Source: an uncultured Pseudomonadales bacterium (lineage in GTDB: Bacteria > Patescibacteriota > Microgenomatia > UBA1400 > UBA1396). Taken from it: DNA of 64,000 nucleotides. The stretch's first letter is position 1; each line of letters starts with the position of its first letter. The DNA is taken from positions 1,413-65,412 of the forward strand of contig CAZFLN010000003.1 in assembly GCA_964519905.1 (NCBI GenBank). Direction: 5' to 3'. Below, one piece after another: positions 1 through 64,000 of this stretch. The position numbers and the translations under genes were made by a program. Below the pieces are notes generated by a model, which was given only the letters and a program-made list of their open reading frames with translations, had not been told where the DNA came from and did not search any database.

Positions 1-512
1 GCACTTAGGTTGAAAATCGTATCAACGCACAAGTGTCCGCTGCTCAGCGATTCTTTTCCAAGACATTTACAGCTTTTACATGGTTCAAAAGCTTGAGAGT
101 GCATTTCAGTTTGTTTGAGTTTTGGTGCCCCAAGTTTCTCGAAAATTGGACCAGAGTTCTGGTTGGCGAAAGCAATTATTGTTTCGTTCGGCGCTTTCTT
201 GAGAACTGCTTCCAAAAGTTTTTTTCCAATCCCTGATTTTTGAGCTGATGGATCAACAGCCCAGGCCCCAAACTCCTTTTTCCCATCAGGATAAATCAAT
301 GTGATCCCCGCGGTTCCAATAACTTTTCCTTTTTCATTGCTGGCGATTGCCAGCAATCCTTGAGCAGCCATTTGTTGCAGTTGCTCGAGTGATACTGAAA
401 TCATTAGACCCTGCTCAGCGTAGCCATTAATTAAGGCGGCGGCAGCCAAAAGTGTTTCAGTATGCTGTTCGTTCGCAGCACGGATTTCAAACGAATGACT
501 TTTTTCTGTCAC
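1..512 (-). CDS. GNAT family N-acetyltransferase (C-terminus runs off window start)
   Basis: Minus-strand frame with a GTG start near 510-512 and no stop before position 1. It has an acetyl-CoA-binding-like block (QKSGIGKKLLEAVLKKA). The ORF track omits it because it lacks an in-window stop. Confidence 0.55.
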   Translation of the reverse strand, partial: MTEKSHSFEIRAANEQHTETLLAAAALINGYAEQGLMISVSLEQLQQMAAQGLLAIASNEKGKVIGTAGITLIYPDGKKEFGAWAVDPSAQKSGIGKKLLEAVLKKAPNETIIAFANQNSGPIFEKLGAPKLKQTEMHSQAFEPCKSCKCLGKESLSSGHLCVDTIFNLS

Positions 513-540
513 ACGTTCCTTTCTTAAGGAAAAGGGAATA

Positions 541-585
541 AAAAAACGCCCCTTTACCTACATATTTTGTAGACAAAGGGGCGTC
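541..585 (-). terminator. Rho-independent terminator (hairpin plus T-run on minus strand)
   Basis: Near-perfect inverted repeat acgcccctttacctaca/tgtagacaaaggggcgt (547-585). An A7 run at 541-547 gives a U-tract on the minus strand. It lies downstream of the 780-1313 minus-strand gene. Confidence 0.6.
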
Positions 586-779
586 TTCTAAACGCGATAC
601 CACCCTCAGTTTTATGTCCTGTTTCCAGTACATACTCTGTAACCTGCTCAGTTGCTCTTGCGAGTGACACAGGTCTGGAAGTTGAACGGTTTCCAACCGA
701 TCTCGATTTTGCGAGATTCCGCCCTTGAAGAATCAAGATCACAAGACGCGACGCTTGTTGATTGCGGATCAAGATCAAA

Positions 780-1313
780 TTATATCACGATGTGATTTCT
801 TGAAAGCCTTCGCTTCCCAAAGCCATGTCCAAACTCACCTAATTGCCCGCCAAAAGCATGCAGCCATGGATCAACTGCCAGAGTTTTGTGTTGGATATTC
901 TCATCTGATCCTGGGAGAGAGACTTGTAAGTACTGGTGCACTGACAGGTACCAAATGGCACTGTAAGCAATGCGCACGTCTTTTTCTCTGAACCACTCAC
1001 TTTTTATCAGGAGAATTCGTAATAAGTAGTTCAAATGCGTACAGTGGAGAAACTCTGTTCTTTTCCAGAGATGATTGGGATCTCTTTGAAATGCTTTCCA
1101 CAAGAAAATATAGGTGTGGAACCGTTTGCCTTGGTAGCGAGAGGTAATGATTTCGAAGGAAATTTCGAGTGCTTCTTCCGGCGAGCGTGAGCTTTTTACT
1201 TTCTCAATAGCTGACAAAAACTCTGGGTGAGAAATCTCATGAATTGGTTCTTTGGCGAGAAAATGAGGAACAAAGTGCTTCCAAAACGGATTTGGCACTT
1301 GAAGAAATTGCAT
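780..1313 (-). CDS. hypothetical protein (weak transglutaminase/papain-like Cys-His hints)
   Basis: Complete 177-aa ORF in a coding-dense region. It has LHCTHLN and WLHAFGG blocks. No secure family assignment. Confidence 0.4.
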   Translation of the reverse strand: MQFLQVPNPFWKHFVPHFLAKEPIHEISHPEFLSAIEKVKSSRSPEEALEISFEIITSRYQGKRFHTYIFLWKAFQRDPNHLWKRTEFLHCTHLNYLLRILLIKSEWFREKDVRIAYSAIWYLSVHQYLQVSLPGSDENIQHKTLAVDPWLHAFGGQLGEFGHGFGKRRLSRNHIVI

Positions 1314-1333
1314 GAAGTAATTATATCAATACC

Positions 1334-1651
1334 TTATTTCCAGTCCTGCTGAGAGAAAATTCTAATTTGGTCAAGAATGGGAAGTACGCCCTTGCCTTTG
1401 TCACTCAGTGTGTAAACCACTGACAATTTATCGACTGTTTCCTCTGCTCGAGCAATAAATCCCTCTTTTTCGAGGAGTTTGAGCCGAGAGGTGAGGGTGA
1501 CAGGATTATTTTTCTCGAGCGTTCGTTGGAGCTCTGAGAATCGTTTGCACCCAAAACTCAACGCTTCAATAATCTGAAGCGTCCAGAAGTCTCCAAGAAT
1601 TTTTAGACTTTCTGACGGACATTTTCCGTTTGTGTGATTCATATTTGACAT
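1334..1651 (-). CDS. HxlR-type winged-helix transcriptional regulator
   Basis: The internal Met (MSNMNHTNGKCPSESLKILGDFWTLQIIEALSFGCKRFSELQR...LTSRLKLLEKEGFI) matches the HxlR/MarR-like signature and size (~106 aa). The longer upstream ORF extension reads through AT-rich promoter DNA. Confidence 0.7.
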   Translation of the reverse strand: MSNMNHTNGKCPSESLKILGDFWTLQIIEALSFGCKRFSELQRTLEKNNPVTLTSRLKLLEKEGFIARAEETVDKLSVVYTLSDKGKGVLPILDQIRIFSQQDWK

Positions 1652-1652
1652 T

Positions 1653-1680
1653 ACTATAGTTTTTATAGTACTATAGTAAT
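1653..1680. promoter_or_regulatory. palindromic operator-like repeats in the divergent HxlR/LutC-like intergenic region
   Basis: ACTATAGT (1653-1660) and a 12-bp perfect palindrome TATAGTACTATA (1664-1675). Both sit in the 58-bp gap between divergent starts at 1651 and 1710. Confidence 0.45.
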
Positions 1681-1709
1681 TATAGCAAATAAAAAGAGAA
1701 AAGGAAATC

Positions 1710-2321
1710 ATGTCTGCGGTTGTAGCACACGAATCCATACAAAAAACAGTCAAAGCCTTACAGGAGAATAACTTGCAGGTACAGGTTTTACCAGACGGTG
1801 CAGCCGCACTGGAGACAATCAAGAGTTTGATTCCAGCTGGTGCTTCCGTTATGAATGGCGCCTCACGTACTCTCGAACAAATTGGTTTTGTTGAGTATCT
1901 CAAATCTGCAGAGCACCCTTGGAACAACTACCACGCCACGATTTTGGCGGAGAGTGATCCAGCCAAACAGGCTCGTATGCGTAAGGAGTTTACCGTTTCG
2001 GATTTCTACCTGGGAAGTGTGCATGCCGTGACCGAAGAAGGGGAACTCATCATTGCCACAAATTCAGGAAGTCAAATTCCTGGGATTGTTTTTAATGCGG
2101 ATAATATTATTTTTGTGGTCGGTACACAGAAGATTGTTCCAGATTTGTCTGCTGGACTGCAGCGCCTTGAAGAAGTTGTCATCCCTCAAGAAGACGAGCG
2201 GATGAAGCAAGTCTATGGCTTTGGGACACTCTTGAGTAAGATCTTGATCTTTAAGAAAGAGAATCCTGGTATGGGCCGCAATGTTCATTTGCTCTTAGTC
2301 GAAGAGACGCTCGGATTTTAA
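1710..2321 (+). CDS. LUD-domain (LutC/YkgG, DUF162) family protein
   Basis: 203 aa with conserved blocks (SVMNGASRTLEQIG, EFTVSDFYLGSVHAVTEEGELIIATNSGSQ). Good RBS (aaaaggaaatcATG). Confidence 0.6.
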   Translation: MSAVVAHESIQKTVKALQENNLQVQVLPDGAAALETIKSLIPAGASVMNGASRTLEQIGFVEYLKSAEHPWNNYHATILAESDPAKQARMRKEFTVSDFYLGSVHAVTEEGELIIATNSGSQIPGIVFNADNIIFVVGTQKIVPDLSAGLQRLEEVVIPQEDERMKQVYGFGTLLSKILIFKKENPGMGRNVHLLLVEETLGF

Positions 2322-2332
2322 TCCGAGCGTCT
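2305..2332 (+). terminator. hairpin terminator overlapping the LUD-gene stop
   Basis: Perfect inverted repeat agacgctcggatt/aatccgagcgtct around the TAA at 2319-2321. The following T-tract is weak. Confidence 0.45.
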
Positions 2333-2363
2333 TGTTTCGAAGTCGCTCGTCCAGTACACTGGT

Positions 2364-3455
2364 GTGATGTCGGATCAAGATCAAACGCACTCAAACATAG
2401 TAATTGTATTCGGAGGTGAGTCCTCTGAGCATGATGTCGCTGTCAAGTCATTTGAGTACCTCTTGGGTCGATTACTCCAGCACCCACTCAAGAATGGCTT
2501 ACAGGTGACGCATGTAGCGTATCTGACCAAAGACGGCCGAGCCGTTCTTTCTGAGTTTTTTCCAGAGAAGTCAGTTGCTGACTACATGCAACTGACGGAA
2601 ATCCAGTCTCTTCCTCACGTTTTACAGCAGATTCAAGAGCGTGGTCTCTTTATGTTTGCAGTGCTGCATGGTCAAAATGGGGAAGATGGACATTTCCAGG
2701 GCGCAGCAGAATTGTTTTCAATCCCAAGTAGTTTGGGTGGAGTGCTTGCTGGTAGTTTGACGATGAGTAAGTATCACCTGAACCAGTATTTGCAGGGTGG
2801 AAACTGGACCGTGAAAATTCCCGAGACCGTTGCGGTTCGATCTCTTCAGAATTTGGCAGAGCAACTCTCTCAGTTTAAGGATAAAGAGATAGTGATCAAG
2901 CCAAATTCTCTGGGTTCAAGTGTACTCACAGAAAAGATGGTGTATAACGAAGCAGGAAGAGCATCCGCTCATGAGCTCATAGAAAAAATTCTCGAATTTG
3001 ATGTTGTGGCTTTGGTTCAGGAGTATATTTCTGGTGAAGAGTACGGTGTTGCGGTGATGGAGAAGGCAGGCTCGACAGAAGTTTTGGCTCCAATTCATAT
3101 TGTTACGGCTGGAAAATTCTTTGGCAGTAAAGAGAAGTATATCACTGGCTACAGCGAAGAAATTGTGATGACTCTACAAGAAGAATCGCCACTGCTTCAG
3201 CAAGCAAAAGTGGCTGCTGAACAGATTTTTGTGGATGTTGGTTGTACCAACGGCGTGCGGTTTGATTTCATAATCACCGACACTGAAGTCTATCTGTTAG
3301 AAGCGAATCCGTTCCCAGGAATTTCTGGCGGAAGTCTATTGCCGAAAATGTTGCGTGCTCAAGGGCAAGATGTGGAAAACCTCATTGAGATCTACCACGA
3401 CAATTATTTCCGTCGAGCCAGGAGAAAAACTGAGTTTTCGGTTGAGATTTCGTGA
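2364..3455 (+). CDS. ddl: D-alanine--D-alanine ligase family ATP-grasp enzyme
   Basis: N-terminal VIVFGGESSEHDVAVKS, central IVIKPNSLGSSV and C-terminal EANPFPGISGGSLLPKML blocks. These are the three Ddl hallmark regions. Confidence 0.65.
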   Translation: MMSDQDQTHSNIVIVFGGESSEHDVAVKSFEYLLGRLLQHPLKNGLQVTHVAYLTKDGRAVLSEFFPEKSVADYMQLTEIQSLPHVLQQIQERGLFMFAVLHGQNGEDGHFQGAAELFSIPSSLGGVLAGSLTMSKYHLNQYLQGGNWTVKIPETVAVRSLQNLAEQLSQFKDKEIVIKPNSLGSSVLTEKMVYNEAGRASAHELIEKILEFDVVALVQEYISGEEYGVAVMEKAGSTEVLAPIHIVTAGKFFGSKEKYITGYSEEIVMTLQEESPLLQQAKVAAEQIFVDVGCTNGVRFDFIITDTEVYLLEANPFPGISGGSLLPKMLRAQGQDVENLIEIYHDNYFRRARRKTEFSVEIS

Positions 3456-3467
3456 TAGAATTTTGAG

Positions 3468-4445
3468 ATGTCTCCAGCCATTTCAGTGAAAAATTTGTCG
3501 GTACAGTTTCGTGTTCCCAAAAAAGAGTCAGGGCTCATGGCTGCTGTACGGGGGTTTGTTCAACCAAAATTTTCCACAGTCACGGCTGTTGATGCCATTA
3601 ATTTTTCGATTGATCAAGGAGAATTGATTGGTTTTATCGGGCCAAATGGTGCAGGGAAAACAACTACGCTCAAAACGCTTTCTGGACTCCTTTCACCAAC
3701 TTCTGGTGAGGTTCGTGTTCTTGGATACGAGCCATTTCGACGAGAGAACGCATTTCTCAAAGATATTTCTCTGATGATGGGACAACGTTCGCAACTGCTG
3801 TGGGATCTTCCAGCGACTGATACTTTTTCACTCAATCAAGCAATGTATGATGTCCCCGAAGCCAACTATAAGAAAATACTGAGTGATTTGATTGAGTTGC
3901 TTGATGTCTCAGGTCAGCTCGAAACCCCGGTACGACGCCTTTCTCTGGGACAGAGAATGAAGATGGAGTTGATTGCTGCTTTACTTCATTCTCCAAAAGT
4001 ATTGTTTTTAGATGAGCCTACAATTGGATTAGATATTGTCGTTCAGCGCAATTTGCGTGACTTCATCCGAGATTATAATCAGCGATACAATGCCACAATT
4101 TTACTTACCAGTCATTACATGGGGGATGTTCAAGAGTTGTGTAAAAGAGTGATTGTCGTATCTCAGGGAAAAGTTATGTTTGACGGAGAACTCAATACAT
4201 TAATATCAAAGTACTCTCCACGAAAAATAATTCATTTTGTCTTTGAAAAGAAAATTCCGCGAAGCGCCGTGGAACAGTATGGGACGGTGCACAATTGGAA
4301 TTTGCCGAACATTTCTTTGTCTGTTCCAAGAGAAGATGCGGCTAAAATAGCTGGAAAAATCATGCAAGAACATTCGGTTGTTGATCTTGCGATTGACGAA
4401 ACACCGATTGAAGACATTATTCGAGATATTTTTTATGCCAGCTAA
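3468..4445 (+). CDS. ABC transporter ATP-binding protein (ABC-2 type)
   Basis: Walker A GPNGAGKTTTLK, signature LSLGQRMK and Walker B LFLDEPTIGLD. Confidence 0.85.
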   Translation: MSPAISVKNLSVQFRVPKKESGLMAAVRGFVQPKFSTVTAVDAINFSIDQGELIGFIGPNGAGKTTTLKTLSGLLSPTSGEVRVLGYEPFRRENAFLKDISLMMGQRSQLLWDLPATDTFSLNQAMYDVPEANYKKILSDLIELLDVSGQLETPVRRLSLGQRMKMELIAALLHSPKVLFLDEPTIGLDIVVQRNLRDFIRDYNQRYNATILLTSHYMGDVQELCKRVIVVSQGKVMFDGELNTLISKYSPRKIIHFVFEKKIPRSAVEQYGTVHNWNLPNISLSVPREDAAKIAGKIMQEHSVVDLAIDETPIEDIIRDIFYAS

Positions 4446-5250
4446 TATTCAGAGAGCGTTACGAAAGAATGTGGCTATTTTTTCTGTATATCTGATAGAT
4501 GTTTTTCAGTATCGCTTGCGATCGTTCGTTTGGTTGCTTGTGGGAAGTGTGAATGTCGTGGTTTTACTCCTGTACTGGATTGCTTCACTCCAAGCGAGTG
4601 GATCGACTGAGTTTTCGATTCCTGGTATAACGAGTTACTATATTGTTTTATTATCCTTGAGCACGTTGGTTATTTGTCATATAGAAGAGGATATTTCTCA
4701 GATGGACATTTATAAAGGGCAACTTCATAGCTATCTTTTACGACCATATCCATATTTTCTTCGAAAATTTCATCAAGAAGTGGTATGGCGTCTGCTTGGG
4801 GGATTTTGGGCAAGTCTGATAGTTGTGGCGATGTTGCTGTTTGGTGTAAAGTTTCAGATTACGTCACAATGGCAGTATGTTCTTTTGACAATTTTGAGTG
4901 TTTTTCTTGGTATGGCCGTGTCTTTTTTCATGAAGGTGTGTTTGGGACTTTTAGCGATTTGGATTACCCAGATTCGTGGACTCATGGATACTATGTTGAT
5001 TTTGGAAATTATTTTCGCGGGCTTTATTATTCCACTCCATCTTTTTCCAATGAGTATAAAAAATATAGCGCTTTCTTTGCCATTTGCGTCAACAGTGTAT
5101 GCTCCAACAGCGTTGCTTACTCAGACACTTTCCTTGGGTGAAGTGGTTCAGCTTCTCGGTTTTCAAGTAATTTGGCTTACTATTTTTTATGTGTTGGCAA
5201 AATCTCTTTTCTCTCGAGGTGTTCGTCACTATACAGGAGTGAGTCAATGA
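4435..5250 (+). CDS. ABC-2 family transporter permease
   Basis: Polytopic hydrophobic protein. ATG 4435 overlaps the ATPase stop (ATGCCAGCTAA). The ORF-track start at 4378 lies inside the upstream gene. Confidence 0.65.
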   Translation: MPANIQRALRKNVAIFSVYLIDVFQYRLRSFVWLLVGSVNVVVLLLYWIASLQASGSTEFSIPGITSYYIVLLSLSTLVICHIEEDISQMDIYKGQLHSYLLRPYPYFLRKFHQEVVWRLLGGFWASLIVVAMLLFGVKFQITSQWQYVLLTILSVFLGMAVSFFMKVCLGLLAIWITQIRGLMDTMLILEIIFAGFIIPLHLFPMSIKNIALSLPFASTVYAPTALLTQTLSLGEVVQLLGFQVIWLTIFYVLAKSLFSRGVRHYTGVSQ

Positions 5251-6035
5251 TTCGTTTTTTCCGAATTTTTGGTCGACTGCTTTCGGTGTATCTTTCGGCC
5301 GCACTCAGTTATAAGTTAGATTTTATTCAGTCAGCGGTGAGTAGTCTCTCTTGGAGCGGACTGAGTTTTGTGTCGGCATTTTTACTCACTTCTCAAGTCC
5401 CAGGTGTGTTTGGAATGGAGCGGGCAGACCTTTTATTGCTCGCAGGTACATATGGGATTATTGTTGGTATTCATCATTGGTTATGTTCTCGAGGATTTAA
5501 CGATATTCCGAATATTATTCATCGCGGAGAGTTAGATACATACTTACTCAAGCCGTTTGATTCCTTGACCTATTTATCTTTTCGTAATGTGGCGTGGAGT
5601 GCTTTTATTCGTGTTCTCGGGTCCGTTGTTTTGACCGGACTGATTCTTCGAACATATGAATTTTCTGTCCATGCTGAGAGTGTTGTGTTATTCAGTATTT
5701 TGAGCATCGCAGCATTTTTTGCTATTTACGGATTTTACACACTAACTACTACTATTTTGATCTGGCATTCATATTTATCAAATATTATGGTGCTGATTCA
5801 AAATTTTATTGGTGCAGGTCGTTATCCTGTAGAAATTACTGACTATACACCAAAAGTTGTTCATATCTACTTTTTGCCATTTCTGCTTATAGTAAACATT
5901 CCGACACGAGCATTGGTCGGAAGACTTGATCTGGGAACAGCAGCATTCTTTATCTTCTTGAGTGTCGGGTTTTGGCTTCTCTCTCGAGCTTTCTGGCGCT
6001 ACGCTCTTCACTCTTATACCAGCGCAAGTGGCTAA
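5247..6035 (+). CDS. ABC-2 family transporter permease (second subunit)
   Basis: Polytopic hydrophobic protein. It is start/stop coupled (ATGA at 5247-5250) to the preceding permease. Confidence 0.65.
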   Translation: MIRFFRIFGRLLSVYLSAALSYKLDFIQSAVSSLSWSGLSFVSAFLLTSQVPGVFGMERADLLLLAGTYGIIVGIHHWLCSRGFNDIPNIIHRGELDTYLLKPFDSLTYLSFRNVAWSAFIRVLGSVVLTGLILRTYEFSVHAESVVLFSILSIAAFFAIYGFYTLTTTILIWHSYLSNIMVLIQNFIGAGRYPVEITDYTPKVVHIYFLPFLLIVNIPTRALVGRLDLGTAAFFIFLSVGFWLLSRAFWRYALHSYTSASG

Positions 6036-6036
6036 A

Positions 6037-7287
6037 TTATTTATTCACCAACACAATCCCAAATGGCGTGTTTCTTCCTGGTCCGGCTAAGTAGCGACCG
6101 TTCTGGTACAGGGCGGTAGAGCCACCACTGTCGAGATTCAGCGCCGATTGGAGTCCGAGTGCTTTGGCAACATAGGCAACTTCTGCGACCGTGGCATTTC
6201 TGACCACTCCAATATAGACCATATTGTCTCGCGTTCCGATAAAGCTTCTTGCTCCGCGGCTGCCTTTTTTCGGATCTCCGTCACCGCCAAAGGTAATGTT
6301 TCCGCCAGAGAGTAACATGGGCTGGCTGGCAATGACGGCATCAACTCCGGTGTCACGTCCCCATTCTTGAGTTGCCCCGACAAGCCGGGCAGAGCTGCCA
6401 CTAAAGATGAGTGCTGGCACGGTACTGTACACATTGTTGTCGGAGTTAAAGTAGGTCTTCTGACGATTCATGATGAGTGTATCGAAAGAGTTTGTTTTTC
6501 CAGCACAGCTCGGGTACTCAGCTGGACAAAAGTACGGACCGTTGATGCCAGCAAAGCCGCCAGCACTGCTCACAAATTGTGCCAGTGATTGAACTGGGCA
6601 GTCATTCCCACAAGTTTCGGAGGAAGCGGTTTCTACCACCACTCGGGTTGAGTTGAGATCCGCTGCAATGAGGTCAACGGCATACGGGCCAATTTCAGTT
6701 TCCACTACCTGTCGGCTCGAGTTTCCAGCAGCCGGTGGTGCATTCGAGGTTGGTAAGTTTGTTGGAATGCTTGCTTGTTGCACAAGCGCTTGGCGGGCGT
6801 CCGTGATACTGGTTTGCACAGCGCGAATACTCCCGGCTGCACTGGCATAGTTCCGCTCAGCCAACTGGGCGATGGAGCGAGCAAAAGCAATTTCTATTTC
6901 CTGGGTTTTGGCGCCAGATTCACGGAGGCGAATGAGATCTTCATACACCGCAACAGAACTGCTGTACGTGTTTTGAATGGCTCGAATCTCTTCCTGCAAT
7001 GTATTGTTCCGAACAGTTTGATCCTCATTTTGCAGCAGCGTGTATGCATCTTGCGCAGTAGTGAGCTCTTGTTCTTTTTGCCGTAAGGCAACTTCCAAAT
7101 CCGTGGCACGTTGCTGTTCTTGAACTATTTCCTGACTACTTTGGTGCCAAAAATAGGCCAGTGCTCCTGTTATGCCGAAAGTTGCGAAGAATGCGAGTGT
7201 GACAAAAATGGGAAGTTGTTTCCGGAGCCAGGATCGAAACGCTCTTTGTTTTGTAGAGAAATTGGAAGAGAGTTTTTTCAGATCCAT
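6037..7287 (-). CDS. membrane-anchored phosphodiester glycosidase (DUF2233/NAGPA-like) family protein
   Basis: N-terminal TM (IFVTLAFFATFGITGALAYFW), a coiled-coil Q/E-rich segment and a C-terminal domain with LNLDSGGSTALY and FIGTRDNMVYIGVV blocks, as in phosphodiester glycosidases. Confidence 0.45.
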   Translation of the reverse strand: MDLKKLSSNFSTKQRAFRSWLRKQLPIFVTLAFFATFGITGALAYFWHQSSQEIVQEQQRATDLEVALRQKEQELTTAQDAYTLLQNEDQTVRNNTLQEEIRAIQNTYSSSVAVYEDLIRLRESGAKTQEIEIAFARSIAQLAERNYASAAGSIRAVQTSITDARQALVQQASIPTNLPTSNAPPAAGNSSRQVVETEIGPYAVDLIAADLNSTRVVVETASSETCGNDCPVQSLAQFVSSAGGFAGINGPYFCPAEYPSCAGKTNSFDTLIMNRQKTYFNSDNNVYSTVPALIFSGSSARLVGATQEWGRDTGVDAVIASQPMLLSGGNITFGGDGDPKKGSRGARSFIGTRDNMVYIGVVRNATVAEVAYVAKALGLQSALNLDSGGSTALYQNGRYLAGPGRNTPFGIVLVNK

Positions 7288-7334
7288 ACACTCATTTTAG
7301 GCAGGAAGTGAGGGACTTGTCTCGGGCAATTTGC

Positions 7335-8855
7335 TTATACCGTTGGTGTAAATAGGTCCTCAAGTACTTCCCAAATTTTGACCATTGCCCAAGTATCAAG
7401 TTGGCAGTAGGTCAGAAGATTTTTACGGATGTGTTTGATTTCGTTCGTGTCAGAAATTTCACCAGAAACAATCGACCACCAAGCAAGTAAGGCTTGATCT
7501 CCTTTATGAATCTCGAGGGTGTCATAGCGGAGTTCCGGAACTAAGATCGGCAGAACATTTTTAATGGACCAGCTTCCATGGAATTCTCGGTCCACGTACA
7601 TACCGCGCCGGAAAACTTCCGCCAAGTCGTACATCCGATTATTCAAACCAAGCAAGAACTCCTTTGCGTCGAGCATGCCTTCCGCCATTTCTCGATTTCG
7701 ACTGGCTTCGAATGACTGATTCCAAACAATCACACTCCCCGTTTTTGGCATGCTTGCCTGCATATGCTGGACAACTTCTCGGCTGGGGTCTCCTGGGCCA
7801 AAGGATATATGTTCGTAATGCCGAATATGAGCGAGGTTTTTCATGGCGTGTTTGTCTGGAACGACGTGGAGTGAGTACTGGAAGACGACTTGCTGTTGCG
7901 GCACACAGCCATCGTAGAGCGGTAAGGCAGAGCTGTAGGCTTCATAGTCGAGGAAGCACAGGGGAAAGGTGAGCGTTTCGAGAGACTGCGCCAGGGCATG
8001 ACGATCAATTACTGGTTGGCCGCTTTTTACGGCTTGGACCATGCGGCGCTGCTTTGTTTCTAGTGAGAAATTATCTGGTACATCGACAAGACTTTCGATT
8101 CCACGATCAATGAGCTCGAGCGTGGTGTGTCTCAGACCAGGGAGATCATACACTGAATACGGCTTGAGATTGGGGTGACAAATGCTTGGACACGGGCAGG
8201 TTTTGGGGCGAGTGCAGGAGAGCCATTCATCACTGTTGGTGGAAGCAAGGACTTCGGAGGCGCGGGCGCGCTCTGCCCTTATTTCTGGTAGAAGTTCACG
8301 AACTTGCTCGGTGACTTCAACGAGCGTGAAGAGTTGGTCAAAGTCGAGCGCGCCCGCCCGAACGTACTCTTTATTCAGGTGTAACAGCCAGATACTTTCC
8401 ACAGGGCGGTTGGGATGGGCGTCTTGAATTACGGCGGTTTGGAATGCCAAGTCTACGAGTGCATCGTACTTTACTCGCGTGCTGCTTTTAATTTCGAACA
8501 AGTGGATGGCAGTAGACTTTGGGTCTTCCCACCAAGCATCTGTACGACAAAAGAAGGCGTTTCCTTCAGAATCTGTGCTTGAAAAACTGTCTTGCCAGTG
8601 CCATTTCCCTGATGTTTTTGAAGGATTGAGATGACTTGGGAACTTCTGGACTGCTCGCTGAGTGAGCCACTCTTGAGAGTGAACTTCTACGCTGTAGCCT
8701 TGCTCTTGAGAGTGTTGTTCAAAGGCACTGGGTTCTGGCCAAATTTCTGGCAGATGCGCCGCCGCCCATAAATGACGTGGTGCGTCTCGAAAAAGTTGAA
8801 ACTGTGATTTGCTCAGCGCGTTGAGAGGTTGTTGAAAATCGCGCGTACCAGACAT
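7335..8855 (-). CDS. PD-(D/E)XK (Cas4/RecB-like, Cys-cluster) nuclease fused to a DUF2779-like domain
   Basis: D...EIK motif (WEDPKSTAIHLFEIKSST), Cys cluster (CTRPKTCPCPSICHP) and a DLPGLRHTTLELIDRGIESLVDVPD block. Confidence 0.45.
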   Translation of the reverse strand: MSGTRDFQQPLNALSKSQFQLFRDAPRHLWAAAHLPEIWPEPSAFEQHSQEQGYSVEVHSQEWLTQRAVQKFPSHLNPSKTSGKWHWQDSFSSTDSEGNAFFCRTDAWWEDPKSTAIHLFEIKSSTRVKYDALVDLAFQTAVIQDAHPNRPVESIWLLHLNKEYVRAGALDFDQLFTLVEVTEQVRELLPEIRAERARASEVLASTNSDEWLSCTRPKTCPCPSICHPNLKPYSVYDLPGLRHTTLELIDRGIESLVDVPDNFSLETKQRRMVQAVKSGQPVIDRHALAQSLETLTFPLCFLDYEAYSSALPLYDGCVPQQQVVFQYSLHVVPDKHAMKNLAHIRHYEHISFGPGDPSREVVQHMQASMPKTGSVIVWNQSFEASRNREMAEGMLDAKEFLLGLNNRMYDLAEVFRRGMYVDREFHGSWSIKNVLPILVPELRYDTLEIHKGDQALLAWWSIVSGEISDTNEIKHIRKNLLTYCQLDTWAMVKIWEVLEDLFTPTV

Positions 8856-8880
8856 GGGAGTAGTATATCAGGCGAAAATG

Positions 8881-9810
8881 TTAGGTCAGGATAGTGAATG
8901 CTCGCACATTTCCTAAGGAAGTATGAATTTCTCGACCTGGAGTTTCTTTTTCGTGAACCATAAATTCGAGTTTCTTTTCTGATAAGAAGTTTTCGAGTTT
9001 GTCCATATAAAATGAATCAATTGTTGATGGCGCAGTAGGTGTATTCAGGTCGTTGATAGCGCAGTGCTTTCCGCCGATGATACAAGCGATCCTGCAAATA
9101 CCATCCGAATACAATTTCACAACAGTTTTCGTTTCTTTTGGTGCTGTTAAAAATAGTATCCGTTCAAGCACCATAAGTTTTTTCGCATATTCATTTAAAG
9201 CAGTAATGTCAGGATTATTCTCAGGATTTGCTTTTTCAAACGTGTCATAAAAGTAGCCAATTCCTTGTGTAGGATCAGCGTGCATTTCATTTTTCAGACT
9301 GTTTTTATGTTGCAATATATACTGATATAAGGTTCTGGTGACTTCGGTATTGGCATCGTAAAACGCTCTATTAAACTGAGAAGCAGGGGAACCGAAATTA
9401 ATAAATACTTCCGGCAAGTCTGTTGGGTTTAGCCCAAGCTCAAATGCTTTGTTTCGTACAACGTACTGGAGGGCATTGCACTTATGTATCGATTGGTGTT
9501 TTCTCAGATCATCAATCGAGGTGAGAGAATTAAGAGTGATATCAAACCACTCGCCGAGTCGACTAGCATCTTTTTCTGAGTAGGCGCGGATTGCGTTTTG
9601 ACTTTTATTTTCTGATTCAAGACAGATGGCAAAAATCTGCGGATCATTGACTAAACACTGTTTTCCATCTTTGAAGACCCCGTCTGCTGTGACCTGATAT
9701 CCATTTTTGAGCAAATTCTCTTGATAAATTCTGTGAGCTAAGGGCAAATGGTGCCCTCGTATATCGATTGATTTTGGGTTTTCAGAGAATTCTTGAGACA
9801 TAGGAAACAT
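8881..9810 (-). CDS. hypothetical protein (AT-richer than its neighbours)
   Basis: Complete 309-aa ORF, 25 nt downstream of the nuclease gene on the same strand. No recognisable motifs. Confidence 0.45.
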   Translation of the reverse strand: MFPMSQEFSENPKSIDIRGHHLPLAHRIYQENLLKNGYQVTADGVFKDGKQCLVNDPQIFAICLESENKSQNAIRAYSEKDASRLGEWFDITLNSLTSIDDLRKHQSIHKCNALQYVVRNKAFELGLNPTDLPEVFINFGSPASQFNRAFYDANTEVTRTLYQYILQHKNSLKNEMHADPTQGIGYFYDTFEKANPENNPDITALNEYAKKLMVLERILFLTAPKETKTVVKLYSDGICRIACIIGGKHCAINDLNTPTAPSTIDSFYMDKLENFLSEKKLEFMVHEKETPGREIHTSLGNVRAFTILT

Positions 9811-9869
9811 TTTATCAAAATTCTGGTGAATGTTTTCTTCAGTAGTACTTTCCCTGATATACTGACTCC

Positions 9870-11234
9870 ATGTCCTTGATTCCAGACGAAGCGGTGTTTT
9901 CGGTCGGTGAGTATCTCGATCTTTTGAATGGGCTGCTGCAGCCGGTTCGAGTCACTGTGCAAGGAGAAGTTACTCAGATGCAGGAGCGCGGGAGTGCGGT
10001 GTACTTTACGCTCAGTGACTCCAAACAGAAAGCCACTTTGAGTGCGCTGATTTGGCGCGACAAGCTCTATAAATCTGGTGTGACGTTGGCTGTGGGGCAA
10101 GAATTTTCTTGCGTTGGCGCGAGCAATATTTACAAGCCGATTGGTCGAATGAGTTTTTTAGTGGAGCAACTGCGCCCAGTTGGCGAAGGAGCACTCCAAC
10201 AGGCTTTTGAAAAACTCAAAAAGCAGCTCGAATCCGAAGGGTACTTTGCTTCGCAGCGCAAGCGCCCGTTGCCACTATATCCAGAGCGCGTGGTCGTGCT
10301 TTCTTCTGCGCAAGGTGATGCCATTCGTGATTTCCGCACTCACCTTGGAAACTATGTAACGCAACTGGAACTGATTGATGTGCGCGTGGAAGGGGTCAAC
10401 GCCATCCCGAGTATTGTTCAGGCACTCGATGCAGTCTATGCCCGTGCGGATCGTCCAGATGTTATTGTGCTGACTCGCGGTGGTGGCAGTCTGGAAAGTT
10501 TACAAGCCTTTAATTCGCGTGAAGTAGCTGAGGCGATTTTTCGCTCACCGGTGCCGGTCGTGAGTGCCATTGGGCATGAACGGGATGTTTCGATTGCTGA
10601 CATGGTGGCTGATCTCCGCGCTTCAACGCCAACTGACGCTGGAAAAATCCTCAGCCGCGAGTGGTCTCGAGCAGCAGAGCATATTGGACAGGTGCAACAA
10701 GCCATTGTGTGGCGACTGGGCGCGCTGGTTCAGCAGAAGCGCGAACGGATTGACGTGTTGCCTCAACGTTGGATTCAGCGACTTCAGGCGAGAATTCAGT
10801 ACCAGCGCGCCACACTCAACCATTCTGCTTTGCTCGGGAAAACAGTTCGTCAGCGGTTTGTGCAACACTTGGATCGTCGGACGCAACGACTCACGCAGTG
10901 GGAGCAGCGGTGGCAGAGTCTGCTGGGAGATCGTCGACTTCAAACCGAGGCGTACGGCTCCAGTATTGTGAATCGTTTCCGCCAGCATCTGCAACAGCAG
11001 CAACGAGCGGTGCAGGTGCAGGAACAGTTTTTCCAAGCAGTCAGTCCAGAGCGTCGATTGGCGCAAGGCTATGTCTGGCTTACCAGTGAGGACGGGAAAA
11101 TACTCCGTTCTGTGCAGAACGTACAGCCTGGTGATGCTTTCAGTGTTACCATGACTGACGGGACTGTCACCGCCTCTGTAAAAAATATTAACAGCAAAAA
11201 CAAACAAGAATCAGATAGAAAGAAGGAATCATGA
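9870..11234 (+). CDS. xseA: exodeoxyribonuclease VII large subunit
   Basis: N-terminal OB-fold block (VTVQGEVTQ...GSAVYFTLSD). Catalytic region VVVLSSAQGDAIRDF, VLTRGGGSLESLQAFN and SAIGHERDVSIADMVADLRASTPT. Confidence 0.85.
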   Translation: MSLIPDEAVFSVGEYLDLLNGLLQPVRVTVQGEVTQMQERGSAVYFTLSDSKQKATLSALIWRDKLYKSGVTLAVGQEFSCVGASNIYKPIGRMSFLVEQLRPVGEGALQQAFEKLKKQLESEGYFASQRKRPLPLYPERVVVLSSAQGDAIRDFRTHLGNYVTQLELIDVRVEGVNAIPSIVQALDAVYARADRPDVIVLTRGGGSLESLQAFNSREVAEAIFRSPVPVVSAIGHERDVSIADMVADLRASTPTDAGKILSREWSRAAEHIGQVQQAIVWRLGALVQQKRERIDVLPQRWIQRLQARIQYQRATLNHSALLGKTVRQRFVQHLDRRTQRLTQWEQRWQSLLGDRRLQTEAYGSSIVNRFRQHLQQQQRAVQVQEQFFQAVSPERRLAQGYVWLTSEDGKILRSVQNVQPGDAFSVTMTDGTVTASVKNINSKNKQESDRKKES

Positions 11235-11449
11235 GTCAAAACGACATGCAGACCCCAACATCATTCGCTGAGGCAATGAAGGAACTCGACACGCTCAACG
11301 AGTGGTTCCAGCAAGACGATCTCGATCTGGAGAAAGGTCTCGAAAAACTGCAACGCGCTCGTACACTGATTGAGTACTGTCAGAAACGACTCGACACCGT
11401 CGAAACCGAGTTCGTGCAGCTCAAGCAGGGATTTGAGAAGGTGGAGTAA
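11231..11449 (+). CDS. xseB: exodeoxyribonuclease VII small subunit
   Basis: 72 aa, SFAEAMKELDTLNEWFQQDDLDLEKGLEKLQRARTLIEYCQKRLDTVE. ATGA overlap with xseA. Confidence 0.8.
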   Translation: MSQNDMQTPTSFAEAMKELDTLNEWFQQDDLDLEKGLEKLQRARTLIEYCQKRLDTVETEFVQLKQGFEKVE

Positions 11450-11515
11450 GAAAATAAAAGTGAAGAAAACAGTTTTAAAATACGGTAGCATTAAAGGAAG
11501 TTCAACGCGGTGAGA

Positions 11516-12754
11516 TCAGTTGCTAAAGAAAACTGCCTCTTTTTCGACGGCAATGTACTCATCAAAGAGGGTTTTTAATTTTGGGAACTGCCAAGCTTTG
11601 CTGCTAACTGAACGAATATTTTCGAATCGGGGTTGGCCAAAAAAGTTCTGAAATGTTTCTTTTTTTATCTTATCCCAAAGTTCAGTTCTTTTTTGTTGAA
11701 TACTGTTTTTTGCTTCAATAAAGGGTATTCCCTCAGAGAGAAAGGGCAAAACTGTATCTTCATCGGGAGCTCTATCAACCACATTCATATTCTCCCCGCA
11801 TCGATCTCTGAGCCATTTTTGTGTAAAAGGTGGAAGTACTCCTGGAGAAACGGTTATCCTAAAACGTTTCAAACTCTGTGGGTGTTCTCGGATTAGCTGC
11901 CCAAAATCTGCCAAATCTTTTTGGTTTATTATCCAGGCACCGAGAGAGTCACACTGGTCAGGACTAATTGGCTCAAAAATCACTGCTTCGATATACGCGC
12001 TTGGATTTCCGTCGATAATAATTAATTTTTCTCGCTGCTCACTGGTTATTAAGTTCCCACCCACTACTAAGGCATTTTGAGTTGCCGCCGCTTGGTCTAT
12101 CAGATTAATCATAGCCTGGATAATCACAACATGTTCTTGGCTGAGTAAAGAACTCTGGTCGAAGCTATAAGAATCTCCATTTTTTTTCACATGTTTGAAG
12201 CTATCTTGAAAGCAGAAAGTCACGAATGTGAACTTTTTGGGGTCGAGTTCTAAGAAAAAATGGCCATAATTTGGACCAGCCCCTTGTTTTCTCGCAGAGT
12301 CGGATGCCACTACGGCTGCATAGAGAGGATGTTCTGTGAGGGGGTTTGTGGCAAGGGACTTCCGCAATGACTCTTCGGCGACTTGTCTGTACCGGATATA
12401 CTCATCGTGGAAGTTTTTCCCTTGAGTTGTTGCCCCCTTTTTGAGTTGATTGAGATCTCCTCCGGTCGAGGAGAGATGGTCCCAAAAAGTCTCCTGATTG
12501 TTTAACTCCAGAAAACGAGACAGACTTGCGGCGCTTAAATTAATACTGAATCGTATCTGGTTTTGTATCTGTTCCACTTCGTGTTGTAAAGCCAGCATAG
12601 CGGCTTCTTGGTTTGGATAGTACCCTTTGGTTACAGACTCTGTAAGAAATTGTGCTAAAAGGCGATTTGTATTTTGTCTTGAAGTTGTTTCTGTTTGTCT
12701 CTGAGGAAATTCAGGCGGATTTGTGATTTCTCTATTTTTGATATCTGCTGACAT
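11516..12754 (-). CDS. hypothetical protein (AT-richer than its neighbours)
   Basis: Complete 412-aa ORF, convergent with xseB. No recognisable family. Confidence 0.45.
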   Translation of the reverse strand: MSADIKNREITNPPEFPQRQTETTSRQNTNRLLAQFLTESVTKGYYPNQEAAMLALQHEVEQIQNQIRFSINLSAASLSRFLELNNQETFWDHLSSTGGDLNQLKKGATTQGKNFHDEYIRYRQVAEESLRKSLATNPLTEHPLYAAVVASDSARKQGAGPNYGHFFLELDPKKFTFVTFCFQDSFKHVKKNGDSYSFDQSSLLSQEHVVIIQAMINLIDQAAATQNALVVGGNLITSEQREKLIIIDGNPSAYIEAVIFEPISPDQCDSLGAWIINQKDLADFGQLIREHPQSLKRFRITVSPGVLPPFTQKWLRDRCGENMNVVDRAPDEDTVLPFLSEGIPFIEAKNSIQQKRTELWDKIKKETFQNFFGQPRFENIRSVSSKAWQFPKLKTLFDEYIAVEKEAVFFSN

Positions 12755-12755
12755 T

Positions 12756-13586
12756 TTACGTCCTCATCCCTCTCTTTAATTTTTCACTCGACAGGATGAG
12801 GCTCTCGGCATATTTCCGCTCGGCGGTTTTGTTGTACTCGACTAAACTGCTGCGCAGCAGTTCGCCGCTCAGACCGAGTGAAGCCTGGATCTCCTGCGCC
12901 AGCGTGTAGTCGGTGTAGACGGTGTCGCTGGTGGCGTGGAAGATTCCAAGTGGTCGGTTCGTAAAGCACCAGCGGATCACTTCACAGAGCCACTCGATTG
13001 GGGTGAGGGTGTAGAAGTGGTCGTCAAAAAATGGACCAGTTTTTCCCGCCTGCAGAGCTCCGGCCATTTTGTGCCAGATGTCCGGTTTGGTAAATTCGTC
13101 TTGACGGTATGGGAAGTTAATACGCAAAATCGTATGATTTTGCGGCAGAATTTCAGTTACTTTTTGTTCTGCTTCTAATTTGGTTTCGGCGTACCAATCG
13201 ATCGGATTGGGCGTGTCGGTTTCCACGTATGGTGCTTTGCTGGTTCCATCAAAAACAAAGCCAGTCGACATATGTACGAGGTGCTTACCATGTTTGGCGC
13301 AGGCACGAGCAATGTTTTCGGTTCCCAGAACATTCACCTTATACACCAAACCGGTGCGGTCGCCTTTTTCCTTTTCTGCGGTATTGAGATCCGTGAATGC
13401 AGCCAGGTGAAGCACAACTGTGGCAGGAGAAGCGGCGACTGCCGCTTCGACTTGCTCAGCATTCGTAATGTCCACACCTTGTGACAAGTCAAGATTTTGG
13501 AAGGTGAATGCGTCACCCAGCATTTCTACGACTTTTGTGCCAATCAGGCCACTTAAACCAGTACCGAGAACAGGAATTTTTTCCAT
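12756..13586 (-). CDS. rmlD: dTDP-4-dehydrorhamnose reductase
   Basis: Internal Met start (MEKIPVLGTGLSGLIGTKVV). Rossmann GxxGxxG, YAETKLEAEQ (YxxxK) and overall RmlD-like layout. It sits 2 nt downstream of rmlC. Confidence 0.7.
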   Translation of the reverse strand: MEKIPVLGTGLSGLIGTKVVEMLGDAFTFQNLDLSQGVDITNAEQVEAAVAASPATVVLHLAAFTDLNTAEKEKGDRTGLVYKVNVLGTENIARACAKHGKHLVHMSTGFVFDGTSKAPYVETDTPNPIDWYAETKLEAEQKVTEILPQNHTILRINFPYRQDEFTKPDIWHKMAGALQAGKTGPFFDDHFYTLTPIEWLCEVIRWCFTNRPLGIFHATSDTVYTDYTLAQEIQASLGLSGELLRSSLVEYNKTAERKYAESLILSSEKLKRGMRT

Positions 13587-13588
13587 GG

Positions 13589-14119
13589 CTACTCGCGGCT
13601 CATTTCCCACATGGCTTCGCCAAAGTGGTTCCAAGGCAGGCGCTTTTCGTCTGGATTCTGTGGATTGAAGTGGTTGGTGACAAAGTAGATCAGGTTGACT
13701 GGTGTGCCCCAGATGTTCCCAGCTCCGTGGATCACGCCAGCCGGAATACGCAACAGGGTGTTGCTGCCTGCTCCCAGGACCATGCGAACGTGTTCGCCCT
13801 GGGTTGGTGATCCTTCACGAGCATCGATCATGTTGACCAACAAGCGATCGTACGGAGAAACGTACCAAAGGTCTTCTTGGTGTTCATGGAAGTGGAAAGC
13901 TTTAATGACACCTGGCAAAACCACTGACATATTCACTTGCTTGGCCTCAAATCCTTCCAAACCCTGGTACATGCCACCTTCAAAACGACCCAGTTCGGTA
14001 AAGTTTCCACTGTCATCGCGATGGAATGGAGGAGTGATGATTTCTACTCCTTCGATACGTGGTTTCTTAAGGTATTCCTGCACCGTAACGGCGGCTTGGA
14101 TTTCGGAAGCGATTGTCAT
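13589..14119 (-). CDS. rmlC: dTDP-4-dehydrorhamnose 3,5-epimerase
   Basis: Cupin blocks (GNFTELGRFEGGMYQG, VVLPGVIKAFHFHEHQEDLWYVSPYDRLLVNMIDAREGSPT, GAGNIWGTPVNLIYFVTNHFNPQNPDEKRLPWN). Confidence 0.85.
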   Translation of the reverse strand: MTIASEIQAAVTVQEYLKKPRIEGVEIITPPFHRDDSGNFTELGRFEGGMYQGLEGFEAKQVNMSVVLPGVIKAFHFHEHQEDLWYVSPYDRLLVNMIDAREGSPTQGEHVRMVLGAGSNTLLRIPAGVIHGAGNIWGTPVNLIYFVTNHFNPQNPDEKRLPWNHFGEAMWEMSRE

Positions 14120-14148
14120 TGTATTCCTTTCTGCTCTGGATTCAGAGA

Positions 14149-15165
14149 TTAGACTCGACCTTGGTATTGTTGTTCGTAGTACTTGGCGTACTCACCAGAT
14201 TTAATGCGCTGCCACCACTCTGGATGCTCTTGATACCAGTCAATGGTTTGACGCAAGCCTTCTTCGAGCGTGACACTCGGCTTCCAGCCCAGCTCTCGCT
14301 CGATTTTTGAAAAGTCTATGGCATAGCGGCGGTCGTGTCCAGGGCGATCCTGCACGAACTCGATATCGTCTTCGGTTTTGCCCATCAGCTGGAGGAGCAT
14401 TTTGACTAAATCTAAGTTAGAAACATCTTGCCACAATCCACCAATGCAGTAGGTTTCACCAACTTTTCCTCGGAGCAAAATTGCTTCGATGGCTCTGCAG
14501 TGGTCGACTACGAACAGCCAATCTCGCACATTTAATCCGTCGCCATAGACCGGCACTTTTTTCCCCTCCAGCAGATTCGTGATCGCCAAAGGAATCAATT
14601 TTTCTGGGAAGTGATACGGGCCATAATTATTGGCACAGTTACTGATCGTGATTGGAAGCCCATATGTGTCGTAGTAGGCGCGTACGAGGTGATCGGACCC
14701 AGCTTTACTGGCTGAGTATGGGCTGTGTGGATCGTAGGGAGTATTTTCGTCGAACTTGGTGTCGCTCCCAAGTTCCAGACTGCCGAAGACTTCGTCGGTA
14801 GAAATATGGTGGAAGCGTTTGATGTTGAGTTCGCGCGCCGCGTCCAACAGGACCTGGGTGCCGACTACGTTGGTAGTCACAAACGAGCTTGGATCAACAA
14901 TTGAGCGGTCCACGTGACTTTCGGCCGCAAAGTGCACCACCACGTCGCACCCAGTCATCGCGGCGCGCACTTGCTCTGGATTGCGGATATCTCCCTGTAC
15001 GAAAGTGTAGTTTGGGTTGTCTTGAACAGAGCTCAAGTTCTCCAAATTTCCGGCGTAGGTCAGGAGATCAAAGTTCACGATAGAGTCAGCTGGGTGCTGC
15101 TGCATCCAGTGCAAAATGAAATTTGAGCCGATAAATCCGGCTCCTCCGGTCACAAAAAGCTTCAT
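14149..15165 (-). CDS. rmlB: dTDP-glucose 4,6-dehydratase
   Basis: Start at MKLFVTGGAGFIGSNFILHW with an AGGAGA RBS. SDR blocks throughout (YSASKAGSDHLVRAY). The ORF-track N-terminal extension to 15276 is spurious. Confidence 0.85.
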   Translation of the reverse strand: MKLFVTGGAGFIGSNFILHWMQQHPADSIVNFDLLTYAGNLENLSSVQDNPNYTFVQGDIRNPEQVRAAMTGCDVVVHFAAESHVDRSIVDPSSFVTTNVVGTQVLLDAARELNIKRFHHISTDEVFGSLELGSDTKFDENTPYDPHSPYSASKAGSDHLVRAYYDTYGLPITISNCANNYGPYHFPEKLIPLAITNLLEGKKVPVYGDGLNVRDWLFVVDHCRAIEAILLRGKVGETYCIGGLWQDVSNLDLVKMLLQLMGKTEDDIEFVQDRPGHDRRYAIDFSKIERELGWKPSVTLEEGLRQTIDWYQEHPEWWQRIKSGEYAKYYEQQYQGRV

Positions 15166-15226
15166 ACGATTCTTTCTCCTCTTCTTGCATTGTACAGGAC
15201 GACGTTTATCTGGCAGAATAGGCGGG

Positions 15227-16387
15227 ATGACCGAATCATCTCGAACCAACTCAACGACAGACATACCTCTCACCAAAGGATCTAATGACCCTGGGGTAAC
15301 GGTACGTGTGGTCCTGGTCTCTTATAATACTGCCAAGCTTACCCTGCAAGCAATTGACTCAGTTTTACAGACAAAAATCCCGAAAAACAAGAAGCTGACG
15401 TACGAGATTGTCGTAATTGATAATGCCTCGAGCGATCGAACACTCGCTTCTTTGCGCCGAAAATATGCAGTACGGTTGAATCGCACTGCGCACAGAACTT
15501 GGCAAACAAAAGTGAGTTCTCCGGAAGTTTTTGAAAAACTGCCATCAGTGCAGCGTGATAGAGCCGTGGTCACCGAGATGCTTACTGGCACAATCGATGG
15601 GGTAAATATCTCCGTACTGTTGTCAAAAGAAAATCTTGGGTTTGGACGCGCCAATAATCTGGCTCTGGCTGGCTCCGATGCGCAGTTCTACTTTCTGCTC
15701 AATACCGATGCGCAAGTTTCGAGTAACACATTGCCTCGTCTTGTTTCGCATTTCAAGAAGCCACGAAAAGCCAGTACCTCTGTATTAGGTCGTGCTCGCC
15801 ATAAACTGGATAATCCAGGGATTATTGCAGCTGATCTTCGGTATCCAGATGGATCAACCCAGCGGCAAGGCGGAGATCTTCCAAATCTTTCAAATATTGG
15901 GAATTGGGTGCTTTTTATAGATGACATTCCTGTGTTGCAGCAATTTTTGTCTTCCTACCAACACCATGACTCTGAAATGCGGAGCTTGCGTCGTCGACCC
16001 CTCAGTAAAGTCGGGTGGGTTGGTGGCACAGCTATGATGATCTCAGCCGCCTGTGTCGATGAAATTGGTGGATTTGATGAACAGTTGTTCATGTACGGTG
16101 AAGACGTTGAACTGTGTCTCCGTGCCACAAAACGTCATTGGGATGTTGCGCTCGCCACAGACACGACAGTAATCCACGTTGGATCGGCGAGCGCCGGCAG
16201 CAAAAATGCTCTTCATGGCGAGATTCGAGGCTTGCTCCATATCTGGAAAAAACACAGATCATCTCAAGAACTATGGGTTCTTCGGCAGATTCTCAAACTT
16301 GGACTTCACATGCGGGTCTTTGTGTTTGGTATACTGAGGCGATATGGCCAACAACGGATTTATGCAGAAGCTTTGGAACTGGTTTGA
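15227..16387 (+). CDS. glycosyltransferase family 2 (WbbL-like rhamnosyltransferase subfamily)
   Basis: Start at MTESSR (the upstream ORF extension overlaps rmlB on the other strand). Blocks VVLVSYNTAKLTL, VVIDNASSDRT, ENLGFGRANNL and FDEQLFMYGEDVELCLR. Confidence 0.7.
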   Translation: MTESSRTNSTTDIPLTKGSNDPGVTVRVVLVSYNTAKLTLQAIDSVLQTKIPKNKKLTYEIVVIDNASSDRTLASLRRKYAVRLNRTAHRTWQTKVSSPEVFEKLPSVQRDRAVVTEMLTGTIDGVNISVLLSKENLGFGRANNLALAGSDAQFYFLLNTDAQVSSNTLPRLVSHFKKPRKASTSVLGRARHKLDNPGIIAADLRYPDGSTQRQGGDLPNLSNIGNWVLFIDDIPVLQQFLSSYQHHDSEMRSLRRRPLSKVGWVGGTAMMISAACVDEIGGFDEQLFMYGEDVELCLRATKRHWDVALATDTTVIHVGSASAGSKNALHGEIRGLLHIWKKHRSSQELWVLRQILKLGLHMRVFVFGILRRYGQQRIYAEALELV

Positions 16388-18203
16388 CAACTCGTTTTTG
16401 TTGTTTGCTACTATTTTCTTCGTTGCCTTCATTCCGCTGTACCCCAAGATTCCACTCACAGACTTAATTCCAGGCTACATTGTTCGCTTACGTCTTGAAG
16501 ACTTTTTTGTTGCCGCCGCCGCAGCTTGGTGGGGTATTCAAGTATTACGGAAAAAAATTCATTGGCGAACACCTCTCACAGCGGCTATTGGCGGATACGT
16601 TTTAATTGGTTTGATCTCAAATCTTTCTGGAATGTTTCTCACTCAAACCATTCCAACCACGTTTGTACATGTGGGTAAGTCGGCGCTGCATTGGGCACGA
16701 TATATCCAGTATTTTTCGTTATTTTTCATTGCGTATAGTGGTGTAAAAACACGTGCGCAAGGTTTGTTGGCTGTGAGTACCTCAATACTCACGGTTGTAC
16801 TGGTTGGAATCTACGGATATGGTCAGAAATACTGGTACTGGCCACTGTACTCAACTATGAACCGAGAATTTAGTAAAGGCTTGCGCTTGGTACTCTCTCC
16901 GTATGGTCGAGTTCAGTCTACGTTTGCTGGTCATTACGATCTTGGAGCCTATTTAGTAATCGTCATTCCATTTGCTTTAGCTCTCTTCTTTGTCTTGGGT
17001 AGGAGAGAGTTATTACCAAGCTGGATAAAAACCAGGTGGATTCGTCCACTTCGCATAGTAAGTTTTCTCGCTTGGTTTTCTGGTTTGTGGCTTTTGGTTA
17101 TGTCTGCTTCTCGTGCAGCGTTTGTTGGCTACTTGGCTGGATTAGGTCTAGTTTTGCTTATTTGGGCTTGGAAAATCAAAGATTGGCGCTGGTTCTTGAC
17201 TCGTTCCATTGGTTTTTTCTTATTTAGCACAATAATGCTTGTGTTTGTGGGTGATCTGAGAACGCGTTTTGCTCAGCTGATTGATCAAAATAAATATCCT
17301 CGCGTTCACACTGCGTATCACACGGTAAATGACTATGCCAATAATCCACAAAAATTCTTAGCTTTTGTTGGTGTAAATGTTGAAGTGTCTGATGAGCAAA
17401 AATCCCTACAACAACTTGAAGCAGAACTCAACGAACAAGGGATGACTTTGAGTGACACGCAACCATTGCCTCGTCCGAGTGATGTAACAGTTGATGTTCC
17501 ATTGAAGGAATTTGACCTTGATGATCCTGCAGCCACTTTGGCTGCAAATGTGATTCGCCAAGGAGATAAACTCGTGCAACAGCAGACATTTTCTGATTGT
17601 GCTTTGAAGAGAAGCTTATCTCTGTGCATTCGTTTAGAAACACTCTGGCCTCAAGCAATTCAAGGTTTCTTGAAGAATCCAGTCGTAGGTTCTGGCTACG
17701 CTACATTGACTAAGTCACAGGTTGAGCAGTTTACCGAAGCCGATAGCACCGATAATAATTTCCTTCGGACGCTTGGTGAAAATGGAGTGGTAGGATTTGC
17801 CTTCTTCTACGGAGCGATCGGATTGAGTATGTGGTTCTCTTGGAGAATGGCCTTTGATTCTTCCGATACTGTTCTGAGTTCGTTCGGTATCGCGGCGTTT
17901 GCTGGCGCAGTTGGTTTACTCTTGAACGCTGTGTACATCGATGTATTCGCCGCCTCGAAAGTCGCATATACTTTTTGGCTGATGCAAGGTGTGGTGCTCG
18001 CTGTTGGCGTGAAAGAGGGAGTTATTGCCCCAAAATTCGCATTTGAGCGAGCAAAACAATCGGAAGAACTGGCACAAATTTCTGCACTTTTGCAGAAAAT
18101 GGAGAGTAAGCGGACCGAGAAGTACCAAGATTCTCATTACTTGTCAGCTGCGAAGCAGTCTCAGAAGCGTCGAAAGCCAAAGAAGAACGTTCGTCATGTT
18201 TAA
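16344..18203 (+). CDS. O-antigen ligase/polymerase (Wzy_C) family polytopic membrane protein with a large inserted soluble region
   Basis: SASRAAFVGYLAGLGLVL motif. Many TM segments. A hydrophilic coiled-coil-like insert (~aa 330-450). C-terminal GSGYATLT...NNFLRTLGENGVVGFAFF block. Confidence 0.55.
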   Translation: MANNGFMQKLWNWFDNSFLLFATIFFVAFIPLYPKIPLTDLIPGYIVRLRLEDFFVAAAAAWWGIQVLRKKIHWRTPLTAAIGGYVLIGLISNLSGMFLTQTIPTTFVHVGKSALHWARYIQYFSLFFIAYSGVKTRAQGLLAVSTSILTVVLVGIYGYGQKYWYWPLYSTMNREFSKGLRLVLSPYGRVQSTFAGHYDLGAYLVIVIPFALALFFVLGRRELLPSWIKTRWIRPLRIVSFLAWFSGLWLLVMSASRAAFVGYLAGLGLVLLIWAWKIKDWRWFLTRSIGFFLFSTIMLVFVGDLRTRFAQLIDQNKYPRVHTAYHTVNDYANNPQKFLAFVGVNVEVSDEQKSLQQLEAELNEQGMTLSDTQPLPRPSDVTVDVPLKEFDLDDPAATLAANVIRQGDKLVQQQTFSDCALKRSLSLCIRLETLWPQAIQGFLKNPVVGSGYATLTKSQVEQFTEADSTDNNFLRTLGENGVVGFAFFYGAIGLSMWFSWRMAFDSSDTVLSSFGIAAFAGAVGLLLNAVYIDVFAASKVAYTFWLMQGVVLAVGVKEGVIAPKFAFERAKQSEELAQISALLQKMESKRTEKYQDSHYLSAAKQSQKRRKPKKNVRHV

Positions 18204-19794
18204 GCTTTCTGTGAAGATAAAAAACTGGATTTTTCTGCTCTCCTTGAGTGCGATTTTCCTCGTTTCGTTTGCTGTTCGACTCTCTGGATTTGATCGTCCA
18301 TTGGCTGATTGGCACTCTTTCCGTCAGGTTGATACTGCTTCAGTAACGAGAGAGTATCAAAAGCACGGTATCGATCCCCTTCGACCCAGGTACCACGATG
18401 TCTCGAACATCCAGTCTGGGTACGACAATCCAGAGGGTTGGCGCATGGTAGAGTTTCCACTTTTAAATATTGTGGTGGCCAGTATTTTGCAGTGGCAGCC
18501 AGAATGGAACTTGGTGGAAACTCATCGGGGAGTATCAATTTTTTCTTCGCTTGTATCGCTTTTGTGTTTGTCTTTTTTACTGCTCCGCTGGTATGGAAAG
18601 TTGGTGAGTTTGGTTGGTGCCTTTATTTTTGGTACGATGCCATTTAATATTTTCTTCTCGACTGTAGTCTTGCCAGAACCATTTATGGTGATGTGGGCAT
18701 TGTTAGCGGCAGTGTTTTTTACACTCTGGGCACAAGACAGTGCTCGGAAGTTTGATCAGGGTCAAGGAAAAGTGTTTATTTTTTCTGATATTTGGTTGCT
18801 TTTTGCTGGGCTGAGTTTTGCTGCTGCGCTGTTAGTAAAGCCGATGGCTGTTTTCTTTGTTCCAGTGTATGCCGCTGTAATTTGGCAGCAACGTCGTTGG
18901 AGTTGGCCTGCAATTGTCAAAGCAGGTATCGTTTTTTTCGCCGCTATTTTACCGCTCCTTTGGTGGCGCAATTGGATTCAAAATTTCCCAACAGGCATTC
19001 CTGCCTCGGATTGGTTGCTGAACGGAAATGGAATTCGTTTTCGTCCGGCTTGGTGGCGTTGGCTCTTTGGTGATCGCATTGGTCGAATGATGTTTGGTCA
19101 CTGGGGAGCATCTTTGGTGCTTCTTGGTGGTGTAGCAGCTTTGTGGAATTGGCCAAAGAAGCGCTTGTCCAGACAATCTTGGTTCGGTTGGGTGGTGTCA
19201 GAGCTTGATCGCCTTGTACGCACGGAGGGTTTGGTGCTGGCATTTGCCGTTGGGTGTCTTTCGTATCTCGTAATTTTTGCTTCTGGAAATGTTCAACATG
19301 ATTATTATCAAACACTTATTGTTCCAGCACTTTCGGTTTTAGCTGCTCGAGGAAGCGTGTGGCTTTTCAGGTTTGCTCGAAATGCTTGGCAGCAGGTGTG
19401 GATTGCCTTTGGGCTCTTGAGTGTCATTCTGTTTTCCTGGATGTTTGCATGGCATGACATTCAGCAGTTGTTTGCAATTAATAATCCGGCGGTCGTGCCT
19501 GCTGGCCAAGCGGTGCAGCGCCATGCGGGAGCTGATGATCTCGTAATTGCCTCATATATGGGTGACACGACACTTCTTTTTGCCAGTGATCGTCGTGGCT
19601 GGCCGATTGGTTTTTCGCTTGATCAAAAACTTGAGGCAGGAGCAGCGTGGTATCTTTCCACCGCGTTGGATGACGAAACACGAGATTTAATTGAACGATT
19701 TACATTGGTAGAGCAAACGGACCTGTATTCATTGATCGATCTGCGAAAAGTTTCTACTGAGTCGGCGGATGTTGGCCCACGGTTAAGAGAGTAA
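18196..19794 (+). CDS. GT-C fold membrane glycosyltransferase (ArnT/PMT-like)
   Basis: Start MFKLSVKIKNW overlaps the upstream stop. More than 10 predicted TM segments. Early loop with RQVD acidic motif. Hydrophilic C-terminal domain. Confidence 0.5.
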   Translation: MFKLSVKIKNWIFLLSLSAIFLVSFAVRLSGFDRPLADWHSFRQVDTASVTREYQKHGIDPLRPRYHDVSNIQSGYDNPEGWRMVEFPLLNIVVASILQWQPEWNLVETHRGVSIFSSLVSLLCLSFLLLRWYGKLVSLVGAFIFGTMPFNIFFSTVVLPEPFMVMWALLAAVFFTLWAQDSARKFDQGQGKVFIFSDIWLLFAGLSFAAALLVKPMAVFFVPVYAAVIWQQRRWSWPAIVKAGIVFFAAILPLLWWRNWIQNFPTGIPASDWLLNGNGIRFRPAWWRWLFGDRIGRMMFGHWGASLVLLGGVAALWNWPKKRLSRQSWFGWVVSELDRLVRTEGLVLAFAVGCLSYLVIFASGNVQHDYYQTLIVPALSVLAARGSVWLFRFARNAWQQVWIAFGLLSVILFSWMFAWHDIQQLFAINNPAVVPAGQAVQRHAGADDLVIASYMGDTTLLFASDRRGWPIGFSLDQKLEAGAAWYLSTALDDETRDLIERFTLVEQTDLYSLIDLRKVSTESADVGPRLRE

Positions 19795-19796
19795 AT

Positions 19797-21020
19797 ATGC
19801 GAATTTTAATGTTAACCCCCTACTTGCCGTATCCACTCTTGAGTGGTGGTCAGGTTCGATCGTACAATCTCCTCAAGGAAATTTCGAAGGAGCATGACGT
19901 AACACTTTTTTCGCTCGTTAAAGATTCATCTGAGAAGGAGAATATTCGAGAGCTGGAAAAATTTTGTTCTCGAGTTGAAGTGTTTCAACGAACTGCCAAG
20001 CCTTGGCATCCTCGAAACATTTTGCTGGCTGCGGTTACGCCATATCCGTTTGTAGTGACACGGAATTTAGTTTTGTCTCTGCGTGGTGCCATTGCGGAAG
20101 AGTTACAGCGTCAAAAATATGACCTGATTCACGTCGAAACGTTCTACATGATGCCAAGTATTCCTAAGACAACAACACCAACACTTCTGGTGGAGCAGAC
20201 CATTGAGTATCTTGGGTATCAGCAGTTTGCTGATCAGATAACGAAAAAGTTTCCCTTTCTTTCTCCACTACTTTCGGTTGATATTGCCAAGATTACATAC
20301 TGGGAACGACTCTACTGGCGAACCTGCAATCAGCTGATTACTGTGTCGGAGGATGATCGCGAGTTTATTCATGAACAGCTCCCAGAAATTCCACCGATAA
20401 AAGTGGTGAGCAATGGTGTTGACTCCGCTTTTTTTGCTGAGAAACCAAAGAAAGCCGACTCAATTCCGACACTGCTCTTTGTCGGAACGTTTCACTGGCG
20501 TCCAAATGTTGAGGCTGTGGAGTACTTGGTAGAAAAAGTCTGGCCTTTGGTAAAGAAACAGGTCCCCAATGCACGATTACGAATAGCTGGCGCGTCTCCG
20601 ACCGCCAAAATTCAATCTTTCCAAGAGAAAGATGCAAGTATTATTGTGACTGGACGTGTTCCAGATATTCGCGACGAGTATAGCCGAGCACATGTTCTCG
20701 TGGCTCCGGTGCTCAGTGGAAAAGGAACCCGGTATAAGGTTCTTGAGGCAATGGCCAGTAAGACGCCAGTAGTGGGGACAGAGATCGCACTTGAAGGTAT
20801 TGGCGCCGAACCAGAAACGGAGTGTCTCATTGGCAACACACCGGTTGAGTTAGCTGCGCAAACAGTTCGAGTTTTGCAAGATGTTTCGTTGCAGAAATCA
20901 CTGGGTGAAGCAGGAAGAAAGTTTGTAACCAAGAACTTTAGCTGGAAGAGTATTGGTCAAGATTTGTTGCGAATTTATGAGGAAACTGCCTCCGAAAATA
21001 AAGTGCCAGATTCTCAATGA
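19797..21020 (+). CDS. glycosyltransferase family 4
   Basis: MRILMLTPYLPYPLLSGGQVRSYNLLKEISK N-terminus. C-terminal GT4 block EAMASKTPVVGTEIALEGI. Confidence 0.75.
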   Translation: MRILMLTPYLPYPLLSGGQVRSYNLLKEISKEHDVTLFSLVKDSSEKENIRELEKFCSRVEVFQRTAKPWHPRNILLAAVTPYPFVVTRNLVLSLRGAIAEELQRQKYDLIHVETFYMMPSIPKTTTPTLLVEQTIEYLGYQQFADQITKKFPFLSPLLSVDIAKITYWERLYWRTCNQLITVSEDDREFIHEQLPEIPPIKVVSNGVDSAFFAEKPKKADSIPTLLFVGTFHWRPNVEAVEYLVEKVWPLVKKQVPNARLRIAGASPTAKIQSFQEKDASIIVTGRVPDIRDEYSRAHVLVAPVLSGKGTRYKVLEAMASKTPVVGTEIALEGIGAEPETECLIGNTPVELAAQTVRVLQDVSLQKSLGEAGRKFVTKNFSWKSIGQDLLRIYEETASENKVPDSQ

Positions 21021-21946
21021 TCAATACTTCAAATCTCACTATTGTCTTAGTAAATTACAACTCTGGAGTGTGGTTAGAGCGGTGTTTAGCCTCTTTTCGC
21101 AACATAATTGGTTGGAATGAGCAAGAACCTCCGTACAGAGTAATTTTGGTAGACAATGCTTCAAGCGACGGTTCAACTGAACTGGTTGAACGAGCGTATG
21201 ACTGGCTCGAAGTGATTCGTTTACCAGAGAATGTTGGATTTTCAGCCGGGAATAACGTCGCACTTTCTCAAGTGACTACCCCGTTTGCCATGCTGCTCAA
21301 CACTGATACAGAGTTTATTCCAGGAACAGACTTGAGTGTTTTTATTGAACAAAACTTTTCTGATCCGAATGTTGGCGTGCTATCTCCACGAGTGGAGTTT
21401 CCAGATGGAACGTTGGATCATGCGAGCCATCGAGGTTTTCCGACACTTTGGAATGCAGCGGCATATTTTTCTGGTTTGAGTCGTGCATTTCCGCGGAGTA
21501 AAATTTTTGCTGGTTACACTCTTGGATGGAAAAACCCAACAGAAGCACATGAAATTCAAGCCTGTACCGGGGCAGCCATGATTGTACGAACCAGCGCTAT
21601 GCAAGAAGTCGGATTGCTTGATGAATCTTTCTTTATGTACGCAGAGGATATCGATTGGTGCAAACGATTTTTTGATGCCGGTTGGAAAATTTGGTACGAC
21701 CCAAGCTTGGTGGTAATTCATCATAAGCACAAGTCGGGGCAAGGGAAAGATGCTGATTTTTCCACAAAAGAGCGGACAATTCGTGCGTTTTATGACACGA
21801 TGAAGCAGTACTTCCGAAAACATAGTTCTCAATCACCAGCTCTGGTACTTCTGGGCGCATTTGCTATGATAGATATATTGAAGTATCGAAAACTGAATCA
21901 AGAAAGGAAACGTCATGTACGTTCAAGAACTTCGATCCAAAATTGA
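21017..21946 (+). CDS. glycosyltransferase family 2 (WbbL-like subfamily)
   Basis: LTIVLVNYNSGVWLERCL, VILVDNASSDGS and LDESFFMYAEDIDWCKR. ATGA overlap with the upstream GT4. Confidence 0.75.
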   Translation: MINTSNLTIVLVNYNSGVWLERCLASFRNIIGWNEQEPPYRVILVDNASSDGSTELVERAYDWLEVIRLPENVGFSAGNNVALSQVTTPFAMLLNTDTEFIPGTDLSVFIEQNFSDPNVGVLSPRVEFPDGTLDHASHRGFPTLWNAAAYFSGLSRAFPRSKIFAGYTLGWKNPTEAHEIQACTGAAMIVRTSAMQEVGLLDESFFMYAEDIDWCKRFFDAGWKIWYDPSLVVIHHKHKSGQGKDADFSTKERTIRAFYDTMKQYFRKHSSQSPALVLLGAFAMIDILKYRKLNQERKRHVRSRTSIQN

Positions 21947-22472
21947 AATTGAGCAGCGCCGTCAACTCAACAATAGTGTTTTTGCTTTAGTAATCATCTT
22001 TTTCAGCGTCATTTTTAGTTCTGTGGCTCCGCAAATGATGTATGAATACTTGTTGCAAGGCGTTTCTGTTGAACAGCAACTCATGCTTTTACAGTATATT
22101 CCTTTGGCTTCTTACTTGGTGGCTTTTGTAGCTTTTGCGATGACTGTTTTTGGACATTTTTCTCACCGTCGACGAGTGCGTTTGTACGAGCAAGAAATGA
22201 TGTTGCTTGAGTACACTCAAGATGACTGCAATTGTGGTCATGAACACCACTCACATCATGCACACGCTGATCTCACCGATTTGTCAGATACAGATTTTGA
22301 AATTGAAACCGAAGAAGTAATTGTTGAGGCTACTCCAGAAGTTCGAGAGGGTTCCGTAGCTGATTTGTCAGCTGCACTCTCTAATGCTAATGCCAAAGCA
22401 ATGCCAAAGAAATCCGTTTCTTCTTCCAAGAAGCGTGGACGATCTGCTGGCAAGAAGTCAAGTAAAAAATAA
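21915..22472 (+). CDS. hypothetical membrane protein with Cys/His-rich motif and polybasic tail
   Basis: Two TM segments, then CNCGHEHHSHHAH, then an acidic stretch, then a K/R/S-rich C-terminus. Confidence 0.4.
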   Translation: MYVQELRSKIEIEQRRQLNNSVFALVIIFFSVIFSSVAPQMMYEYLLQGVSVEQQLMLLQYIPLASYLVAFVAFAMTVFGHFSHRRRVRLYEQEMMLLEYTQDDCNCGHEHHSHHAHADLTDLSDTDFEIETEEVIVEATPEVREGSVADLSAALSNANAKAMPKKSVSSSKKRGRSAGKKSSKK

Positions 22473-22485
22473 CAAGTGAGGCAGC

Positions 22486-23652
22486 TTGCCGGAATACCGA
22501 AGAATCGGGATTGATGCGCGGCTCGCTGGAGCTCGCCACGCTGGCATTGGTCGCTACGAGGCCGAAATAATTTCTCGCCTCGTAGCAGAGCCAAAATTCC
22601 TTGATGAAACAAGGAAGATACAAGTGCAGTGGGTGATTTGGCTGCACAGTTCTGATGATGGCGCATGGCTCCCGCAGGAACTCCCTGCTTGGGTGCAAGT
22701 GAAGCGGACTTCTGTCCGGCACTACAGTCTGGCGGAACAGTGGCTCTGGCCGTTGCAGTTGAGATCGGTCGCTTGTGAGCTCTTGTGGGTGCCGCATTTT
22801 AATGTTCCGGTTCTTTGTCCATTTCCATGGGTGGTGACACTCCATGATTTGCTGTGGCATAAAGAAAAAGATGCTCGGTCAACAACACTCCCTGGATGGA
22901 AGCATTTCCTGAAACATCGAGTCTATACCCTTGTGACTCGTTTGGCTGCGCAGCGTGCCGAAAGCGTCATAGTTCCCAGCAAAGAGGTCGGGAAAGATGT
23001 GAAGTCCCGCTTTGGGAAGGAACTCAACATTCACGTTACTCCAGAAGGAGTGGCGGAAATTTATCGCACAATAGATTTGGTCAACAATGATTCGCAGTCC
23101 TCACAAACACATCCAAGAATTGTGTATGTGGGAAGTTTATATCCACATAAAAACCTGGAAGTGGTACTGCAATCGTTGCGAGGTTTGCCAGAATTCACTT
23201 TGGAAGTTGTGAGCACTCGATCTGTTTTTACTGAAGCTTTTTTGGAGCGTGCTGATGAGCTGGGTGTTCGTACTCAGGTTGAGTACATTGGCTATCTTCC
23301 TGATCAAGAGTTGATACAACGTTTGCATGGCGCTGTGGCCTTGATTCAACCTTCGAGCTTTGAAGGGTTTGGTTTAACTGGATTGGAAGGTATGTCTGTT
23401 GGAGTTCCGGTCGTTGCCAGTGACCTGCCTGTTTTTGCAGAAGTGTATGGAAAACACGCCTATTCTTTCCCCAAACATGATGCTATTGCATTAGCAAAAG
23501 TCCTCAAAGAACTCTGGAAGCACCCACCAAAGCGACAGGTTTTGCAGGATGCTCAACGATATGCGCAGCGTTTTAGTTGGGATCGCACGACTCAGCAAAC
23601 TTGGGAAGTATTACGAAGTTCCTGGAAAGGGATACGTGATTCTGACAGATAA
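22486..23652 (+). CDS. glycosyltransferase family 4
   Basis: RIGIDARLAGARHAGIGRYEAEII N-terminus typical of GT4. C-terminal GFGLTGLEGMSVGVPVVASD. Confidence 0.7.
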   Translation: MPEYRRIGIDARLAGARHAGIGRYEAEIISRLVAEPKFLDETRKIQVQWVIWLHSSDDGAWLPQELPAWVQVKRTSVRHYSLAEQWLWPLQLRSVACELLWVPHFNVPVLCPFPWVVTLHDLLWHKEKDARSTTLPGWKHFLKHRVYTLVTRLAAQRAESVIVPSKEVGKDVKSRFGKELNIHVTPEGVAEIYRTIDLVNNDSQSSQTHPRIVYVGSLYPHKNLEVVLQSLRGLPEFTLEVVSTRSVFTEAFLERADELGVRTQVEYIGYLPDQELIQRLHGAVALIQPSSFEGFGLTGLEGMSVGVPVVASDLPVFAEVYGKHAYSFPKHDAIALAKVLKELWKHPPKRQVLQDAQRYAQRFSWDRTTQQTWEVLRSSWKGIRDSDR

Positions 23653-23659
23653 AAAGCAA

Positions 23660-24805
23660 GTGGGCTCCGAACATCCAAAAGTAGCATTGGTGTATGACCG
23701 TGCTGCGGCGCAAGGTGGAGCGGAGCGGGTGCTCACAGCTTTGCGGGAAGGATTCCCTGATGCTCCGCTTTTTACATCTGTGGTAGTGCGGAAAGAAGCG
23801 CCTTGGACAGCTGGTTGGACAATTCGTACCAGCTGGATTCAGCGTTTGCCAGGTTTCTTCCAGCGGTATCGCTGGTGGGGCTGGGCAATGCCCTTTGTTT
23901 TCGAAGGTTTCGATTTTTCTCAGTATGATGTCGTGATTTCGGTCACTGGCGAGGCCGCCAAGGGAGTCATTACCCAGCCCCACCAGCTTCATATTTGTTA
24001 TCTCCTCACACCAACACGGTATCTCTGGTCTCATCGCCAAGAAGCGGAGAAATCTCTTTGGGGAGGCATCCGTCCGCTTGGCGCAAAAGTACTCGATGTT
24101 TTGCAGCGCTGGGACGCGGTTGCAGCACAACGCCCAGATGTCATTATTCCGATTTCTCGCTTAGTCGCTGAGCGAACGAAGCAGTATTATCAGCGAGCAA
24201 CGTTGGCCCCATTCTATCCGCCGTTGACGACACTGCCGACGGCTCAACAGCCAACGCTTGCCTTAGAGACTCCTTTTTTCTTTACCTGGGGAAGGCATGT
24301 GGCGTACAAGCGTTTTGATTTGGTCATTCGGGCTGCCATACAGCAGAAAGAGCAACTGGTTATCGCTGGGTATGGACCTGAGACCTCCAAGCTGCGTCGT
24401 TTGGCACGTAAGTATGATGCGTCTTCTCAGTATGTTCGCTTTGTGGGACGTGTTTCCGATGCGGAGCTCAAATGGTACTTGGAGCGGGCGAAGGCAGCAG
24501 TTTTCCCTCAGATCGAGGATTTTGGGATCGCCGCGGGCGAAGCCATCTTGGCAGGTTGCCCGGTAATTCTGCATGAAAAGTCTGGAGTAGCAGAAATTCT
24601 CACCAAGAATTCTGCAGTAAAAATTTCCGAAGAATCAGTAAAAAGTGTGGCTGAAGCAATGCAAGCAGTGAAGAAAAAACAGTGGTCAAGACTTGACATG
24701 CAGCGAGAAGCACGACAATATGCAGGGGCACGCTTTGTCAGGCAGTGGCAAGATCTCGTCGAGAAGCAATGGCGCGATCACCAGAAATCTTGGCAAACGC
24801 TTTAA
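23660..24805 (+). CDS. glycosyltransferase family 4 (start uncertain: GTG 23660, or an upstream alternative at 23549 overlapping the previous gene)
   Basis: KVALVYDRAAAQGGAERVLTAL N-terminus. E-x7-E motif EDFGIAAGE near the C-terminus. Confidence 0.6.
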   Translation: MGSEHPKVALVYDRAAAQGGAERVLTALREGFPDAPLFTSVVVRKEAPWTAGWTIRTSWIQRLPGFFQRYRWWGWAMPFVFEGFDFSQYDVVISVTGEAAKGVITQPHQLHICYLLTPTRYLWSHRQEAEKSLWGGIRPLGAKVLDVLQRWDAVAAQRPDVIIPISRLVAERTKQYYQRATLAPFYPPLTTLPTAQQPTLALETPFFFTWGRHVAYKRFDLVIRAAIQQKEQLVIAGYGPETSKLRRLARKYDASSQYVRFVGRVSDAELKWYLERAKAAVFPQIEDFGIAAGEAILAGCPVILHEKSGVAEILTKNSAVKISEESVKSVAEAMQAVKKKQWSRLDMQREARQYAGARFVRQWQDLVEKQWRDHQKSWQTL

Positions 24806-24816
24806 GAAAGGACAAC

Positions 24817-25929
24817 ATGAGTCAAATCGATACATCACACGTTTACGCGGTGGTTTTGGCAGGTGGCAGCGGTACTCGCTTGTGGCCAAAATCTCGAGAT
24901 AACACTCCAAAGCAATTTTTAAAACTTGGGGGTGATCGGACGCTGCTCCAGCAGACGGTTGACCGCATTTTAGACATGATCCCTTGGGAACGCGTGATTG
25001 TTGTCACCAACGAAAAATACGTCGAGGATGTACGCGCGCAACTTCCTGAGGTTCCTGCCGAAAATATTATTGCCGAACCTGCGAAACGCGACACCGCTTT
25101 AGCCATGGGACTTGGTGCCGTGATTGCCCAGAAGCGTGATCCGGAAGCAATTGTTGTTAACATGGCGTCTGACGCCGTGTTACAAGATGTCGAAGAATAC
25201 AAAAGAGTGCTCCTGGCAGCGATCGAACTCTCTGCCAAGAAAACACACCTCACAACAGTAGGTATTACTCCAAGTTCTCCCAATGTCAACTTTGGATATA
25301 TTAAGGCGGGTGAGTCTCTCGACACCATTGCTGGCTATCCAGTATTGGCAGTGAAGAGTTTTAAAGAAAAGCCAGATTTGCAAACCGCTGAACAGTTTTT
25401 AGCGGAAGGAGATTATTACTGGAACGCCAATATGTACACCTGGCATTCTCAGACGGCTTTGGCGGCCTTTCAAGAACATCAGCCTGAAATGTATGCTGCA
25501 CTCTTGAGAATTTCTGATGCGGTTGATACTCCAGCCTTTGAGTCCGTTTTGGCAAAAGAATATGAGGCAGCTGAAAAAGTGGCAATCGATGTTGCCATTT
25601 CGGAGAAAGTCTCAAACTTGGCGCTTTTCCCTGGTAATTTTGGTTGGGATGACATCGGTTTGTGGAGTACTGTTTTCGAGCTGGGCGAAAAAGACTCAAA
25701 CGGAAACGTGCAAGTTCGTGACGGCTTTGATACTGCCCCAGTTTTGTCTCTCGACTCGAAGAACAACCTGGTTGCGACCAACAAGCGTTTAGTCGCTCTG
25801 CTTGGGGTCGAAGATTTGGTTGTGATCGACAGCGGAGATGTTCTCCTGGTCTTGCCACGAAGTCGAGCCGCAGACGTAAAGAAAGTTGTTCAACAGCTCG
25901 AAGCTGATGGACAGCAGCAGTATTTATGA
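24817..25929 (+). CDS. manC: mannose-1-phosphate guanylyltransferase (ManC/CpsB-type nucleotidyltransferase)
   Basis: Start MSQIDTS with RBS aaagga. VVLAGGSGTRLWPKSRDNTPKQF signature. The upstream ORF-track extension is spurious. Confidence 0.7.
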   Translation: MSQIDTSHVYAVVLAGGSGTRLWPKSRDNTPKQFLKLGGDRTLLQQTVDRILDMIPWERVIVVTNEKYVEDVRAQLPEVPAENIIAEPAKRDTALAMGLGAVIAQKRDPEAIVVNMASDAVLQDVEEYKRVLLAAIELSAKKTHLTTVGITPSSPNVNFGYIKAGESLDTIAGYPVLAVKSFKEKPDLQTAEQFLAEGDYYWNANMYTWHSQTALAAFQEHQPEMYAALLRISDAVDTPAFESVLAKEYEAAEKVAIDVAISEKVSNLALFPGNFGWDDIGLWSTVFELGEKDSNGNVQVRDGFDTAPVLSLDSKNNLVATNKRLVALLGVEDLVVIDSGDVLLVLPRSRAADVKKVVQQLEADGQQQYL

Positions 25930-26546
25930 TGTACGAACAGCAAAAGCGGGTGCTCGATATCATCGTCGCTTGTGGTCTGGTAATTGCCTTTTTGCCGTTT
26001 TGGGTATTGGTACCGCTGCTTATTTGGTTTGATTCTGGTTGGCCTGTATTCTTTACTCATACCCGAGTTGGAAAAGGTGGAAAGCCGATTAAACTCTACA
26101 AGTTCAGATCTATGGTTCCAAACGCCGACCGAATTTTGCATGAACAGAATCCAGAACTTCTCAAACAGTTCAAGAAAAATGACTGGAAGCTTGAGCATGA
26201 TCCTCGAATTACTCGTTTGGGGAAAGCCTTGCGCGCGCTTACCATTGATGAGTTTCCACAACTTCTCAACGTTCTTCGTGGCGAGATGAGTATGGTTGGC
26301 CCTCGAGCCTACGTTCAGAAAGAACTGGACGAGCAAACCAAACGGTACCCAGAAACCAAGCCACTTGTAAAAGAGATCATGAGTGTGAAACCTGGTATTA
26401 CTGGGCCTTGGCAAGTTTCGGGCAGAAATGATGTTCCATTTGTCCAACGTGCCAAAATGGACTCCGATTATGCTCGACAGAAGAGCATTTATAATGATAT
26501 CCTAATACTACTGAAGACTCCCCGAGCTATGATTTCTCGGTGGTAA
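25926..26546 (+). CDS. initiating sugar-1-phosphate transferase (bacterial sugar transferase, WbaP/WcaJ C-domain type)
   Basis: KRVLDIIVACGLV, YKFRSM, DEFPQLLNVLRGEMSMVGPR and PGITGPWQVSGR blocks. ATGA overlap with manC. Confidence 0.8.
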   Translation: MMYEQQKRVLDIIVACGLVIAFLPFWVLVPLLIWFDSGWPVFFTHTRVGKGGKPIKLYKFRSMVPNADRILHEQNPELLKQFKKNDWKLEHDPRITRLGKALRALTIDEFPQLLNVLRGEMSMVGPRAYVQKELDEQTKRYPETKPLVKEIMSVKPGITGPWQVSGRNDVPFVQRAKMDSDYARQKSIYNDILILLKTPRAMISRW

Positions 26547-26585
26547 TTTCGTTTCTCTCTTTGAGGAACAGATCAGAAGGAACCT

Positions 26586-28628
26586 ATGTCACAAACTGCT
26601 GCACAGCCCAATCAGGACTGGAAACAGTCTGGATTCAAGAAAGCAAATACTTCTTCACCGGAAGAGCGTGAGGCACCACTCACCAGAGTGATTCCTGCGG
26701 TGCCTGTTGCGGCGACTTCTAGAATTTCTGGAAATGGTTCCAAGAAATTCTGGCATCGTTCTCGTAAGTTTTGGATGATTACTGGCTCCGTGGCTGCGGT
26801 TTTTGCTTTTGTTTTTGGAGTGGCTGCGGTTCTCGGTTTTTGGACCTACGGAAAAGTTCAGAAAATTCAGGCTGATGCCCAAACTATTCAGGCTGAAGGT
26901 CGATTGTTTTATGATGCCTTCAAAGGGCAGAACTTACCACAGTCTCGAGTTCATCTTGAGAATGTGAAGCAGCGTTTAGTGAGCGCTGACGAGACGTATC
27001 AAGAATTAAGCCTGTATAAAAATATTCCGTTTGCTAGTCGATACTACAACGACGGAACCGCGGGTATTACTGCGGCACATGCTGGTATTCGGGCTGGCGA
27101 AAAGTTCTTAGATGCTATCGAGCCACATGCTGATTTGCTGGGATTCTCTGGCGAGGAAGTTTACTTTGGCACTACCGAAGATCGTGTTGGTATGGTCTTA
27201 GAAACCCTGAGCCAAATTGCTCCGCAGCTTGATGGGATTGCTGAAGAAATCGATGTAGTAAAGCAAAACCTCGACACGATTGATCCGATGGATTATCCAG
27301 AGGAATTCCGCGGATATCCATTGCGACAATTGCTTATGCAGGCACGTGGTGGCGCGGAAGCGGCAGAAATTGCCTTAAACGAAGCTCGTCCAGCCTTGGA
27401 ACGTCTGCCCGCTATTGCCGGTGCGGAAGGTCGTCGCAAATACTTAGTCATTTTCCAAAACGATAATGAGCTCCGTCCAACGGGTGGATTTATGACCGCC
27501 TATGCCGTGGTTTTTGTGGAAGACGGAAAAGTCACGCCAGAAAAGTCAGACGACATTTACGAGCTCGACAAAAAATTCCGGAACAAACCAGCTATTCCCG
27601 CTATTCTTGGCAAGTATTTGACCACTGAGAGTACTTGGAACCTTCGAGATATGAACATGGATCCAGATTTTGCTACCTCTATGCAGACTTTCTATGAGCA
27701 TTACTCCAAACTTCCTGGCGAGCCGCAGGATATCGACGGCATTATCGCGGTCGATACAGAGCTGCTGAAGAAAGTGGTAGACGTAATTGGCCCAGTTGAG
27801 GTTCCTGGGTACGGAACTTTCTCAAGTCAGATTCTTCCACGATGTGATTGTCCGCAGATTATTTACATGTTGTCCGAAATTATTGACCGGCCAACTCCGT
27901 ACATCCGCGAAAATCGAAAAGGTATCTTGGCTCCAATGATGCAGTCGATTATTCAAAAGACCTATGCTTCTCCTCGAGAAACTTGGCCACAGCTGGCGCA
28001 GATTGCTTGGGAAGGGATCCAAGGCCGCCACGTGCAGATGTACTTCTTTAATGAGGAAGATCAAATCGCCGCCAAGGCAGTGAAAGCAGCTGGTGTTTTA
28101 CCAGATACTTCTGTTGAGGGTGATTTCTTAGCCGTTATTGATGCCAACTTGGCAGGGGCGAAGTCAAACTTATTTATCGACACCTCTGCTGAAGTACAGG
28201 TACAAAGTGTGGAAAATGGAGTAGTGACCAAGCAGGTCGAGATGACCTATCGCAACACGCATCCACCAAGCAATTGTAACCTCGAAGCTGGTGAACTCTG
28301 TTTGAACGGTTTGTTGAACGACTGGAGTCGCTGGTATGTGCCAAAAGGTGCGCAAGTTCAGGAAGCACTTGGGTTTAAGAATGAGTACACCATCGATACC
28401 AGTCACCCAGATTACGACGTGATCGAAGGATTCTTTACTGTCGCACCGCTGGCTCAAGCCAAGGTTCGTATCACCTACTCGGTTCCATATTCTGGCCCAG
28501 AGAATGCCTACGTCTTTACTCTGCAGAAGCAGGGTGGACTGGACATGATTTCTACGAACATTATTACGCCATGGGGGAGCGAAGAGATTGATTTGGTCGC
28601 TGACCGAACCTTCCGCTTCGCCCGCTAG
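26586..28628 (+). CDS. large single-pass membrane-anchored extracytoplasmic protein (possibly DUF4012 family)
   Basis: 680 aa. Disordered N-terminus, one TM (WMITGSVAAVFAFVFGVAAVLGFW) and a long soluble domain. It sits directly downstream of the priming transferase. Confidence 0.4.
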   Translation: MSQTAAQPNQDWKQSGFKKANTSSPEEREAPLTRVIPAVPVAATSRISGNGSKKFWHRSRKFWMITGSVAAVFAFVFGVAAVLGFWTYGKVQKIQADAQTIQAEGRLFYDAFKGQNLPQSRVHLENVKQRLVSADETYQELSLYKNIPFASRYYNDGTAGITAAHAGIRAGEKFLDAIEPHADLLGFSGEEVYFGTTEDRVGMVLETLSQIAPQLDGIAEEIDVVKQNLDTIDPMDYPEEFRGYPLRQLLMQARGGAEAAEIALNEARPALERLPAIAGAEGRRKYLVIFQNDNELRPTGGFMTAYAVVFVEDGKVTPEKSDDIYELDKKFRNKPAIPAILGKYLTTESTWNLRDMNMDPDFATSMQTFYEHYSKLPGEPQDIDGIIAVDTELLKKVVDVIGPVEVPGYGTFSSQILPRCDCPQIIYMLSEIIDRPTPYIRENRKGILAPMMQSIIQKTYASPRETWPQLAQIAWEGIQGRHVQMYFFNEEDQIAAKAVKAAGVLPDTSVEGDFLAVIDANLAGAKSNLFIDTSAEVQVQSVENGVVTKQVEMTYRNTHPPSNCNLEAGELCLNGLLNDWSRWYVPKGAQVQEALGFKNEYTIDTSHPDYDVIEGFFTVAPLAQAKVRITYSVPYSGPENAYVFTLQKQGGLDMISTNIITPWGSEEIDLVADRTFRFAR

Positions 28629-28631
28629 TGC

Positions 28632-29183
28632 ATGAATCGGCTGGGCCAAACATCGGTTGCGCTGATTCTCCACGGTCGTGATCTCAAGGAGACTGATCGA
28701 CTGATTACGATTCTCACTCCCGAATTTGGCCGACTCACCTTGACTGCAAAGGGAGTACGTAAGCTCAAATCCAAGCGCGCTGCAGCATTGAACGTCGGGA
28801 ATATTGTGCGGTGTAGTTGGGTCACCAAGAACGACTGGCATACACTCACCGAAGTGGTAAACCGAGAGTCACTGTTGGGAACGGGCGCGAGTTTGGAAAG
28901 AATGCGCGATTTTTCTGGATTACTGGAAATGATGTATCACCTGAGTGCCGAAGGAATCGATCAGGCTGATCTGTACGACCATGCCGTGCGCCTGCTTCGT
29001 ACGGTTGGACAGCAAGCTGACTACAACCGTGGGTGGGTACGCCAACAGTTGCTCGAGCTTGCCGAGATGCACGGATTTTTGGAAGAATCGAGTCAGCAGC
29101 AGCCGAGCCAATCCGTCACCCAGATTTTTGAGGCACTCCTGGAACGACCCTTGCGAAGCTTTGGATTTTTGACGGTGGAGTAA
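28632..29183 (+). CDS. recO: DNA repair protein RecO (short form)
   Basis: N-terminal OB-fold block ALILHGRDLKETDRLITILTPEFGRLTLTAKGVRKLKSKRAAAL. Only 183 aa, with no zinc-finger region. Confidence 0.65.
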   Translation: MNRLGQTSVALILHGRDLKETDRLITILTPEFGRLTLTAKGVRKLKSKRAAALNVGNIVRCSWVTKNDWHTLTEVVNRESLLGTGASLERMRDFSGLLEMMYHLSAEGIDQADLYDHAVRLLRTVGQQADYNRGWVRQQLLELAEMHGFLEESSQQQPSQSVTQIFEALLERPLRSFGFLTVE

Positions 29184-29214
29184 CGATTCTCCAGAAACCT
29201 GTTTTCTGCTCTCC

Positions 29215-30627
29215 ATGATATACTTTCCCGATATGTCGTCCGTTTCTTTAGATACTATCGCTGCTTTGGCCAAACGCCGCGGGTTTGTGTACCCGACCTC
29301 CGAAATTTACGGTGGTTTAGGCAATAGTTATGACTACGGTCCGATGGGAACCGAACTGATGCGCAACATTCGCAATTTATGGTGGAAGCGTTTTGTGCAG
29401 CAACGAGCCGACATGCAAGGTTTGGACAGCGCCATTATTTTGCATCCGCAGACTTGGGTGGCTTCTGGTCACGTGGCATCGTTTACCGATCCAATGGTCG
29501 AGGATCGTGTCACCAACAAACGTTACAGAGCTGATCACTTGATCGAAGCCTGGATTGCTGAGCAGCCAGCCGAAAAATTCGCTGAAGTAGTGGTGGAAAA
29601 AATGAAGACACCAGACATGGCCAAGTTTATCGCTGACAACAAAATCCTCAGCCCAGAAGGCAATCCCATTAGTGAACCAAAGGACTTTAACATTCTGTTC
29701 GAGACGGCGATTGGTGCTGTGAGCGGTGAGAAATCTGTAGCCTACTTGCGCGGCGAAACAGCCCAAGGAATTTTTAGTAACTTTAAACAAGTCATGAACT
29801 CAACTCGCGCCAAGCTCCCGTTTGGATTGGGTCAAATCGGAAAAAGTTTCCGGAACGAAATTACGCTCGGACAGTTTGTGTTCCGTACTTTGGAGTTTGA
29901 GCAAGCGGAAATTGAGTACTTCTTCGATCCAGAGTCAAGTGAGTGGCAGCCAATCTTCGAAAACTGGAAAGATGCCATGTGGCGTTTCGTAACCGAAGAT
30001 CTCGGGGTAAACACCGATGATCTGCGCTGGCGCGAACATCGCGACGAAGAGCGGAGTCACTACAGCAAACGCACCGAAGACTTAGAGTATAAATTCCCAT
30101 TTGGTGGTTTCAAGGAACTGTGGGGAATTGCGTATCGCACGGACTACGACTTGCAACAACACATCAAGCACTCTGGTCAAGATTTGAGCGTGGTTGACAG
30201 CGCGACTGGACGAAAGTTTGTGCCACACGTGATTGAACCAGCATTGGGCGTGAATCGCGCGTTCCTGATGGTGCTGTGCAGCAGTTACTGGTACGACGAG
30301 GAACGCGCCCGTACCGTTCTGCGCCTGCCTGCCAAGTTGGCACCCTATCGTGCAGCAGTCTTCCCGTTGCTCAAGAATAAGCCAGAGTTAGTCGCCAAAG
30401 CACAAGAATTGTTCAATGCGTTATTGCCTGAAGTTTCGGTCAACTGGGACGACCGAGGCAATATCGGGAAGCGTTACTTGAGCCAAGACGAAATCGGAAC
30501 TCCAGTTTGTTTAACGGTCGACTTCCAGACACTCGAAGACAACACTGTTACCTGGCGCGATCGCGATTCAGCCGAGCAAATTCGCGTTCCGATTGCAGAA
30601 ATCTTGCCAAAGTTACTGACTCTCTAA
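29215..30627 (+). CDS. glyQS: glycine--tRNA ligase (class II, dimeric GlyQS type)
   Basis: AKRRGFVYPTSEIYGGLGNSYDYGPMG, motif-2-like FRNEITLGQFVFRTLEFEQAEIEYF and GVNRAFLMVL. The true start may be the Met at 29233. Confidence 0.85.
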   Translation: MIYFPDMSSVSLDTIAALAKRRGFVYPTSEIYGGLGNSYDYGPMGTELMRNIRNLWWKRFVQQRADMQGLDSAIILHPQTWVASGHVASFTDPMVEDRVTNKRYRADHLIEAWIAEQPAEKFAEVVVEKMKTPDMAKFIADNKILSPEGNPISEPKDFNILFETAIGAVSGEKSVAYLRGETAQGIFSNFKQVMNSTRAKLPFGLGQIGKSFRNEITLGQFVFRTLEFEQAEIEYFFDPESSEWQPIFENWKDAMWRFVTEDLGVNTDDLRWREHRDEERSHYSKRTEDLEYKFPFGGFKELWGIAYRTDYDLQQHIKHSGQDLSVVDSATGRKFVPHVIEPALGVNRAFLMVLCSSYWYDEERARTVLRLPAKLAPYRAAVFPLLKNKPELVAKAQELFNALLPEVSVNWDDRGNIGKRYLSQDEIGTPVCLTVDFQTLEDNTVTWRDRDSAEQIRVPIAEILPKLLTL

Positions 30628-31262
30628 CGATTGTTTCGTTCTTGTTGTCGGGTGCTGATGCTGGAAAGTCTAAGATTGATTTTGTCAAAAATTTCTGACT
30701 TGCGCTGTTGTTGATAGATTACTTGACTCACAGAAGGATAAACTCTGAGACCGTGTCGACGCAAAAGATAATAGACATCTTTTCCTTGACGGTCATCTGG
30801 CACACAGAGTGCTTCTTCGTTTTGCAGTCTTTTCCCAAGACCAAAATAGGCAGTTTGCTCAAAGCAGAGAAAAAAGTGGAGAAGAAACGAAGTGTAAGCG
30901 CTTTCTACCAGTGTCTCTCCTTTTCTACGCAATTCATATACCACGCAATCACCTTGTCGGACAAGACTGAGCAAAAAAGGATTTTTTTGTGTACTCATGA
31001 TCCTTGAAGACTCTGCCAATACATGTCTGCCGCTTGGAGTTTTCGATCTCAGATCATTGTTGAGAATTTCAGTAATTCCGTCGAGAAAATTTTGCTGTTG
31101 TTCAGAAAGGAGAATTGGCACTTCTGGTGGTACAAAGTTGTTCGCAAGTTGTCGAACTTTACTTTCTCGCCGCTTTCTTTTTGTAAACGGAAACGCAATT
31201 GGTTGCTCAAATTTGTTTTTCATATCTTGGCTATCTGCTATGATAAATAAATGTTTGCACAA
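30624..31262 (-). CDS. hypothetical basic protein
   Basis: 212-aa complete ORF. K/R-rich C-terminal third. No secure family. Its 5' end overlaps the divergent downstream gene start. Confidence 0.35.
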   Translation of the reverse strand: MCKHLFIIADSQDMKNKFEQPIAFPFTKRKRRESKVRQLANNFVPPEVPILLSEQQQNFLDGITEILNNDLRSKTPSGRHVLAESSRIMSTQKNPFLLSLVRQGDCVVYELRRKGETLVESAYTSFLLHFFLCFEQTAYFGLGKRLQNEEALCVPDDRQGKDVYYLLRRHGLRVYPSVSQVIYQQQRKSEIFDKINLRLSSISTRQQERNNR

Positions 31263-32072
31263 TTTTCTAAGAAGTATATCGCAATAATCGCCGTTGTCCT
31301 GGGAGGATTTCTTTTAGTCGGTGCTCTGGTGTGGGGCTTAAGCCCTGCTCCAACCGAGCAAGCTGGTCCAACCCCTCGCCCAACCCTTCCACCAGAACCA
31401 GTGAATGTGATTCCGGTCGAAGAGCGCCCATATGCTCGTATTACTCCCACAGTTGACGGACGGACGCTCAAGCTTTCCCTGGAAGCAATAAATAAACCAG
31501 CTGACGAAGCAGAGTACGAAATCGAGTACCAAACAGGTACGGTCTTGCAAGGCGCTGGTGGTTTGTTTTCACTCTCAGCTTTACCAAGTACGCAAGACGT
31601 CCTCTTGGGAAGTTGTAGTGCTGGTGGGAAGTGTAGCTACCATGAAGGCGTGACTGGTGGACAGCTCACCTTCCGGATGAGCGGCGATTCTCGATACGCT
31701 GTGCGGGGTGAGTGGTCATTGTGGAGTAATCCAAGTGGAGCTGAGAGTACTCTTTCTTCCAGAGACGGAAAGTTTGGCTTGTCTGGAACCGGTTTGACAC
31801 GCGTTCGCTACGGGGTTGTTTTCTTGAGCCCTGGATATCCAGCTGAGCTTCCTGGCGAAGCACTGTCTTCCATGTATGCGATTGGAGTCTCGAGCGTGCC
31901 AACAGGGAGCACCGAAGTTTCTCTTCGACTGAACTCCGATGTAGCATCCGCTGACATTGCTGTGTGGGACGGAACAGCCTGGAAAACTGTGTCTGGAACT
32001 GTGGCAGATAAAACGGTAACTGCTTCGCTTGCCACTGTTCCACAGGCCGTGATAGCCGTAACAGCAGAATAG
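31251..32072 (+). CDS. hypothetical secreted/membrane-anchored protein
   Basis: N-terminal TM (IAIIAVVLGGFLLVGALVWGL). Pro-rich linker (PTPRPTLPPEP). Beta-rich G/S/T domain. Confidence 0.45.
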   Translation: MFAQFSKKYIAIIAVVLGGFLLVGALVWGLSPAPTEQAGPTPRPTLPPEPVNVIPVEERPYARITPTVDGRTLKLSLEAINKPADEAEYEIEYQTGTVLQGAGGLFSLSALPSTQDVLLGSCSAGGKCSYHEGVTGGQLTFRMSGDSRYAVRGEWSLWSNPSGAESTLSSRDGKFGLSGTGLTRVRYGVVFLSPGYPAELPGEALSSMYAIGVSSVPTGSTEVSLRLNSDVASADIAVWDGTAWKTVSGTVADKTVTASLATVPQAVIAVTAE

Positions 32073-32111
32073 TGCAGAAAAATTTCAAATCGCTTGGTAT
32101 AATCACCCAGC

Positions 32112-32184
32112 GCCGTCTTAGCTCAGTTGGTAGAGCAGCACCTTTGTAACGTGCAGGTCGTGGGTTCGAGTCCCACAGACGGCT
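32112..32184 (+). tRNA. tRNA-Thr (anticodon UGU)
   Basis: Cloverleaf folded by hand. Acceptor GCCGTCT/AGACGGC, D-arm GCTC-AGTTGGTA-GAGC, anticodon loop TTTGTAA, T-arm GTGGG-TTCGAGT-CCCAC. One C-C mismatch at the base of the anticodon stem. Confidence 0.85.
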
Positions 32185-32238
32185 CCCAAGGTTGAAGGTT
32201 CGACCTTTAGGCCTATAACTCCTGCCCAGGAGAGAAAA

Positions 32239-32799
32239 GTGCTAAAAGAGACGCATCATCTTGATGATCACGTGCTAAGTTTCATGTCTTCTTTTCTTCC
32301 TTCGGAGAGTAAGGTCTCTGGAGATATATTGAATGAGATCGCTAAGATTTCCCGTCTTCTTGCTCAGTCAGAATCATTTCTCGATGGAAGTGTGTTTATC
32401 CCCGAGACTGACTCTTTAGCGCTTGATGCAGAAAAAATCGAGGTTTTTCACCGATGTATTCAAGAAATAGAGATGAGAGCATTTTTTCACAATGCTCAAG
32501 AGTATTTCTTTTCCCTGGTTGGTATGTATGACGAGGTAAGAAGGTTTTTCGTTGAAAACCCTGGATTTGAAAGAAATACGCGCAAGTGGATTCAGGCATA
32601 TTTAGAAGATACCTTCTCGCCAGAGATGTTTTATTGGACCGTGACACTATTTTTATGGCAACGACTTTCCAAGCAGTGTCGAAATATTACCTTGCAAGGA
32701 TTACTTGATGTGGTGAATACAGTGCTGCATTTAGAGCGGAATAACTCGGCTCAAAAGTTCCACAAAAAACTTATTCCTCATCTGACAGTTCTCCGCTAG
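32239..32799 (+). CDS. hypothetical protein
   Basis: 186-aa complete ORF. No recognisable motifs. Confidence 0.35.
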   Translation: MLKETHHLDDHVLSFMSSFLPSESKVSGDILNEIAKISRLLAQSESFLDGSVFIPETDSLALDAEKIEVFHRCIQEIEMRAFFHNAQEYFFSLVGMYDEVRRFFVENPGFERNTRKWIQAYLEDTFSPEMFYWTVTLFLWQRLSKQCRNITLQGLLDVVNTVLHLERNNSAQKFHKKLIPHLTVLR

Positions 32800-32837
32800 C
32801 ATATGATATAATGCACCTCTGACACCAAAAGGAAATT

Positions 32838-33029
32838 ATGGCAAAAAAGAAAAAAGGTCCACGACAAATTGTCGGTCTCAAGTCCACTGAATCTGGACAC
32901 GTTACCTACGTTACCAGTCGTAACAAGCGCAATCGCACCGAAAAAGGTCAAGGCAAGCTCGAACTCATGAAGTACGACCCTGTGCTCCGTAAGCGTGTGT
33001 TGCACAAAGAAGTTGAAAAACTCAAGTAA
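32838..33029 (+). CDS. rpmG: 50S ribosomal protein L33
   Basis: 63 aa (MAKKKKGPRQIVGLKSTESGHVTYVTSRNKRNRTEKGQGKLELMKYDPVLRKRVLHKE). Upstream TATAAT and RBS aaaaggaaa. Confidence 0.85.
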   Translation: MAKKKKGPRQIVGLKSTESGHVTYVTSRNKRNRTEKGQGKLELMKYDPVLRKRVLHKEVEKLK

Positions 33030-33052
33030 ACTTTTTTTCACTCTGAAATTCA

Positions 33053-33082
33053 AACGCCCGGCTAGAAACCGGGCGTTTTTTC
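33053..33082 (+). terminator. Rho-independent terminator after rpmG
   Basis: aacgcccgg-ctagaaa-ccgggcgtt hairpin followed by a T6 run. Confidence 0.8.
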
Positions 33083-33097
33083 TGCCACAATGCCAGT

Positions 33098-33625
33098 ATG
33101 TTTACACTCAATGGTTCACTTGTAAAAGCCGCCGTGTATGGCGCCAATGACGGAATTATTACGACTTTTGCGGTTGTATCTGGAGCGACTGGCGCCAGTA
33201 TGGGTTTGGAAGTGGTCGTGATTCTGGGAATTGCCAATCTTATTGCGGATGGAATCAGTATGGGTGCGAGCGATTATCTTGGTGAGCATGCTGAGCACGA
33301 TTATCTGAAGAGCCAAGGGGAATCGCATGACGATGAGCCGATTTGGCATACTGGCGCCATGACTTTTGCCAGCTTTGTGGTTGCTGGAAGCGTGCCGCTG
33401 ATTCCGTATATTTTGGCATTGGTGGTGCACATTGATCTGCAGCACCAATTTCTCATTTCTTGCTTGGGAGCTGGTCTTGCTTTGTTTTTGGTCGGTGCGG
33501 CTCGAACATTCGTAACGCAAGGGAATTGGGTCAAGAATGGTTTGCAAGTTTTAGTGGTCGGTGCTGGTGCAGCTGCGGTCGCCTACTTCTTAGGTGATGT
33601 AGTGGCTGGTTGGTTCTTGAAATAG
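33098..33625 (+). CDS. VIT1/CCC1 family metal (Fe/Mn) transporter, compact form
   Basis: AAVYGANDGIITTFAVVSGATGA signature. Five hydrophobic segments. 175 aa. Confidence 0.65.
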   Translation: MFTLNGSLVKAAVYGANDGIITTFAVVSGATGASMGLEVVVILGIANLIADGISMGASDYLGEHAEHDYLKSQGESHDDEPIWHTGAMTFASFVVAGSVPLIPYILALVVHIDLQHQFLISCLGAGLALFLVGAARTFVTQGNWVKNGLQVLVVGAGAAAVAYFLGDVVAGWFLK

Positions 33626-33638
33626 AGAGCAGTAAAAA

Positions 33639-35804
33639 CTAAATCTCGATTCGCTCAATCGTGTCACGAATTTTGGCCGCGAGTTCGAAGTTCCAGTCTT
33701 TCGACGCCTCGTTCATCACGCGCTTGAGTTGCTTGACGAGTTGGGCGGCATCTTGTGGAGTCAGTGAATCAGCCTGAATATCCTCTAGCACGACATGTTG
33801 TCGTTTATTGAGTTGCAGTATTGTTTCTCCACGCTTGGGGGATTTTCCGGCTGCTGAGTCAACGGTGAATCGTTTGTCTCGATTTTTGAAGACACCAGGA
33901 AGAGTGTTTTCGTCATCTTCTTCGCGTTGAATGAGCTGTTCTCGAATTGGTTTGCTAATTGAGGCTGGAGTGATGCCATGTTTTTCGTTGTAGGCAACCT
34001 GAATTTCTCGACGGCGGTCTATTTCGTCGATGGCCTCGCGCATGGAGCGAGTAATTTTATCGGCGTACAAGATCGCTCGGCCCTCGACGTGACGTGCTGC
34101 GCGACCCATTGTTTGGATCAGTGAAGATCGAGAACGCAAGAATCCTTCTTGGTCGGCGTCGAGTACTGCTACGAGTGTGACCTCAGGGAGATCAAGTCCT
34201 TCCCGCAATAAGTTCACGCCGATAACAGCGTCGTACACGCCGCGCCGCAAGTCATCCAGAATGTCAGAGCGATCCAGTGTTTCGATGTCTGAGTGCAAGT
34301 ACTGCACTTTCGGGAGATACTCTGGGTTTTCGACTCGATCATAGCCAGCAGTTTCCAGCACTTGGTTCATTTTTTTGTGATCATTCAAATACTCGGTGAG
34401 TGTTTCAGCCATTTTTTTTGTAAGGGTGGTGACAATAGCTCTTTGATGGAGTTTCTTGCGAAGCACCAGTTCGTTTAATAAGTCTGGGACTTGGCCCTTC
34501 ACTGGTCGAATTTCGATTGGAGGATCAGTGAGGCCGGTTGGACGGACGATTTGCTCCACAACAGAGTTCTCAGAACGATCGATTTCCCACTGATTTGGTG
34601 TGGCAGATACAAAAATCGTGTCGTTTGTTTTCTGTAAGAATTCGTCAAACTGTAATGGGCGATTATCAATGGCCGCCGGGAGACGAAATCCGTACTCAAT
34701 GAGATTCTTCTTGCGAGATTGATCTCCAGCGTACATTCCACCAATTTGTGGCACCGTAATGTGGCTCTCATCGATGACGGTTAAGAAAGAACCGTCACCA
34801 AATTTATTGGCGTTGTACTTGAAGAATTCAAGCATAGAAAAAGGTGGTTCTCCTGGCTGTCGACCATCGAAGTAGCGGGAATAGTTTTCGATACCGTTTA
34901 CAAATCCAACTTCACGGAGCATATCGAGATCGTGGAGTGTCCGCTGCTCTAATCGATACGCTTCTACCACTTTTCCTGCCGACTTCAGTTCGGCCACGCG
35001 GGTACGAAGATCAGCTTCGATTTGAGCTAAAACCGGTGTTTTATCACTCCCGGCAATATAGTGTTTGGCTGGATAAATGGTGATTTTATTGAGGGGACCA
35101 GCGGCTTTATCCCAAGGAGATCCAGAAGTTGGATCAATAATTTCCAGTTGGGTGATCTGATCTGCGGGAATGGTAATGGTGAGCGCCCAACTCTCGTGAG
35201 CTGGCCAAATTTGAATCTGGTCTCCTCTGAGTCGGAAGGTTCCGCGGAGCAAATCCGTGTTTGTCCGGGTGTACTGCATGTCGGTAAAACGTTGAATGAG
35301 CGTTTGACGAGGGATCATTTCTCCGTCGATCAGCCGAATGGCCAAATGCTCAATATCGTCTGGTTTTCCAATGTTGTAAATACACGACACGGAGGAGATA
35401 ACAATCGTGTCAGGTCGAGACAGCAAATTTGCCGTTGCAGCCAGGCGAAGTTTGTCTATTTCGTCGTTGATTGTTGCTTCCTTTTCGATGTAGGTGTCGG
35501 TCGTGGCAATATAGGCTTCTGGTTGATAGTAATCGTAATACGAAACAAAATAACTCACGGCATTGTTTGGGAAAAATTCACGAAACTCTTGGTACAGTTG
35601 AGCGGCAAGTGTTTTGTTATGAGCAATAATAAGTGTTGGTTTTTGCAGTTGCTGAATAGTGTGGGCGATTGTAAATGTTTTTCCAGACCCAGTCACACCC
35701 AGCAGAACCTGATTCTGCTGACCAGATCGAGAATTTTCGACTAACTTCTCAATCGCTTTTGGCTGATCTCCGGCTGGTGTGTAGTTGGATTTTAGTTGAA
35801 ACAT
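33639..35804 (-). CDS. uvrB: excinuclease ABC subunit B
   Basis: LLGVTGSGKTF, NKTLAAQLYQEFREFFPNNAVSYFVSYYDYYQPEAY and a C-terminal UVR-domain-like helix. A TATAAT element lies ~20 nt upstream on the minus strand. Confidence 0.95.
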   Translation of the reverse strand: MFQLKSNYTPAGDQPKAIEKLVENSRSGQQNQVLLGVTGSGKTFTIAHTIQQLQKPTLIIAHNKTLAAQLYQEFREFFPNNAVSYFVSYYDYYQPEAYIATTDTYIEKEATINDEIDKLRLAATANLLSRPDTIVISSVSCIYNIGKPDDIEHLAIRLIDGEMIPRQTLIQRFTDMQYTRTNTDLLRGTFRLRGDQIQIWPAHESWALTITIPADQITQLEIIDPTSGSPWDKAAGPLNKITIYPAKHYIAGSDKTPVLAQIEADLRTRVAELKSAGKVVEAYRLEQRTLHDLDMLREVGFVNGIENYSRYFDGRQPGEPPFSMLEFFKYNANKFGDGSFLTVIDESHITVPQIGGMYAGDQSRKKNLIEYGFRLPAAIDNRPLQFDEFLQKTNDTIFVSATPNQWEIDRSENSVVEQIVRPTGLTDPPIEIRPVKGQVPDLLNELVLRKKLHQRAIVTTLTKKMAETLTEYLNDHKKMNQVLETAGYDRVENPEYLPKVQYLHSDIETLDRSDILDDLRRGVYDAVIGVNLLREGLDLPEVTLVAVLDADQEGFLRSRSSLIQTMGRAARHVEGRAILYADKITRSMREAIDEIDRRREIQVAYNEKHGITPASISKPIREQLIQREEDDENTLPGVFKNRDKRFTVDSAAGKSPKRGETILQLNKRQHVVLEDIQADSLTPQDAAQLVKQLKRVMNEASKDWNFELAAKIRDTIERIEI

Positions 35805-35937
35805 ATATGCTTTTAGGCATCTAGCATTATAACATTTTATGAGTCGTATTGCGATTGTGTGCGGAGAGAATCCAGATTTGTTGCTGCTTGAGCGAATGTC
35901 GTATACTAAGCATCTGTTTGAGTGAGCAGAGAATGGA

Positions 35938-37047
35938 GTGCATGTGAAGAAATCTGAACTTTACTTTGCCGGCGGATGTTTTTGGGGTGTAGAAAAGTAT
36001 TTTCAGAACATGCCATGGATTCTCGAAACTGAAGCGGGATATGCAAATGGGTCTCTCCAATCGGTGGGAGCAGATTCACCAAGTTATCAAGAAGTTCGGT
36101 CTGGAGAGACCGGCTTTGCTGAAACCGTTCGTGTTGTTTGGGATGCAGAAGCACTCACCGTTACAACACTTGTTCGTAGATTTTTTGACGTGATTGATCC
36201 ACTGTCTCAAAACAAGCAAGGGAACGACGTTGGGACACAGTATAGAACCGGTGTGTACTATGGTTCAGATTTTTCAGAGCAAGAGAGTGTTCAAAAAGTG
36301 TTTGCAGAAGTAGAGAAGAAGCTTGGGGTTACATCTTTAATGACTGAGTTTTTGCCATTAAAAAATTTCTTTCGCGCTGAGTCTGAACATCAATCCTATC
36401 TTACGTCAAATACATCTGGGTACTGTCATATTCCTGTGGAAAAATTGAACCAAACATTTGAACTTATCGATGCTGAACGCTACCCCAGACCAAGTCTAGA
36501 GCAAATTCGAAAAAAACTTTCTGGTATACAGTTTTCTGTAACGCAAGAGTCTGACACTGAGGAAGCATTTACGGGTGAAACATGGGATAACTATAAAAAA
36601 GGGATTTACGTTGATATTGTGACCGGTGAGCCACTTTTTATTTCTGCTCAGAAGTATGAAAGTGGCTGTGGTTGGCCTTCATTTTCTCGACCGATCGATG
36701 AGAGTGTAATTCAAGAGTTTCACGATGATTCAATCCCTGGGCGAACCAGAGTAGAGGTGCGCAGTCGTTCTGGGACACATTTGGGTCATGTTTTTTCTGA
36801 TGGCCCGAAAGAAACAGACACTGGAGTTATTCGTGAAAGAGACACTTCTGCAGAAAGTTTTCATGATGAGAATTCTGCGAAACAGAGATTACTCGAGCAG
36901 GGACTTTCGGAAAAAGAGGCAGAAAAACGTCTGGTACCTCAAGAATCAACGGGATTAAGATACTGTATAAACTCTGCATCTCTTGAGTTTATCCCTTCAT
37001 CAGAGTTGAACGATCGTGGATACGGGTATTTGATGGAGCTTCTGTAA
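35938..37047 (+). CDS. msrAB: bifunctional peptide methionine sulfoxide reductase MsrA/MsrB fusion
   Basis: MsrA motif GGCFWGVE near the N-terminus. MsrB motifs GCGWPSF and RVEVRSRSGTHLGHVF in the C-terminal half. Confidence 0.8.
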   Translation: MHVKKSELYFAGGCFWGVEKYFQNMPWILETEAGYANGSLQSVGADSPSYQEVRSGETGFAETVRVVWDAEALTVTTLVRRFFDVIDPLSQNKQGNDVGTQYRTGVYYGSDFSEQESVQKVFAEVEKKLGVTSLMTEFLPLKNFFRAESEHQSYLTSNTSGYCHIPVEKLNQTFELIDAERYPRPSLEQIRKKLSGIQFSVTQESDTEEAFTGETWDNYKKGIYVDIVTGEPLFISAQKYESGCGWPSFSRPIDESVIQEFHDDSIPGRTRVEVRSRSGTHLGHVFSDGPKETDTGVIRERDTSAESFHDENSAKQRLLEQGLSEKEAEKRLVPQESTGLRYCINSASLEFIPSSELNDRGYGYLMELL

Positions 37048-37190
37048 CTTATTTTTCTTGAGAGATGAGTATACGATCGTTTGTCTCTTTTTGATCTAGC
37101 AAGATGTGGTTTACAAGTGCTTCGGGTTTTGGCTATTCTGTGGGTAGTTCGGATAATATTCGCCGAAGAAAACGCAGAGGAGAAATCAAC

Positions 37191-37811
37191 ATGGCCGTGA
37201 CTTTATACCGCCGACAAAGACAAATTGTAGACTTTATTGCGCAGTATATCCAGTTGAATAACTACTCTCCAACCTTGCAGGAAATTGCAGACGCTATCAA
37301 TGTTTCTTCTTTAGCTACTGTTCATGAGCACTTGTGCGCGCTCGAAAAGAAAAGTGTCATTCGTCGCTCCGAGGGCGCGGTGCGCGGTATTGAGTTGATG
37401 GATCGAACATTCTTGAAGCTGACAGAAGGCATTGATCTCCCAATCATGGGCTTCGTGGCAGCTGGTCGACCGATCGAACCATTTACAGATCCAAACGCCA
37501 CATTTAAGGTTTCACCACAGTTGATTTCTGGAAAGCGTCGTGCCTATGTGCTGCAGGTGAAAGGCGACTCGATGGTTGATGATGGAATTCTCGACGGAGA
37601 TCACGTGGTGATTGAAGAGCAAGATGAAGTTCACGATGGAGATATTGTGGTTGCTATGCTCGACAATGGTTTGGCTACCTTGAAGCGCTTTTATAAAGAA
37701 GCGACTCGAATTCGTCTTGAGCCCGCAAACGCAACCATGTCCCCAATTTATGCTACGAACGTTCGTATTCAAGGGCGATGCGTTGGTCTCATTCGAAAGT
37801 TTGTGGCATAG
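37191..37811 (+). CDS. lexA: LexA repressor
   Basis: Internal Met start (MAVTLYRRQRQIVDFI). N-terminal winged HTH. S24 peptidase catalytic blocks (VKGDSMVDDGILDGDHVV, GLATLKRFY). The ORF-track start at 37104 adds a nonconserved extension. Confidence 0.85.
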   Translation: MAVTLYRRQRQIVDFIAQYIQLNNYSPTLQEIADAINVSSLATVHEHLCALEKKSVIRRSEGAVRGIELMDRTFLKLTEGIDLPIMGFVAAGRPIEPFTDPNATFKVSPQLISGKRRAYVLQVKGDSMVDDGILDGDHVVIEEQDEVHDGDIVVAMLDNGLATLKRFYKEATRIRLEPANATMSPIYATNVRIQGRCVGLIRKFVA

Positions 37812-37819
37812 TACTCGTT

Positions 37820-38725
37820 TTACACGAGCTCGGTTTCAAAATTTTGCTGAATGGATCTGATCCAGGTCCGTTGACGCTTTGCATATTGTCGCTCGAGGTG
37901 AATCCATTTTTCTACTGCTTCATCTTGTGTGATCTCGTTTTCAAGAAGGTCTCTTAAGACTGTATATCCAGGAACTTGGAAAGCCGGAATATTCCAGTTT
38001 GGGAAGTTTTCCATAAGAAATTTGGTTTCTGCGATTGCTCCAGAATGGATACGCTCTAATACCCTGGCGGTGATATTGGCAGTAAGATCGGAAATCTCGG
38101 CATCACGCAGGAAAATTTTGTACTCACCTTTTTGGACTAAAGGCGCTGGTTTTTTCGACTCATTTGCCTGAACAACTTCGACGGCACGAACCAGTCTTTG
38201 TGGATTTGATTGATCTGATTGATTCAAGCTTTCCCAAGCGGTTACAGAGTGAGTTTGCAGTTCTTTTTGTAATTCAGATATGGAGAGGTGCTGTGCTTTC
38301 TTTCTCCAGTTTGGGTTTGGAGGGACGAATAAAGTGGCAGGTGGGTCAAGAATTGCTTGCATCCACTGCCAAGTGCCTCCGACAATCATGAGCGGTACAT
38401 GTTGTTCTCGATGCCACTGCAAAATGGGTTGTACCCAGTCATACCAATGGCGAAGAGAAAACTCTTGATCAGGAGAAACGACATCAACTCCCCACAAGAA
38501 AAATTTCTCCGGGGAAAGCCAGGCAGGTGGTCCTGCAGGAGTCTCTATTTGCCAGGTCGCTCCAGGGGCGATATCTTTCCCAACCACAATATTGCAGTGT
38601 TGAAAGACTTGACGCGAGTCTGCCGAGAGGAGATTTCCTTTATGTTGTTTTGCCCACTGAAAAGCAAACTGTGTTTTCCCACTCGCAGTTGGACCGTACA
38701 AAAAATGAAATAAGGTTTGAGACAT
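37820..38725 (-). CDS. miaA: tRNA dimethylallyltransferase
   Basis: Start at MSQTLFHFLYGPTASGKTQFAFQWA (P-loop). About 302 aa. The long upstream ORF extension overlaps the response-regulator gene. Confidence 0.7.
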   Translation of the reverse strand: MSQTLFHFLYGPTASGKTQFAFQWAKQHKGNLLSADSRQVFQHCNIVVGKDIAPGATWQIETPAGPPAWLSPEKFFLWGVDVVSPDQEFSLRHWYDWVQPILQWHREQHVPLMIVGGTWQWMQAILDPPATLFVPPNPNWRKKAQHLSISELQKELQTHSVTAWESLNQSDQSNPQRLVRAVEVVQANESKKPAPLVQKGEYKIFLRDAEISDLTANITARVLERIHSGAIAETKFLMENFPNWNIPAFQVPGYTVLRDLLENEITQDEAVEKWIHLERQYAKRQRTWIRSIQQNFETELV

Positions 38726-38727
38726 AG

Positions 38728-39429
38728 TTACCGTGAAAATGCTTGGAGCTCGTAGCCTGTTCCATAGTGTACGACAATTGTGAGCCCAAGAGACTGAAGT
38801 TTTTTTCTTAATCGTTGAATGGTGACATGCATGGCCGCTGTAGGATTGTTTCGCAGTGAAAGTGGAAGTGTAAAGCGCAGTTGTTCGTGTGACACTTGCC
38901 CCGTATCCGAAGAAAAAAAGCGTGATAAAAATTGACACTCTCGTTTGGTTAATTTTGTTTTTTCTGAATCGGTGCGTTTTTGCACCGTTTGTTGTGCGGG
39001 ATGCAGTAGAAATTCTCGCCAGGTTTGAGTTTTTTTCTCATGAAGTGAATGAATTCTTCTGGCTGCCCAAACGTGTTCACTTACCAATTGGGCCGAGAGT
39101 GGTTTGCACAAGTATAGATCTGCCCCTGCTTGGAGGGCTGTGCGTTGCTCATGTTCTTGACTAATTCCCGAAAGGACGCAGAGTAATGTGTGTGGAAAGT
39201 CTTTTTTCAGGGGTTGTATGAGTTCCAGGCCATCTCCGTCTGGAAGAGTTCGGTCAAGAATAACCACGTCGTATCCAGAATCCTTTTCAGCCAAATGATA
39301 GAAAGCGCCTGCCAAGGTGGTGACTTGATCTACGGTGTGAATTGGCTTTCGACGCAAAGAACGTGCGAGTAGACGATTCAGGTGAGGATCATCTTCAACA
39401 ATAAGCGACTGCATCGGTCGATTTGGCAT
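38728..39429 (-). CDS. OmpR-family response regulator (receiver plus winged-helix DNA-binding domain), no cognate kinase in window
   Basis: Receiver acidic pocket VEDD and phospho-acceptor VVILDRTLPDGDG. C-terminal winged helix (LTKRECQFLSRFF...VHYGTGYEL). Its stop abuts the miaA start. Confidence 0.7.
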   Translation of the reverse strand: MPNRPMQSLIVEDDPHLNRLLARSLRRKPIHTVDQVTTLAGAFYHLAEKDSGYDVVILDRTLPDGDGLELIQPLKKDFPHTLLCVLSGISQEHEQRTALQAGADLYLCKPLSAQLVSEHVWAARRIHSLHEKKTQTWREFLLHPAQQTVQKRTDSEKTKLTKRECQFLSRFFSSDTGQVSHEQLRFTLPLSLRNNPTAAMHVTIQRLRKKLQSLGLTIVVHYGTGYELQAFSR

Positions 39430-39497
39430 ACGGGTATTGTACTGCAAAATCAAACAAAAAACGAACAAAACACGAATCTATTTGTCTTGAGACGGGT

Positions 39498-39815
39498 CTA
39501 GAGCTGCTGCCAAATGGCCTCATCGCTGGCCTGGAGAAGGAGTTCTTCTCGAGCGCGACGTTCGAGCTCAAAGCTGCTGGTGGCCGTTTGAATACTGTGT
39601 TCGAGCTGCATTTTTTGTGCTTCTAGCTCTAGCACTTTTTGTGATTCTGATTCAAGAAGTGTTTGCACTGTTTTGGCTCTCCAGACCAAACGAACACAAG
39701 ACACGATCAGTGAAATCGCTAGAATCAAGAGGAGAATTCGCTGAGTAATGCGAAAAAAATATGTTTTTTTGTCTGGATGTGCACGATTCTTCATAAATAA
39801 GTAGTACTTGACCAA
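39498..39815 (-). CDS. septum formation initiator (FtsB/DivIC/FtsL-like) protein
   Basis: Single TM (ILLLILAISLIVSCV) followed by a coiled coil (LLESESQKVLELEAQKMQLEHSIQ). Confidence 0.55.
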   Translation of the reverse strand: MVKYYLFMKNRAHPDKKTYFFRITQRILLLILAISLIVSCVRLVWRAKTVQTLLESESQKVLELEAQKMQLEHSIQTATSSFELERRAREELLLQASDEAIWQQL

Positions 39816-39868
39816 ATATTATCGGACATTACAATACACCTAGGTGAAAGGCACTTTCATCATACTCT

Positions 39869-40726
39869 ATGTGGAACTCATATCGCGACAACTATATTTC
39901 ATGGCTTCGTCAGGCTGGAAAAGCTCAGGCTACGGTTATTGCGTATCAAAAAGATATCGAACAGTGCATTGAATTTGTGCTCCGTGCCGGAAAAACTGAG
40001 CCAAATCAGGTAACTGCTGAAGATGTTGAAGCGTTTAAGCAAGAGTTGCTGACGCTTCGCTACACCGATAAATCTGTTTCTCGAAAACTCAATTCTGTGA
40101 AGTCATTCTTCCGTTTTCTTCGTGAACAAGATGTTGTTCCTGGAAATCCAGTGCAAAAGGTTGAGCACCCAAAGTATGAAGTTGCTCCGCCACGAGTTCT
40201 CACCAAAACTGAGTACCGTGCACTGCGTGATGCTTGTAAAGCAGATGCTCGCATGAGTGCGGTAATTGAAATTTTACTGCAAACGGGAATTCGAATCAGC
40301 GAACTGGCTGCCTTGCGAGTTGAGGATATTTCAGTTACGAAGCGTGAGCTTTTTATTGCTCCACATGGTTCTCATCCGTCTCGAATTGTCCCGCTCAATG
40401 ATGCCGCAATAGAAACGATCAAACAGTATGAAAAAGTCCGACCACGAAGCAAAGAACGTACTTTTTTCCTGACGAAAAGCTGTAGACCATTTTTGGTACG
40501 GAACATCCGCAGCGCGGTGGATCGTTACTTTAAGATCGCTGGGATTAAGGATGCTCGAGTCAATGATTTGCGACACACGTTTATTGTGGAGCAGTTGGCA
40601 GCTGGGATGTCGCTGCTCACCGTGAGTCAAATTGTTGGTCACAAGCGTATTTCTACTACCGAGCGATACCTGCAGTTCCTTGATATGAATGCTTTATCGG
40701 CGAATGTGAAGCTCCGTACATTGTAA
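39869..40726 (+). CDS. tyrosine site-specific recombinase (XerC/XerD type)
   Basis: N-terminal SAM-like domain. Catalytic blocks GIRISELAALRVEDI and LRHTFIVEQLAAGMSLLTVSQIVGHKRISTTERYL (R..K..HxxR..Y). Confidence 0.8.
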   Translation: MWNSYRDNYISWLRQAGKAQATVIAYQKDIEQCIEFVLRAGKTEPNQVTAEDVEAFKQELLTLRYTDKSVSRKLNSVKSFFRFLREQDVVPGNPVQKVEHPKYEVAPPRVLTKTEYRALRDACKADARMSAVIEILLQTGIRISELAALRVEDISVTKRELFIAPHGSHPSRIVPLNDAAIETIKQYEKVRPRSKERTFFLTKSCRPFLVRNIRSAVDRYFKIAGIKDARVNDLRHTFIVEQLAAGMSLLTVSQIVGHKRISTTERYLQFLDMNALSANVKLRTL

Positions 40727-40774
40727 TTACAGAGTACTCTGTTCGGGAGTGAATGTTCGTTTTCTACCCCAGAC

Positions 40775-41155
40775 ATGCGCTATAATGTGCCTATGTCTGA
40801 ATCCTCTGAATACCTTTCATTTCAACAGTGGCAATCTGCGGATATCCGTCTGGGCACGGTTGTGGACGCTACTGAGCCAGAGTGGTCAGAAAAACTCATT
40901 GAGTTGACGGTTGATTTTGGAACAGAACTGGGTCAGCGTACTATTTTTACCGGATTGAGACCACACAAAACAGCGGCTGATTTTCTGGGGAAGCAAACAT
41001 TGTTTTTAACCAACTTACCACCTCGAAAAATGGGTCCAAGTGTCTCTCAAGGTATGTTGTTAGCGTTTGATCCTCCAGGTGTTGAGTCAGATCCTGCCAA
41101 TGTTGTTCTTATGCTGTTTGACAACCTTGGACCAAATGGCTCACGACTTTTATAG
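40775..41155 (+). CDS. tRNA-binding protein (CsaA/Trbp111/MetRS C-terminal-like OB-fold domain)
   Basis: DIRLGTVVDATEPEWSEKLIELTVDFG block typical of the Myf tRNA-binding domain. Confidence 0.55.
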   Translation: MRYNVPMSESSEYLSFQQWQSADIRLGTVVDATEPEWSEKLIELTVDFGTELGQRTIFTGLRPHKTAADFLGKQTLFLTNLPPRKMGPSVSQGMLLAFDPPGVESDPANVVLMLFDNLGPNGSRLL

Positions 41156-41195
41156 AAAAATAGGCTACACTTGCCCTTCACTTTTAAGGAGTTTT

Positions 41196-43085
41196 ATGGC
41201 GAAAAAGAATACCACAGCACCAGAATCACAGGAATCAGAAAAGAAATCGATTCGCAAGCGAATTGAGGTACAGCTGCCTCTCAACCCTCGTCGAAGTATT
41301 GTGTGGGTGCTCGTTGCATTACTGTTTGTGCCGTTTATTTTTAGTATTTTCTTCTCTGGTGGAAATAACAGAGTTCCACTCTCACAGCTTTTAGAAGATG
41401 TTCGTTCTGAGCAGGTCCAGAAGGTTACCATTGAGGGAGCTGATATTAAGCTGAGTTACCACGATGGAACCGCGAAAGTTTCGCGAAAAGAGAACAATCA
41501 AGATTTTGTAAGTTTGTTGCAGCAGGTTGGTGTTGATCCGACACAGGTTGAAATTGAAGTAAAGGGTATGACTGCAGCAACACTTTTCTGGCAGTTTGTG
41601 GTGAATTTCTTGCCGCTTTTGCTGATGGTCGGATTTTTCTTGTTCTTATTCCGCCAAGCTCGAGGTTCTCAAGGGGACATGATGGGATTTGGCAAGAGCA
41701 AAGCCAAGTTTTTCGTCAAAGGAAAGCAAGACATTAAGTTCGCCGACGTTGGTGGGATGCAAGAGTCCAAGCAAGAGCTGGAAGAAATCGTGGACTTCCT
41801 TCGATCTCCGAAAAAGTATCAGAAAGTTGGCGCACGCACTCCAAAGGGTGTGTTATTAGTTGGACCAGCCGGAACAGGAAAGACTCTGTTGGCTCGAGCT
41901 GTGGCTGGAGAAGCCGGTGTGACGTTCTTGTCTATAGCTGGTTCTGAATTTATGGAAATGCTCGTTGGTGTTGGAGCAGCTCGCGTGCGCGATTTGTTTG
42001 ATACCGCAAAGAAAATGTCCCCAGCAATTATTTTTATTGATGAAATCGATGCCATTGGGCGTCGTCGTGGTCAATCGAGTGGTATGGGAAGTCATGATGA
42101 GCGAGAGCAAACACTCAACCAAATTCTGGTAGAGATGGATGGATTTACCACCAACGACAATGTCATCGTCTTAGCCGCCACTAACCGTGGTGACGTTTTA
42201 GATCCAGCATTGACTCGACCAGGTCGTTTCGACCGTCGTGTGACGGTTTCTTTGCCAGACATTGAAGAGAGAAAAACTATCCTCAAGATTCACTCTGACA
42301 GTAAACCGTTTGCGTCAGACGTAGACTGGGACAAGATTGCTCGCCGTACGGTTGGATTTTCTGGAGCGGATATTGAGAATATGTTAAACGAAGCGGCTAT
42401 TATGATCGCTCGACAGAATCGGACCGAAATCACGGCTGTTGATCTGGAAGAAGCTGCCTTGAAGGTCAAACTTGGTCCTTCCAAGAAACGTTTGCACTCT
42501 GAGTACGAGCGGAAGATGACCGCCTACCATGAAGCGGGTCACGCTTTGGTAGCGCACTTATCTCCACATGCTGATCGAGTGCACCGTATCTCGATTGTGT
42601 CTCGTGGATACGCTTTAGGCTTCACCTTGACTCCACCGGATACAGATAAGTATCAGTCAACCTACTCAGAAATGATTGATGAAATGGCTGTGCTCCTGGG
42701 TGGTCGAATTGCTGAGGATGTTTTCTTTGGTGAGCTGACCGGCGGTGCCACCAGTGATATCGAAAAAGTGACGCGAATTGCTCGCGCTATGGTGACTGAG
42801 TATGGTATGAGCACTTTGGGTCCATTGAACTTTAATCCAATGCTGGACAACCGTGGTTACTCGAGTACTGAGCCATTCAAGATCTCAGACAAATTACAAG
42901 AAAAAGTTGATGCTGAGATGGCTCGATTTGTTGAGATTGCTGACAAGCGATCCCGAGAACTCATAACCAAAAATAAGAAGAAGATGGATGCGATCGTTGA
43001 GCGACTCCTCGATATTGAAACACTCGAGTCAGAAGAGTTCGAAGAAGTGATGGGTGTTCCTAAAGCGCAGCCAAAAGTTTCTTAA
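41196..43085 (+). CDS. ftsH: ATP-dependent zinc metalloprotease FtsH
   Basis: AAGGAG RBS. Two N-terminal TM segments. Walker [24 protein letters not shown] region and zinc site HEAGHALV. The ORF-track start at 41067 is an upstream extension. Confidence 0.95.
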
Positions 43086-43139
43086 GAGCAGATTTGCTGT
43101 AAAGAACTCTGGTTGGTGTGTCACAATAGGGAGAGTCAT

Positions 43140-44087
43140 ATGCTGTTGGAACCGCAATCACCTGATTTAATCATTTTTGATTGTTATTCAGTGTTGTTTC
43201 GAGCATTTCACGCTTTTCCAGAAACCTTGACATCTCGAGACGGAGAACCAACGAATGGGGTCTATGGTTTCACCAAGATGGTGTTGGACGTTCTGAACGA
43301 GATTCGTCCAGAATATGTGATTGCCGCGGTCGATATGGGAAAACCCACGTTTCGTCATGAAGCGTTTGAGGCATATAAAGCGAATCGAGAAGAGGCGCCA
43401 GCGAGTTTGAAGCACCAAATTCCATTTATGCATGAGGTTCTCGCTGCCCTCGCCATTCCCACGATTGGGGTAGAAGGATATGAAGCGGATGATGTTATTG
43501 GCACGCTGGCTACGCAGTTACCCGCTCAGAATCCAGATCTCCAAGTTGGAATTTTTACTGGCGACAAGGATGCATATCAGCTGGTAAACGACCAAGTATT
43601 TGTGCTGCGTCCTGGTCGTAAGCCAAAAGAGTCCTGGAAGCAAGTTGATCGAGAAGGCGTGATTGATGCGCTCGGCGTTACTCCAGAACAGGTTCCTGAC
43701 TACAAGGCCTTGTGTGGCGATAGTTCTGACAATATTCCAGGTGTTCGTGGGATTGGGCCTAAGACAGCGCAAAAGCTGTTAGCTCAAGCGCAAACTCTTG
43801 AGAACTTATATGCCGTGTTGGAAGATTTGGCACAGCCATTTCCTTGGGATGTCTCGGCGGCAATCCAGCAAAAGTTGCGTGATGGTCGTCAGGATGCTTT
43901 TTTGAGTCAACAATTAGCCCAAATCGATCGGGCTGTTCCCGTTCATGTCACGCTTGAACAGGCAAAACTGAGTGATTATCGCAAAGAAGAAGCTCAAGAA
44001 GTATTTGAGAAATATGCCTTTCGATCGCTGATTTCTCGTTTACCTTCTGATGATTTTGAAATGGGAATTCAAGAATCATTATTCTAA
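43140..44087 (+). CDS. 5'-3' exonuclease (stand-alone Pol I N-terminal/FEN-like domain)
   Basis: LIIFDCYSVLFRAFHAF, GEPTNGVYGF, GDKDAYQLV and the H3TH block PGVRGIGPKTAQKLL. Confidence 0.85.
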   Translation: MLLEPQSPDLIIFDCYSVLFRAFHAFPETLTSRDGEPTNGVYGFTKMVLDVLNEIRPEYVIAAVDMGKPTFRHEAFEAYKANREEAPASLKHQIPFMHEVLAALAIPTIGVEGYEADDVIGTLATQLPAQNPDLQVGIFTGDKDAYQLVNDQVFVLRPGRKPKESWKQVDREGVIDALGVTPEQVPDYKALCGDSSDNIPGVRGIGPKTAQKLLAQAQTLENLYAVLEDLAQPFPWDVSAAIQQKLRDGRQDAFLSQQLAQIDRAVPVHVTLEQAKLSDYRKEEAQEVFEKYAFRSLISRLPSDDFEMGIQESLF

Positions 44088-44127
44088 ATTCGCCTGAAAC
44101 TCTTGAGGTGTGCTAGGATTGGAGTAT

Positions 44128-45447
44128 ATGAAACTGACTGTTATTGGAACTGGATTTGTTGGTGTCGTGAGCGCAGCGGTGTTTGCTTCGTTTGGAAACG
44201 ACGTCTTTGGACTTGATATTGACGAAAAAAAGGTGGAAAGCCTTCGGGCTGGGAAAGTCCCCTTTTACGAACCTGGGCTTGAAGAACTCCTCCAGTCCGA
44301 ACAAGCTGCCGAGAGACTCCAATTTACCACCAGTTATGAATCCGCCGTTGCGGATGCAGATGTTATTTTCATCGCTGTTGGAACTCCTTCAGCCCCAGAC
44401 GGCAATGCCGATCTCCGTTTTGTGTTTGCAGCCGCAGAATCAGCAGCTCAGCATGCAAAAGAAGGTGCCGTTCTTGCCATCAAAAGCACTGTCCCACCAG
44501 GAACACTTGAAAAAATTCAGCCGCTTGTAGAAAAAGCAGCCAAGAATCACATAGTGTTGGCAAGCGTTCCAGAATTTTTACGAGAAGGAACAGCGGTGCA
44601 AGACACGCTGCATCCAGATCGAGTCGTGATTGGCTGTGACGACGAAGTGGCTCGAACCACATTAGCAACCCTGCATGAGCCACTGAACGCTCCGATTATT
44701 TTTACGAAGCCTGAGAGCGCTCAGATGGGCAAGTATGCTGCCAATGCGTATCTGGCGACTCGTATTAGTTTCATTAATCAAATCGCTGATTTGTGTGAGC
44801 AAAATGGCGCCGATGTGCAAGAAGTCATCGAAATTATTGGTCAAGATAAGCGTATTGGACAGCACTACTGGTTCCCTGGTCTCGGGTACGGTGGTTCCTG
44901 TTTTCCAAAGGATGTAAACGAGTTGGCTGCTTACTCTCGTTCTGTTGGTTTGGGTGGAAACTTGTTTAACAAAATTTCTGAGATTAATAAGGATAGAATC
45001 TATCAAAAACTTGATGAGGTGGAAAGCGTTATCGGTGGCTGGCAAGGTAAGACAGTCGCCGTTTTAGGGCTTTCTTTCAAGCCGAATACCGATGACATGC
45101 GAGAGGCTCCGAGTACGAAAGCAGTGCCTCACTTGGTGCAGCGCGGTGCAGTAGTTCAAACATATGATCCTATGGCTACAAAAGCTGCGAAGACTTGGTT
45201 TGCCGACCTTCAGACCGTGGTCTATGCAGATGAAATTTCACAAGCGCTCGAAGGTGCCGATGTTGTTCTGGCTTTAGTGGAGTGGCCAGAGATTATCGGT
45301 TTTGATTTTGTTTCCTGGAAGCAGCAATTTGCGGCCAATCGTGATGTGACCTTCTTTGATGCACGCAACCAATTCAACATGGAAGCACTGGAAAACGCGG
45401 GTTGGAACGTAGTGGCGATTGGCCGCGGAAAGAATCTTTCCGCATGA
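44128..45447 (+). CDS. ugd: UDP-glucose 6-dehydrogenase family (nucleotide-sugar dehydrogenase)
   Basis: MKLTVIGTGFVGVVSAAVFA Rossmann. Catalytic GGSCFPKD block. UDP-binding C-terminal domain. Confidence 0.85.
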   Translation: MKLTVIGTGFVGVVSAAVFASFGNDVFGLDIDEKKVESLRAGKVPFYEPGLEELLQSEQAAERLQFTTSYESAVADADVIFIAVGTPSAPDGNADLRFVFAAAESAAQHAKEGAVLAIKSTVPPGTLEKIQPLVEKAAKNHIVLASVPEFLREGTAVQDTLHPDRVVIGCDDEVARTTLATLHEPLNAPIIFTKPESAQMGKYAANAYLATRISFINQIADLCEQNGADVQEVIEIIGQDKRIGQHYWFPGLGYGGSCFPKDVNELAAYSRSVGLGGNLFNKISEINKDRIYQKLDEVESVIGGWQGKTVAVLGLSFKPNTDDMREAPSTKAVPHLVQRGAVVQTYDPMATKAAKTWFADLQTVVYADEISQALEGADVVLALVEWPEIIGFDFVSWKQQFAANRDVTFFDARNQFNMEALENAGWNVVAIGRGKNLSA

Positions 45448-46415
45448 TTTCTCCACACTCTCGAATTCTCATAACTGGGGCGGACGGTTTTGTTGGTTGG
45501 CATGTTTTGCAGCAGCTGCAGAAATCAGGGTATCAAGATCTGCACGTTACAACCTATTCTTCCTCGGAAAGACTCAAAGCTGCTTGTGGGGCGGAGAATG
45601 TCCATCAGTTAGACCTTACTGACACCAGCGCAGTTTTGGAATGTGTGAGAGAACTCCAGCCAGCAGCGATCCTGCATTTTGCTGCTTGGTCGGCAGTGGG
45701 CAGCAGCTTTGATAACGCCTCAAAAGTTATGAATATGAATACGGCCTTGCAGCTTTCTGTTCTTGAAGCGATTCGTCAAGCTGCACCACAAGCGCGACTC
45801 CTCTGTATTGGTTCAGCTCATGGGTATGGTCACATTTCAGCCGACCTCAATCCACATCAAATCACTGAAGAGTATCCATTGAATCCAGACAATCCCTATG
45901 CGGTTTCGAAAATTACACAGGAAATGTTGTCACGGGCTTACAAGTTTGCGTATGGTCTGGATATTGTTTTTGTACGTCCATTTAATCAAATTGGGCCTGG
46001 TCAATTGAATGAGTTTGCTGTTCCAAGTTTTGCTGAGCAAATTGCGGCGGTAGAACGAGGAGAGCAAAGTGTCGTTCAAGTTGGGAACTTAGACGCGGTG
46101 CGAGATTTTACCGATGTCCGAGACGCCGCTGTAGCGTATCAAATTCTGCTTGAATCAGGTATTTCTGGAGAGACCTACAACTTGGGATCCGGTGTGGGAA
46201 ATACCATGGAAGCTGTGCTCAACATTTTAAGAGGTCTTGCCGAGACAGAAGTACGTGTCGAAGTCGATCCCAGTCGTCTGCGTCCAAGTGATATTCCAGT
46301 ATTTGTAGCTGATGCTACTCGGCTCAGAGCACTTGGGTGGCAGCCTTCCTACTCGCTTGAGGACACGCTCCATGATATTCTCAAGGATATACGATCAAAA
46401 AAGAAACACGAATAA
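45444..46415 (+). CDS. rmd: GDP-4-dehydro-6-deoxy-D-mannose reductase (Rmd-like SDR)
   Basis: ATGA overlap with ugd. [34 protein letters not shown] and [16 protein letters not shown] blocks closely resemble Rmd rather than Fcl. It sits immediately upstream of gmd. Confidence 0.6.
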
Positions 46416-46429
46416 AAGAAGTGGAACGT

Positions 46430-47404
46430 ATGAAAAAAGCGTTTATTACCGGAATCACCGGACAAGATGGATCCTACTTGGCGGAGTTATTGCTGAGCAA
46501 AGGATACAAAGTATATGGCCTGACTCGACGAACCAGCACTCAGAATTTTGAGCGTATCGAGAGCATAGTCGAGAATCCGAACTTGGAATTGGTTTCTGGA
46601 GACTTGACCGATCAACACTCCATGACCCAAGCTCTCTCCGAAATTCAGCCAGATGAAGTATATAACTTAGCAGCTCAGTCATTCGTAAAGACCAGCTGGG
46701 ACCAGCCAGTTTTGACCGGTGATGTTACAGCTATTGGTGTGACTCGATTGCTGGAAGCAGTTCGCTTGGCTTGTCCTCAAGCAAAAGTGTATCAAGCTTC
46801 ATCTTCTGAAATGTTTGGTCGCGTGATGGAGGTTCCTCAATCTGAGCAGACACCTTTCTATCCACGTTCTCCGTACGGTGTTGCCAAGGTATATGGTCAC
46901 TGGATCACAGTGAACTACCGCGAATCATATGACATGTTTGCTGTCTCTGGAATTCTCTTTAATCATGAATCACCACGTCGTGGCTTGGAGTTTGTCACTC
47001 GTAAGATTAGTTACAACGTGGCACGTATTGCGCTTGGGTTACAAAAAACGGTCAAGCTGGGCAATCTTGATGCCAAGCGAGACTGGGGATATGCCAAGGA
47101 TTACGTAGAAGCTATGTGGCTCATGCTGCAGCAGGAAAACCCAGATGATTACGTCATCGCTACTGGTGAAACCCATTCAGTTCGCGAGTTTGTGCAAAAG
47201 GCCTGTGCTGTAGCGGGAATTGCTGATTGGGAATCTATTGTTGAGATCGATGAACGATTTATGCGACCGGCAGAAGTTGATTTGTTGATCGGAGATCCAA
47301 GTCACGCTAAGAACCAATTAAACTGGGAACCAAAAACTTCTTTCGACGAACTTGTGCAACTGATGGTAGAAGCCGATTTAGAAAGTATTCGGAAGACACT
47401 GTAA
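46430..47404 (+). CDS. gmd: GDP-mannose 4,6-dehydratase
   Basis: [30 protein letters not shown] and [18 protein letters not shown] blocks. An alternative GTG at 46421. Confidence 0.9.
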
Positions 47405-47440
47405 ATACAATCGAAAAGAGAGAAAGCGATTAAAGTTACT

Positions 47441-48667
47441 ATGGCCACGAAAAAACTGCCACGAGCCATCATTCTTATTCCAACGTATAACGAGGCTGGG
47501 AACATCCCAAAACTCCTTCCTCGCATTGCCAAGGTTCGAGAAGGAATAGATTCGTGGGATGTTCAAGTTCTGGTTATTGATGACTCTTCCCCAGATGGTA
47601 CGGGTCAAGTCGTTTTAGATTTACGTAAGAAGTACGATTTTCTCCATTTGTTAGTGAACAAGAAAAAGAGTGGTCTCGGTGGTGCCTACTTAAAAGGTAT
47701 GGCCGAAGCTTTTGGGAACATGGGCGCGGATGTTGTATTTGAAATGGATGCTGATCTGTCTCATGATCCCAAAAAACTTCCAGAGTTTTTGGCTGCTCTC
47801 GATGCTGGGGCTGATATGGTGCTGGGATCTCGTTACATTCCAGGTGGATCTATTCCAAGTAATTGGGGTCCGCACCGAAAATTTTTAAGTGTGGCCGGCA
47901 ATCTCTTTATTTCTTTGGTCTTGATGTCTCGAGCAGTTCGAGACTGGACTGGGGGCTACCGGGCAATTCGACGGAATGTCTATGAAGCCGTGCATGAGGA
48001 AATGGAGCAGTCAGCCAAGTTCACTGGGTATACTTTCCAAATTGGATTTTTGCATAAAGCGTTGCGCGCTGGATACAAAATTGTAGAAGTGCCTTTCCAC
48101 TTTGTTGATCGTACCGTTGGTGAGTCAAAGTTGGGAACAGAGTACATTATTAACACACTGAAGTACATTCTCCGAGTTCGAGTCGAAGAGATTTTTTCTT
48201 CTCGGATTTTTAAGTTTGCCATGGTTGGTGGAATTGGTTTCCTGGTCAACTTAATTGCCTTTAATATTTTCAAACTTTTCTCACTGTGGACAGGCTTGGC
48301 ACAAGTTCTTGGTGTGGCAGTGGAAAATCCAATTTTTTCTGATCAATCACTGGCTGTGATTCTGGGGGCTGAAGTTGCCATCGTTTCGAATTATTTACTG
48401 AATAATCTCTGGACTTTCCAAGACAGACAGATACACGGATTTTTCCGCCACTTACGCAAATTCTTTCAGTTTAACGTTGGCTCCGTTGGATCGATAGTGA
48501 TTCAATACGTTGTTATGCAGGCCAGCGTGGCTTTGCTGGGGGTGTTCCCTCTGTTCCATATCGGAAGCTTTGCTTTGCAGAGTGACAATTTATACTTAGT
48601 GGCCGGGGTGCTCATTGGCATGATTTGGAATTTCTCGGTATATAGTTTGATAATTTGGAGAAAATAA
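47441..48667 (+). CDS. polyprenol-phosphate glycosyltransferase (DPM1-like GT2) fused to a C-terminal GtrA-like membrane domain
   Basis: AIILIPTYNEAGNIPKLL, VLVIDDSSPDGT and DADLSHDP. The C-terminal ~120 aa has four TM segments (FKFAMVGGIGFLVNLIAFNI...) typical of GtrA. Confidence 0.7.
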   Translation: MATKKLPRAIILIPTYNEAGNIPKLLPRIAKVREGIDSWDVQVLVIDDSSPDGTGQVVLDLRKKYDFLHLLVNKKKSGLGGAYLKGMAEAFGNMGADVVFEMDADLSHDPKKLPEFLAALDAGADMVLGSRYIPGGSIPSNWGPHRKFLSVAGNLFISLVLMSRAVRDWTGGYRAIRRNVYEAVHEEMEQSAKFTGYTFQIGFLHKALRAGYKIVEVPFHFVDRTVGESKLGTEYIINTLKYILRVRVEEIFSSRIFKFAMVGGIGFLVNLIAFNIFKLFSLWTGLAQVLGVAVENPIFSDQSLAVILGAEVAIVSNYLLNNLWTFQDRQIHGFFRHLRKFFQFNVGSVGSIVIQYVVMQASVALLGVFPLFHIGSFALQSDNLYLVAGVLIGMIWNFSVYSLIIWRK

Positions 48668-50283
48668 TGGCTCGAACTTTACAGAATTTTTGGGAACGGT
48701 ATACAGCTTGGTGGGAGAAACAATCCAATCTTGAACAGTGGGCGTTTGTTTCCCTCTGTGTTTCGTTTTGTATTGGTGCTGCTTTTCGATTCACAAATCT
48801 AGCCGCGAGTCTCCAATTTCAAGCCGATCAAGGAAGAGACGCAATTGTTGCCTACAATATTTTGCATGGTGACATTGCTTTGTTGGGACCATCCACAAGT
48901 GTGGGGAGTATGTATCTTGGTCCACTCTATTACTACTTCATGGCACCGTTTATTAGTTTATTTGGTATGAGTCCGATTGGACCAGCCATAGCGGTGGCTA
49001 CACTAAGCCTTTTGACTCTACCTATTTTGTTCTTGATTGTACGACGGTGGTTGGGCGTGACTGTGGCCACTTTTTCTGTTCTTGCTTATGCCACAGCTCC
49101 TTGGGTAGTAGAGTACTCACGATTTTCTTGGAATCCTAATCCTGCTCCAATTGTCAGTCTATTGCTGTGGTGGTCTGCCTGGAAGGCATTGCAGGGAAAG
49201 TACCGATGGTGGATGGCTGTTGGATTGTGGGCAGCAGTATTAATGCAGCTGCACTATGTTGCATTGCTCGCTATTGCTCCAGTTGGAGTGTGGTGGTTGT
49301 GGAATGGCGGGGAACTACTCTGGAAGCGTTCTTGGCATCAGCTTCGATCTTTTCTACTTTGGAGTTTTGGTGCTGGTTTGGTAGTTCTTGCTTCATTTAC
49401 TCCATTAGTGGCGTTTGATATCCGTTTTGACGGATTGATTCGCAGCGGATTCGAAGAATTTTTGTCAGGGTCTCAATCTGGTGAAGCATCGTCAATTGGA
49501 AGTTTACAGCGAGTTTGGCGCGAGCAAGAAGGAAGAACACTCTATAGTTTTGGTGAGTTTTGGGGTGGAAAAGATTCTATTCCTGCGTATCGAACAGTTC
49601 TGAAGAGTGTTCTCTTGGGAGTTGGAGTGGTATGGTTGTTTTTTGCATGGAGACTGAGGAGTCTTGGGAAATTAAAAATTTGGATGTACCTTACTTCCAT
49701 AATAGTTACTTCTATTGTCGGATTAGCTTGGTATCGTGGAGTTTTGCATGCGCATTACATAACATATTTGTATCCCATTGTGGGCATTGTTTTGGGTTCA
49801 GGAGTTACAGAATTGGCTTGTAGAGGACGCCTGGGACGAGTATTTGCTGGTATATTATTATCCCTAGCAATTGGAGCAAGTCTTATCCCAGGGACATACT
49901 ATTTCTTGGACTCTGCTGGCTGGCAATACAAAGATATGAGATTTATCTCACAACGGGTATTAGCTGAAGTTCCAAAAGATGCTACTTACTCTTTGACATT
50001 GCTTTCAGAAATTCGTGACTATCGTGGAATGAACTATAGGTATTTCCTTATTACATCTGATCATCCACCGATTGATTTAGCAGTTTCCCATGAAGCAGAC
50101 TACTTGGTTATTATCGCAGAATCTCCTGATGAAGCAGCTGATGTTCTTGGCTCACCGGTGTATGAAATTGTAACTTTCCCGAAAGGACAGTATCGTGTTG
50201 TTCAAGAGGATCGTGGACCAAAGATTTACATTATTGAAAATAGGGACAAAACACTCGGCATTCCAGAGAACGATACTCCGTGA
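48667..50283 (+). CDS. GT-C fold membrane glycosyltransferase (family 39/83, ArnT/PMT-like)
   Basis: First-loop acidic motif FQADQGRDA. More than 10 TM segments. Hydrophilic C-terminal domain. Start coupled to the upstream stop. Confidence 0.55.
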   Translation: MARTLQNFWERYTAWWEKQSNLEQWAFVSLCVSFCIGAAFRFTNLAASLQFQADQGRDAIVAYNILHGDIALLGPSTSVGSMYLGPLYYYFMAPFISLFGMSPIGPAIAVATLSLLTLPILFLIVRRWLGVTVATFSVLAYATAPWVVEYSRFSWNPNPAPIVSLLLWWSAWKALQGKYRWWMAVGLWAAVLMQLHYVALLAIAPVGVWWLWNGGELLWKRSWHQLRSFLLWSFGAGLVVLASFTPLVAFDIRFDGLIRSGFEEFLSGSQSGEASSIGSLQRVWREQEGRTLYSFGEFWGGKDSIPAYRTVLKSVLLGVGVVWLFFAWRLRSLGKLKIWMYLTSIIVTSIVGLAWYRGVLHAHYITYLYPIVGIVLGSGVTELACRGRLGRVFAGILLSLAIGASLIPGTYYFLDSAGWQYKDMRFISQRVLAEVPKDATYSLTLLSEIRDYRGMNYRYFLITSDHPPIDLAVSHEADYLVIIAESPDEAADVLGSPVYEIVTFPKGQYRVVQEDRGPKIYIIENRDKTLGIPENDTP

Positions 50284-50300
50284 TACAGTAAGGAAGCACT

Positions 50301-51062
50301 ATGGCACATCCATATCTCTCAGTCATTATTCCTGCCTATAACGAAGCCAAGAATTTCCAGCGTGGAGCACTCGACGAAGTATTGGCATATCTTCAGAAAC
50401 AGTCATTTGCTTGGGAAGTTATTCTGAGTGATGATGGTTCAACCGACAATACCGTCGAACTCCTTGAAAAGTTTGCCAAGCGTCATGCTGGAGTTCGTGT
50501 TTTGCAGAATCCACATCAGGGAAAAGGCCCAACTGTGACTGCTGGTATGCTGGCTGCGACTGGAAAGTATCGTTTGTTTACTGATTTTGATCAGTCTACG
50601 CCGCTGTCTGAGTTTGAGAAATTCGAACCTTTCTTTGACGACGGATATGATGTGGTAATCGGTTCACGAGAGATTCAAGGAGCTCGTCGAAAAGACGAAC
50701 CAATTCATCGTCACATAATGGGCAAGGGATTTAATATGCTGGTGCAGTTTGTGGCTGTTCCAGGGATTCATGATACGCAGTGTGGATTTAAGCTTTTTTC
50801 TGCGGAAGCCACCGAAAAACTTTTTCCTCGTTTGCGCGTCTATGGAGCCAAAAAGCGACAGGATGCTTTCACTGGTGCGTTTGATGTGGAGTTGCTTTTG
50901 CTCGCCAGGCATTTTAAGTATCGCATCGCTGAGGTTCCGGTAGAGTGGAATCATCATGAGACTGATCGAGTGAGTCCACTCAAAGACTCTATTCGAATGT
51001 TGGTTGATGTTTTGCGAATTCGCTGGACTGCTCTACGAGGACTGTACTCACATGCTGAGTAA
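50301..51062 (+). CDS. polyprenol-phosphate glycosyltransferase (DPM/GtrB-like GT2)
   Basis: LSVIIPAYNEAKNF, VILSDDGSTDNT, DFDQSTP and a TQCGFKLF block. Confidence 0.75.
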   Translation: MAHPYLSVIIPAYNEAKNFQRGALDEVLAYLQKQSFAWEVILSDDGSTDNTVELLEKFAKRHAGVRVLQNPHQGKGPTVTAGMLAATGKYRLFTDFDQSTPLSEFEKFEPFFDDGYDVVIGSREIQGARRKDEPIHRHIMGKGFNMLVQFVAVPGIHDTQCGFKLFSAEATEKLFPRLRVYGAKKRQDAFTGAFDVELLLLARHFKYRIAEVPVEWNHHETDRVSPLKDSIRMLVDVLRIRWTALRGLYSHAE

Positions 51063-52332
51063 ATGGATATCTCAACCGCAATTCCCCCGCTTTTTTTGGC
51101 TTTTTTCTGCGTTCTGGAGTGTGATCCTCTTGTCACTGTCATGGTGGTCATACGCTTTGGTTGATGGGAATCTTACCTTGCTCCCCTGGGAACCATTTAT
51201 GCAGTGGCAAACAAGTCGTTGGCAAGCTCAAGCGAATTTTTCGCTGATTGCTTGGCAGTATGTTGGGATTGTTCTGGTCTGGTGGGGAATGTTTTTATCT
51301 GTATTTGCCTTGTGGCACAAAGAATCAGTGCAAAAAGTTTCTTGGGCTTTTGGAGTGTTGTCTTTGACAGGAATTCTTTTCCTGTTTCTTGGACATAATG
51401 CTCACACTCGAGATATTTACAATTACCTTTTTAATGCCAAGATGTGGTTGAGTTACGGCGCGGATCCTCATATACGTACGGCGCTTGAATTCTCATACGA
51501 TCCCTGGACTCGTTTTATGCATAATACCCATATGCCAGCCCCATATGGATATGGCTGGACTCTCTGGTCATTTATTCCGTATATTCTTTCTGGAGCAGGG
51601 ATGTCATTTTTACTTTCATATTTTGCTATGCGAGGTTGGATGGTTTTGGGACTGCTCTTGCTTTTGGTTGCCACCTGGTGGGCGGTTCAATCTCAGGTTT
51701 TCTCAAAATCAGAACGCTGGTGGCGTTGGGCATTGGTTGGCTTGCATCCACTTCTACTCATGGAAGCTGTTTTGAACGGTCACAACGACGTGTGGATGAT
51801 GGCTCCAGTGATTGTAGCCTACGGTATTGCCCTGAGACCTCGACAGCGATGGCATTGGATTGTGATTCTCTTTTTGTTGGCATTCTCTGCGTTTTTGAAG
51901 TTTGCAACCGTCGCCGTTTGGCCAATATTTGTCTTGTTTCTCTTGCAGGATGTTGTTACTCAGATGAAGATTGGAATTCCAAGAATACTGTCTGTTTGGA
52001 AAAATTTTGGCATTCGGTACTCTGGAGATTTCGCCGCAGTGTGTATGGTGCTGCCACTGCTCACTCCGCGTTCAAAGTTTTTCCTCCCATGGTATGCCGT
52101 TTGGTTTCTGGCCTGGTTGCCATTTGGTCGGCTAGAAGGAGTTCGGTGGATACTCTTGGGGTTAAGTTTTACGAGTATGCTTCGTTACGTCCCATGGATG
52201 CTGGCGAACTATTCTTATGACTCTGCGACGATTCAGTCAGAGATGCAACTTATTACTTGGTCAGGATGTTTGCTAGGGTTGAGCTTGTGGATAGTGTGGC
52301 GAGTTATTCAATGGCGTAGATCACAAACATAA
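51052..52332 (+). CDS. polytopic membrane protein, putative GT-C/DUF2029-like glycosyltransferase
   Basis: About 12 predicted TM segments. Conserved-looking loop LNGHNDVWMMAPV. Lies between the GT2 and UbiA genes. The ORF-track start at 51004 overlaps the upstream gene. Confidence 0.35.
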   Translation: MLSKWISQPQFPRFFWLFSAFWSVILLSLSWWSYALVDGNLTLLPWEPFMQWQTSRWQAQANFSLIAWQYVGIVLVWWGMFLSVFALWHKESVQKVSWAFGVLSLTGILFLFLGHNAHTRDIYNYLFNAKMWLSYGADPHIRTALEFSYDPWTRFMHNTHMPAPYGYGWTLWSFIPYILSGAGMSFLLSYFAMRGWMVLGLLLLLVATWWAVQSQVFSKSERWWRWALVGLHPLLLMEAVLNGHNDVWMMAPVIVAYGIALRPRQRWHWIVILFLLAFSAFLKFATVAVWPIFVLFLLQDVVTQMKIGIPRILSVWKNFGIRYSGDFAAVCMVLPLLTPRSKFFLPWYAVWFLAWLPFGRLEGVRWILLGLSFTSMLRYVPWMLANYSYDSATIQSEMQLITWSGCLLGLSLWIVWRVIQWRRSQT

Positions 52333-53254
52333 CAAGAATTCCCCAAGCAATTGCCGCAACCAAAAGTGGTTTATCGCGCAGCAAGACGCGTTCTGGGGAC
52401 TCTCCCTCATTTGATTCATAGACGAGTTGTAGATACCGCATGACTCCGTAAATCGTGAGTGGGACCGTAAGCATGAGAAGTTTTTGCGCCGAAAAAGCGC
52501 GAGGCAGAAACGCAAGGACTGGTGGGACCACGCCAGTAGAAATATCTGTTTCTTGTTGGAAGGCAAAGAGCGCATAGGTCAACCATGCCGCATTGGCGAA
52601 CATACCTGTGTAAATATCGAGCAAACGCACGGAATAGGTGTTGAGCGCTTTGCGTGTGGCAAAACTTTTTCCGGACTCATCAACTCCTGTGAGCAGTGTT
52701 CGCTCACTTTGGCGCTTGGCCACCGCAATAAAGAGTGAGACAGAAATAACTGTCAGCAAGAACCAGACGCTCATGTGCAGATTTACGACGACTGCTCCCG
52801 CGTATACTCGTACCATAAATCCCGCGGCAATGGAGAGCACATCAAGAATGGAAATATGCTTAAACACAAAGCTGTAGCTGACTTGCAAAGCGACATACGC
52901 CAACATCAGTAAAAACACAAACGGTGACAGCAACCAGCCGCCAAAAAGGGCTATGCTGACCAGCACTGAAGCGGCGATTCCGGCTGTAACTGGTGAGAGC
53001 TTTCCACTTGCCAACGGGCGCTTTTTCTTGAAGGGATGTTTGCTATCGGATTCGCGATCAACAATATCATTGAGAACGTAGATCGACGAGGAAAGAAAAC
53101 AAAACAAAATAAACGTTTCCGTGACTCTCCAAAAATAACTTGGGAAATCATAAAAGAAAAAACCAGAGAACACCAGAGCAGCGAAGACAGCCAAGTTTTT
53201 TAACCATTGGCGCGGTCGGAAAGTCTTGAGGAGATAATAGAGCGTTGTAACCAT
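52304..53254 (-). CDS. UbiA prenyltransferase family protein (decaprenyl-phosphate phosphoribosyltransferase-like)
   Basis: NDIVDRESD (NDxxDxxxD) motif followed by KKKRPLASGKLS. Eight to nine TM segments. Confidence 0.55.
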   Translation of the reverse strand: MVTTLYYLLKTFRPRQWLKNLAVFAALVFSGFFFYDFPSYFWRVTETFILFCFLSSSIYVLNDIVDRESDSKHPFKKKRPLASGKLSPVTAGIAASVLVSIALFGGWLLSPFVFLLMLAYVALQVSYSFVFKHISILDVLSIAAGFMVRVYAGAVVVNLHMSVWFLLTVISVSLFIAVAKRQSERTLLTGVDESGKSFATRKALNTYSVRLLDIYTGMFANAAWLTYALFAFQQETDISTGVVPPVLAFLPRAFSAQKLLMLTVPLTIYGVMRYLQLVYESNEGESPERVLLRDKPLLVAAIAWGILVMFVIYAIE

Positions 53255-54294
53255 ACCAGCAGAGTGATAAAGATCAGTCCTGCAGCCATCATAGCATATC
53301 GCTTGCCCTCACTGCGGAGGCTTAGAGCCAGGATTCCAAAGATGAGCGTGGTAAGCCAGTAAAATCGAGCTATCTGCGGAATACTCCAGCCTGAATCGAG
53401 CATGCGGTGGTGGAGGTGTCCTCGGTCTCCCCAGAACGGTGATTTGCCCGCCGCCAGGCGGCGGGTGACGGCAAAGACGGCGTCGGCGGTCGGGATCGCC
53501 AGGAGAAGTAAAACCGTGGCAAGTTTTGCCCCCGACAAAATAGCTAACACGGCTAGAAAGTATCCGGCCAGCGATCCCGCGGCGTATCCAGGCATCATTT
53601 TCTGTGGATATTTATTCCACATCAGCAAACCAAAGTAGGCTCCACTGACGCTCAGTGCCAAAATAGTCACTGGCCATTGGCTGGTATCTCCGGCAAATCG
53701 AAGACTCAGCAAGGCAATGACCAAGGCAGCAATTGTTACGAAGCCGGGAAGTTGCCCATCCACGCCTTTGGACCAGTTTACAGCGTTCATGTTCCAGACA
53801 ATCCACAAGAGCGCGAGTCCGTCGGCAATGGGAGAAAAAGAGGCCTGGTAACCGAGAATCGAAAAAACTTGTGTGCCAATGGTTAAGTCTATGGTTCCAG
53901 GACCAAATGGATTGGTGACATAGTCGATGCCCACTCCGCCAAGGATCACACAGCCAGCAGCCAAAAAATTGAGGAGCCAGCGAATAAGTGGGTGAATGTC
54001 GTAGCGGTCATCGAGTGTTCCGCTGATCAGGAGAATAATAGCCCCAAGAATGACGCCAAGAATGGCGGAATCCCAAGGCCAGAGCAAAAATCCTCCCAAA
54101 ATGAGTCCAGCGGCAATCACGAGTCCTCCACCACGGGGAACCGGTGTGGTATGCACAGTTTTGGGATGGGAATTTTTATTGGGATCGTCAATCCAGCCAA
54201 TTTGTGAATAGAGTCGAATCACCAATGGCGCGGCTGCGGTGGACAGAAAAGCGGATCCTGCCCAAAGCAGCCCAAAGAGTGCCGCGGGGTTCAT
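53200..54294 (-). CDS. polyprenyl-phosphate N-acetylhexosamine-1-phosphate transferase (WecA/MraY family)
   Basis: IDDPNKNSHPKTVHTTPVPRGGGLVI block and multiple TM segments. Start taken at MNPAALFGLLW. Confidence 0.6.
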   Translation of the reverse strand: MNPAALFGLLWAGSAFLSTAAAPLVIRLYSQIGWIDDPNKNSHPKTVHTTPVPRGGGLVIAAGLILGGFLLWPWDSAILGVILGAIILLISGTLDDRYDIHPLIRWLLNFLAAGCVILGGVGIDYVTNPFGPGTIDLTIGTQVFSILGYQASFSPIADGLALLWIVWNMNAVNWSKGVDGQLPGFVTIAALVIALLSLRFAGDTSQWPVTILALSVSGAYFGLLMWNKYPQKMMPGYAAGSLAGYFLAVLAILSGAKLATVLLLLAIPTADAVFAVTRRLAAGKSPFWGDRGHLHHRMLDSGWSIPQIARFYWLTTLIFGILALSLRSEGKRYAMMAAGLIFITLLVWLQRSIISSRLSDRANG

Positions 54295-54644
54295 AGGATA
54301 ACTTTCATTATTCTCAGGAGCGCTAAGAGAAGCATTCCTTGTAAGAAACATACCGCCCACCAATTTAAGTGAGCGAGGTAGTTTTCGTGCTCAAGGTCGG
54401 TGACTCGTCCGTACAAAAATCCGATTACGAGAATCCATGTACTCAGCGCCGCGAAACTTACAACTGCCCAACTTGGAGCCAGTTGGTCCGTGAATTGGGT
54501 CAGTGAGTACCAGAGGGGAAGCGTTGTTGGGCCAATCCAGTACAGAAGTCCGCTGAGCGCACAGACACTGAACCAGAGAGCAGTGGAAATTCCCATCAGT
54601 CGGTTATGCTTAAAGTCGTAGCGAGGGAAACGAATCTTGGCCAT
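54291..54644 (-). CDS. small hypothetical membrane protein
   Basis: 117 aa with three hydrophobic segments. Coupled between two glycosyltransferase genes. Coding status is uncertain. Confidence 0.3.
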   Translation of the reverse strand: MAKIRFPRYDFKHNRLMGISTALWFSVCALSGLLYWIGPTTLPLWYSLTQFTDQLAPSWAVVSFAALSTWILVIGFLYGRVTDLEHENYLAHLNWWAVCFLQGMLLLALLRIMKVIL

Positions 54645-54656
54645 ACGTGTATTGTA

Positions 54657-56300
54657 TCAATTCTGGAAAAGGTGCAGACTTGGGTTGTTTGGTAGAGCAC
54701 CGCTTTCTGCAGAACTGCGATGGTAGATGATCATTTCACTCGTTTCGAGCACGGGTACATAATTTTGATTCATGTAGGTTTTTAGTTCTGGCCAGAGGGA
54801 CTCTTTTTTCATTTCAACAATAATTTTTGGTTCTGCCGCGATGACATCTTGGAGTACTTCATCATAGTTCTTGAGATCGTGTATATGGAAGGCTACAGTA
54901 AAACGACTGGCCGGATGACGCTGTGCTTGCGCGTAGAGAGTTGGGTTTGTACCCCAAATAAAAATAGGATCACCAGATGGAACAACACTCTGGATGTATG
55001 GCACGAGAGTTTCATTTTGCGGAACGATTCCGTTGAATCGAGCGCGATACTCAGCTGGTTGGGTGTGTCCAGTGAGAAGTTTCCAGGCGTTTTCGTAGTA
55101 CTGTCGTGTGGGATAGTGTCCGAATCCAATAAGCTCAGAGGCTCCCCAGAAAAGAAAGAATGTTACGAGGATTCCCCCTCGAGTTAGCCAGCCGGTGCTT
55201 GTCTGAATGAACCAACCCACAAGAAGTGCCATTGGTGGCACGACTTGGATCAGATAGTGCGGATAGGGCCGATTGGATAATAGTGCGCCAAACAGCGCCG
55301 CAACCAGCCAGAACATGGTCCAGGCTGGGAGTGCTTGTTTGGGAAACTTCCAAGTCAGAAGCAGTGCCAGGAGGAAACTTGAGATGAGTACCATTGTTTT
55401 GCCTGGCAAACTGAGAAGAAACAGCAAAGCCGGGTTTTGAACTGGCAGTGACCATGTTCCAGTGTAATGGAAGTTGTAGAGCAGTCCAAATTCAAGATAC
55501 TCTGTCCCCGCGCCTCGCACCCAGAAATAGAGGATGGAGAGGAGCAGAGGAGTAACGAAACCAGCAGTGAGTGCCAAGCCATGGGCCAAGAGTATTTGCA
55601 GATTTTTGAAAGGTGATTTTTTCCTAGATTTAAGCGAGAGAAGGAACGAAAAAATCACCACACTGCCTATGGCTCCAAGATCCAGAATAGCAGGCACTTT
55701 TGTGAGCAATGCCAAGCCGACGACTGCTCCAGCAGCACCAAATCTCCAGAGTTGGTACCCAGGCGCAACAGGTGCTTTCTTATTTTCCAGTGTTTTCCAC
55801 CAGCCAGCACGAGCGAGCCACCACATACCAGCCAACAAAAATCCAAGCACAAAGAGTTCCCCATTTGGAATATTTCCTTCCCAGCGAGGCAGACAGGTGG
55901 CGAGTACAAATATTCCAGTTGCGAGCCACGTTCCCCAACGATTCAACCAGCGTTTCGCAAGAAGATAGAAAAAGGTAGTACTTGCCAAGCTCCAGACTAT
56001 ATTGAGCACTCGGAACCAAAACTGATCCGGAACCATTGCCAGGTAATAAATAATCGGAGTCTTATGATCAACGATGTCCCTGTACAGAATGGCTCCATTG
56101 CGGAGTGCAGTTCCTATGGTGAGATAGATGGCTTCGTCACCGTACCAGTAGGGCTCTGCTAAGTTGGGGATTCGCAAAAGCAGATTCAGTGCCAGGAATA
56201 TTAACAAGGCTTCCTGATTATTCGCCCAGGTATTGAATTGAAGAAATCGAGTTTTGATACTTTGCCACGAAAGAGTGTGTGAGACACGAGACATACACAA
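54657..56300 (-). CDS. GT-C fold membrane glycosyltransferase (family 39/83, ArnT/PMT-like)
   Basis: Loop motif AEPYWYGDEAIYLTIGTAL (DE motif). More than 10 TM segments. C-terminal soluble domain. Confidence 0.6.
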   Translation of the reverse strand: MCMSRVSHTLSWQSIKTRFLQFNTWANNQEALLIFLALNLLLRIPNLAEPYWYGDEAIYLTIGTALRNGAILYRDIVDHKTPIIYYLAMVPDQFWFRVLNIVWSLASTTFFYLLAKRWLNRWGTWLATGIFVLATCLPRWEGNIPNGELFVLGFLLAGMWWLARAGWWKTLENKKAPVAPGYQLWRFGAAGAVVGLALLTKVPAILDLGAIGSVVIFSFLLSLKSRKKSPFKNLQILLAHGLALTAGFVTPLLLSILYFWVRGAGTEYLEFGLLYNFHYTGTWSLPVQNPALLFLLSLPGKTMVLISSFLLALLLTWKFPKQALPAWTMFWLVAALFGALLSNRPYPHYLIQVVPPMALLVGWFIQTSTGWLTRGGILVTFFLFWGASELIGFGHYPTRQYYENAWKLLTGHTQPAEYRARFNGIVPQNETLVPYIQSVVPSGDPIFIWGTNPTLYAQAQRHPASRFTVAFHIHDLKNYDEVLQDVIAAEPKIIVEMKKESLWPELKTYMNQNYVPVLETSEMIIYHRSSAESGALPNNPSLHLFQN

Positions 56301-56331
56301 CAGTGTACCAGCTTGCAGAAGAGGCGGAAAC

Positions 56332-56360
56332 TCGAAAAATGACCGAATTTTTGGTATAAT
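56332..56360 (+). promoter_or_regulatory. promoter of ssrA (extended -10)
   Basis: TGgTATAAT at 56352-56360 with a weak -35 tcgaaa 17 bp upstream. Confidence 0.5.
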
Positions 56361-56402
56361 AAATAGGTGCGAATTTTTGCAATCAGAAATTCACACAGTT
56401 CT

Positions 56403-56788
56403 GGGGATGCATTGCGTTGACGGAACGAGATCGTGAACAGGAGCATGCCGAATTCTCCCGCGTTATGGGGGAGGCTTTTATCTGCCAATAAGATTTCATC
56501 TCTCGTGAACCGAGTAGCTACGGCTGTCTTTGGTTCCGAGTCTGCTTACGCTTTCGCGTAAACCAGATGTCGACTCATTCATCGTCTTAGCGTGAGTGAA
56601 CTCGGCAAAAACCCAGCTAAGATGCGTGTGTCGTTCTGCCCTTTGAGGAACGCGCACTAAGACACGCATTGGCGCCAAGTGTACGTTGGATCACTCACGA
56701 CACTTGGTTTAAGCAAAAGTGATCTGAGCATGGAGTGCCTGTTTATTTTCTCTTTCAGACTCGGGGTCGCTCCCCGACATCTCCACCA
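56403..56788 (+). ncRNA. ssrA: transfer-messenger RNA (tmRNA, SsrA)
   Basis: 5' GGGGAUG pairs with 3' CAUCUCC-A-CCA, including a G3-U wobble (the AlaRS identity element). T-arm-like hairpin before ACCA. GCAUGCCGA block as in E. coli tmRNA. Internal tag frame ends ...ESAYAFA-TAA (stop 56559-56561). A T7 run follows the 3' end. Confidence 0.85.
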
Positions 56789-56801
56789 GTTTTTTTGATG
56801 T

Positions 56802-57431
56802 TTATGCTCTTGCCACTGTGAGCGCATATATGTTTCTCACTCCAGCAGCGTTGAGAGCTCGAGCGCACGCACTGAGTGTGGCTCCTGTTGTGTGGACATC
56901 GTCTACCAGGCAAACGGTTTTGTACTGACTGCGTCGTGTACATCGAAACGCGGTGGTAATGTGGTGACGGTGATTTTTATCTTGTCCCGCCTGCGACTGC
57001 TGCCAGTGGGTTCGGTGTAGGAGTGTTGTGTCCGTGGGAATGCCTGATCGACAAGAAAGACGTTCTGCGAGCAGAACTGTCTGATTGAATCCTCGAGCGC
57101 GCTGGCGCTTGGGGTGGAGAGGGACTGGGATGAGTGCTTCTATTTTGTGTTGGTGGAGCCAAGGTTGGCTTTGCTGCGCCAGCGCGTCTCCCAGCGGCTG
57201 AGCAAGTACTCGTGCTCGTTTGTACTTATAGGTATGGAGGATTTTTGCCATGTGCTCGTCGTACTCACAGAGACTCCAGATTTTTCGCAGACTTGGATGG
57301 GCGAGTTTGGGCAGGACTTCTGGCCGATCACACCAAGACATTCTGCGCCAGCAACGGGCGCAAATCCATTTCCTGAATCGCCCACACCCTTGGCAAAACG
57401 GTGGAAACAATATATCGAGGATATGCATCAA
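56802..57431 (-). CDS. comF: ComF family protein (phosphoribosyltransferase domain)
   Basis: N-terminal Cys-rich zinc finger (CQGCGRF...CARCW). C-terminal PRTase motif VCLVDDVHTTGATL. Confidence 0.75.
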   Translation of the reverse strand: MMHILDILFPPFCQGCGRFRKWICARCWRRMSWCDRPEVLPKLAHPSLRKIWSLCEYDEHMAKILHTYKYKRARVLAQPLGDALAQQSQPWLHQHKIEALIPVPLHPKRQRARGFNQTVLLAERLSCRSGIPTDTTLLHRTHWQQSQAGQDKNHRHHITTAFRCTRRSQYKTVCLVDDVHTTGATLSACARALNAAGVRNIYALTVARA

Positions 57432-57461
57432 TCAGACAGTAGCAGTTAAATCAAACAACAT

Positions 57462-57490
57462 TTGTACAAAATCTCGCTTTCCCCTACAAT
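57462..57490 (+). promoter_or_regulatory. sigma70-like promoter directly abutting the dedA start (leaderless or very short leader)
   Basis: TTGTAC, 17-bp spacer, TACAAT. ATG at 57497 lies only 7 nt after the -10. Confidence 0.45.
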
Positions 57491-57496
57491 GACGGA

Positions 57497-58168
57497 ATGG
57501 AAGAAATGCTCGCCCCGCTTATTAATTGGATTGAGTCGCTCGCCACGAGTGTCAGTCTCGAAGTTTTTGTGGTAGTGGGAGCGTTCTTAGAAGAGCTGAT
57601 TGCTCCGATTCCTTCTCCGTTTGTGATGACTACTGCTGCCGTGCTGGCACAAGTCCAAGGGTATACTTGGATGCATCTTGGATTCTTGATCCTGCTCGCC
57701 ACTGCTGCCAAAACGCTCTCTACGTACTGTGTGTACGTGATTGCTGATAAAGCAGAAGATGTGGTGATCGGGCGTTTTGGAAAGTATTTTGGCGTTTCCC
57801 ACGGTCACATTGAAAGTCTTGGCAAGATGTTGACCAAGTCTTGGTGGGATGATGTGCTGCTGCTGATCGCTCGCTCGGTGCCGATTATCCCAACCTTCCC
57901 AGTTTCTGTTGGTGCGGGTGTGATCAAGTACAACGTTCGCTCGTACGTGCTAATGACATTTATTGGAACATTTATTCGAAACATTATTTATCTTTGGGTC
58001 GCGTACTTTGGCTGGAATGGTTTCCAAGCCATTCGCCGAGATCTGTGGGAACACCCACTGTGGCTGGCGATTGGTGTGATTGTTTTGCTCTTGATCTTCA
58101 TCTGGATTATGCGGGCCAAAGATACGCTCTGGGAGCGAATTCTGCGCAGAAATCCGTTTCAAAAGTAG
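57497..58168 (+). CDS. DedA/VTT-domain family membrane protein
   Basis: 223 aa with multiple TM segments and DedA-like blocks (GAFLEELIAPIPSPFVM, LIARSVPIIPTFPVSVGAGV). Confidence 0.6.
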   Translation: MEEMLAPLINWIESLATSVSLEVFVVVGAFLEELIAPIPSPFVMTTAAVLAQVQGYTWMHLGFLILLATAAKTLSTYCVYVIADKAEDVVIGRFGKYFGVSHGHIESLGKMLTKSWWDDVLLLIARSVPIIPTFPVSVGAGVIKYNVRSYVLMTFIGTFIRNIIYLWVAYFGWNGFQAIRRDLWEHPLWLAIGVIVLLLIFIWIMRAKDTLWERILRRNPFQK

Positions 58169-58269
58169 TGTTTGTTGCGAATTTTTAGCAGAAGATTTTC
58201 AGAGAAGGATTTTCCGGTCTGATGATACAATATGACAACACGACAAAGAGTTTTTACTCTTCGTTCCTT

Positions 58270-58356
58270 GGAAGGGTCGCATAGTGGTCGAGTGCGGTAG
58301 TCTTGAAAACTACTGAGGGTTTACGCTCTCCGTGGGTTCGAATCCCACCCCTTCCG
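58270..58356 (+). tRNA. tRNA-Ser (anticodon UGA)
   Basis: Acceptor GGAAGGG/CCCTTCC, 3-bp D-stem, anticodon stem GTAGT/ACTAC with loop CTTGAAA, long variable arm, T-arm GTGGG-TTCGAAT-CCCAC. No encoded CCA. Confidence 0.9.
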
Positions 58357-58486
58357 CAAGTCTTTCTCGCTTTCCCATTCGCTGCTATACATGGAATAAT
58401 TTGATGTATGGTGTACTATATGTTGTAAACTCACATCTCAGTTTTCCTTGTTTTTTTATGTAGTATGTAGAAGAAAAAATTTGTTT

Positions 58487-59317
58487 ATGAAAAATGCACA
58501 TTTTTTAAATGGTCAAATTGTCTCTGAGGATGATCTACAGATATCACCACGAGATTTGGGCTATTCCCGTGGATATGCTGTTTTTGAATTTATGCTTGCT
58601 CATAAAGGTCGTCCGTTTATGCTTGATAAGCATATGGATAGATTGTTTGCTTCTTGTGAGTCAATAGCACTTACTCTACCTTGGTCAAAAGAGCAAATTT
58701 CTGAATGGGTACTAAAAACTCTTGATGCAAATAAGTCTAAAGAAGAAAAAGTTATACGTATCATAATTTCCGGGGGACCATCTGAGACACTTGTTCCTGC
58801 AAGTATGCCCACCATAGTGATGGTGGTTGATTCTCGTCTTGGAGGCCTCCCTGAAGAATATGAAAAGGGCGTTCATGTTTTGCTTTCTGAATTTCAAAGG
58901 TATGAGCCTCAAGCTAAAACAAATAATTATATTGAAGCAGTTCGGCAGTTTAGATCCATACCTAAGGATATTCATGAAGTTATATATCATTCCGAAAATA
59001 TGGTGCGTGAAGGAACAAGGTGTAATGTGTTTGCATTGGTAAATGGTACTTTGGTCACTCCTAGAACTGGTATTTTGGAAGGAATCACAAGAAGTGTAAT
59101 ACTTAATGAATTACAACTGTCCCTACCAGTTGAGACGAGAGATTTTTCTGTAAAAGAATTACTTGAATCTCCAGAAGTATTCATCACTGCAACAAGTAAG
59201 GAAGTGATGCCAGTAACTAAGCTGAACAACCAACTTGTGGGAGATGGTTTAGTAGGTCCCGTCACCAAAGAGGTAATGAGTAAGTTCCGCGCTTTTTTTG
59301 AGTCAGATCTTTGGTAG
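58487..59317 (+). CDS. class IV (fold type IV) aminotransferase (D-amino-acid/branched-chain aminotransferase family)
   Basis: RGYAVFEFM, RIIISGGPS and EGTRCNVFALVNGTLVTPRTGILEGITRSV blocks. AT-rich codon usage. The true start is taken as MKNAHF. Confidence 0.65.
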   Translation: MKNAHFLNGQIVSEDDLQISPRDLGYSRGYAVFEFMLAHKGRPFMLDKHMDRLFASCESIALTLPWSKEQISEWVLKTLDANKSKEEKVIRIIISGGPSETLVPASMPTIVMVVDSRLGGLPEEYEKGVHVLLSEFQRYEPQAKTNNYIEAVRQFRSIPKDIHEVIYHSENMVREGTRCNVFALVNGTLVTPRTGILEGITRSVILNELQLSLPVETRDFSVKELLESPEVFITATSKEVMPVTKLNNQLVGDGLVGPVTKEVMSKFRAFFESDLW

Positions 59318-59325
59318 TTTTTTTG

Positions 59326-60138
59326 TTAGGTCCACAAAGATAGTGCCCCATCTTTCAATGTCATGAATGTGTTAAGTGCAAGTCGTGGTTTGTTTGACTT
59401 TATTGCTTCTACTTGGTGAAAATTTCGTGATCGAAACACTACTAAATCTCCCGCTGAGGGCATTACCGTGGCGTGTGGAGTACTATTGAGAAAGTCCTCG
59501 GTGAAGCCATACGTTCCTTTTTGTCCAATATCATTATTGTGCCCCTCGTCCTCTTGTTTCCAAGGTCGATTGTAGACAGTCAACCCTCCACCTTGAGCGA
59601 CCATCTGGAGATATAATACGAGACCAAATTGCTCCTGTGAATCAGATACGCTCCATCCTGGCAGTTGATTTGGAGCATAGTCAAAGTGTAGGGTGCTTTT
59701 TGCTCCCATAGCTCTAATAAGGCCTGCGAAGTATTGAGCATTTTGCATATCTGGTTCAGTCGCTAGAGAAGTGATGTAACTACGTGAAAAAAGTTCAATA
59801 ATTCTATTGATTGGGTTTCGGACGCCTTCAAATATTTCATCTCGAACTCTTGAAGCTTGTGGAGCTGAATCAAAGTACTTTTTCTTACCATCATCTTTAT
59901 AGTGATATTCTGTTGTGCTTATACCAATTCTACCCTGCTGATTTTCTTTGTTTGGGTACCACTGTATTGCTTTTTTTTCCAAATTTTTGATCACTATTTC
60001 GAGTTCTTGTGATAATAAGAATTGACTGATTTGAATAGCTGCAAATTCGTTTGCTGAAAGTGCTGGAAGGAGTGAGGATACTTCAACTGAGTCATCTGCG
60101 CCTAATTGAGCCACGCTCCATTGATTCTCTTTGCTCAT
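59326..60138 (-). CDS. 2-oxoglutarate/Fe(II)-dependent oxygenase superfamily protein
   Basis: HxD (LHFDY), distal His (NFHQVEAI) and Arg (RLAL) spaced as in PhyH/P4H-like dioxygenases. Confidence 0.5.
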   Translation of the reverse strand: MSKENQWSVAQLGADDSVEVSSLLPALSANEFAAIQISQFLLSQELEIVIKNLEKKAIQWYPNKENQQGRIGISTTEYHYKDDGKKKYFDSAPQASRVRDEIFEGVRNPINRIIELFSRSYITSLATEPDMQNAQYFAGLIRAMGAKSTLHFDYAPNQLPGWSVSDSQEQFGLVLYLQMVAQGGGLTVYNRPWKQEDEGHNNDIGQKGTYGFTEDFLNSTPHATVMPSAGDLVVFRSRNFHQVEAIKSNKPRLALNTFMTLKDGALSLWT

Positions 60139-60261
60139 AGTATCTCCTTTTCCTATCTATAATATGTTGTTTATAAATTTGGATCTTATCATGGAAGTTA
60201 CTTGGAAAGTAGCGCATACTTGGAATCGTGTATAATTTAGCATCTGGGAAAAGGTACTCAT

Positions 60262-61713
60262 ATGAAAATTGTAAATTTGCTGCTCATTGGACTCGGCCCT
60301 CACGCGAGACGTATTTATGTCCCCGCTCTTTTCAAATTAGCTAAGGATTTTCCTGTACGACTCATTGTCGCTGTAGACTTGAAAAGCCAAAAAAATTCTA
60401 TCGAGAATTACCTTCAGAATAATGGATATGATTTGGAAATGTTGTATCTTAATCCCTTTGATGTCACTGAAGGAATTCCTGATCGCTCAGAGCAAATGCT
60501 AAATTTTTTGGTTGATAGGTTTGATATACATGGTGTTGTCATATCGACAGAGCCCACTGTTCATAAGTCCTATGCCGAATGGGCCCTTCGAAAAAGGCTA
60601 CACATTCTTATGGACAAACCAATTTCTGTGAGGAAGGGTATTAGCGTTGATCAATCTCAAGCAAAGGGTTTGATTGATGACTATAATGAGCTTTTCAAGC
60701 TATACAAATCTATTCAGAAAGATAAATCAACAATTTTTTCTATAAACGTTCAGAGAAGATATGAGCGAGGCTTCGATAAAGTTCGAGATCTGGTTTCAGA
60801 AACAACTCAAAAGTTTAATGTTCCCGTGACATCTATGCAAATTATGCATGCTGACGGTTCATGGAGATTCCCAAAAGAAATACTCAGCCAACCATCTCAT
60901 GGTCTCCAAGATGGATTTGGGAAAGTGTCACATAGTGGATATCACTTGTTTGATATGGCTTGGCAAATCTATCAGTCTAGTCGTGTTCAAAATAAGCAAC
61001 CTGATCAACTAGAAATTTTTTCTTCACCTTTAAATCCTACAGGGCTCGACGTTAACTTGAATGAGAAAGACTATATCAAATATTTTGGATCTAACTATGA
61101 ACGAACCGGACTTTCTTCGAAGCAATACTTAGCCAAAGTCTCTGACTATGGTGAGATCGACTCATTTAACATGATCAGACTCCTTAAGGAGGGTGAGAAT
61201 ATTTGTAACATCTCTATAAATTTGTTGCATAGTAGTTTTTCAAGACGTTCATGGGCAAAACCCAATGAAGACCTATATAAGGGGAATGGAAGAGTAAAGC
61301 ATCAGCAATTTACAATTCAACAAGGGCCTTTTCAGTGTATCCAAGTTCATAACTATCAATCTAAAGATAAACATGATGTAGATAACTCTAATGAGTTTGA
61401 GGTGGGTGGAAACAATCATTTTGATATATATGTATTCCGTAATGTTGGTATGTTTGGTGAAGGAAATGCCTTCCAGAAAATATCTGCAACGGAATTAGAG
61501 GAACGGACAGATGATACCGGACTGACAAATGAAAATGCTAAACACCGTGTAATAATAGAATTTATTAATTTTATTCTTGGGCGAATACATTTGAATGATG
61601 TGAAATCAAATATTGACTCCCATGATGTTCCTACGAAGTTAATGAGTGGGGTGTCTCAGTCGAGTGCAAATATTCGTAGTAATAAAAATCCTTTAGTTCG
61701 TATCACGATATGA
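60262..61713 (+). CDS. Gfo/Idh/MocA family oxidoreductase with extended C-terminal domain
   Basis: N-terminal Rossmann KIVNLLLIGLGPHARRIYVPAL and HILMDKP (EKP-like) motif. 483 aa. An extended -10 TGTATAAT lies upstream. Confidence 0.6.
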   Translation: MKIVNLLLIGLGPHARRIYVPALFKLAKDFPVRLIVAVDLKSQKNSIENYLQNNGYDLEMLYLNPFDVTEGIPDRSEQMLNFLVDRFDIHGVVISTEPTVHKSYAEWALRKRLHILMDKPISVRKGISVDQSQAKGLIDDYNELFKLYKSIQKDKSTIFSINVQRRYERGFDKVRDLVSETTQKFNVPVTSMQIMHADGSWRFPKEILSQPSHGLQDGFGKVSHSGYHLFDMAWQIYQSSRVQNKQPDQLEIFSSPLNPTGLDVNLNEKDYIKYFGSNYERTGLSSKQYLAKVSDYGEIDSFNMIRLLKEGENICNISINLLHSSFSRRSWAKPNEDLYKGNGRVKHQQFTIQQGPFQCIQVHNYQSKDKHDVDNSNEFEVGGNNHFDIYVFRNVGMFGEGNAFQKISATELEERTDDTGLTNENAKHRVIIEFINFILGRIHLNDVKSNIDSHDVPTKLMSGVSQSSANIRSNKNPLVRITI

Positions 61714-62336
61714 CAGGATCAATTTATCTCATCGGGGGAGGAGAAATTAGAGGTGGGGAAACCCATCTAATCCATGAGAATATTATGTCGCTTGCTCCCA
61801 AAGGATCTACTCTCGTGTTTTTTGGTTTTGCTGCACAAGATAGTGCTGATTATGCTAATGCTATCAAATCTGTTTTTGGCAAGAAATTTAAAGTTTTAGT
61901 TCCTACAAAAGAAAAAGGTCATGAATATGCTATCAACGCTATTCAATCCTCATCAGTAATATATCTTGGCGGTGGCGATACAGATCTATTGATACGATTA
62001 TTTTCTGAGTGGAAGCTTGTTGAACATTTATCAGCTGCAGTCGCAAAAGGTGTTCATGTTGCGGGTATGAGTGCTGGGGCTCAAGCGTTGTCTCATTGGT
62101 ATATCCATGAAGAAGGCGAAAACATGGAAGTAAGAAAGGGTTGGGGTTTTGCTTCTGTCTGCACGCTAGTACATGCTCATCGAGACTCATTCGAAAAGGC
62201 CAAATCTGTATGGGAGAACTTCCCGAGAGAGGATGAGTGTTCTTTTGTGGCGATTGGCGAGAGAGCCGCCTGGTGTATTAACTCATCGGGAAAGCAAAGA
62301 ATTGGCAGTGGCAATATTTATGGAGAAGATTCTTAG
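61710..62336 (+). CDS. peptidase S51 family (dipeptidase E/cyanophycinase-like)
   Basis: IYLIGGGE, VIYLGGGDTDLL and catalytic-Ser block VAGMSAGAQAL. ATGA overlap with the upstream oxidoreductase. Confidence 0.6.
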   Translation: MTGSIYLIGGGEIRGGETHLIHENIMSLAPKGSTLVFFGFAAQDSADYANAIKSVFGKKFKVLVPTKEKGHEYAINAIQSSSVIYLGGGDTDLLIRLFSEWKLVEHLSAAVAKGVHVAGMSAGAQALSHWYIHEEGENMEVRKGWGFASVCTLVHAHRDSFEKAKSVWENFPREDECSFVAIGERAAWCINSSGKQRIGSGNIYGEDS

Positions 62337-62416
62337 TATTGTTTACCGAGTTAAGGTAACGAACGTGATACAATGCAATTGTTCTATTAAATCGCTAGGC
62401 ACCCAAGGGAGACGCA

Positions 62417-63079
62417 GTGAGTGAAAGAATAAATAACGTCTTTCGAACTGTTCAAGCTGAGACGCAGTGTCCTTTTGCTAAATCAGCCATTATCACATTT
62501 GCACGTCCAATTTCAGCTGAGTTTTCTATACCAGAAGCCGCTCAACAACTTTTTGAAGATCTTGTTGCTTATGTTAAAGAAGGTATTGTAACAGTGCCTG
62601 ATGGTCTGGCAGTTGCTCTGCCCAATACGGTGATTGGAGAAGACTTTAAATCCTTAACGTTAGGATTTAAGGCTCTGTACCACGCACTAAAAATACATGA
62701 TGGATTGAGCGAAGAGTCTATAACTACCGAGAACATTGAAGATCCAGGCTGGCAACTGACGATAGCCGAACAACGTCTATTTACACTTGTTTTTGGATCG
62801 TTGTATCCTGCTAATAACCCACGTCATATTTCTATAGCGGACACTACTTTTGTATTTTTTCAACCAGTTCAAAGTTTTAGCGATCGAATACCAGCTGATA
62901 AGCACAGCGAAGAATTCAAGAAACTAAAACAGAGTATTCGGACTCGCTTTAGTGAAGCAGGAAGAGCGTATGATGCAGCCATCCATGATGACCCACGAGA
63001 AGCTGCGAAATATCTGTCCCCTCTACATTTAGGCATGCCAGCGGTGGAGTGGTGGAAAAGTGATCGGCCTGAAGAATAG
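62417..63079 (+). CDS. YqcI/YcgG family protein (tentative)
   Basis: N-terminal QCPFAKSAIITF resembles the FPCxFA signature of YqcI/YcgG. Size is ~220 aa. Confidence 0.35.
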   Translation: MSERINNVFRTVQAETQCPFAKSAIITFARPISAEFSIPEAAQQLFEDLVAYVKEGIVTVPDGLAVALPNTVIGEDFKSLTLGFKALYHALKIHDGLSEESITTENIEDPGWQLTIAEQRLFTLVFGSLYPANNPRHISIADTTFVFFQPVQSFSDRIPADKHSEEFKKLKQSIRTRFSEAGRAYDAAIHDDPREAAKYLSPLHLGMPAVEWWKSDRPEE

Positions 63080-63121
63080 TTTTATTCAACCTAAAATTTA
63101 TCAGTAATTAAAGGAGTTGTT

Positions 63122-64000
63122 ATGACGGAGCATTTGAAATCGAGATTTCAGCAATACCATCAGGATAAAGGTTTTTCTATTTACAAACCCTTTCCATTAG
63201 TAACTACTGATGATCCTACGGTTTTGTTTACCAATGCTACTATTACTCCATTTAAAAACATGTTTACCGGAGAAACGGCTGCTGGAAATTATGCTCTTGT
63301 GCAAAAGTGTCTTCGTTTAGGCGGCACGGGTGGGAATGCGGATAGAGCTCGCGAGGACATACACTACACTTCACTGTTTGAGATGCTTGGTAGTGGGTAT
63401 TTTGGTGTAAGTCCAGTGGTTGCCCTAGAATATTTCGTTGAAATGTTAGAGGCATTAGGGCTCCAAATGGAAAAAATGATCTTTTCTTCAATAGAAGGCA
63501 ATCCACTAGCAGCGGCACTCATGTCTTCGACCTTAGATTTAAATCAGATTCGTATTGTTAAAGACCCGAAAGAATTGCAACATGAGTGGAGTTTTGGCGA
63601 AGGAGATTTGCATGGCGTTGGCGTGATTGCATGGTTTGACTCAGAAGGACTAGGAAAAAACACTGCTTTGAGTGACTGTTTGCAGATAGGTAGGATTGTA
63701 CACATTGATGGTATTTCTGAAGGCGGATCTGTAAGACCTTTTGAGTACAACGCATTTGATGTGGGATTGGGTATGGGTAGAGTTGAGCGTGCTATAACAG
63801 GTCAAGGGGAAGCTTCCTTACAGCCTTGGAGGGATCTATCTAAACAATTTAAAAATATTTTTGAGCATATCTCTGATGGAGATGCTCACTACATGTCAAA
63901 TCTTTGCCTGGTTATTGATGAGTTAACTTTTGAAGGACTAGAACCAGGGAAGAAGAAACACTCGTACGTACTTAGAAAAATTATTCGTTCCTTGATAGAG
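63122..64000 (+). CDS. alanyl-tRNA synthetase catalytic-domain paralog (divergent; C-terminus beyond window)
   Basis: Strong RBS AAAGGAG. Open frame to the window end. Collinear AlaRS blocks: DPTVLFTNATITPFKNMFTG, QKCLRLGG, HYTSLFEMLGSGYFG, DVGLGMGRVERAI and SYVLRKIIRSL. The motif-2 Arg context (RHHTFFEMLGN) and the GPCGPC block are not conserved. Confidence 0.6.
   Translation, partial: MTEHLKSRFQQYHQDKGFSIYKPFPLVTTDDPTVLFTNATITPFKNMFTGETAAGNYALVQKCLRLGGTGGNADRAREDIHYTSLFEMLGSGYFGVSPVVALEYFVEMLEALGLQMEKMIFSSIEGNPLAAALMSSTLDLNQIRIVKDPKELQHEWSFGEGDLHGVGVIAWFDSEGLGKNTALSDCLQIGRIVHIDGISEGGSVRPFEYNAFDVGLGMGRVERAITGQGEASLQPWRDLSKQFKNIFEHISDGDAHYMSNLCLVIDELTFEGLEPGKKKHSYVLRKIIRSLIE

Follow-up and report, generated by a model that had tools for sequence, protein, structure and literature searches.

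Genes for dTDP-L-rhamnose and for GDP-D-rhamnose in a single stretch of DNA raise the question of whether both enantiomers are made and whether they end up in one polymer. The window, as the whole stretch of 64,000 nucleotides analysed is called here, belongs to an uncultured ultra-small Woesebacteria-like member of the Patescibacteria (CPR); the best named relatives of its UvrB are from Candidatus Woesebacteria, at 68% identity. A sequence-only reading had claimed both rhamnose-pathway gene sets for this DNA, and all the genes it named are indeed there, with homology well beyond chance (Table 1). The dTDP arm occupies 12.7–15.2 kb, with rmlB and genes for an RmlC-like cupin and an RmlD-like reductase; manC follows at 24.8 kb and rmd-gmd at 45.4–47.4 kb. 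Each enzyme's family membership and the operon structure were established in the analysis, with equivalog-level NCBIfam matches for RmlB, Gmd, and Ugd. The two arms belong to two separate glycan loci, A and B, with ~15 kb of housekeeping genes between them (recO, an aminoacyl-tRNA synthetase, tRNA-Thr, uvrB, msrAB, lexA, miaA, xerC/D, ftsH, and a 5'-3' exonuclease). The best explanation, which we consider probable, is that two 6-deoxyhexose branches supply two separately organised envelope-glycan loci.

Table 1. Features of the two glycan loci, in order of position in the window.
Feature	Position	Strand	Basis
RmlD-like NAD(P)-dependent 4-ketoreductase	12756..13634 (ORF); likely start Met17 at 13586	-	PF04321, PDB matches
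Divergent RmlC-like cupin, sugar-nucleotide 3,5- or 3-epimerase fold	13589..14119	-	PF00908, AlphaFold/Foldseek
rmlB, dTDP-glucose 4,6-dehydratase	14149..15276 (ORF); likely Met start 15165 (338 aa)	-	TIGR01181
Locus A glycan-assembly block, divergent from rmlB	15116..24805	+	Pfam
GT2	15116-16387	+	Pfam
Wzy_C-like polymerase/ligase	16344-18203	+	Pfam
PMT-like GT-C	18025-19794	+	Pfam
GT4	19797-21020	+	Pfam
GT2 (second of locus A)	21017-21946	+	Pfam
Small membrane protein	21915-22472	+	
GT4 (second of locus A)	22486-23652	+	Pfam
GT4 (third of locus A)	23549-24805	+	Pfam
manC, short-form mannose-1-phosphate guanylyltransferase	24745..25929, likely start 24817	+	TIGR01479, PF00483, PF22640
Small polyprenyl-phosphate hexose-1-phosphate transferase, WbaP/PglC-type initiator	25926..26546	+	PF02397 196.9 bits
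DUF4012 envelope protein, last gene of locus A	26586..28628	+	PF13196 91.9 bits
ugd, UDP-glucose 6-dehydrogenase	44110..45447	+	TIGR03026 427.5 bits (cut-off 189.8)
rmd candidate, Rmd-family GDP-4-keto-6-deoxy-D-mannose 4-reductase	45444..46415	+	PDB matches, tree, motifs
gmd, GDP-mannose 4,6-dehydratase	46421..47404	+	TIGR01472 459.9 bits (cut-off 415)
DPMS-type polyprenyl-phosphate glycosyltransferase	47441..48667	+	PF00535 + PF04138
PMT_2 GT-C glycosyltransferase	48655-50283	+	Pfam
GT2, 253 aa	50301-51062	+	Pfam
GT-C-like membrane protein, orthologous to PF26314 MptA_B_family proteins	51004-52332	+	
UbiA-family polyprenyl-phosphate phosphoribosyltransferase	52304-53254	-	PF01040; NF008977 239.8 bits (cut-off 234)
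WecA/MraY-family initiating transferase	53200-54363	-	PF00953; TIGR02380 74 bits

The case for D-rhamnose depends on the reductase gene between ugd and gmd. Its product is an extended SDR adjoining gmd, the usual place of fcl, and could on that ground be a GDP-L-fucose synthase (Fcl/WcaG), in which case the GDP branch would lead to L-fucose and not to D-rhamnose. However, its top matches among solved structures are two characterised Rmds, that of Aneurinibacillus thermoaerophilus L420-91T (2PK3, E 1.5e-61, ~39% identity, full length) and that of Pseudomonas aeruginosa (6X3B, E 2.3e-40, 33% identity), while Fcl structures reach only E ~1e-14. The protein shares 26% identity with E. coli Fcl, using a reference sequence checked to be 100% identical to 1BSV, and 25% with Gmd. 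The NCBIfam Fcl model (GDPFucSynFcl) gives 78.7 bits against a cut-off of 500, and the Fcl epimerase pair Cys109/His179 aligns with His/Phe. In a neighbour-joining tree the protein and its CPR homologues fall beside the two characterised Rmds, with Gmd, Fcl, and RmlB outside. An Fcl identity is thus contradicted by model score, structure ranking, epimerase residues, and tree alike, and is extremely improbable. The sequence-only reading had preferred rmd to fcl on the strength of two blocks ([10 protein letters not shown] each); both are present in the protein, whose motifs comprise TGADGFVG, Ser, [15 protein letters not shown], and [10 protein letters not shown], and alignment with characterised Rmd and Fcl places it on the Rmd side.

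The likeness to the A. thermoaerophilus enzyme, its closest characterised homologue and part of the GDP-D-rhamnose (Gmd/Rmd) pathway for an S-layer glycan, extends to RxFNxIGPGQ, VGNLxAVRDF, a Ser-Tyr-Lys triad, and an adjacent gmd. Neither organism is known to have LPS. The two differ in that the window has the order ugd-rmd-gmd with genes for DPMS-like and GT-C enzymes next, its product is a predicted one, and the site aligned to the catalytic Glu of Gmd is His here but Glu in 2PK3.

The proposed D-arm would begin with ManC, encoded in locus A, forming GDP-mannose. ManC combines an NTP_transferase domain (PF00483) with a ManC beta-helix domain (PF22640); it scores 304 bits over the transferase part of TIGR01479, below the cut-off of 373 because this short form lacks the PMI domain. 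Gmd would then dehydrate GDP-mannose to GDP-4-keto-6-deoxy-D-mannose, and the Rmd-family reductase would reduce C4 without epimerisation, most likely yielding GDP-D-rhamnose. The genes ugd, rmd, and gmd form a single tightly packed, translationally coupled unit at the head of locus B: the stop of ugd and the start of rmd share the letters ATGA, and gmd starts 5–14 nt past the rmd stop. Were hydride delivered to the opposite face of C4, the product would be GDP-6-deoxy-D-talose, as with Aggregatibacter GTS/Tld, and the organism would have no D-rhamnose. Annotation does not tell Rmd from its close homologue, talose synthase (a real P. syringae rmd is automatically labelled "GDP-6-deoxy-D-talose 4-dehydrogenase"), and sequence cannot separate Rmd from a C4-epimeric 6-deoxy-D-talose synthase. 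The identity to the two characterised Rmds is also modest. Nonetheless, these full-length D-rhamnose-forming homologues are the nearest characterised enzymes, rmd and gmd adjoin as in known D-rhamnose loci, and 6-deoxy-D-talose is far rarer among described glycans, which makes the talose product quite unlikely.

The L-arm is less canonical. Its rmlB, read from 15165, scores 481.5 bits against TIGR01181 (cut-off 365), and the related loci have orthologues of 337 aa. The RmlD-like protein, which carries a GxxGxxG-type motif and YxxxK, matches PF04321 (145.6 bits) and has dTDP-4-dehydrorhamnose reductases as its best PDB matches (E 1e-22), with TIGR01214 at 144 bits, under the equivalog cut-off of 224. 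A six-frame search for GGxGTRL returned only manC, the sole nucleotidyltransferase of the window, and thus no rmlA; nor does rmlA adjoin rmlBCD in any relative examined. RmlB would convert dTDP-glucose, which would have to come from an enzyme encoded outside the window, to dTDP-4-keto-6-deoxyglucose, and the cupin and RmlD-like reductase would then produce a dTDP-6-deoxy-L-hexose, most likely L-rhamnose; we infer the nucleotide specificity of these last two steps. The earlier label "rmlBCD" holds at the family level, but overstates the L-arm because rmlA is missing from the window, the RmlC- and RmlD-like scores fall below their cut-offs, and the cupin lacks the canonical Lys73 and Tyr133.

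The cupin matches PF00908 with 53 bits (cut-off 27) and TIGR01221 with 47.7 bits, under the equivalog cut-off of 155.75. The catalytic His76 is kept, while canonical Lys73 is replaced by Asp83 and Tyr133 by Phe151, and the Arg of the DxRGxF motif is lost, the CPR form reading DD[STG]GNF. Across the family, Asp occupies the Lys73 position in 99 of 100 members, and all 68 long forms have Phe at Tyr133. These replacements and the lost Arg suggest that the chemistry may differ from that of a classical 3,5-epimerase. The N-terminal extension holds Tyr16, strictly conserved in 68/68 long forms, and since these are precisely the forms without Tyr133, a catalytic residue may have been relocated rather than lost. 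SpsL of Bacillus subtilis, a short RmlC of the spsI-L spore-crust rhamnose operon, falls with the window cupin in one divergent PF00908 subfamily (36–45% identity), and SpsL-like relatives carry the annotation RmlC of Bacillus sps operons. K73, H76, H78, Q81, D83, W85, H131, and Y145 are invariant among the subfamily members, which all have Asp at the canonical Lys73. The SpsL type, however, is ~151 aa long, has no Tyr16 extension, and retains canonical Tyr133 and DxRGFF.

These departures leave some room, though we consider it rather unlikely, for the trio to make a 6-deoxyhexose other than L-rhamnose (such as 6-deoxy-L-talose or 6-deoxy-D-allose) or for the cupin and reductase to use another nucleotide sugar. 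The cupin may then be a mono-epimerase or follow a different, possibly metal-assisted mechanism. Besides the low scores, the substitutions, and the want of a nearby rmlA, the cupin contains an exact metal-motif 2 (PxGxxHxxxN) and HxHxxxxD. Its fold neighbours include the 3-mono-epimerases ChmJ and NovW, the GDP-sugar epimerases DdahB, MlghB, and WbcA, and the Zn-binding CapF cupin. In Synechocystis, annotated rfbC genes turned out to be dispensable for rhamnose. L-rhamnose remains the most likely product, as the gene is flanked by a bona fide rmlB and a gene for an RmlD-family reductase, the slot held by a canonical-type RmlC in a Pacebacteria-type locus, and profile comparison puts true RmlCs closest among solved structures (E 1.6e-19); the retained His and the Tyr16 pattern point the same way. 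The fold is confidently of RmlC type: the AlphaFold model (pLDDT 93) has only RmlC-type dTDP-/GDP-sugar epimerases as top Foldseek matches (TM ~0.7).

The machinery around the two arms is dissimilar. The L-arm heads a GT2/GT4/Wzy-like/phosphoglycosyltransferase heteropolysaccharide locus, in which TIGR03025 and TIGR03022 match across the C-terminal domain of the WbaP/PglC-type transferase; no specific NCBIfam assignment was obtained for the assembly genes at 15116-24805. Locus B instead follows ugd-rmd-gmd with DPMS-like, GT-C, UbiA, and WecA-like proteins. The DPMS-type protein fuses a GT2 catalytic domain to a GtrA/DPMS transmembrane domain and matches Pyrococcus furiosus dolichol-phosphate mannose synthase (5MLZ) over its full length (E 1.9e-41), and the GT-C-like membrane protein shares 44% identity (E 3e-100) with a PF26314-carrying orthologue. 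This composition (DPMS-type, GT-C, second GT2, phosphoribosyltransferase, and WecA-like) indicates an extracytoplasmic glycosylation system that works with lipid carriers and GT-C enzymes, a concept described in PMC11127046 and in PMC8035078.

The Corynebacterineae lipomannan/arabinan machinery includes the Ppm1 PPM synthase, the GT-C mannosyltransferases MptA/MptB, and the UbiA DPPR synthase. Locus B resembles it, and three-component extracytoplasmic systems, in its DPMS-type, PMT_2, and MptA_B-family GT-C proteins and in a UbiA protein scoring above the cut-off for decaprenyl-phosphate phosphoribosyltransferase. Unlike those systems it is headed by ugd-rmd-gmd, the window shows no DprE1/DprE2-like epimerase, and the host is a CPR bacterium rather than an actinobacterium.

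Whether the two sugars share a polymer, as a mixed D/L-rhamnan or a heteroglycan with both enantiomers, can be weighed against this organisation. manC, required by the D-arm, has three GT4 genes as neighbours in locus A, and the Pseudomonas D-rhamnosyltransferases WbpX/Y/Z are also of family GT4; the Pacebacteria-type relative has rmlBCD adjoining ugd-rmd-gmd within 6 kb, beside an LCP ligase and a flippase. Against this, the arms lie ~29 kb apart both here and in the closest relatives, with Wzy/PGT/Leloir GTs on one side and DPMS-like/GT-C/WecA-like enzymes on the other, and no glycosyltransferase could be assigned rhamnosyl specificity. A shared polymer is therefore unlikely, and the earlier proposal, a complex rhamnan or a heteroglycan of D- and L-rhamnose, is speculative; the arms lie in different, separately conserved loci with different machinery.

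P. aeruginosa, the best-known carrier of both pathways, sends its two sugars to different molecules, and those of the window would likewise enter different glycoconjugates. Its genome combines rmlBDAC for dTDP-L-rhamnose with gmd-rmd for the GDP-D-rhamnose of the common polysaccharide antigen, and, as here, a WecA/WbpL-type initiator accompanies the D-arm. However, its rmlBDAC operon is complete and canonical, with rmlA and a canonical RmlC in place of a non-canonical cupin, and its D-rhamnan is GT4-made and exported by an ABC transporter, whereas the D-arm of the window is tied to DPMS-like and GT-C enzymes.

Conservation of both loci among relatives was established. The locus A gene order is kept in the Woesebacteria assemblies GCA_021208605.1 and GCA_964447905.1, the latter with the identical A-then-B arrangement on one 66.7-kb contig. 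Six more loci, from various Patescibacteria, carry the locus B block, and loci A and B co-occur in other Patescibacteria assemblies. As relatives have the same layout, the co-occurrence of D- and L-rhamnose genes here is a fresh instance of a known situation, not a new kind of system. The earlier remark that D-rhamnose is rare fails at the gene level, since every Patescibacteria relative examined has an Rmd-like gene in its ugd-rmd-gmd block, and more than 120 clusters reach ≥45% identity.

The window carries two glycan loci, which ORF listing and family scans place over 12.7–54.4 kb with housekeeping genes in between. The sequence-only reading had described genes for both rhamnose enantiomers within 35 kb, and its named genes are borne out because RmlB (TIGR01181, 481.5 bits against a cut-off of 365.1), Gmd (TIGR01472, 459.9 against 415, aligned at full length), and Ugd (427.5 against 189.8) all pass curated NCBIfam thresholds, ManC aligns with the guanylyltransferase portion of TIGR01479 and has the ManC beta-helix domain, and the two ten-residue motifs it quoted are present in the translation of the Rmd candidate.

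Features of the two glycan loci and their surroundings (positions in the window)
Feature	Position	Strand	Remarks
412-aa ORF	11516-12754	-	Directly downstream of the rmlD-like gene
Locus A	12.7-28.6 kb	-, then +	Three minus-strand genes, then a divergent plus-strand series
RmlD-like reductase	12756-13586/13634	-	Locus A; preferred Met at 13586
RmlC-like cupin	13589-14119	-	Locus A
rmlB	14149-15165	-	Locus A
Plus-strand series of locus A		+	GT2, Wzy_C-like, PMT-like GT-C, GT4, GT2, small membrane protein, GT4, GT4, manC, small WbaP/PglC-type phosphoglycosyltransferase, DUF4012 protein
GT2	21017-21946	+	Locus A
manC	24817-25929	+	Locus A
Intervening genes	28.6-44.1 kb		recO, aminoacyl-tRNA synthetase, tRNA-Thr, VIT1 protein, uvrB, msrAB, lexA, miaA, response regulator, xerC/D, tRNA-binding protein, ftsH, 5'-3' exonuclease
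Locus B	44.1-54.4 kb		Starts ugd, rmd candidate, gmd; then GT2+GtrA/DPMS-TM fusion, PMT_2 GT-C, 253-aa GT2, MptA/B-like membrane protein
Rmd candidate	45444-46415		Locus B
gmd	46421-47404		Locus B
UbiA-family protein	52304-53254	-	Locus B
WecA/MraY-family transferase		-	Locus B
tmRNA	56403-56788	+	Rfam RF00023
Low-GC stretch	58000-62500		Begins just past tRNA-Ser
tRNA-Ser	58270-58357		
WelO5-like protein	59326-60138	-	Low-GC stretch

The call of rmd rather than fcl holds. Compared with all PDB sequences, the candidate matches the Rmd of Aneurinibacillus thermoaerophilus best and at full length (2PK3; E 1.5e-61, 211.6 bits), followed by that of Pseudomonas aeruginosa (6X3B; E 2.3e-40, 142 bits). 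Gmd, RmlB, and GalE come next at ~1e-25 (best Gmd 93 bits), with structures of the GDP-L-fucose synthase Fcl at ~1e-14 (57 bits). Identity is highest to the two Rmds (39% and 33%) and lower to Fcl (26%) and Gmd (25%). In a neighbour-joining tree the candidate and its CPR homologues sit beside the two Rmds, with Gmd, Fcl, and RmlB outside. The candidate has the extended-SDR cofactor motif (TGADGFVG) and Ser/Tyr/Lys triad (Ser of GSAHGYG, YAVSK), which align with the same residues in 2PK3 and 6X3B. An Fcl/WcaG identity would call for a match to NF047922, where the protein reaches 78.7 of the 500 bits required, and for the 3,5-epimerase acid/base pair Cys109/His179 (E. coli numbering), in whose place the candidate, like the Rmds, has His (GSAHGYG) and Phe (NEFAVP). 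These comparisons speak against Fcl, and that reading is rejected.

Rmd has a close relative in 6-deoxy-D-talose synthase, and we know of no residues that distinguish GDP-D-rhamnose-forming from GDP-6-deoxy-D-talose-forming reductases. Automatic annotation mixes the two activities, as a genuine P. syringae rmd is labelled 'GDP-6-deoxy-D-talose 4-dehydrogenase'. The alignment comprises the candidate, both Rmds, E. coli Fcl (a reference 100% identical to 1BSV), the Gmd, RmlB, and RmlD-like proteins of the window, and ten metagenomic homologues. Of the two possible outcomes of C4 reduction, GDP-D-rhamnose with its equatorial 4-OH and GDP-6-deoxy-D-talose, the former is the product we infer.

The surroundings of the gene are consistent with an Rmd. 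ugd and rmd overlap by their stop and start codons (ATGA), gmd adjoins with its start 5–14 nt downstream of the rmd stop, manC is available for GDP-mannose supply, and the rmd-gmd pair is kept in eight loci. ManC would provide GDP-mannose, Gmd would convert it to GDP-4-keto-6-deoxy-D-mannose, and Rmd would presumably reduce this to GDP-D-rhamnose. Ugd would supply UDP-glucuronate to locus B. The combination of ugd, two SDR genes, and ArnC-like and ArnT-like genes was also considered as an Ara4N-type (arn) pathway. This reading was dropped on two grounds: the second SDR scores as Gmd at equivalog level, and dolichol-phosphate mannose synthase (DPMS) is a far better fit to the GT2+GtrA protein than ArnC (E 1.9e-41 vs. 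8.5e-15).

The dTDP-sugar branch had been read as rmlBCD, which stands only in part. RmlB is assigned at equivalog level, its preference for dTDP-glucose over UDP-glucose being only predicted, and the RmlC-type fold and RmlD domain are present. However, the other two proteins fall under their equivalog cut-offs and rmlA is missing from the window. The RmlD-like protein has a clear Pfam RmlD_sub_bind domain (145.6 bits) but reaches 144.2 bits against 224 for TIGR01214; likewise, the cupin passes PF00908 (53.4 against 27 bits) but not TIGR01221 (47.7 against 155.75). Along the minus strand rmlB is followed by the cupin after 29 nt and the cupin by rmlD after 2 nt, taking the preferred Met as the rmlD start, and this order is kept in relatives. 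No GGxGTRL nucleotidyltransferase motif besides that of manC occurs in any of the six frames of the 64-kb window, therefore rmlA does not lie within it. The same six-frame search found no such motif in nine related loci, and rmlA was not found beside the trio in any related locus. The slot downstream of the rmlD-like gene holds an ORF without a Pfam match in the window and unannotated ORFs in three related loci (337–349 aa in L003 and L005, 256 aa in L004).

Within PF00908 the cupin falls into a separate subfamily, named only 'family protein' by NCBI, which also includes 151-aa Bacillus SpsL-type proteins. Its residues were mapped by profile alignments to the solved RmlCs 2B9U, 7PVI, and 3RYK and by a 100-member family alignment. 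The canonical catalytic residues we take to be His63 as the base, Lys73 for enolate stabilisation, and Tyr133 as the acid (Salmonella numbering). The cupin does not carry this full set: the His is retained (H76), Lys73 corresponds to Asp83 (Asp in 99 of 100 members), and Tyr133 to Phe151. The Phe is shared by all 68 long forms, which are of the CPR type, whereas 31 of the other 32 members keep Tyr. The same 68 forms are extended at the N terminus, where Tyr16 is strictly conserved, and they match cupin metal-binding motif 2 exactly (PxGxxHxxxN), adjoining HxHxxxxD. This pattern suggests that the catalytic Tyr has been relocated and/or that catalysis is metal-assisted; the covariation of Tyr16 and Phe151 is perfect but comes from essentially two clades, so it is suggestive rather than statistical.

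An FdtA/QdtA-type 3,4-ketoisomerase was considered for the HxH motif, but none appears among the Pfam, PDB-profile, or Foldseek matches. The AlphaFold model (pLDDT 93.3) has as its top Foldseek neighbours only 3- or 3,5-epimerases of the RmlC type with dTDP- or GDP-sugar substrates. As a canonical-type RmlC (RGFHAEGWNK; 91.7 bits) fills the slot between rmlB and rmlD in the Pacebacteria-type locus (L010), we infer that epimerisation falls to the cupin, whose catalytic apparatus may be rearranged. Together with RmlB and the RmlD-like protein it would then yield a dTDP-6-deoxy-L-hexose, with only moderate support for L-rhamnose as the end product. In locus A this sugar would be used by the Leloir GT2 and GT4 enzymes, the Wzy-like protein, and the phosphoglycosyltransferase. 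NCBIfam scans assigned no rhamnosyl- or mannosyl-specific family to the locus A glycosyltransferases, the best match being a sub-threshold 35 bits to TIGR01556 for the GT2 at 21017-21946. The likely starts of rmlB and the first GT2 are only ~60 bp apart (15165-15227), a spacing that implies a compact bidirectional promoter region for the locus.

Locus B has different machinery. The gene after gmd encodes a full-length homologue of P. furiosus DPMS (5MLZ) and is followed by GT-C enzymes. The UbiA-family protein scores 239.8 bits for NF008977, above the decaprenyl-phosphate phosphoribosyltransferase cut-off of 234, a possible sign that this CPR bacterium makes a polyprenyl-phospho-pentofuranose donor; the window shows no genes resembling DprE1 or DprE2. 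With the DPMS homologue, GT-C enzymes, and UbiA protein all present, locus B has the look of an extracytoplasmic glycosylation system built on lipid carriers and GT-C enzymes. Parallels are corynebacterial lipomannan/arabinan synthesis, the logic of the block resembling that of actinobacterial lipoglycan synthesis, and the three-component systems of PMC11127046. A single polymer containing both sugars is a possibility given that manC in locus A is split from gmd-rmd in locus B and that the two branches are adjacent in the Pacebacteria-type locus. The differing machinery of loci A and B favours two separate products, the outcome known from P. aeruginosa.

Two more unusual possibilities follow. 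The block ugd-rmd-gmd-[DPMS-type GT2+GtrA]-[PMT_2 GT-C]-[GT2]-[MptA/B-like GT-C] may encode an extracytoplasmic glycosylation system that uses polyprenyl-phosphate-D-rhamnose (6-deoxy-mannose) as its lipid-linked donor, made from GDP-D-rhamnose by the DPMS homologue. To our knowledge, no donor of this type has been described. Independently, the RmlC subfamily may have moved its catalytic Tyr into the N-terminal extension and exchanged the enolate-stabilising Lys for an Asp or metal site. Both are hypotheses, and the reading as a whole is improbable.

The window's organism is placed by its named best matches, UvrB pointing to Candidatus Woesebacteria (68% identity) and then to other Patescibacteria. 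A public protein collection contains both the cupin and the Rmd candidate, each on a 77,420-bp NCBI contig, and homologues of the Rmd candidate form at least 120 protein clusters with ≥45% identity. The synteny of locus A, including the absence of rmlA, is kept in GCA_021208605.1 and GCA_964447905.1. The block ugd-rmd-gmd-GT2/GtrA-PMT_2-GT2 occurs in six further loci (L006–L011): in GCA_964447905.1, where one 66.7-kb contig holds locus A then locus B as in the window, in two Logan assemblies, in GCA_964511175.1, in an ENA assembly with a protein named Candidatus Pacebacteria by NCBI, and on a 1.17-Mb contig of GCA_016861085.1. An MptA_B-family gene follows the block in five of the six, being absent in L011, and a UbiA and/or WecA-like gene follows in only some. 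In the Pacebacteria-type locus rmlB-rmlC-rmlD lies immediately upstream of ugd-rmd-gmd. As synteny and blocks recur in the assemblies of relatives, the co-occurrence of both branches is a lineage trait and not an accident of the window. The block is found in Woesebacteria-, Pacebacteria-, and other Patescibacteria-type assemblies.

D-rhamnose has been chemically established in only a few cultured bacteria, and genomes with both rhamnose pathways are already known, e.g. Pseudomonas. A survey found both only in Pseudomonas (10.1101/854612), a conclusion that follows from its requirement of ≥90% similarity to two reference Rmds. In the full-text literature searched, D-rhamnose and 'Candidate Phyla Radiation' appear together in one work only (preprint and journal version), which reports that the auxiliary genes of Patescibacteriota phages include rmlB, rmlD, gmd, and rmd (PMC12911398). 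This is not a new kind of system, its individual genes being already annotated by public pipelines; the more unusual by-products are an RmlC subfamily with putatively rearranged catalysis and a recurring ugd-rmd-gmd-DPMS-GT-C block with its possible polyprenyl-phosphate-D-rhamnose donor. Both gene sets recur among CPR genomes of the Woesebacteria and Pacebacteria types, which points to envelope decoration of these uncultured episymbionts and makes the block a target for biochemistry.

Beyond locus B, a tmRNA gene matches its Rfam model at full length (77 bits) and is missing from the ARAGORN scan listing. Just past tRNA-Ser the GC content drops from ~0.49 to 0.37–0.40, in a stretch encoding a class IV aminotransferase, a GFO/IDH/MocA-like oxidoreductase, an S51 peptidase, and a homologue of WelO5-like 2OG-Fe(II) oxygenases or halogenases. 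This stretch may be a horizontally acquired island.

Follow-up and report, generated by a model that had tools for sequence, protein, structure and literature searches.

Other bacteria use systems composed of a polyprenyl-phosphate 5-phosphoribosyltransferase (PPPRS), a flippase and a GT-C enzyme to deliver pentofuranoses beyond the membrane (PMC11127046). Pentofuranose systems of this kind occur widely in bacteria other than Actinobacteria (Kelly et al. 2024, PMC11127046), and the suggestion in a preliminary description of the present locus that its pathway would be unusual there is outdated. An epimerase is an optional part of these three-component systems, and without one ribofuranose is the default product (PMC11127046). 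The mycobacterial arabinan/AG/LAM pathway employs Rv3806c, Rv3807c, DprE1/E2, Rv3789, Aft/Emb enzymes, WecA, Ppm1 and MptA/B; arabinosylation of group IV pilins in Pseudomonas aeruginosa employs TfpW, a PPPRS and homologs of DprE1/E2; and the two-step systems ArnC-ArnT, Ppm1-Pmt and CsbB-YfhO combine a synthase of the GtrB/ArnC/DPMS kind with a GT-C enzyme.

The whole stretch of DNA that was analysed (the window, 64 kb) is from a Patescibacterium (CPR) near Woesebacteria, and contains at positions 44128-56300 an eleven-gene block. All 11 of the 11 genes were found, and each family assignment passed its test against Pfam, NCBIfam and PDB matches (Table 1), bearing out the gene identities of the preliminary description. 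The layout is that of three modules, each a lipid-sugar synthase plus a GT-C enzyme, accompanied by a primer enzyme of the WecA/MraY superfamily and by ugd, rmd and gmd. The family and fold of each component, the retention of active-site residues, the close coupling of the genes and their synteny were observed directly, and the locus is probably an extracytoplasmic glycan-assembly system running on polyprenyl-monophosphate sugars. At the cytoplasmic face, Gmd and Rmd would turn GDP-mannose, which ManC of the window's other glycan locus would provide, into GDP-D-rhamnose, and Ugd would produce UDP-GlcA. Polyprenyl phosphate would be loaded by three enzymes, namely the DPMS-type GT2 with its 4-TM domain, the soluble DPM1/ArnC-type GT2 and the UbiA-fold phosphoribosyltransferase, the last of which would convert PRPP to polyprenyl-P-ribofuranose-5-P; the WecA/MraY-superfamily enzyme, whose coding sequence overlaps that of the phosphoribosyltransferase, may provide a polyprenyl-PP-sugar primer. 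Presumably the 5-phosphate is removed and a flippase acts, after which three unrelated GT-C enzymes would transfer the sugars outside the membrane to an acceptor, for which a wall glycopolymer linked to the primer, a lipoglycan and a surface protein are candidates; neither an LCP ligase nor an acceptor protein was found.

Table 1. Genes of the glycan-assembly block and two further genes of the window, with assigned or proposed functions.
Feature	Position	Strand	Function or match
ugd	44128..45447	+	UDP-glucose 6-dehydrogenase -> UDP-GlcA
rmd	45444..46415	+	GDP-4-keto-6-deoxy-D-mannose reductase -> GDP-D-rhamnose or 6-deoxy-hexose epimer
gmd	46421..47404	+	GDP-mannose 4,6-dehydratase
DPMS-type polyprenyl-phosphate hexose synthase, GT2 + GtrA_DPMS_TM	47441..48667	+	module 1 donor synthase
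PMT_2 GT-C (ArnT/PMT-like)	48667..50283	+	module 1 transferase
Soluble GT2, DPM1/ArnC/Ppm1-D2 type	50301..51062	+	module 2 donor synthase
GT-C of GT-C_B type, MptA/MptB-family-like	51052..52332	+	module 2 transferase
Polyprenyl-phosphate 5-phosphoribosyltransferase (PPPRS/DPPR synthase type), UbiA fold	52304..53254	-	module 3 donor synthase
PNPT, polyprenyl-phosphate sugar-1-phosphate transferase (WecA/MraY superfamily)	53200..54294	-	candidate primer enzyme
117-aa 3-TM protein	54291..54644	-	candidate flippase or GT-C accessory subunit
PMT/ArnT-like GT-C, 545 aa	54657..56294	-	putative module 3 transferase
DedA/VTT-domain membrane protein	57497..58168	+	PF09335, E 1e-11
ManC-type GDP-mannose pyrophosphorylase	24745..25929	+	other glycan locus of the window

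The genes are tightly coupled, the start codons of several lying a few codons downstream of the longest-ORF start. The stop codon of ugd overlaps the start of rmd (ATGA), the coupling previously proposed, and the same ATGA overlap joins the gene of the 3-TM protein to that of PNPT; the first synthase gene and the PMT_2 GT-C gene overlap as TAATG, with a GGAG Shine-Dalgarno sequence before the latter; and overlaps of 11 nt and 55 nt join the second GT2 gene to the MptAB-like GT-C gene and the PNPT gene to the PPPRS gene, respectively. Each GT-C gene directly adjoins one donor synthase gene, and this gene order is the basis for suggesting that one synthase serves each GT-C enzyme. The final GT-C gene is on the opposite strand, as had been described, but so are those of the UbiA homolog, the WecA homolog and the small protein.

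The full 11-gene block, including ugd, is syntenic in Woesebacteria MAGs and JGI contigs (L001-L004); beyond the closest relatives it is not kept whole. A core of four minus-strand genes (GT-C, 3-TM protein, PNPT and PPPRS) recurs in related species of Patescibacteria: of 80 species-level genomes, all 80 encode PNPT directly upstream of PPPRS, 71 have the small protein at position -2 and 66 have the GT-C adjacent. The core cassette is the rule in this lineage and not an exception, and because the block is syntenic in the Woesebacteria MAGs and JGI contigs and its core recurs in the 80 genomes, the grouping of these genes is no chance juxtaposition. The 117-aa protein has three predicted TM segments and a conserved PLWYSL..EQL motif, with no Pfam match, no similarity to GtrA by hhalign and no resemblance to flippases already known; it is a candidate flippase or accessory subunit of the GT-C. 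Proteins of the DedA family have a role in polyprenyl phosphate recycling, which the nearby DedA/VTT protein may perform; its tie to the locus is weak, the gene adjoining the locus in L003 and L004 too, but in none of the 80 GTDB genomes.

The ugd product contains three UDPG_MGDP_dh domains (E 2.8e-61 or better) and scores 427.5 bits against TIGR03026 (cut-off 189.8); no consumer of UDP-GlcA was identified within the block. The top solved relatives of the rmd product are the RMD structures 2pk3 (E 1.5e-61), a GDP-6-deoxy-D-lyxo-4-hexulose reductase, and 6x3b (E 2.3e-40), and gmd scores 459.9 bits against TIGR01472 (cut-off 415). The ManC-type protein, which matches NTP_transferase and ManC_GMP_beta-helix domains, is presumably the source of GDP-mannose for gmd/rmd and for the DPMS-type synthase.

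The first GT2 enzyme matches PF00535 and PF04138, its C-terminal GtrA_DPMS_TM domain comprising 4 TM segments, and its residues 9-367 match its top solved relative, dolichol-P-mannose synthase 5mlz of Pyrococcus, at E 1.9e-41 (E 1e-14 with ArnC). The second matches PF00535 (E 1.6e-27) and NCBIfam models of the polyprenyl-P glycosyltransferase type, with DPMS (1.9e-13) and ArnC (2.5e-12) as top solved relatives. Donor identity is not readable from the sequence of either enzyme, and the sugar that each loads is assigned conjecturally. The PMT_2 GT-C scores 41.6 bits against PF13231 (cut-off 26.1), and GT-C folds are confidently predicted for both otherwise unassigned membrane proteins (51052-52332 and 54657-56294), so that the three candidates proposed earlier are indeed GT-C enzymes; a transporter identity, considered beforehand, is ruled out, all three classifying as GT-C. 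They are different enzymes and not recent paralogs, because profile comparison shows no relationship among them (hhalign E 0.1 and 0.35). PNPT matches PF00953 (70.5 bits) and MraY 5jnq (E 2e-7) and has an NxxNxxDGxDG-type motif, but falls below the cut-offs of the WecA and MraY equivalog models (TIGR02380, 74 bits versus 326); the assignment made in the preliminary description holds at the level of the superfamily, but not for a particular sugar.

It is conceivable, though doubtful, that the GT-C enzymes are protein O-glycosyltransferases acting on pilins, S-layer or other surface proteins, like actinobacterial Pmt/Ppm1 and Pseudomonas TfpW. PNPT would then belong to another pathway, and the locus would build neither a wall polysaccharide nor a lipoglycan. 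Two of the three GT-Cs match PMT-type Pfam models (PMT_2 in one case and PF02366, through its homologs, in that of the 545-aa protein); the 545-aa protein, which also has a small C-terminal alpha/beta domain, bears in its first outer loop an invariant WYGDE motif, of which we take the D-E pair to resemble the DE motif of PMT loop 1; and the PPPRS gene of most other Patescibacteria is followed by one for a canonical bacterial PMT (PMT + PMT_4TMC). Type IV pili are abundant in CPR bacteria (PMC6744442), and a PPPRS ortholog serves pilin glycosylation with Araf in Pseudomonas (PMC11127046). However, the overlap of the PNPT gene with that of PPPRS and their invariable adjacency argue that both enzymes serve one pathway, on a lipid-PP-linked acceptor; the named members of the family that the module 2 transferase resembles, MptA and MptB, act in lipomannan/lipoarabinomannan synthesis; and the locus has no linked gene for an acceptor protein.

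The extracytoplasmic glycan assembly favoured here most likely delivers, through its conserved core, ribofuranose rather than arabinofuranose, because no 2'-epimerase (DprE1/E2) or 3'-epimerase is linked to the locus, as judged from the 64-kb window and +/-10 kb flanks in relatives. A true actinobacterial-style arabinan pathway, in which the PPPRS product is dephosphorylated and then epimerised to polyprenyl-P-arabinofuranose by homologs of DprE1/DprE2 whose genes lie in another part of the genome, the conserved GT-C being an arabinofuranosyltransferase and the linker WecA-primed, is unlikely. It would accord with a bona fide relative of Rv3806c always adjacent to a PNPT primer enzyme, and the sequence inspected comprised 64 kb here and +/-10 kb around the loci of relatives. 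Nevertheless, the search for DprE1/DprE2 homologs that the preliminary description had recommended yielded no FAD_binding_4/ALO (DprE1-type) protein or DprE2-type SDR in the window and none in the scanned neighbour clusters common to at least 4 of the 80 related loci, whereas described Araf systems keep DprE1/E2 homologs inside candidate modification systems (PMC11127046). Glf/GlfT genes and PAP2 phosphatases are likewise absent from the window, as are galactofuranose genes and phosphatases from the conserved neighbours of the 80 loci, and no HAD or PAP2 phosphatase and no recognisable MATE, SMR or GtrA flippase lies beside PPPRS. The fold of the 545-aa GT-C is nearer to GPI-MT-I, ALG3, PMT and ArnT than to Aft/Emb, and the GT-Cs of the locus resemble PMT/ArnT/ALG3/PimE more than Emb/Aft enzymes.

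The UbiA homolog scores 239.8 bits against the DPPR-synthase model NF008977 (cut-off 234) and only 20-38 bits against the heme-O, UbiA and MqnP models, and among solved structures it matches only those of Rv3806c, 8j8j (E 1.3e-40, 35% identity to the Mtb protein) and 8j8k. The residues of Rv3806c that contact PRPP and Mg2+ (R22, K28, Y70, N73, D77, K87, R90, Q135, Y138, K143, Y157 and K208; PMC10994848) are conserved as R13, K19, Y59, N62, D66, K76, R79, Q124, Y127, K132, F146 and K202, with Y157 replaced by F146. Most of them are invariant among 42 CPR homologs, and they include phosphoribose-specific residues absent from classical UbiA prenyltransferases. By these sequence features, the protein is an Rv3806c-type polyprenyl-phosphate phosphoribosyltransferase, in keeping with the prenyl-phosphate transferase originally proposed, and does not group with menaquinone or heme O enzymes. 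That it is an ordinary aromatic/isoprenoid prenyltransferase (menaquinone, heme O or ubiquinone type), unrelated to glycans and in a coincidental neighbourhood, as a generic Pfam UbiA match and the JGI automatic label '4-hydroxybenzoate polyprenyltransferase' on some homologs might suggest, is extremely improbable, being already contradicted by these scores, structures and phosphoribose-binding residues and by the PNPT and GT-C genes that recur beside it.

From three sugars carried on lipids, one of them derived from PRPP, a ribose donor, the conserved block apparently assembles an extracellular surface glycan by chemistry of a known kind but without earlier description in this poorly known ultrasmall CPR group. 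It resembles the ORF15-ORF14-ORF12 system of Citrobacter youngae O1/O2 (PMC11127046) in having a PRPP-using, UbiA-fold PPPRS and an adjacent GT-C with a small membrane protein encoded between them, but its PPPRS lacks the fused HAD phosphatase domain, with no phosphatase gene linked in its stead, an unrelated 3-TM protein stands in place of the MATE flippase, and PNPT is an invariant, overlapping fourth component; this cassette looks like core, vertically conserved equipment and not like an add-on that diversifies serotypes. In P. aeruginosa, a PPPRS ortholog similarly feeds a lipid-linked pentofuranose to an extracytoplasmic GT-C, but that system has epimerases and a pilin target, whereas this locus has PNPT and no linked epimerase or pilin gene. 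With the mycobacterial AG/LAM pathway the locus shares its Rv3806c-like PPPRS, a primer enzyme of the WecA superfamily, polyprenyl-P-hexose synthases of the Ppm1/DPMS type, an MptA/B-family-like GT-C, and extracytoplasmic assembly by GT-Cs only, in agreement with the preliminary description, which also excluded a Wzx/Wzy system (none is in the block). The actinobacterial-style logic proposed there holds for the WecA-type primer, polyprenyl-P donors and GT-Cs, but not for arabinogalactan/LAM-specific genes, none of which is in the 64 kb: the locus, in a CPR bacterium with a genome of ~1 Mb, lacks DprE1/E2, an Rv3807c-type PAP2, Glf/GlfT and Emb/Aft-type GT-Cs bearing carbohydrate-binding modules, and has GDP-D-rhamnose and UDP-GlcA genes instead. 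Modules 1 and 2, each a GT2 synthase with a downstream, translationally coupled GT-C, are built like the two-step GT2/GT-C systems, the first synthase having the architecture of the Pyrococcus DPMS, but this locus joins two such modules to a pentofuranose module and to genes for GDP-D-rhamnose and UDP-GlcA.

Locus II (44128-56300), a block of 11 glycan genes, seems fairly likely to encode an extra-membrane polyprenyl-phosphate-sugar/GT-C pathway with a PRPP-derived, probably ribofuranose, donor. Its UbiA homolog is, judging from its sequence, a PRPP-dependent polyprenyl-phosphate phosphoribosyltransferase (PPPRS): it scores 239.8 bits on the curated NCBIfam DPPR-synthase model (NF008977, cut-off 234) as opposed to 20-38 bits with the models for heme-O, UbiA and MqnP, and its only solved relatives are the structures of Mycobacterium tuberculosis Rv3806c (8j8j, E 1.3e-40; 8j8k, E 1.1e-31), to which it is 35% identical over 274 aligned residues. 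The motifs of this family, NDxxDxxxD in cytoplasmic loop II and K-R-x-x-E in loop IV (PMC11127046), are present (N62-D63-x-x-D66-x-x-x-D70 and K180-R181-x-x-E184) and invariant across 42 homologs. The residues of Rv3806c that contact Mg2+ and the ribose, 5-phosphate and pyrophosphate of PRPP have been named from its structure, with stress on the absence of the phosphoribose contacts from classical UbiA enzymes; they include K28, Y70 and Y157 for the 5-phosphate, N73 and Q135 for ribose, and a cluster of lysines and arginines (R22, K87, R90, K143 and K208) for pyrophosphate (PMC10994848). By alignment, all twelve contacts are kept, with Y157 replaced by phenylalanine as in some mycobacteria, and most of them are invariant among the 42 homologs from Patescibacteria (CPR). 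Model scores, solved relatives and conserved contacts thus set the protein apart from the menaquinone and heme O enzymes, the grouping against which the preliminary description had been staked.

ORF listing and scans against Pfam and NCBIfam agree with the gene list previously drawn up for the locus. The last GT-C gene is on the opposite strand as had been described, not by itself, however, but as one of four minus-strand genes that are convergent with the plus-strand genes. Exact-product look-ups for the proteins of the window found none on record, and homologs were analysed instead; a scan for promoters and terminators did no better than on shuffled sequence.

Features of locus II and other parts of the window
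Feature	Coordinates	Strand	Observations
ugd	44128-45447	+	
rmd	45444-46415	+	top solved relative 2pk3, Aneurinibacillus GDP-6-deoxy-D-lyxo-4-hexulose reductase, E 1.5e-61
gmd	46421-47404	+	TIGR01472 459.9 bits, cut-off 415
GT2 + GtrA_DPMS_TM fusion	47441-48667	+	PF00535 + PF04138
PMT_2 GT-C	48667-50283	+	ATG overlaps preceding TAA; GGAG Shine-Dalgarno
Soluble GT2, catalytic domain alone	50301-51062	+	best solved relatives DPMS 1.9e-13, ArnC 2.5e-12
426-aa polytopic protein	51052-52332	+	11-nt overlap with soluble GT2
UbiA-family protein (PPPRS)	52304-53254	-	55-nt overlap with PNPT
GT4/PNPT protein	53200-54294	-	PF00953 70.5 bits, cut-off 27
117-aa protein	54291-54644	-	three predicted TM segments
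545-aa polytopic protein	54657-56294	-	
NAGPA-domain protein, 416 aa	6037-7287	-	PF09992 E 2e-15
Second glycan locus	12756-28628		
Wzy_C-like protein	16344-18203		second glycan locus
PMT-like GT-C	18025-19794		second glycan locus
ComF-like protein	56802-57431	-	phosphoribosyltransferase domain; abuts locus II
DedA/VTT membrane protein	57497-58168	+	abuts locus II
tRNA-Ser(tga)	58270-58357		
Region with tRNA-Ser and low-GC stretch	58270-63079		GC 0.37-0.42 in the stretch, 0.45-0.49 elsewhere
WelO5-like 2OG/Fe(II) halogenase/hydroxylase homolog	59326-60138	-	low-GC stretch; PF22814 E 2e-19

The plus-strand operon is headed by ugd, rmd and gmd, with the start codon of rmd overlapping the stop codon of ugd (ATGA). 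Identification of the short-chain dehydrogenase that overlaps ugd as a UDP-GlcA decarboxylase/epimerase was considered and dropped, because its best relatives are RMD structures, nearer by at least 20 orders of magnitude. Both GT2 enzymes have a catalytic GT-A domain related to DPMS and ArnC, and the fusion protein carries a C-terminal transmembrane domain as well; its top solved relative is the dolichol-phosphate-mannose synthase of Pyrococcus (5mlz, E 1.9e-41), which aligns across both domains (residues 9-367). Every NCBIfam equivalog score of these two donor synthases is far under its cut-off.

The 426-aa and 545-aa membrane proteins, previously unassigned, are GT-C enzymes according to their predicted folds, as the preliminary description had proposed. 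Neither has a match in the PDB by sequence or profile searches, nor in Pfam at E<=10 (in a copy lacking PF26314 and PF27757). AlphaFold models (111 and 119 homologs, respectively) are confident, with pLDDT of 94.2 and 93.4. In fold comparison, the 426-aa model is closest to ALG3 (18.6), GPI-MT-I (16.4), ALG6 (15.9) and PimE (15.5), with AftB at 11.5, and the 545-aa model to GPI-MT-I (21.4), ALG3 (21.3), AglB (18.7), Pmt4 (18.4) and ArnT (17.5), with AftA at 13.6, AftB at 11.9, AftD at 11.5 and EmbA at 7.4. Most relatives of the 426-aa protein are annotated with the Pfam family MptA_B_family (PF26314), though the entry of the window protein itself (P0121) is not, and homologs of the 545-aa protein are annotated with PMT; in the 545-aa family, W-Y-G-D-E is invariant in the first outer loop. 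The three GT-C enzymes of locus II are mutually unrelated at the profile level. Many members of the 545-aa family (P0241, for example) also have a weak match to PF27757, Competence-induced_Ccs4_N, in precomputed Pfam annotation, a hint that the N-terminal region of streptococcal Ccs4 may itself be GT-C-like.

The presumed primer enzyme is established by its PF00953 match as a member of the PNPT (WecA/MraY) superfamily only: it scores 74.3 bits on the WecA equivalog (TIGR02380, cut-off 326) and 50 bits on the MraY equivalog (TIGR00445, cut-off 192), so that of the WecA-type assignment made earlier the superfamily stands and the equivalog does not. The 117-aa protein has a conserved PLWYSL..EQL motif and no Pfam match. 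It was also considered as a GtrA-like flippase and rejected, as it has no similarity to GtrA domains (hhalign probability 0.06%).

The best homologs of three locus II proteins belong to metagenome-assembled genomes of Candidatus Woesebacteria, Pacebacteria and the "Patescibacteria group", and synteny of all 11 genes extends to two assemblies of Woesebacteria and to two contigs from JGI. An identical copy is present on an NCBI contig of 77 kb. A survey for PPPRS with two peptide patterns, taking one genome per GTDB species, matched 174 species, and neighbours were counted in the best 80 of the 174 by local ORF calling, BLAST and clustering. All 80 loci are from Patescibacteria by gene content. 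The PNPT gene is immediately upstream of the PPPRS gene in 80/80, a protein of about 120 aa is encoded at position -2 in 71 and a GT-C of the 545-aa type at -3 in 66 of the 80; in addition, a 501-aa protein without a Pfam match is found at -4 (52/80) and a bacterial PMT (PMT + PMT_4TMC) at +1 (42/80). These 501-aa and PMT-type proteins, which flank the core in other Patescibacteria, have no homolog in the window; one homolog of the 501-aa protein, in locus L005, has a weak Glyco_trans_2_3 match. The half of locus II from ugd to the MptA/B-like gene occurs only among the closest relatives, in 6-10 of the 80 loci, and locus II is therefore an ancient core of Patescibacteria (the minus-strand GT-C, 3-TM protein, PNPT and PPPRS genes) to which a lineage-specific part has been added. 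The remaining conserved neighbours in the 80 loci are housekeeping genes (TatD, MetRS, RmuC, AddA-like helicase, RecA, GAPDH, PGK, M23 peptidase, TrxR-like, FemAB and GDH). The core cassette is present, with proteins 56-72% identical to those of Woesebacteria and Pacebacteria, in many metagenome-assembled genomes whose INSDC TPA_asm records bear the title "uncultured Pseudomonadales bacterium" and in isolates such as HK-STAS-PATE-15; the Pseudomonadales titles are probably taxonomic mislabels.

Locus II is flanked by unrelated housekeeping genes, with a 5'-3' exonuclease and FtsH upstream and ComF-like, DedA/VTT and tRNA-Ser genes downstream. The ComF-like gene is also adjacent in two of the closest relatives' loci (L001 and L002) and in 6 of the 80 loci, and the DedA/VTT gene in the two others of the closest relatives (L003 and L004), both genes being outside the conserved core. 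DedA proteins have been associated with the recycling of polyprenyl phosphate. Beyond the tRNA gene, a low-GC stretch encodes the WelO5-like homolog together with class-IV aminotransferase, GFO_IDH_MocA-like, Peptidase_S51 and YqcI_YcgG proteins; this stretch may be an island or a cluster for a small molecule, something that a CPR genome would not usually have.

Each lipid-sugar synthase gene of locus II adjoins a GT-C gene or shares its operon, and from this gene order we infer which donor belongs with which transferase and what sugars are involved. The DPMS-type GT2 would serve the PMT_2 GT-C in a first module, the soluble GT2 would serve the MptA/B-like GT-C in a second, and PPPRS would serve the 545-aa GT-C of its operon in a third. 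Candidates for the acceptor are a wall polymer linked to the primer, a lipoglycan and a surface protein. GDP-mannose would be supplied by the ManC of the window's other glycan locus, which probably feeds gmd and rmd. That locus is of a different type, with rmlD- and rmlC-like genes, an SDR, a GT2, three GT4, another GT2, the Wzy_C-like protein, the PMT-like GT-C, ManC, a Bac_transf phosphoglycosyl transferase and a DUF4012 protein. Elsewhere in the window is the 416-aa NAGPA-domain protein; enzymes of the NAGPA type cleave sugar-1-phosphodiester linkages, and so this one could act on phosphodiester-linked surface glycans.

In known pentofuranose systems, ribofuranose is the default and the epimerases ORF13 or DprE1/E2 yield Xylf or Araf (PMC11127046). 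The pair of DprE1 (FAD oxidase) and DprE2 (SDR reductase) is absent from the 64-kb window and from the conserved neighbourhood (+/-10 kb) of the 80 loci, and no other linked epimerase is found in the 64 kb or the conserved neighbourhoods of related loci. At 316 aa, PPPRS has no extra domain such as a fused HAD phosphoribose 5-phosphatase, and neither scanned ORFs of the window nor scanned representatives of conserved neighbour clusters match HAD or PAP2; the phosphatase may be encoded elsewhere. MATE or SMR flippases are likewise missing from the 64 kb and the conserved neighbourhoods of related loci; a GtrA_DPMS_TM domain is present, but on the neighbouring DPMS-type synthase. Pfam families for the galactan enzymes Glf and GlfT1/2 and the linker rhamnosyltransferase WbbL are absent from the window, Glf/GlfT also from the conserved neighbourhoods of related loci, and LCP ligases from both the 64 kb and those of the 80 loci.

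A bolder and rather improbable reading is that a large part of the Patescibacteria (Microgenomates, Woesebacteria, Pacebacteria and lineages labelled Paceibacterota) make a core polymer of their envelope out of PRPP-derived polyprenyl-phosphoribose by means of this invariant four-gene cassette (GT-C, 3-TM protein, PNPT and PPPRS). As no phosphatase or epimerase is linked to the cassette, its product might then be a ribofuranan anchored to the primer, or conceivably a polymer containing ribose-5-phosphate that fills the role of teichoic acid in these episymbionts, which scavenge lipids and nucleotides. On this reading, the 3-TM protein would act as a flippase or GT-C subunit of a new kind, and the lineage of the window would have added D-rhamnose/mannose-type modules to the core.

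Patescibacteria, which live attached to host cells, account for a large fraction of bacterial diversity. The words "glycan", "teichoic" and "polysaccharide" are all absent from the text of a 2024 overview of CPR (PMC11665869), and such glycans are not discussed in a study of CPR protein families (PMC6744442). Literature searches found no paper joining Patescibacteria or CPR to decaprenyl-phosphate phosphoribosyltransferase or GT-C enzymes, nor, among the papers listed in searches on DprE1 and mannosyltransferase/polyprenyl, any pairing CPR terms with DprE1 or mannosyltransferase. The cassette of locus II would occupy about 1% of a genome of about 1 Mb, a size typical for the group rather than measured for this organism. 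Conservation of the core across many species makes it a concrete, testable lead to CPR surface chemistry, and locus II a defined entry point. Mycobacterial Rv3806c is considered an attractive drug target, and ethambutol hits the GT-C enzymes EmbA/B/C (PMC10994848); the same enzyme types could therefore be selective handles on CPR in enrichment cultures.

Locus II has in common with mycobacterial arabinogalactan and lipoarabinomannan synthesis a donor synthase, Ppm1-like and MptA/B-like parts and the logic of a primer, whereas it lacks the features specific to arabinan, its transferases not belonging to the Emb/Aft families of arabinofuranosyltransferases. The pathway logic previously proposed holds, but the analogy to actinobacterial arabinogalactan was overstated, as was the remark that such a pathway would be unusual outside Actinobacteria. 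Locus II also compares with the three-component pentofuranose glycosylation systems of Kelly et al. 2024 (PMC11127046), for which PPPRS and a GT-C must be encoded together, as they are here. Locus II would add to the hosts known for PRPP-dependent pentofuranose glycosylation, as a variant in which a primer enzyme is coupled to the donor synthase and to which neither the usual phosphatase nor a recognisable flippase is linked: the core cassette works alike, but differs from those systems in having no phosphatase domain, an unrelated 3-TM protein in place of a MATE flippase, and an invariant, overlapping PNPT gene.

Follow-up and report, generated by a model that had tools for sequence, protein, structure and literature searches.

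What does a UbiA-type enzyme do when its gene lies among those of membrane glycosyltransferases in a bacterium of the Patescibacteria (Microgenomates), within the candidate phyla radiation (CPR)? The gene in question is the open reading frame 52304..53254 on the minus strand of a 64-kb window, the whole stretch of DNA analysed; it begins with ATG, contains its stop codon within these coordinates and encodes a protein of 316 aa. The earlier note, which had taken it for a UbiA-type enzyme on the strength of the motifs NDIVDRESD and RPLASG, was exact in the coordinates, and both motifs are present, at residues 62-70 and 79-84. An identical protein exists in the database, further homologues range from 82% down to about 55% identity, the gene occurs in 80 syntenic loci of related genomes, and the family comprises 1,366 representatives of 50%-identity clusters (E<=1e-30). 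Therefore, the reading frame represents a genuine gene, and its occurrence is not due to chance. The genomic context of the window genes was also read through a homologue of the enzyme that is 69% identical.

Our results suggest, with near certainty, that the product of this protein is a sugar donor, lipid-linked phosphoribose, as in the case of Rv3806c, a cell-wall enzyme of M. tuberculosis; the protein is classed here, from its sequence, as a polyprenyl-phosphate 5-phosphoribosyltransferase (DPPRS, or PPPRS) with a UbiA fold, in the family of Rv3806c. The UbiA fold, an all-helical membrane fold of about 9 transmembrane helices, is indicated by Pfam PF01040, with 81.3 bits (cut-off 34.2). Among the NCBIfam models, the DPPR synthase equivalog NF008977 is passed by a small margin (239.8 bits, cut-off 234), NF008978 falls short by 0.2 bits (206.8, cut-off 207) and NF008976 is missed by far (160, cut-off 474). 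The models for UbiA, CyoE, MqnP, ChlG and GGGP-type enzymes reach 18-47 bits against cut-offs of 180-430, with 21-23 bits for MqnP (cut-offs 375-430) and 23.4 for ChlG (313); TIGR01474 (38.1, cut-off 275) and TIGR01473 (30.2, cut-off 210) are likewise far from their thresholds. A hidden Markov model (HMM) of the CPR family gives 178.8 bits for Rv3806c and 24.8, 16.7 and 5.3 bits for E. coli UbiA, CyoE and MenA, respectively, and in a neighbour-joining tree the CPR clade is the sister of Rv3806c.

Structural comparison leads in the same direction. A sequence search of the PDB with DPPRS returned Rv3806c as its sole match (8j8j, E 1.3e-40, residues 8-305). The AlphaFold2 model of DPPRS is all-helical and of moderate confidence (pLDDT 70), and its best Foldseek match is again 8j8j (E 6e-12, TM 0.75/0.81, probability 1.0); UbiA and DGGGPS folds are also matched with probability 1.0, the TM of prenyltransferase folds being at most 0.62. 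In UbiA enzymes that use prenyl diphosphate, a second Asp-rich motif binds the second Mg2+. This motif is missing in DPPRS and in Rv3806c, where the alignment shows K-R-x-x-E against DRDDD in E. coli UbiA and DINSD in MenA. A C-terminal segment, RY..GE.PE..LRD, is common only to DPPRS and Rv3806c in the same alignment with UbiA and MenA. Considering that the single PDB match, the NF008977 score and the ligand residues described below all lead to Rv3806c, the proposal of the earlier note that the enzyme is DPPR-synthase-like on the Rv3806c paradigm is supported. Its case against a quinone or heme enzyme is supported as well: the UbiA, CyoE, MqnP and ChlG models fail widely, NCBIfam, family HMM and tree group the protein with Rv3806c and not with UbiA, CyoE or MenA, and none of the men or ubi genes that it had named as contrary evidence, and no heme genes, are found among the 59 open reading frames of the window. 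The name itself is not novel, because close homologues of Woesebacteria and further Patescibacteria already bear it at NCBI and JGI; a literature search joining Patescibacteria or CPR with DPPRS, DprE1 or pentofuranoses found nothing relevant.

For Rv3806c, mutagenesis and cryo-EM have established 15 residues as ligands of Mg2+, PRPP and decaprenyl phosphate (PMC10994848). According to the alignment, 14 of them are identical in DPPRS; the sole difference is Y157, which is replaced by Phe (F146), as it is in some mycobacteria. The segment N62-D63-I-V-D66-R-E-S-D70 of cytoplasmic loop 1, which matches N-D-x-x-D-x-x-x-D, is invariant in 108 CPR homologues, and N73 and D77 are the Mg2+ and ribose ligands of Rv3806c (PMC10994848). 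In Rv3806c, PRPP is bound by R22, K87, R90, K143 and Y138 at the pyrophosphate, by Q135 at the ribose and by K28/Y70 at the 5-phosphate (PMC10994848). All of these are matched in DPPRS, by R13, K76, R79, K132, Y127, Q124, K19 and Y59, respectively. The ligands of the lipid-phosphate head group, K28, Y157 and K191, correspond to K19, F146 and K180. Across the 108 homologues, the ligand residues are invariant except for Q124 (Q, H or N) and K202.

Homology and these conserved residues suggest how the enzyme step would proceed. At the cytoplasmic face, an intramembrane cavity of DPPRS would take up the polyprenyl monophosphate through K19, F146 and K180, and PRPP-Mg2+ would sit in a cytoplasmic cleft, with the Mg2+ held by N62 and D66. 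The pyrophosphate of PRPP would be held by R13, K76, R79, Y127 and K132, the ribose contacted by N62 and Q124, and the 5-phosphate bound by K19 and Y59. Attack of the lipid phosphate on C1, with inversion, would then yield polyprenyl-P-beta-D-5-phosphoribofuranose and PPi. As carrier lipid, undecaprenyl phosphate is the probable candidate. Neither 'decaprenyl' nor 'arabinose' should be transferred from the name of the mycobacterial enzyme to the CPR enzyme.

Whereas the enzyme name adds little, the genomic context adds value, as DPPRS is coupled translationally with two transferases in a large CPR clade. Directly upstream, on the minus strand (53200..54294, 364 aa), lies the WecA-like transferase that the earlier note had placed beside the gene, a polyprenyl-phosphate sugar-1-phosphate transferase of the PNPT superfamily. 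Its start is the ATG at 54294 and not the TTG at 54363; this start makes an ATGA overlap with the upstream stop, and an identical 364-aa protein is in the database. At its 3' end the PNPT gene overlaps the start of DPPRS by 55 nt. PF00953 scores 70.5 bits on the PNPT, and the WecA and MraY models score 74 and 50 bits, both well under their cut-offs. The protein aligns with E. coli WecA over 299 aa (E 1e-17), including the SPF..DR.H.HH segment, and with E. coli MraY over 185 aa (E 8e-9). Its catalytic DD, N..N...G.DG and GDR.H.HH motifs are conserved in at least 97% of 77 sequences.

Two further genes of the same strand precede the PNPT, a conserved, small membrane protein for which three helices are predicted (54291..54644, 117 aa) and a GT-C fold glycosyltransferase resembling ArnT (54657..56294, 545 aa), so that the collinear order is GT-C, small protein, PNPT and, last, DPPRS. 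Among the 80 related loci, DPPRS is present in 80, the PNPT in 76-79, the GT-C in 67-69 and the small protein in 67; loci that lack the GT-C family are mostly cut at the contig end. With its ATGA junction and 55-nt overlap, the arrangement forms a four-gene operon, which is still seen at 48% identity and is gone at 41%. A scan for promoters and terminators was uninformative, promoter-like sites being no commoner than in shuffled sequence. In 52 of the 80 loci, an unannotated GT2-like family of about 500 aa (501) lies upstream; it has no Pfam or PDB match and does not occur in the 64-kb window. The architecture is a modest new variant that was previously undescribed, and it is the gene order that suggests a donor-acceptor tie between DPPRS, the GT-C and the PNPT.

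The earlier note had named a GT-C-like membrane protein as the other neighbour of the enzyme. Such a gene does exist downstream, in convergent orientation (51004..52332, plus strand, 442 aa), with its 3' end overlapping that of DPPRS by 29 nt, but the conserved GT-C partner is the 545-aa protein, two genes upstream. The convergent gene is context only. Its product shares 39% identity (E 3e-61) with the L081 protein, which carries PF26314 (MptA_B_family), and its classification as MptA/MptB-like comes from the precomputed Pfam matches of this homologue; with a Pfam set that did not include PF26314 and PF27757, neither the 442-aa protein nor a 547-aa protein had a match at E<=10. Homologues occur in only 7 of the 80 loci, and the gene is part of a lineage-specific hexose glycosylation island (44.1-52.3 kb) outside the conserved operon.

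The fold of the conserved GT-C partner is nearest to that of ArnT, a user of undecaprenyl-phosphate-linked pentose, and the role of partner to DPPRS is favoured for this reason. Its AlphaFold2 model (pLDDT 91.8, pTM 0.90) has ArnT 5f15 as the top Foldseek match (E 2e-6, probability 1.0, TM 0.51), followed by lower matches to ALG6, ALG3, PIGU and EmbB. EmbB holds rank 7 (E 0.064, TMq 0.30), and ArnT is clearly better. Y53-G54-D55-E56, D78-H79-K80 and R344-x-Y346 are invariant in the family, and homologues have a borderline PMT or a clean PMT_2 match. Kinship with ArnT is seen at the level of the fold only, as a profile comparison of the family with E. coli ArnT was insignificant (hhalign probability 2%). 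The protein presumably uses the lipid-linked pentose at the membrane's outer face.

The small protein is in every case located between the GT-C and PNPT genes, and it has three hydrophobic segments and a conserved P-x-x-P-L-F-Y-S-L motif, with no Pfam match and no meaningful PDB match. A flippase of the ArnE/ArnF type was considered and found unsupported (hhalign probability below 1%), and a positional analogy is what is left of it. By its position, the protein is a candidate accessory subunit or flippase.

Taken together, it is quite probable that a PRPP-dependent DPPRS feeds the ArnT-like GT-C with a pentofuranose, ribofuranose being the likelier one. The steps beyond DPPRS are suggested by the conserved structure of the operon. 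The product of DPPRS would be dephosphorylated and then flipped by other proteins, after which the GT-C would attach the pentofuranose to an acceptor lying outside of the cytoplasmic membrane; most simply, this acceptor would be a glycan begun on polyprenyl diphosphate by the co-translated PNPT. Two of the proposed pathway steps lack an assigned protein, since the operon has neither a linked phosphatase nor a linked flippase that could be recognised.

The identity of the sugar depends on which enzymes accompany the operon. DprE1-like, DprE2-like, HAD, PAP2, GtrA and EamA proteins from plasmid-borne DPPRS clusters were used as tblastn queries, and neither the 64-kb window nor 84 CPR loci (+-10 kb) contained a match to any of them; the DPPRS query, as a positive control, matched 84 of 84 loci. 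A motif scan near the operon found no classical SDR signature and no PAP2 motif, and one stray HAD motif in a single locus. Clustering of 1,184 neighbouring open reading frames yielded no recurring epimerase family, and the DPPRS homologues (308-379 aa) have no fused extra domain. Since no DprE1/DprE2-like protein or SDR epimerase accompanies the operon in the window and nearby loci that were searched, the sugar transferred is more likely ribofuranose than arabinofuranose.

These results bear directly on the strongest alternative, which keeps the same enzyme activity but assumes an arabinofuranose pathway, in which an FAD oxidase of the DprE1 type and an SDR reductase of the DprE2 type, encoded elsewhere in the genome, would epimerise the lipid-linked ribose to lipid-linked arabinofuranose, and the GT-C would act as an arabinofuranosyltransferase. 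Such a pathway is served by Rv3806c, the member of the family that has been studied best, the homologue of Chondrinema has an adjacent pair of FAD oxidoreductase and SDR, and EmbB is found, at rank 7, among the structural matches of the GT-C. However, it was precisely the DprE1-like and DprE2-like proteins of Chondrinema that had no homologue in the window or the 84 loci, neither the SDR scan nor the neighbouring reading frames provided an epimerase, and in known systems the epimerases usually cluster with the synthase (PMC11127046). An arabinofuranose pathway is therefore considered unlikely.

A further alternative is that the lipid-linked 5-phosphoribose does not serve the neighbouring GT-C as its donor. 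It could be an end product or primer, for example a membrane anchor, or it could be moved together with its 5-phosphate, giving an anionic phosphoribosyl glycan with a function analogous to that of teichoic acid. PAP2 or HAD phosphatases are linked in none of the 84 loci, whereas the systems of Lactococcus, Marivivens, Citrobacter and M. tuberculosis have one next to the synthase or fused with it; moreover, the tight coupling with a PNPT is unusual and unseen in three plasmid reference contexts. On the other hand, no precedent is known, M. tuberculosis has its dedicated phosphatase as an enzyme of its own, whose place other phosphatases could take, and the strict co-occurrence with the GT-C is the signature of a pair of donor enzyme and transferase, GT-Cs being users of polyprenyl-monophosphate sugars. 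These points make this alternative very improbable.

A conventional prenyltransferase of the UbiA superfamily, serving quinone, heme O, chlorophyll or archaeal-type ether lipid synthesis, is suggested by the Pfam UbiA match, the shared NDxxDxxxD motif and the JGI label '4-hydroxybenzoate polyprenyltransferase' on several homologues, but is effectively refuted by the model and family-HMM scores given above, the missing second Asp-rich motif and the window's lack of men, ubi and heme genes. It is established that CPR bacteria generally have no respiratory chains and quinones.

Beyond the preferred reading of DPPRS as the source of a pentofuranose for the GT-C, a wider role of the operon is possible, though doubtful: it may be a clade-wide core envelope pathway of Microgenomates, in which the PNPT provides a polyprenyl-diphosphate-HexNAc primer and the GT-C, outside the membrane, extends or decorates this primer with ribofuranose or, as no phosphatase is linked, even 5-phosphoribose, forming a pentofuranose secondary cell-wall polymer. 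If so, the arabinan system of actinobacteria would have a minimal and independent counterpart here, or teichoic acid an anionic replacement, and the small protein and the 500-aa GT2-like protein would be new accessory components, for example a flippase or a phosphatase. On the preferred reading, the operon predicts, for these CPR bacteria, which are uncultured and depend on hosts, a surface glycan or glycoprotein bearing ribofuranose. It also makes two conserved membrane proteins candidates for the missing pathway steps.

Four kinds of known systems can be set beside the operon. First, Rv3806c of M. tuberculosis (PDB 8j8j/8j8k) resembles the CPR enzyme over its full length at 32-35% identity (TM 0.75/0.81), including the missing Asp-rich motif and the common C-terminal segment. 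In the CPR enzyme, unlike in Rv3806c, about 17 additional residues are inserted between the last helices. A PAP2 phosphatase (Rv3807c) is not adjacent to its gene, AftB, GlfT2 and Glf are lacking, and DprE1/DprE2 do not occur nearby. A C55 lipid is presumed for CPR, compared with C50 for Rv3806c, and the host has no mycolate or arabinogalactan wall. Second, the arn system of E. coli and Salmonella (ArnC, ArnT, ArnE/ArnF) also combines a GT-C of the ArnT fold for a polyprenyl-phosphate pentose with a following small membrane-protein gene. However, its donor synthase is a GT2 enzyme using a nucleotide sugar, in place of a PRPP-dependent enzyme with UbiA fold; the sequence similarity between the CPR GT-C and ArnT is negligible, and the small protein is unlike ArnE/ArnF.

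Third, plasmid-borne synthases of Lactococcus cremoris (pF27D), Marivivens sp. JLT3646 and Chondrinema litorale, which bear the name 'decaprenyl-phosphate phosphoribosyltransferase', are 30-34% identical to the CPR enzyme (E 1e-35 to 1e-42). Like it, they belong to glycan clusters, where large membrane proteins or GT-Cs of GT39 are their neighbours. These clusters carry HAD and GtrA, PAP2 and EamA, or the FAD oxidoreductase and SDR pair, of which the CPR loci have no homologues, whereas an adjacent PNPT is present in the CPR operon and in none of the three clusters. The gene order of the Marivivens plasmid (large membrane protein, small transporter, 'GT family 4', DPPRS) resembles that of the CPR operon only superficially, as the protein labelled 'GT family 4' is a GT-B enzyme without similarity to the PNPT.

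Fourth, systems of a PPPRS, a flippase and a GT-C for pentofuranose have been established experimentally (Kelly et al. 2024, PMC11127046). In Citrobacter youngae O1/O2, these are the PPPRS ORF15, the small transporter ORF14 and the GT-C/GT136 enzyme ORF12 (PMC11127046). The CPR operon likewise combines a PPPRS with a GT-C structurally nearest to ArnT, beside which a small multi-helix membrane protein is encoded, and in both kinds of system ribofuranose is the sugar to be expected wherever an epimerase is missing. D55-E56..Y59, H79 and R344-x-Y346 of the CPR GT-C recall D31, E34, Y35, H106, R349 and Y350, which are essential in ORF12, a likeness drawn from the text of the paper (PMC11127046) and not from an alignment. 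The CPR synthase differs in having neither a fused HAD phosphoribose-phosphatase domain nor a separate phosphatase nearby, and the small protein has three helices as opposed to four and is unlike ArnE, ArnF and EamA; it takes up the place that belongs, in systems of this kind, to a small EmrE/ArnE-like (SMR, 'MATE') or GtrA-type transporter of the lipid-linked sugar. Two further differences concern the organisation of the module: the WecA-like PNPT is an obligatory member of the CPR operon, and the CPR module is kept clade-wide, whereas that of C. youngae is a serotype-variable add-on.

The minus-strand open reading frame at 52304-53254 (ATG start, 316 aa, exact coordinates in the ORF listing), referred to here as DPPRS, is a real gene, because an identical protein and homologues ranging from 82% down to ~55% identity are present in a large protein database, syntenic loci were found in reference genomes (n=80), and HMMER, run exhaustively over 1.84 billion cluster representatives, returned 1,366 at E<=1e-30. 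Close homologues already bear DPPRS-type names in the databases, and by record title the closest relatives belong to Candidatus Woesebacteria, Pacebacteria, Microgenomates and the 'Patescibacteria group', which puts the source of the window in the candidate phyla radiation (CPR). Among the 80 related loci (L001-L080), the operon also occurs, at 55-72% identity to Woesebacteria/Pacebacteria genes, in dozens of MAGs titled 'uncultured Pseudomonadales bacterium' and in one 'Vitreimonas sp.'; the Pseudomonadales title on many of these records is evidently a labelling artefact, and those organism names look wrong. A homologue with 29% identity (E 4e-33; hit H26) lies on MT837543.1, an unannotated 6.6-kb 'Bacteriophage sp.' sequence from human faeces, in keeping with the mention in PMC11127046 of pentofuranose modification systems carried by phages.

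The two motifs on which the earlier note based a UbiA assignment, NDIVDRESD and RPLASG, were located at residues 62-70 and 79-84 of the translation, and Pfam agrees with that family (UbiA, 81.3 bits). The NCBIfam equivalog NF008977 'decaprenyl-phosphate phosphoribosyltransferase' gives 239.8 bits (cut-off 234), and its sister model NF008978 gives 206.8 (cut-off 207). The sole PDB sequence match is M. tuberculosis Rv3806c (8j8j/8j8k; E 1.3e-40, residues 8-305), and 8j8j is also the top structural match of the AlphaFold2 model, which is of moderate confidence (pLDDT 70; E 6e-12, TM 0.75/0.81, 31% identity), followed by archaeal DGGGP synthase and UbiA homologues (TM 0.55-0.62, 15-18% identity). 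A role in quinone or heme biosynthesis, against which the earlier note had argued, finds no support: with the models of 4-hydroxybenzoate prenyltransferase, heme O synthase, MqnP, chlorophyll synthase and GGGP-type enzymes it reaches 18-47 bits, where the cut-offs are 180-430, and Pfam annotation of the 64-kb window revealed no quinone, menaquinone or heme genes. The suggested phylogenetic comparison was carried out with E. coli UbiA, MenA and CyoE as references; against an HMM of the CPR family, Rv3806c reaches 178.8 bits and UbiA, CyoE and MenA 24.8, 16.7 and 5.3 bits, respectively, and in a neighbour-joining tree Rv3806c is the sister of the CPR DPPRS clade.

Cryo-EM and mutagenesis of Rv3806c have shown that Mg2+ is bound by N73 and D77, that ribose is contacted by N73 and Q135, that the 5-phosphate is held by K28, Y70 and Y157, the pyrophosphate by R22, K87, R90, K143 and Y138, and the phosphate of decaprenyl phosphate by K28, Y157 and K191, and that K208 adds to the positively charged cleft; the absence of such a phosphoribose site from UbiA prenyltransferases is stressed in the same study (PMC10994848). 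When these residues were transferred to DPPRS via a HMMER alignment, R13, K19, Y59, N62, D63, D66, D70, K76, R79, Q124, Y127, K132, K180 and K202 were identical, and Y157 corresponded to F146, Phe being seen at this position in some mycobacteria (PMC10994848). In 108 full-length CPR homologues the mapped positions are invariant except for Q124 (Q 91, H 11, N 6) and K202. The second Asp-rich motif of true prenyltransferases ('DRDDD' in E. coli UbiA, 'DINSD' in MenA) is missing from both DPPRS and Rv3806c, which have in common a C-terminal 'RY..GE.PE..LRD' segment absent from UbiA, MenA and CyoE. As far as its sequence can tell, DPPRS is a member of the Rv3806c/PPPRS family, with every sequence-testable defining feature present, as the proposed Rv3806c paradigm implied, and most likely uses PRPP to attach 5-phosphoribose to a polyprenyl monophosphate, inverting the configuration at C1.

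The genomic context was assessed by searching the 80 loci by tblastn with the proteins encoded around DPPRS in the window and, separately, by de novo clustering of 1,184 ORFs. By tblastn, a WecA-like PF00953 protein (PNPT) co-occurs with DPPRS in 79/80 loci and the 547-aa membrane protein, the GT-C, in 69/80, with gmd, both GT2 enzymes, PMT_2 and the 442-aa protein limited to the 7-9 closest relatives. The one-strand layout is fixed, consisting of the GT-C gene, a ~400-nt gap, PNPT and DPPRS, and clustering revealed that the gap encloses a conserved ~120-aa family in 67 loci. The earlier note had placed DPPRS between a GT-C and a WecA-like transferase; both neighbours are present, but the adjacent GT-C, a convergent 442-aa MptA/MptB-like protein (51004-52332), is part of a lineage-specific hexose island, and the conserved GT-C partner is encoded at 54657-56294. 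The DPPRS gene takes part in two unusual overlaps. Its 3' end shares 29 nt (52304-52332) with that of the gene for the 442-aa protein, which leaves no room for a terminator; the other is with PNPT. Within the operon, the stop of the small ORF and the start of PNPT overlap as ATGA, which sets the PNPT start at 54294 and its length at 364 aa, as an identical database entry confirms, and PNPT overlaps the start of DPPRS by 55 nt (53200-53254), an overlap kept in many related loci; these two junctions indicate translational coupling of the operon genes in the window. The operon is still present around a 48%-identical homologue, with a clean PMT_2 match for the GT-C, and is gone around one of 41% identity.

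Two further genes accompany the operon elsewhere and are not in the window: a PMT-type GT-C downstream in 38/80 loci, and an unannotated ~500-aa GT2-like membrane protein upstream in 52/80. The latter (e.g. L040:5333-6838) carries an 'IIIPTYKEP' GT2-like motif and is encoded immediately upstream of the GT-C, in most cases with TatD and a methionyl-tRNA-synthetase-like gene ahead of it. It matches nothing in Pfam or the PDB and is missing from L001-L008, the lineage nearest the window.

The model of the 545-aa partner is of high confidence (pLDDT 91.8, pTM 0.90), and its best structural match is ArnT (E 2e-6, probability 1.0, TM 0.51), followed by ALG6, ALG3, PIGU and EmbB; on these matches the modelled protein is assigned a GT-C fold. 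Y-G-D-E in the first extracytoplasmic loop, D78-H79-K80 and R344-x-Y346 are invariant in its family. PNPT keeps all catalytic signatures of its superfamily. Its alignment with E. coli WecA spans 299 residues (E 1e-17) and takes in the SPF..DR.H.HH segment, and that with MraY covers only the C-terminal half; PNPT falls below the equivalog cut-offs of both the WecA and MraY models, and its homologues are named 'undecaprenyl/decaprenyl-phosphate GlcNAc-1-phosphate transferase' by NCBI. The small membrane protein (54291-54644, minus strand; 67/80 loci) is predicted to form three helices and contains the conserved motif P-x-x-P-L-F-Y-S-L, and no similarity was detected in searches of Pfam, PDB, ArnE and ArnF.

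References for the remaining pathway steps were taken from annotated plasmid clusters with a homologous synthase, namely a HAD phosphatase and GtrA (Lactococcus), PAP2 and a small EamA transporter (Marivivens), and a DprE1-like FAD oxidoreductase and a DprE2-like SDR (Chondrinema). At E<=1e-3, tblastn matched none of the six to the 64-kb window or to 84 CPR loci, all of which (84/84) were matched by the synthase as positive control; scans for PAP2, HAD and classical SDR motifs gave the same picture, and fused domains are absent from all synthase homologues. A NAGPA phosphodiester glycosidase (PF09992) is encoded at 6037-7287 (minus strand), 45 kb from the operon, and a protein bearing that family name in its annotation directly follows the GtrA gene in the Lactococcus plasmid cluster (L092:9830-10732), which may be a coincidence.

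Three pairs of a lipid-linked-sugar synthase and a GT-C adjoin within ~9 kb (47441-56294), that is, GT2+GtrA with PMT_2 (47441-48667; 48655-50283), GT2 with the MptA_B-like GT-C (50301-51062; 51004-52332) and DPPRS with the ArnT-like GT-C (52304-53254; 54657-56294), which suggests three parallel extracytoplasmic glycosylation modules. By Pfam, the rest of the window holds a second glycan cluster, rml genes, Ddl and housekeeping genes. The second cluster (11516-28628) comprises RmlD-, RmlC- and RmlB-like genes, GT2, three GT1, another GT2, a ManC-type guanylyltransferase and a DUF4012 protein, together with a Wzy_C/O-antigen-ligase-like protein (16344-18203), a PMT-like GT-C (18025-19794) and a Bac_transf initiating phosphoglycosyl transferase (25926-26546). 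Just past the operon lie a ComF-like phosphoribosyltransferase-domain protein (56802-57431) and a DedA/VTT-domain protein (57497-58168), the latter of a family implicated in undecaprenyl phosphate recycling; neither is conserved beside the operon in other genomes. Directly past tRNA-Ser(tga) (58270-58357), G+C is 0.37-0.42 compared with ~0.46-0.49 elsewhere, and the genes of this region (58270-64000) look unrelated to their surroundings and are not matched by anything in the 80 related loci. They encode a class IV aminotransferase, a WelO5-like 2OG/Fe(II) oxygenase (59326-60138), a GFO/IDH/MocA-like protein (60262-61713), peptidase S51 (61710-62336) and a YqcI/YcgG protein (62417-63079). The region may be a horizontally acquired island at the tRNA gene.

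In the proposed pathway, DPPRS most likely makes polyprenyl-linked 5-phosphoribose from PRPP and polyprenyl phosphate; judging from the operon and the precedent of PMC11127046, the lipid-linked pentose would lose its 5-phosphate, be flipped across the membrane and be used outside it by the ArnT-like GT-C. A glycan that the WecA-like enzyme has primed is the likely acceptor, with pilin, an S-layer protein or a similar protein conceivable as well, and the transferred sugar is more likely ribofuranose than arabinofuranose, since no epimerase is linked to the operon. A literature search found no paper linking CPR to this pathway; the novelty of the DPPRS module at the operon level is modest. At the system level the CPR operon resembles the experimentally characterised three-component pentofuranose pathway (PMC11127046), in which the synthase acts with a transporter and a GT-C. 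On the one hand, the CPR operon has neither a recognisable transporter nor a recognisable phosphatase; on the other hand, it includes PNPT as an obligatory member and, whereas the three-component pathway is a variable serotype module, it is conserved across a CPR clade.
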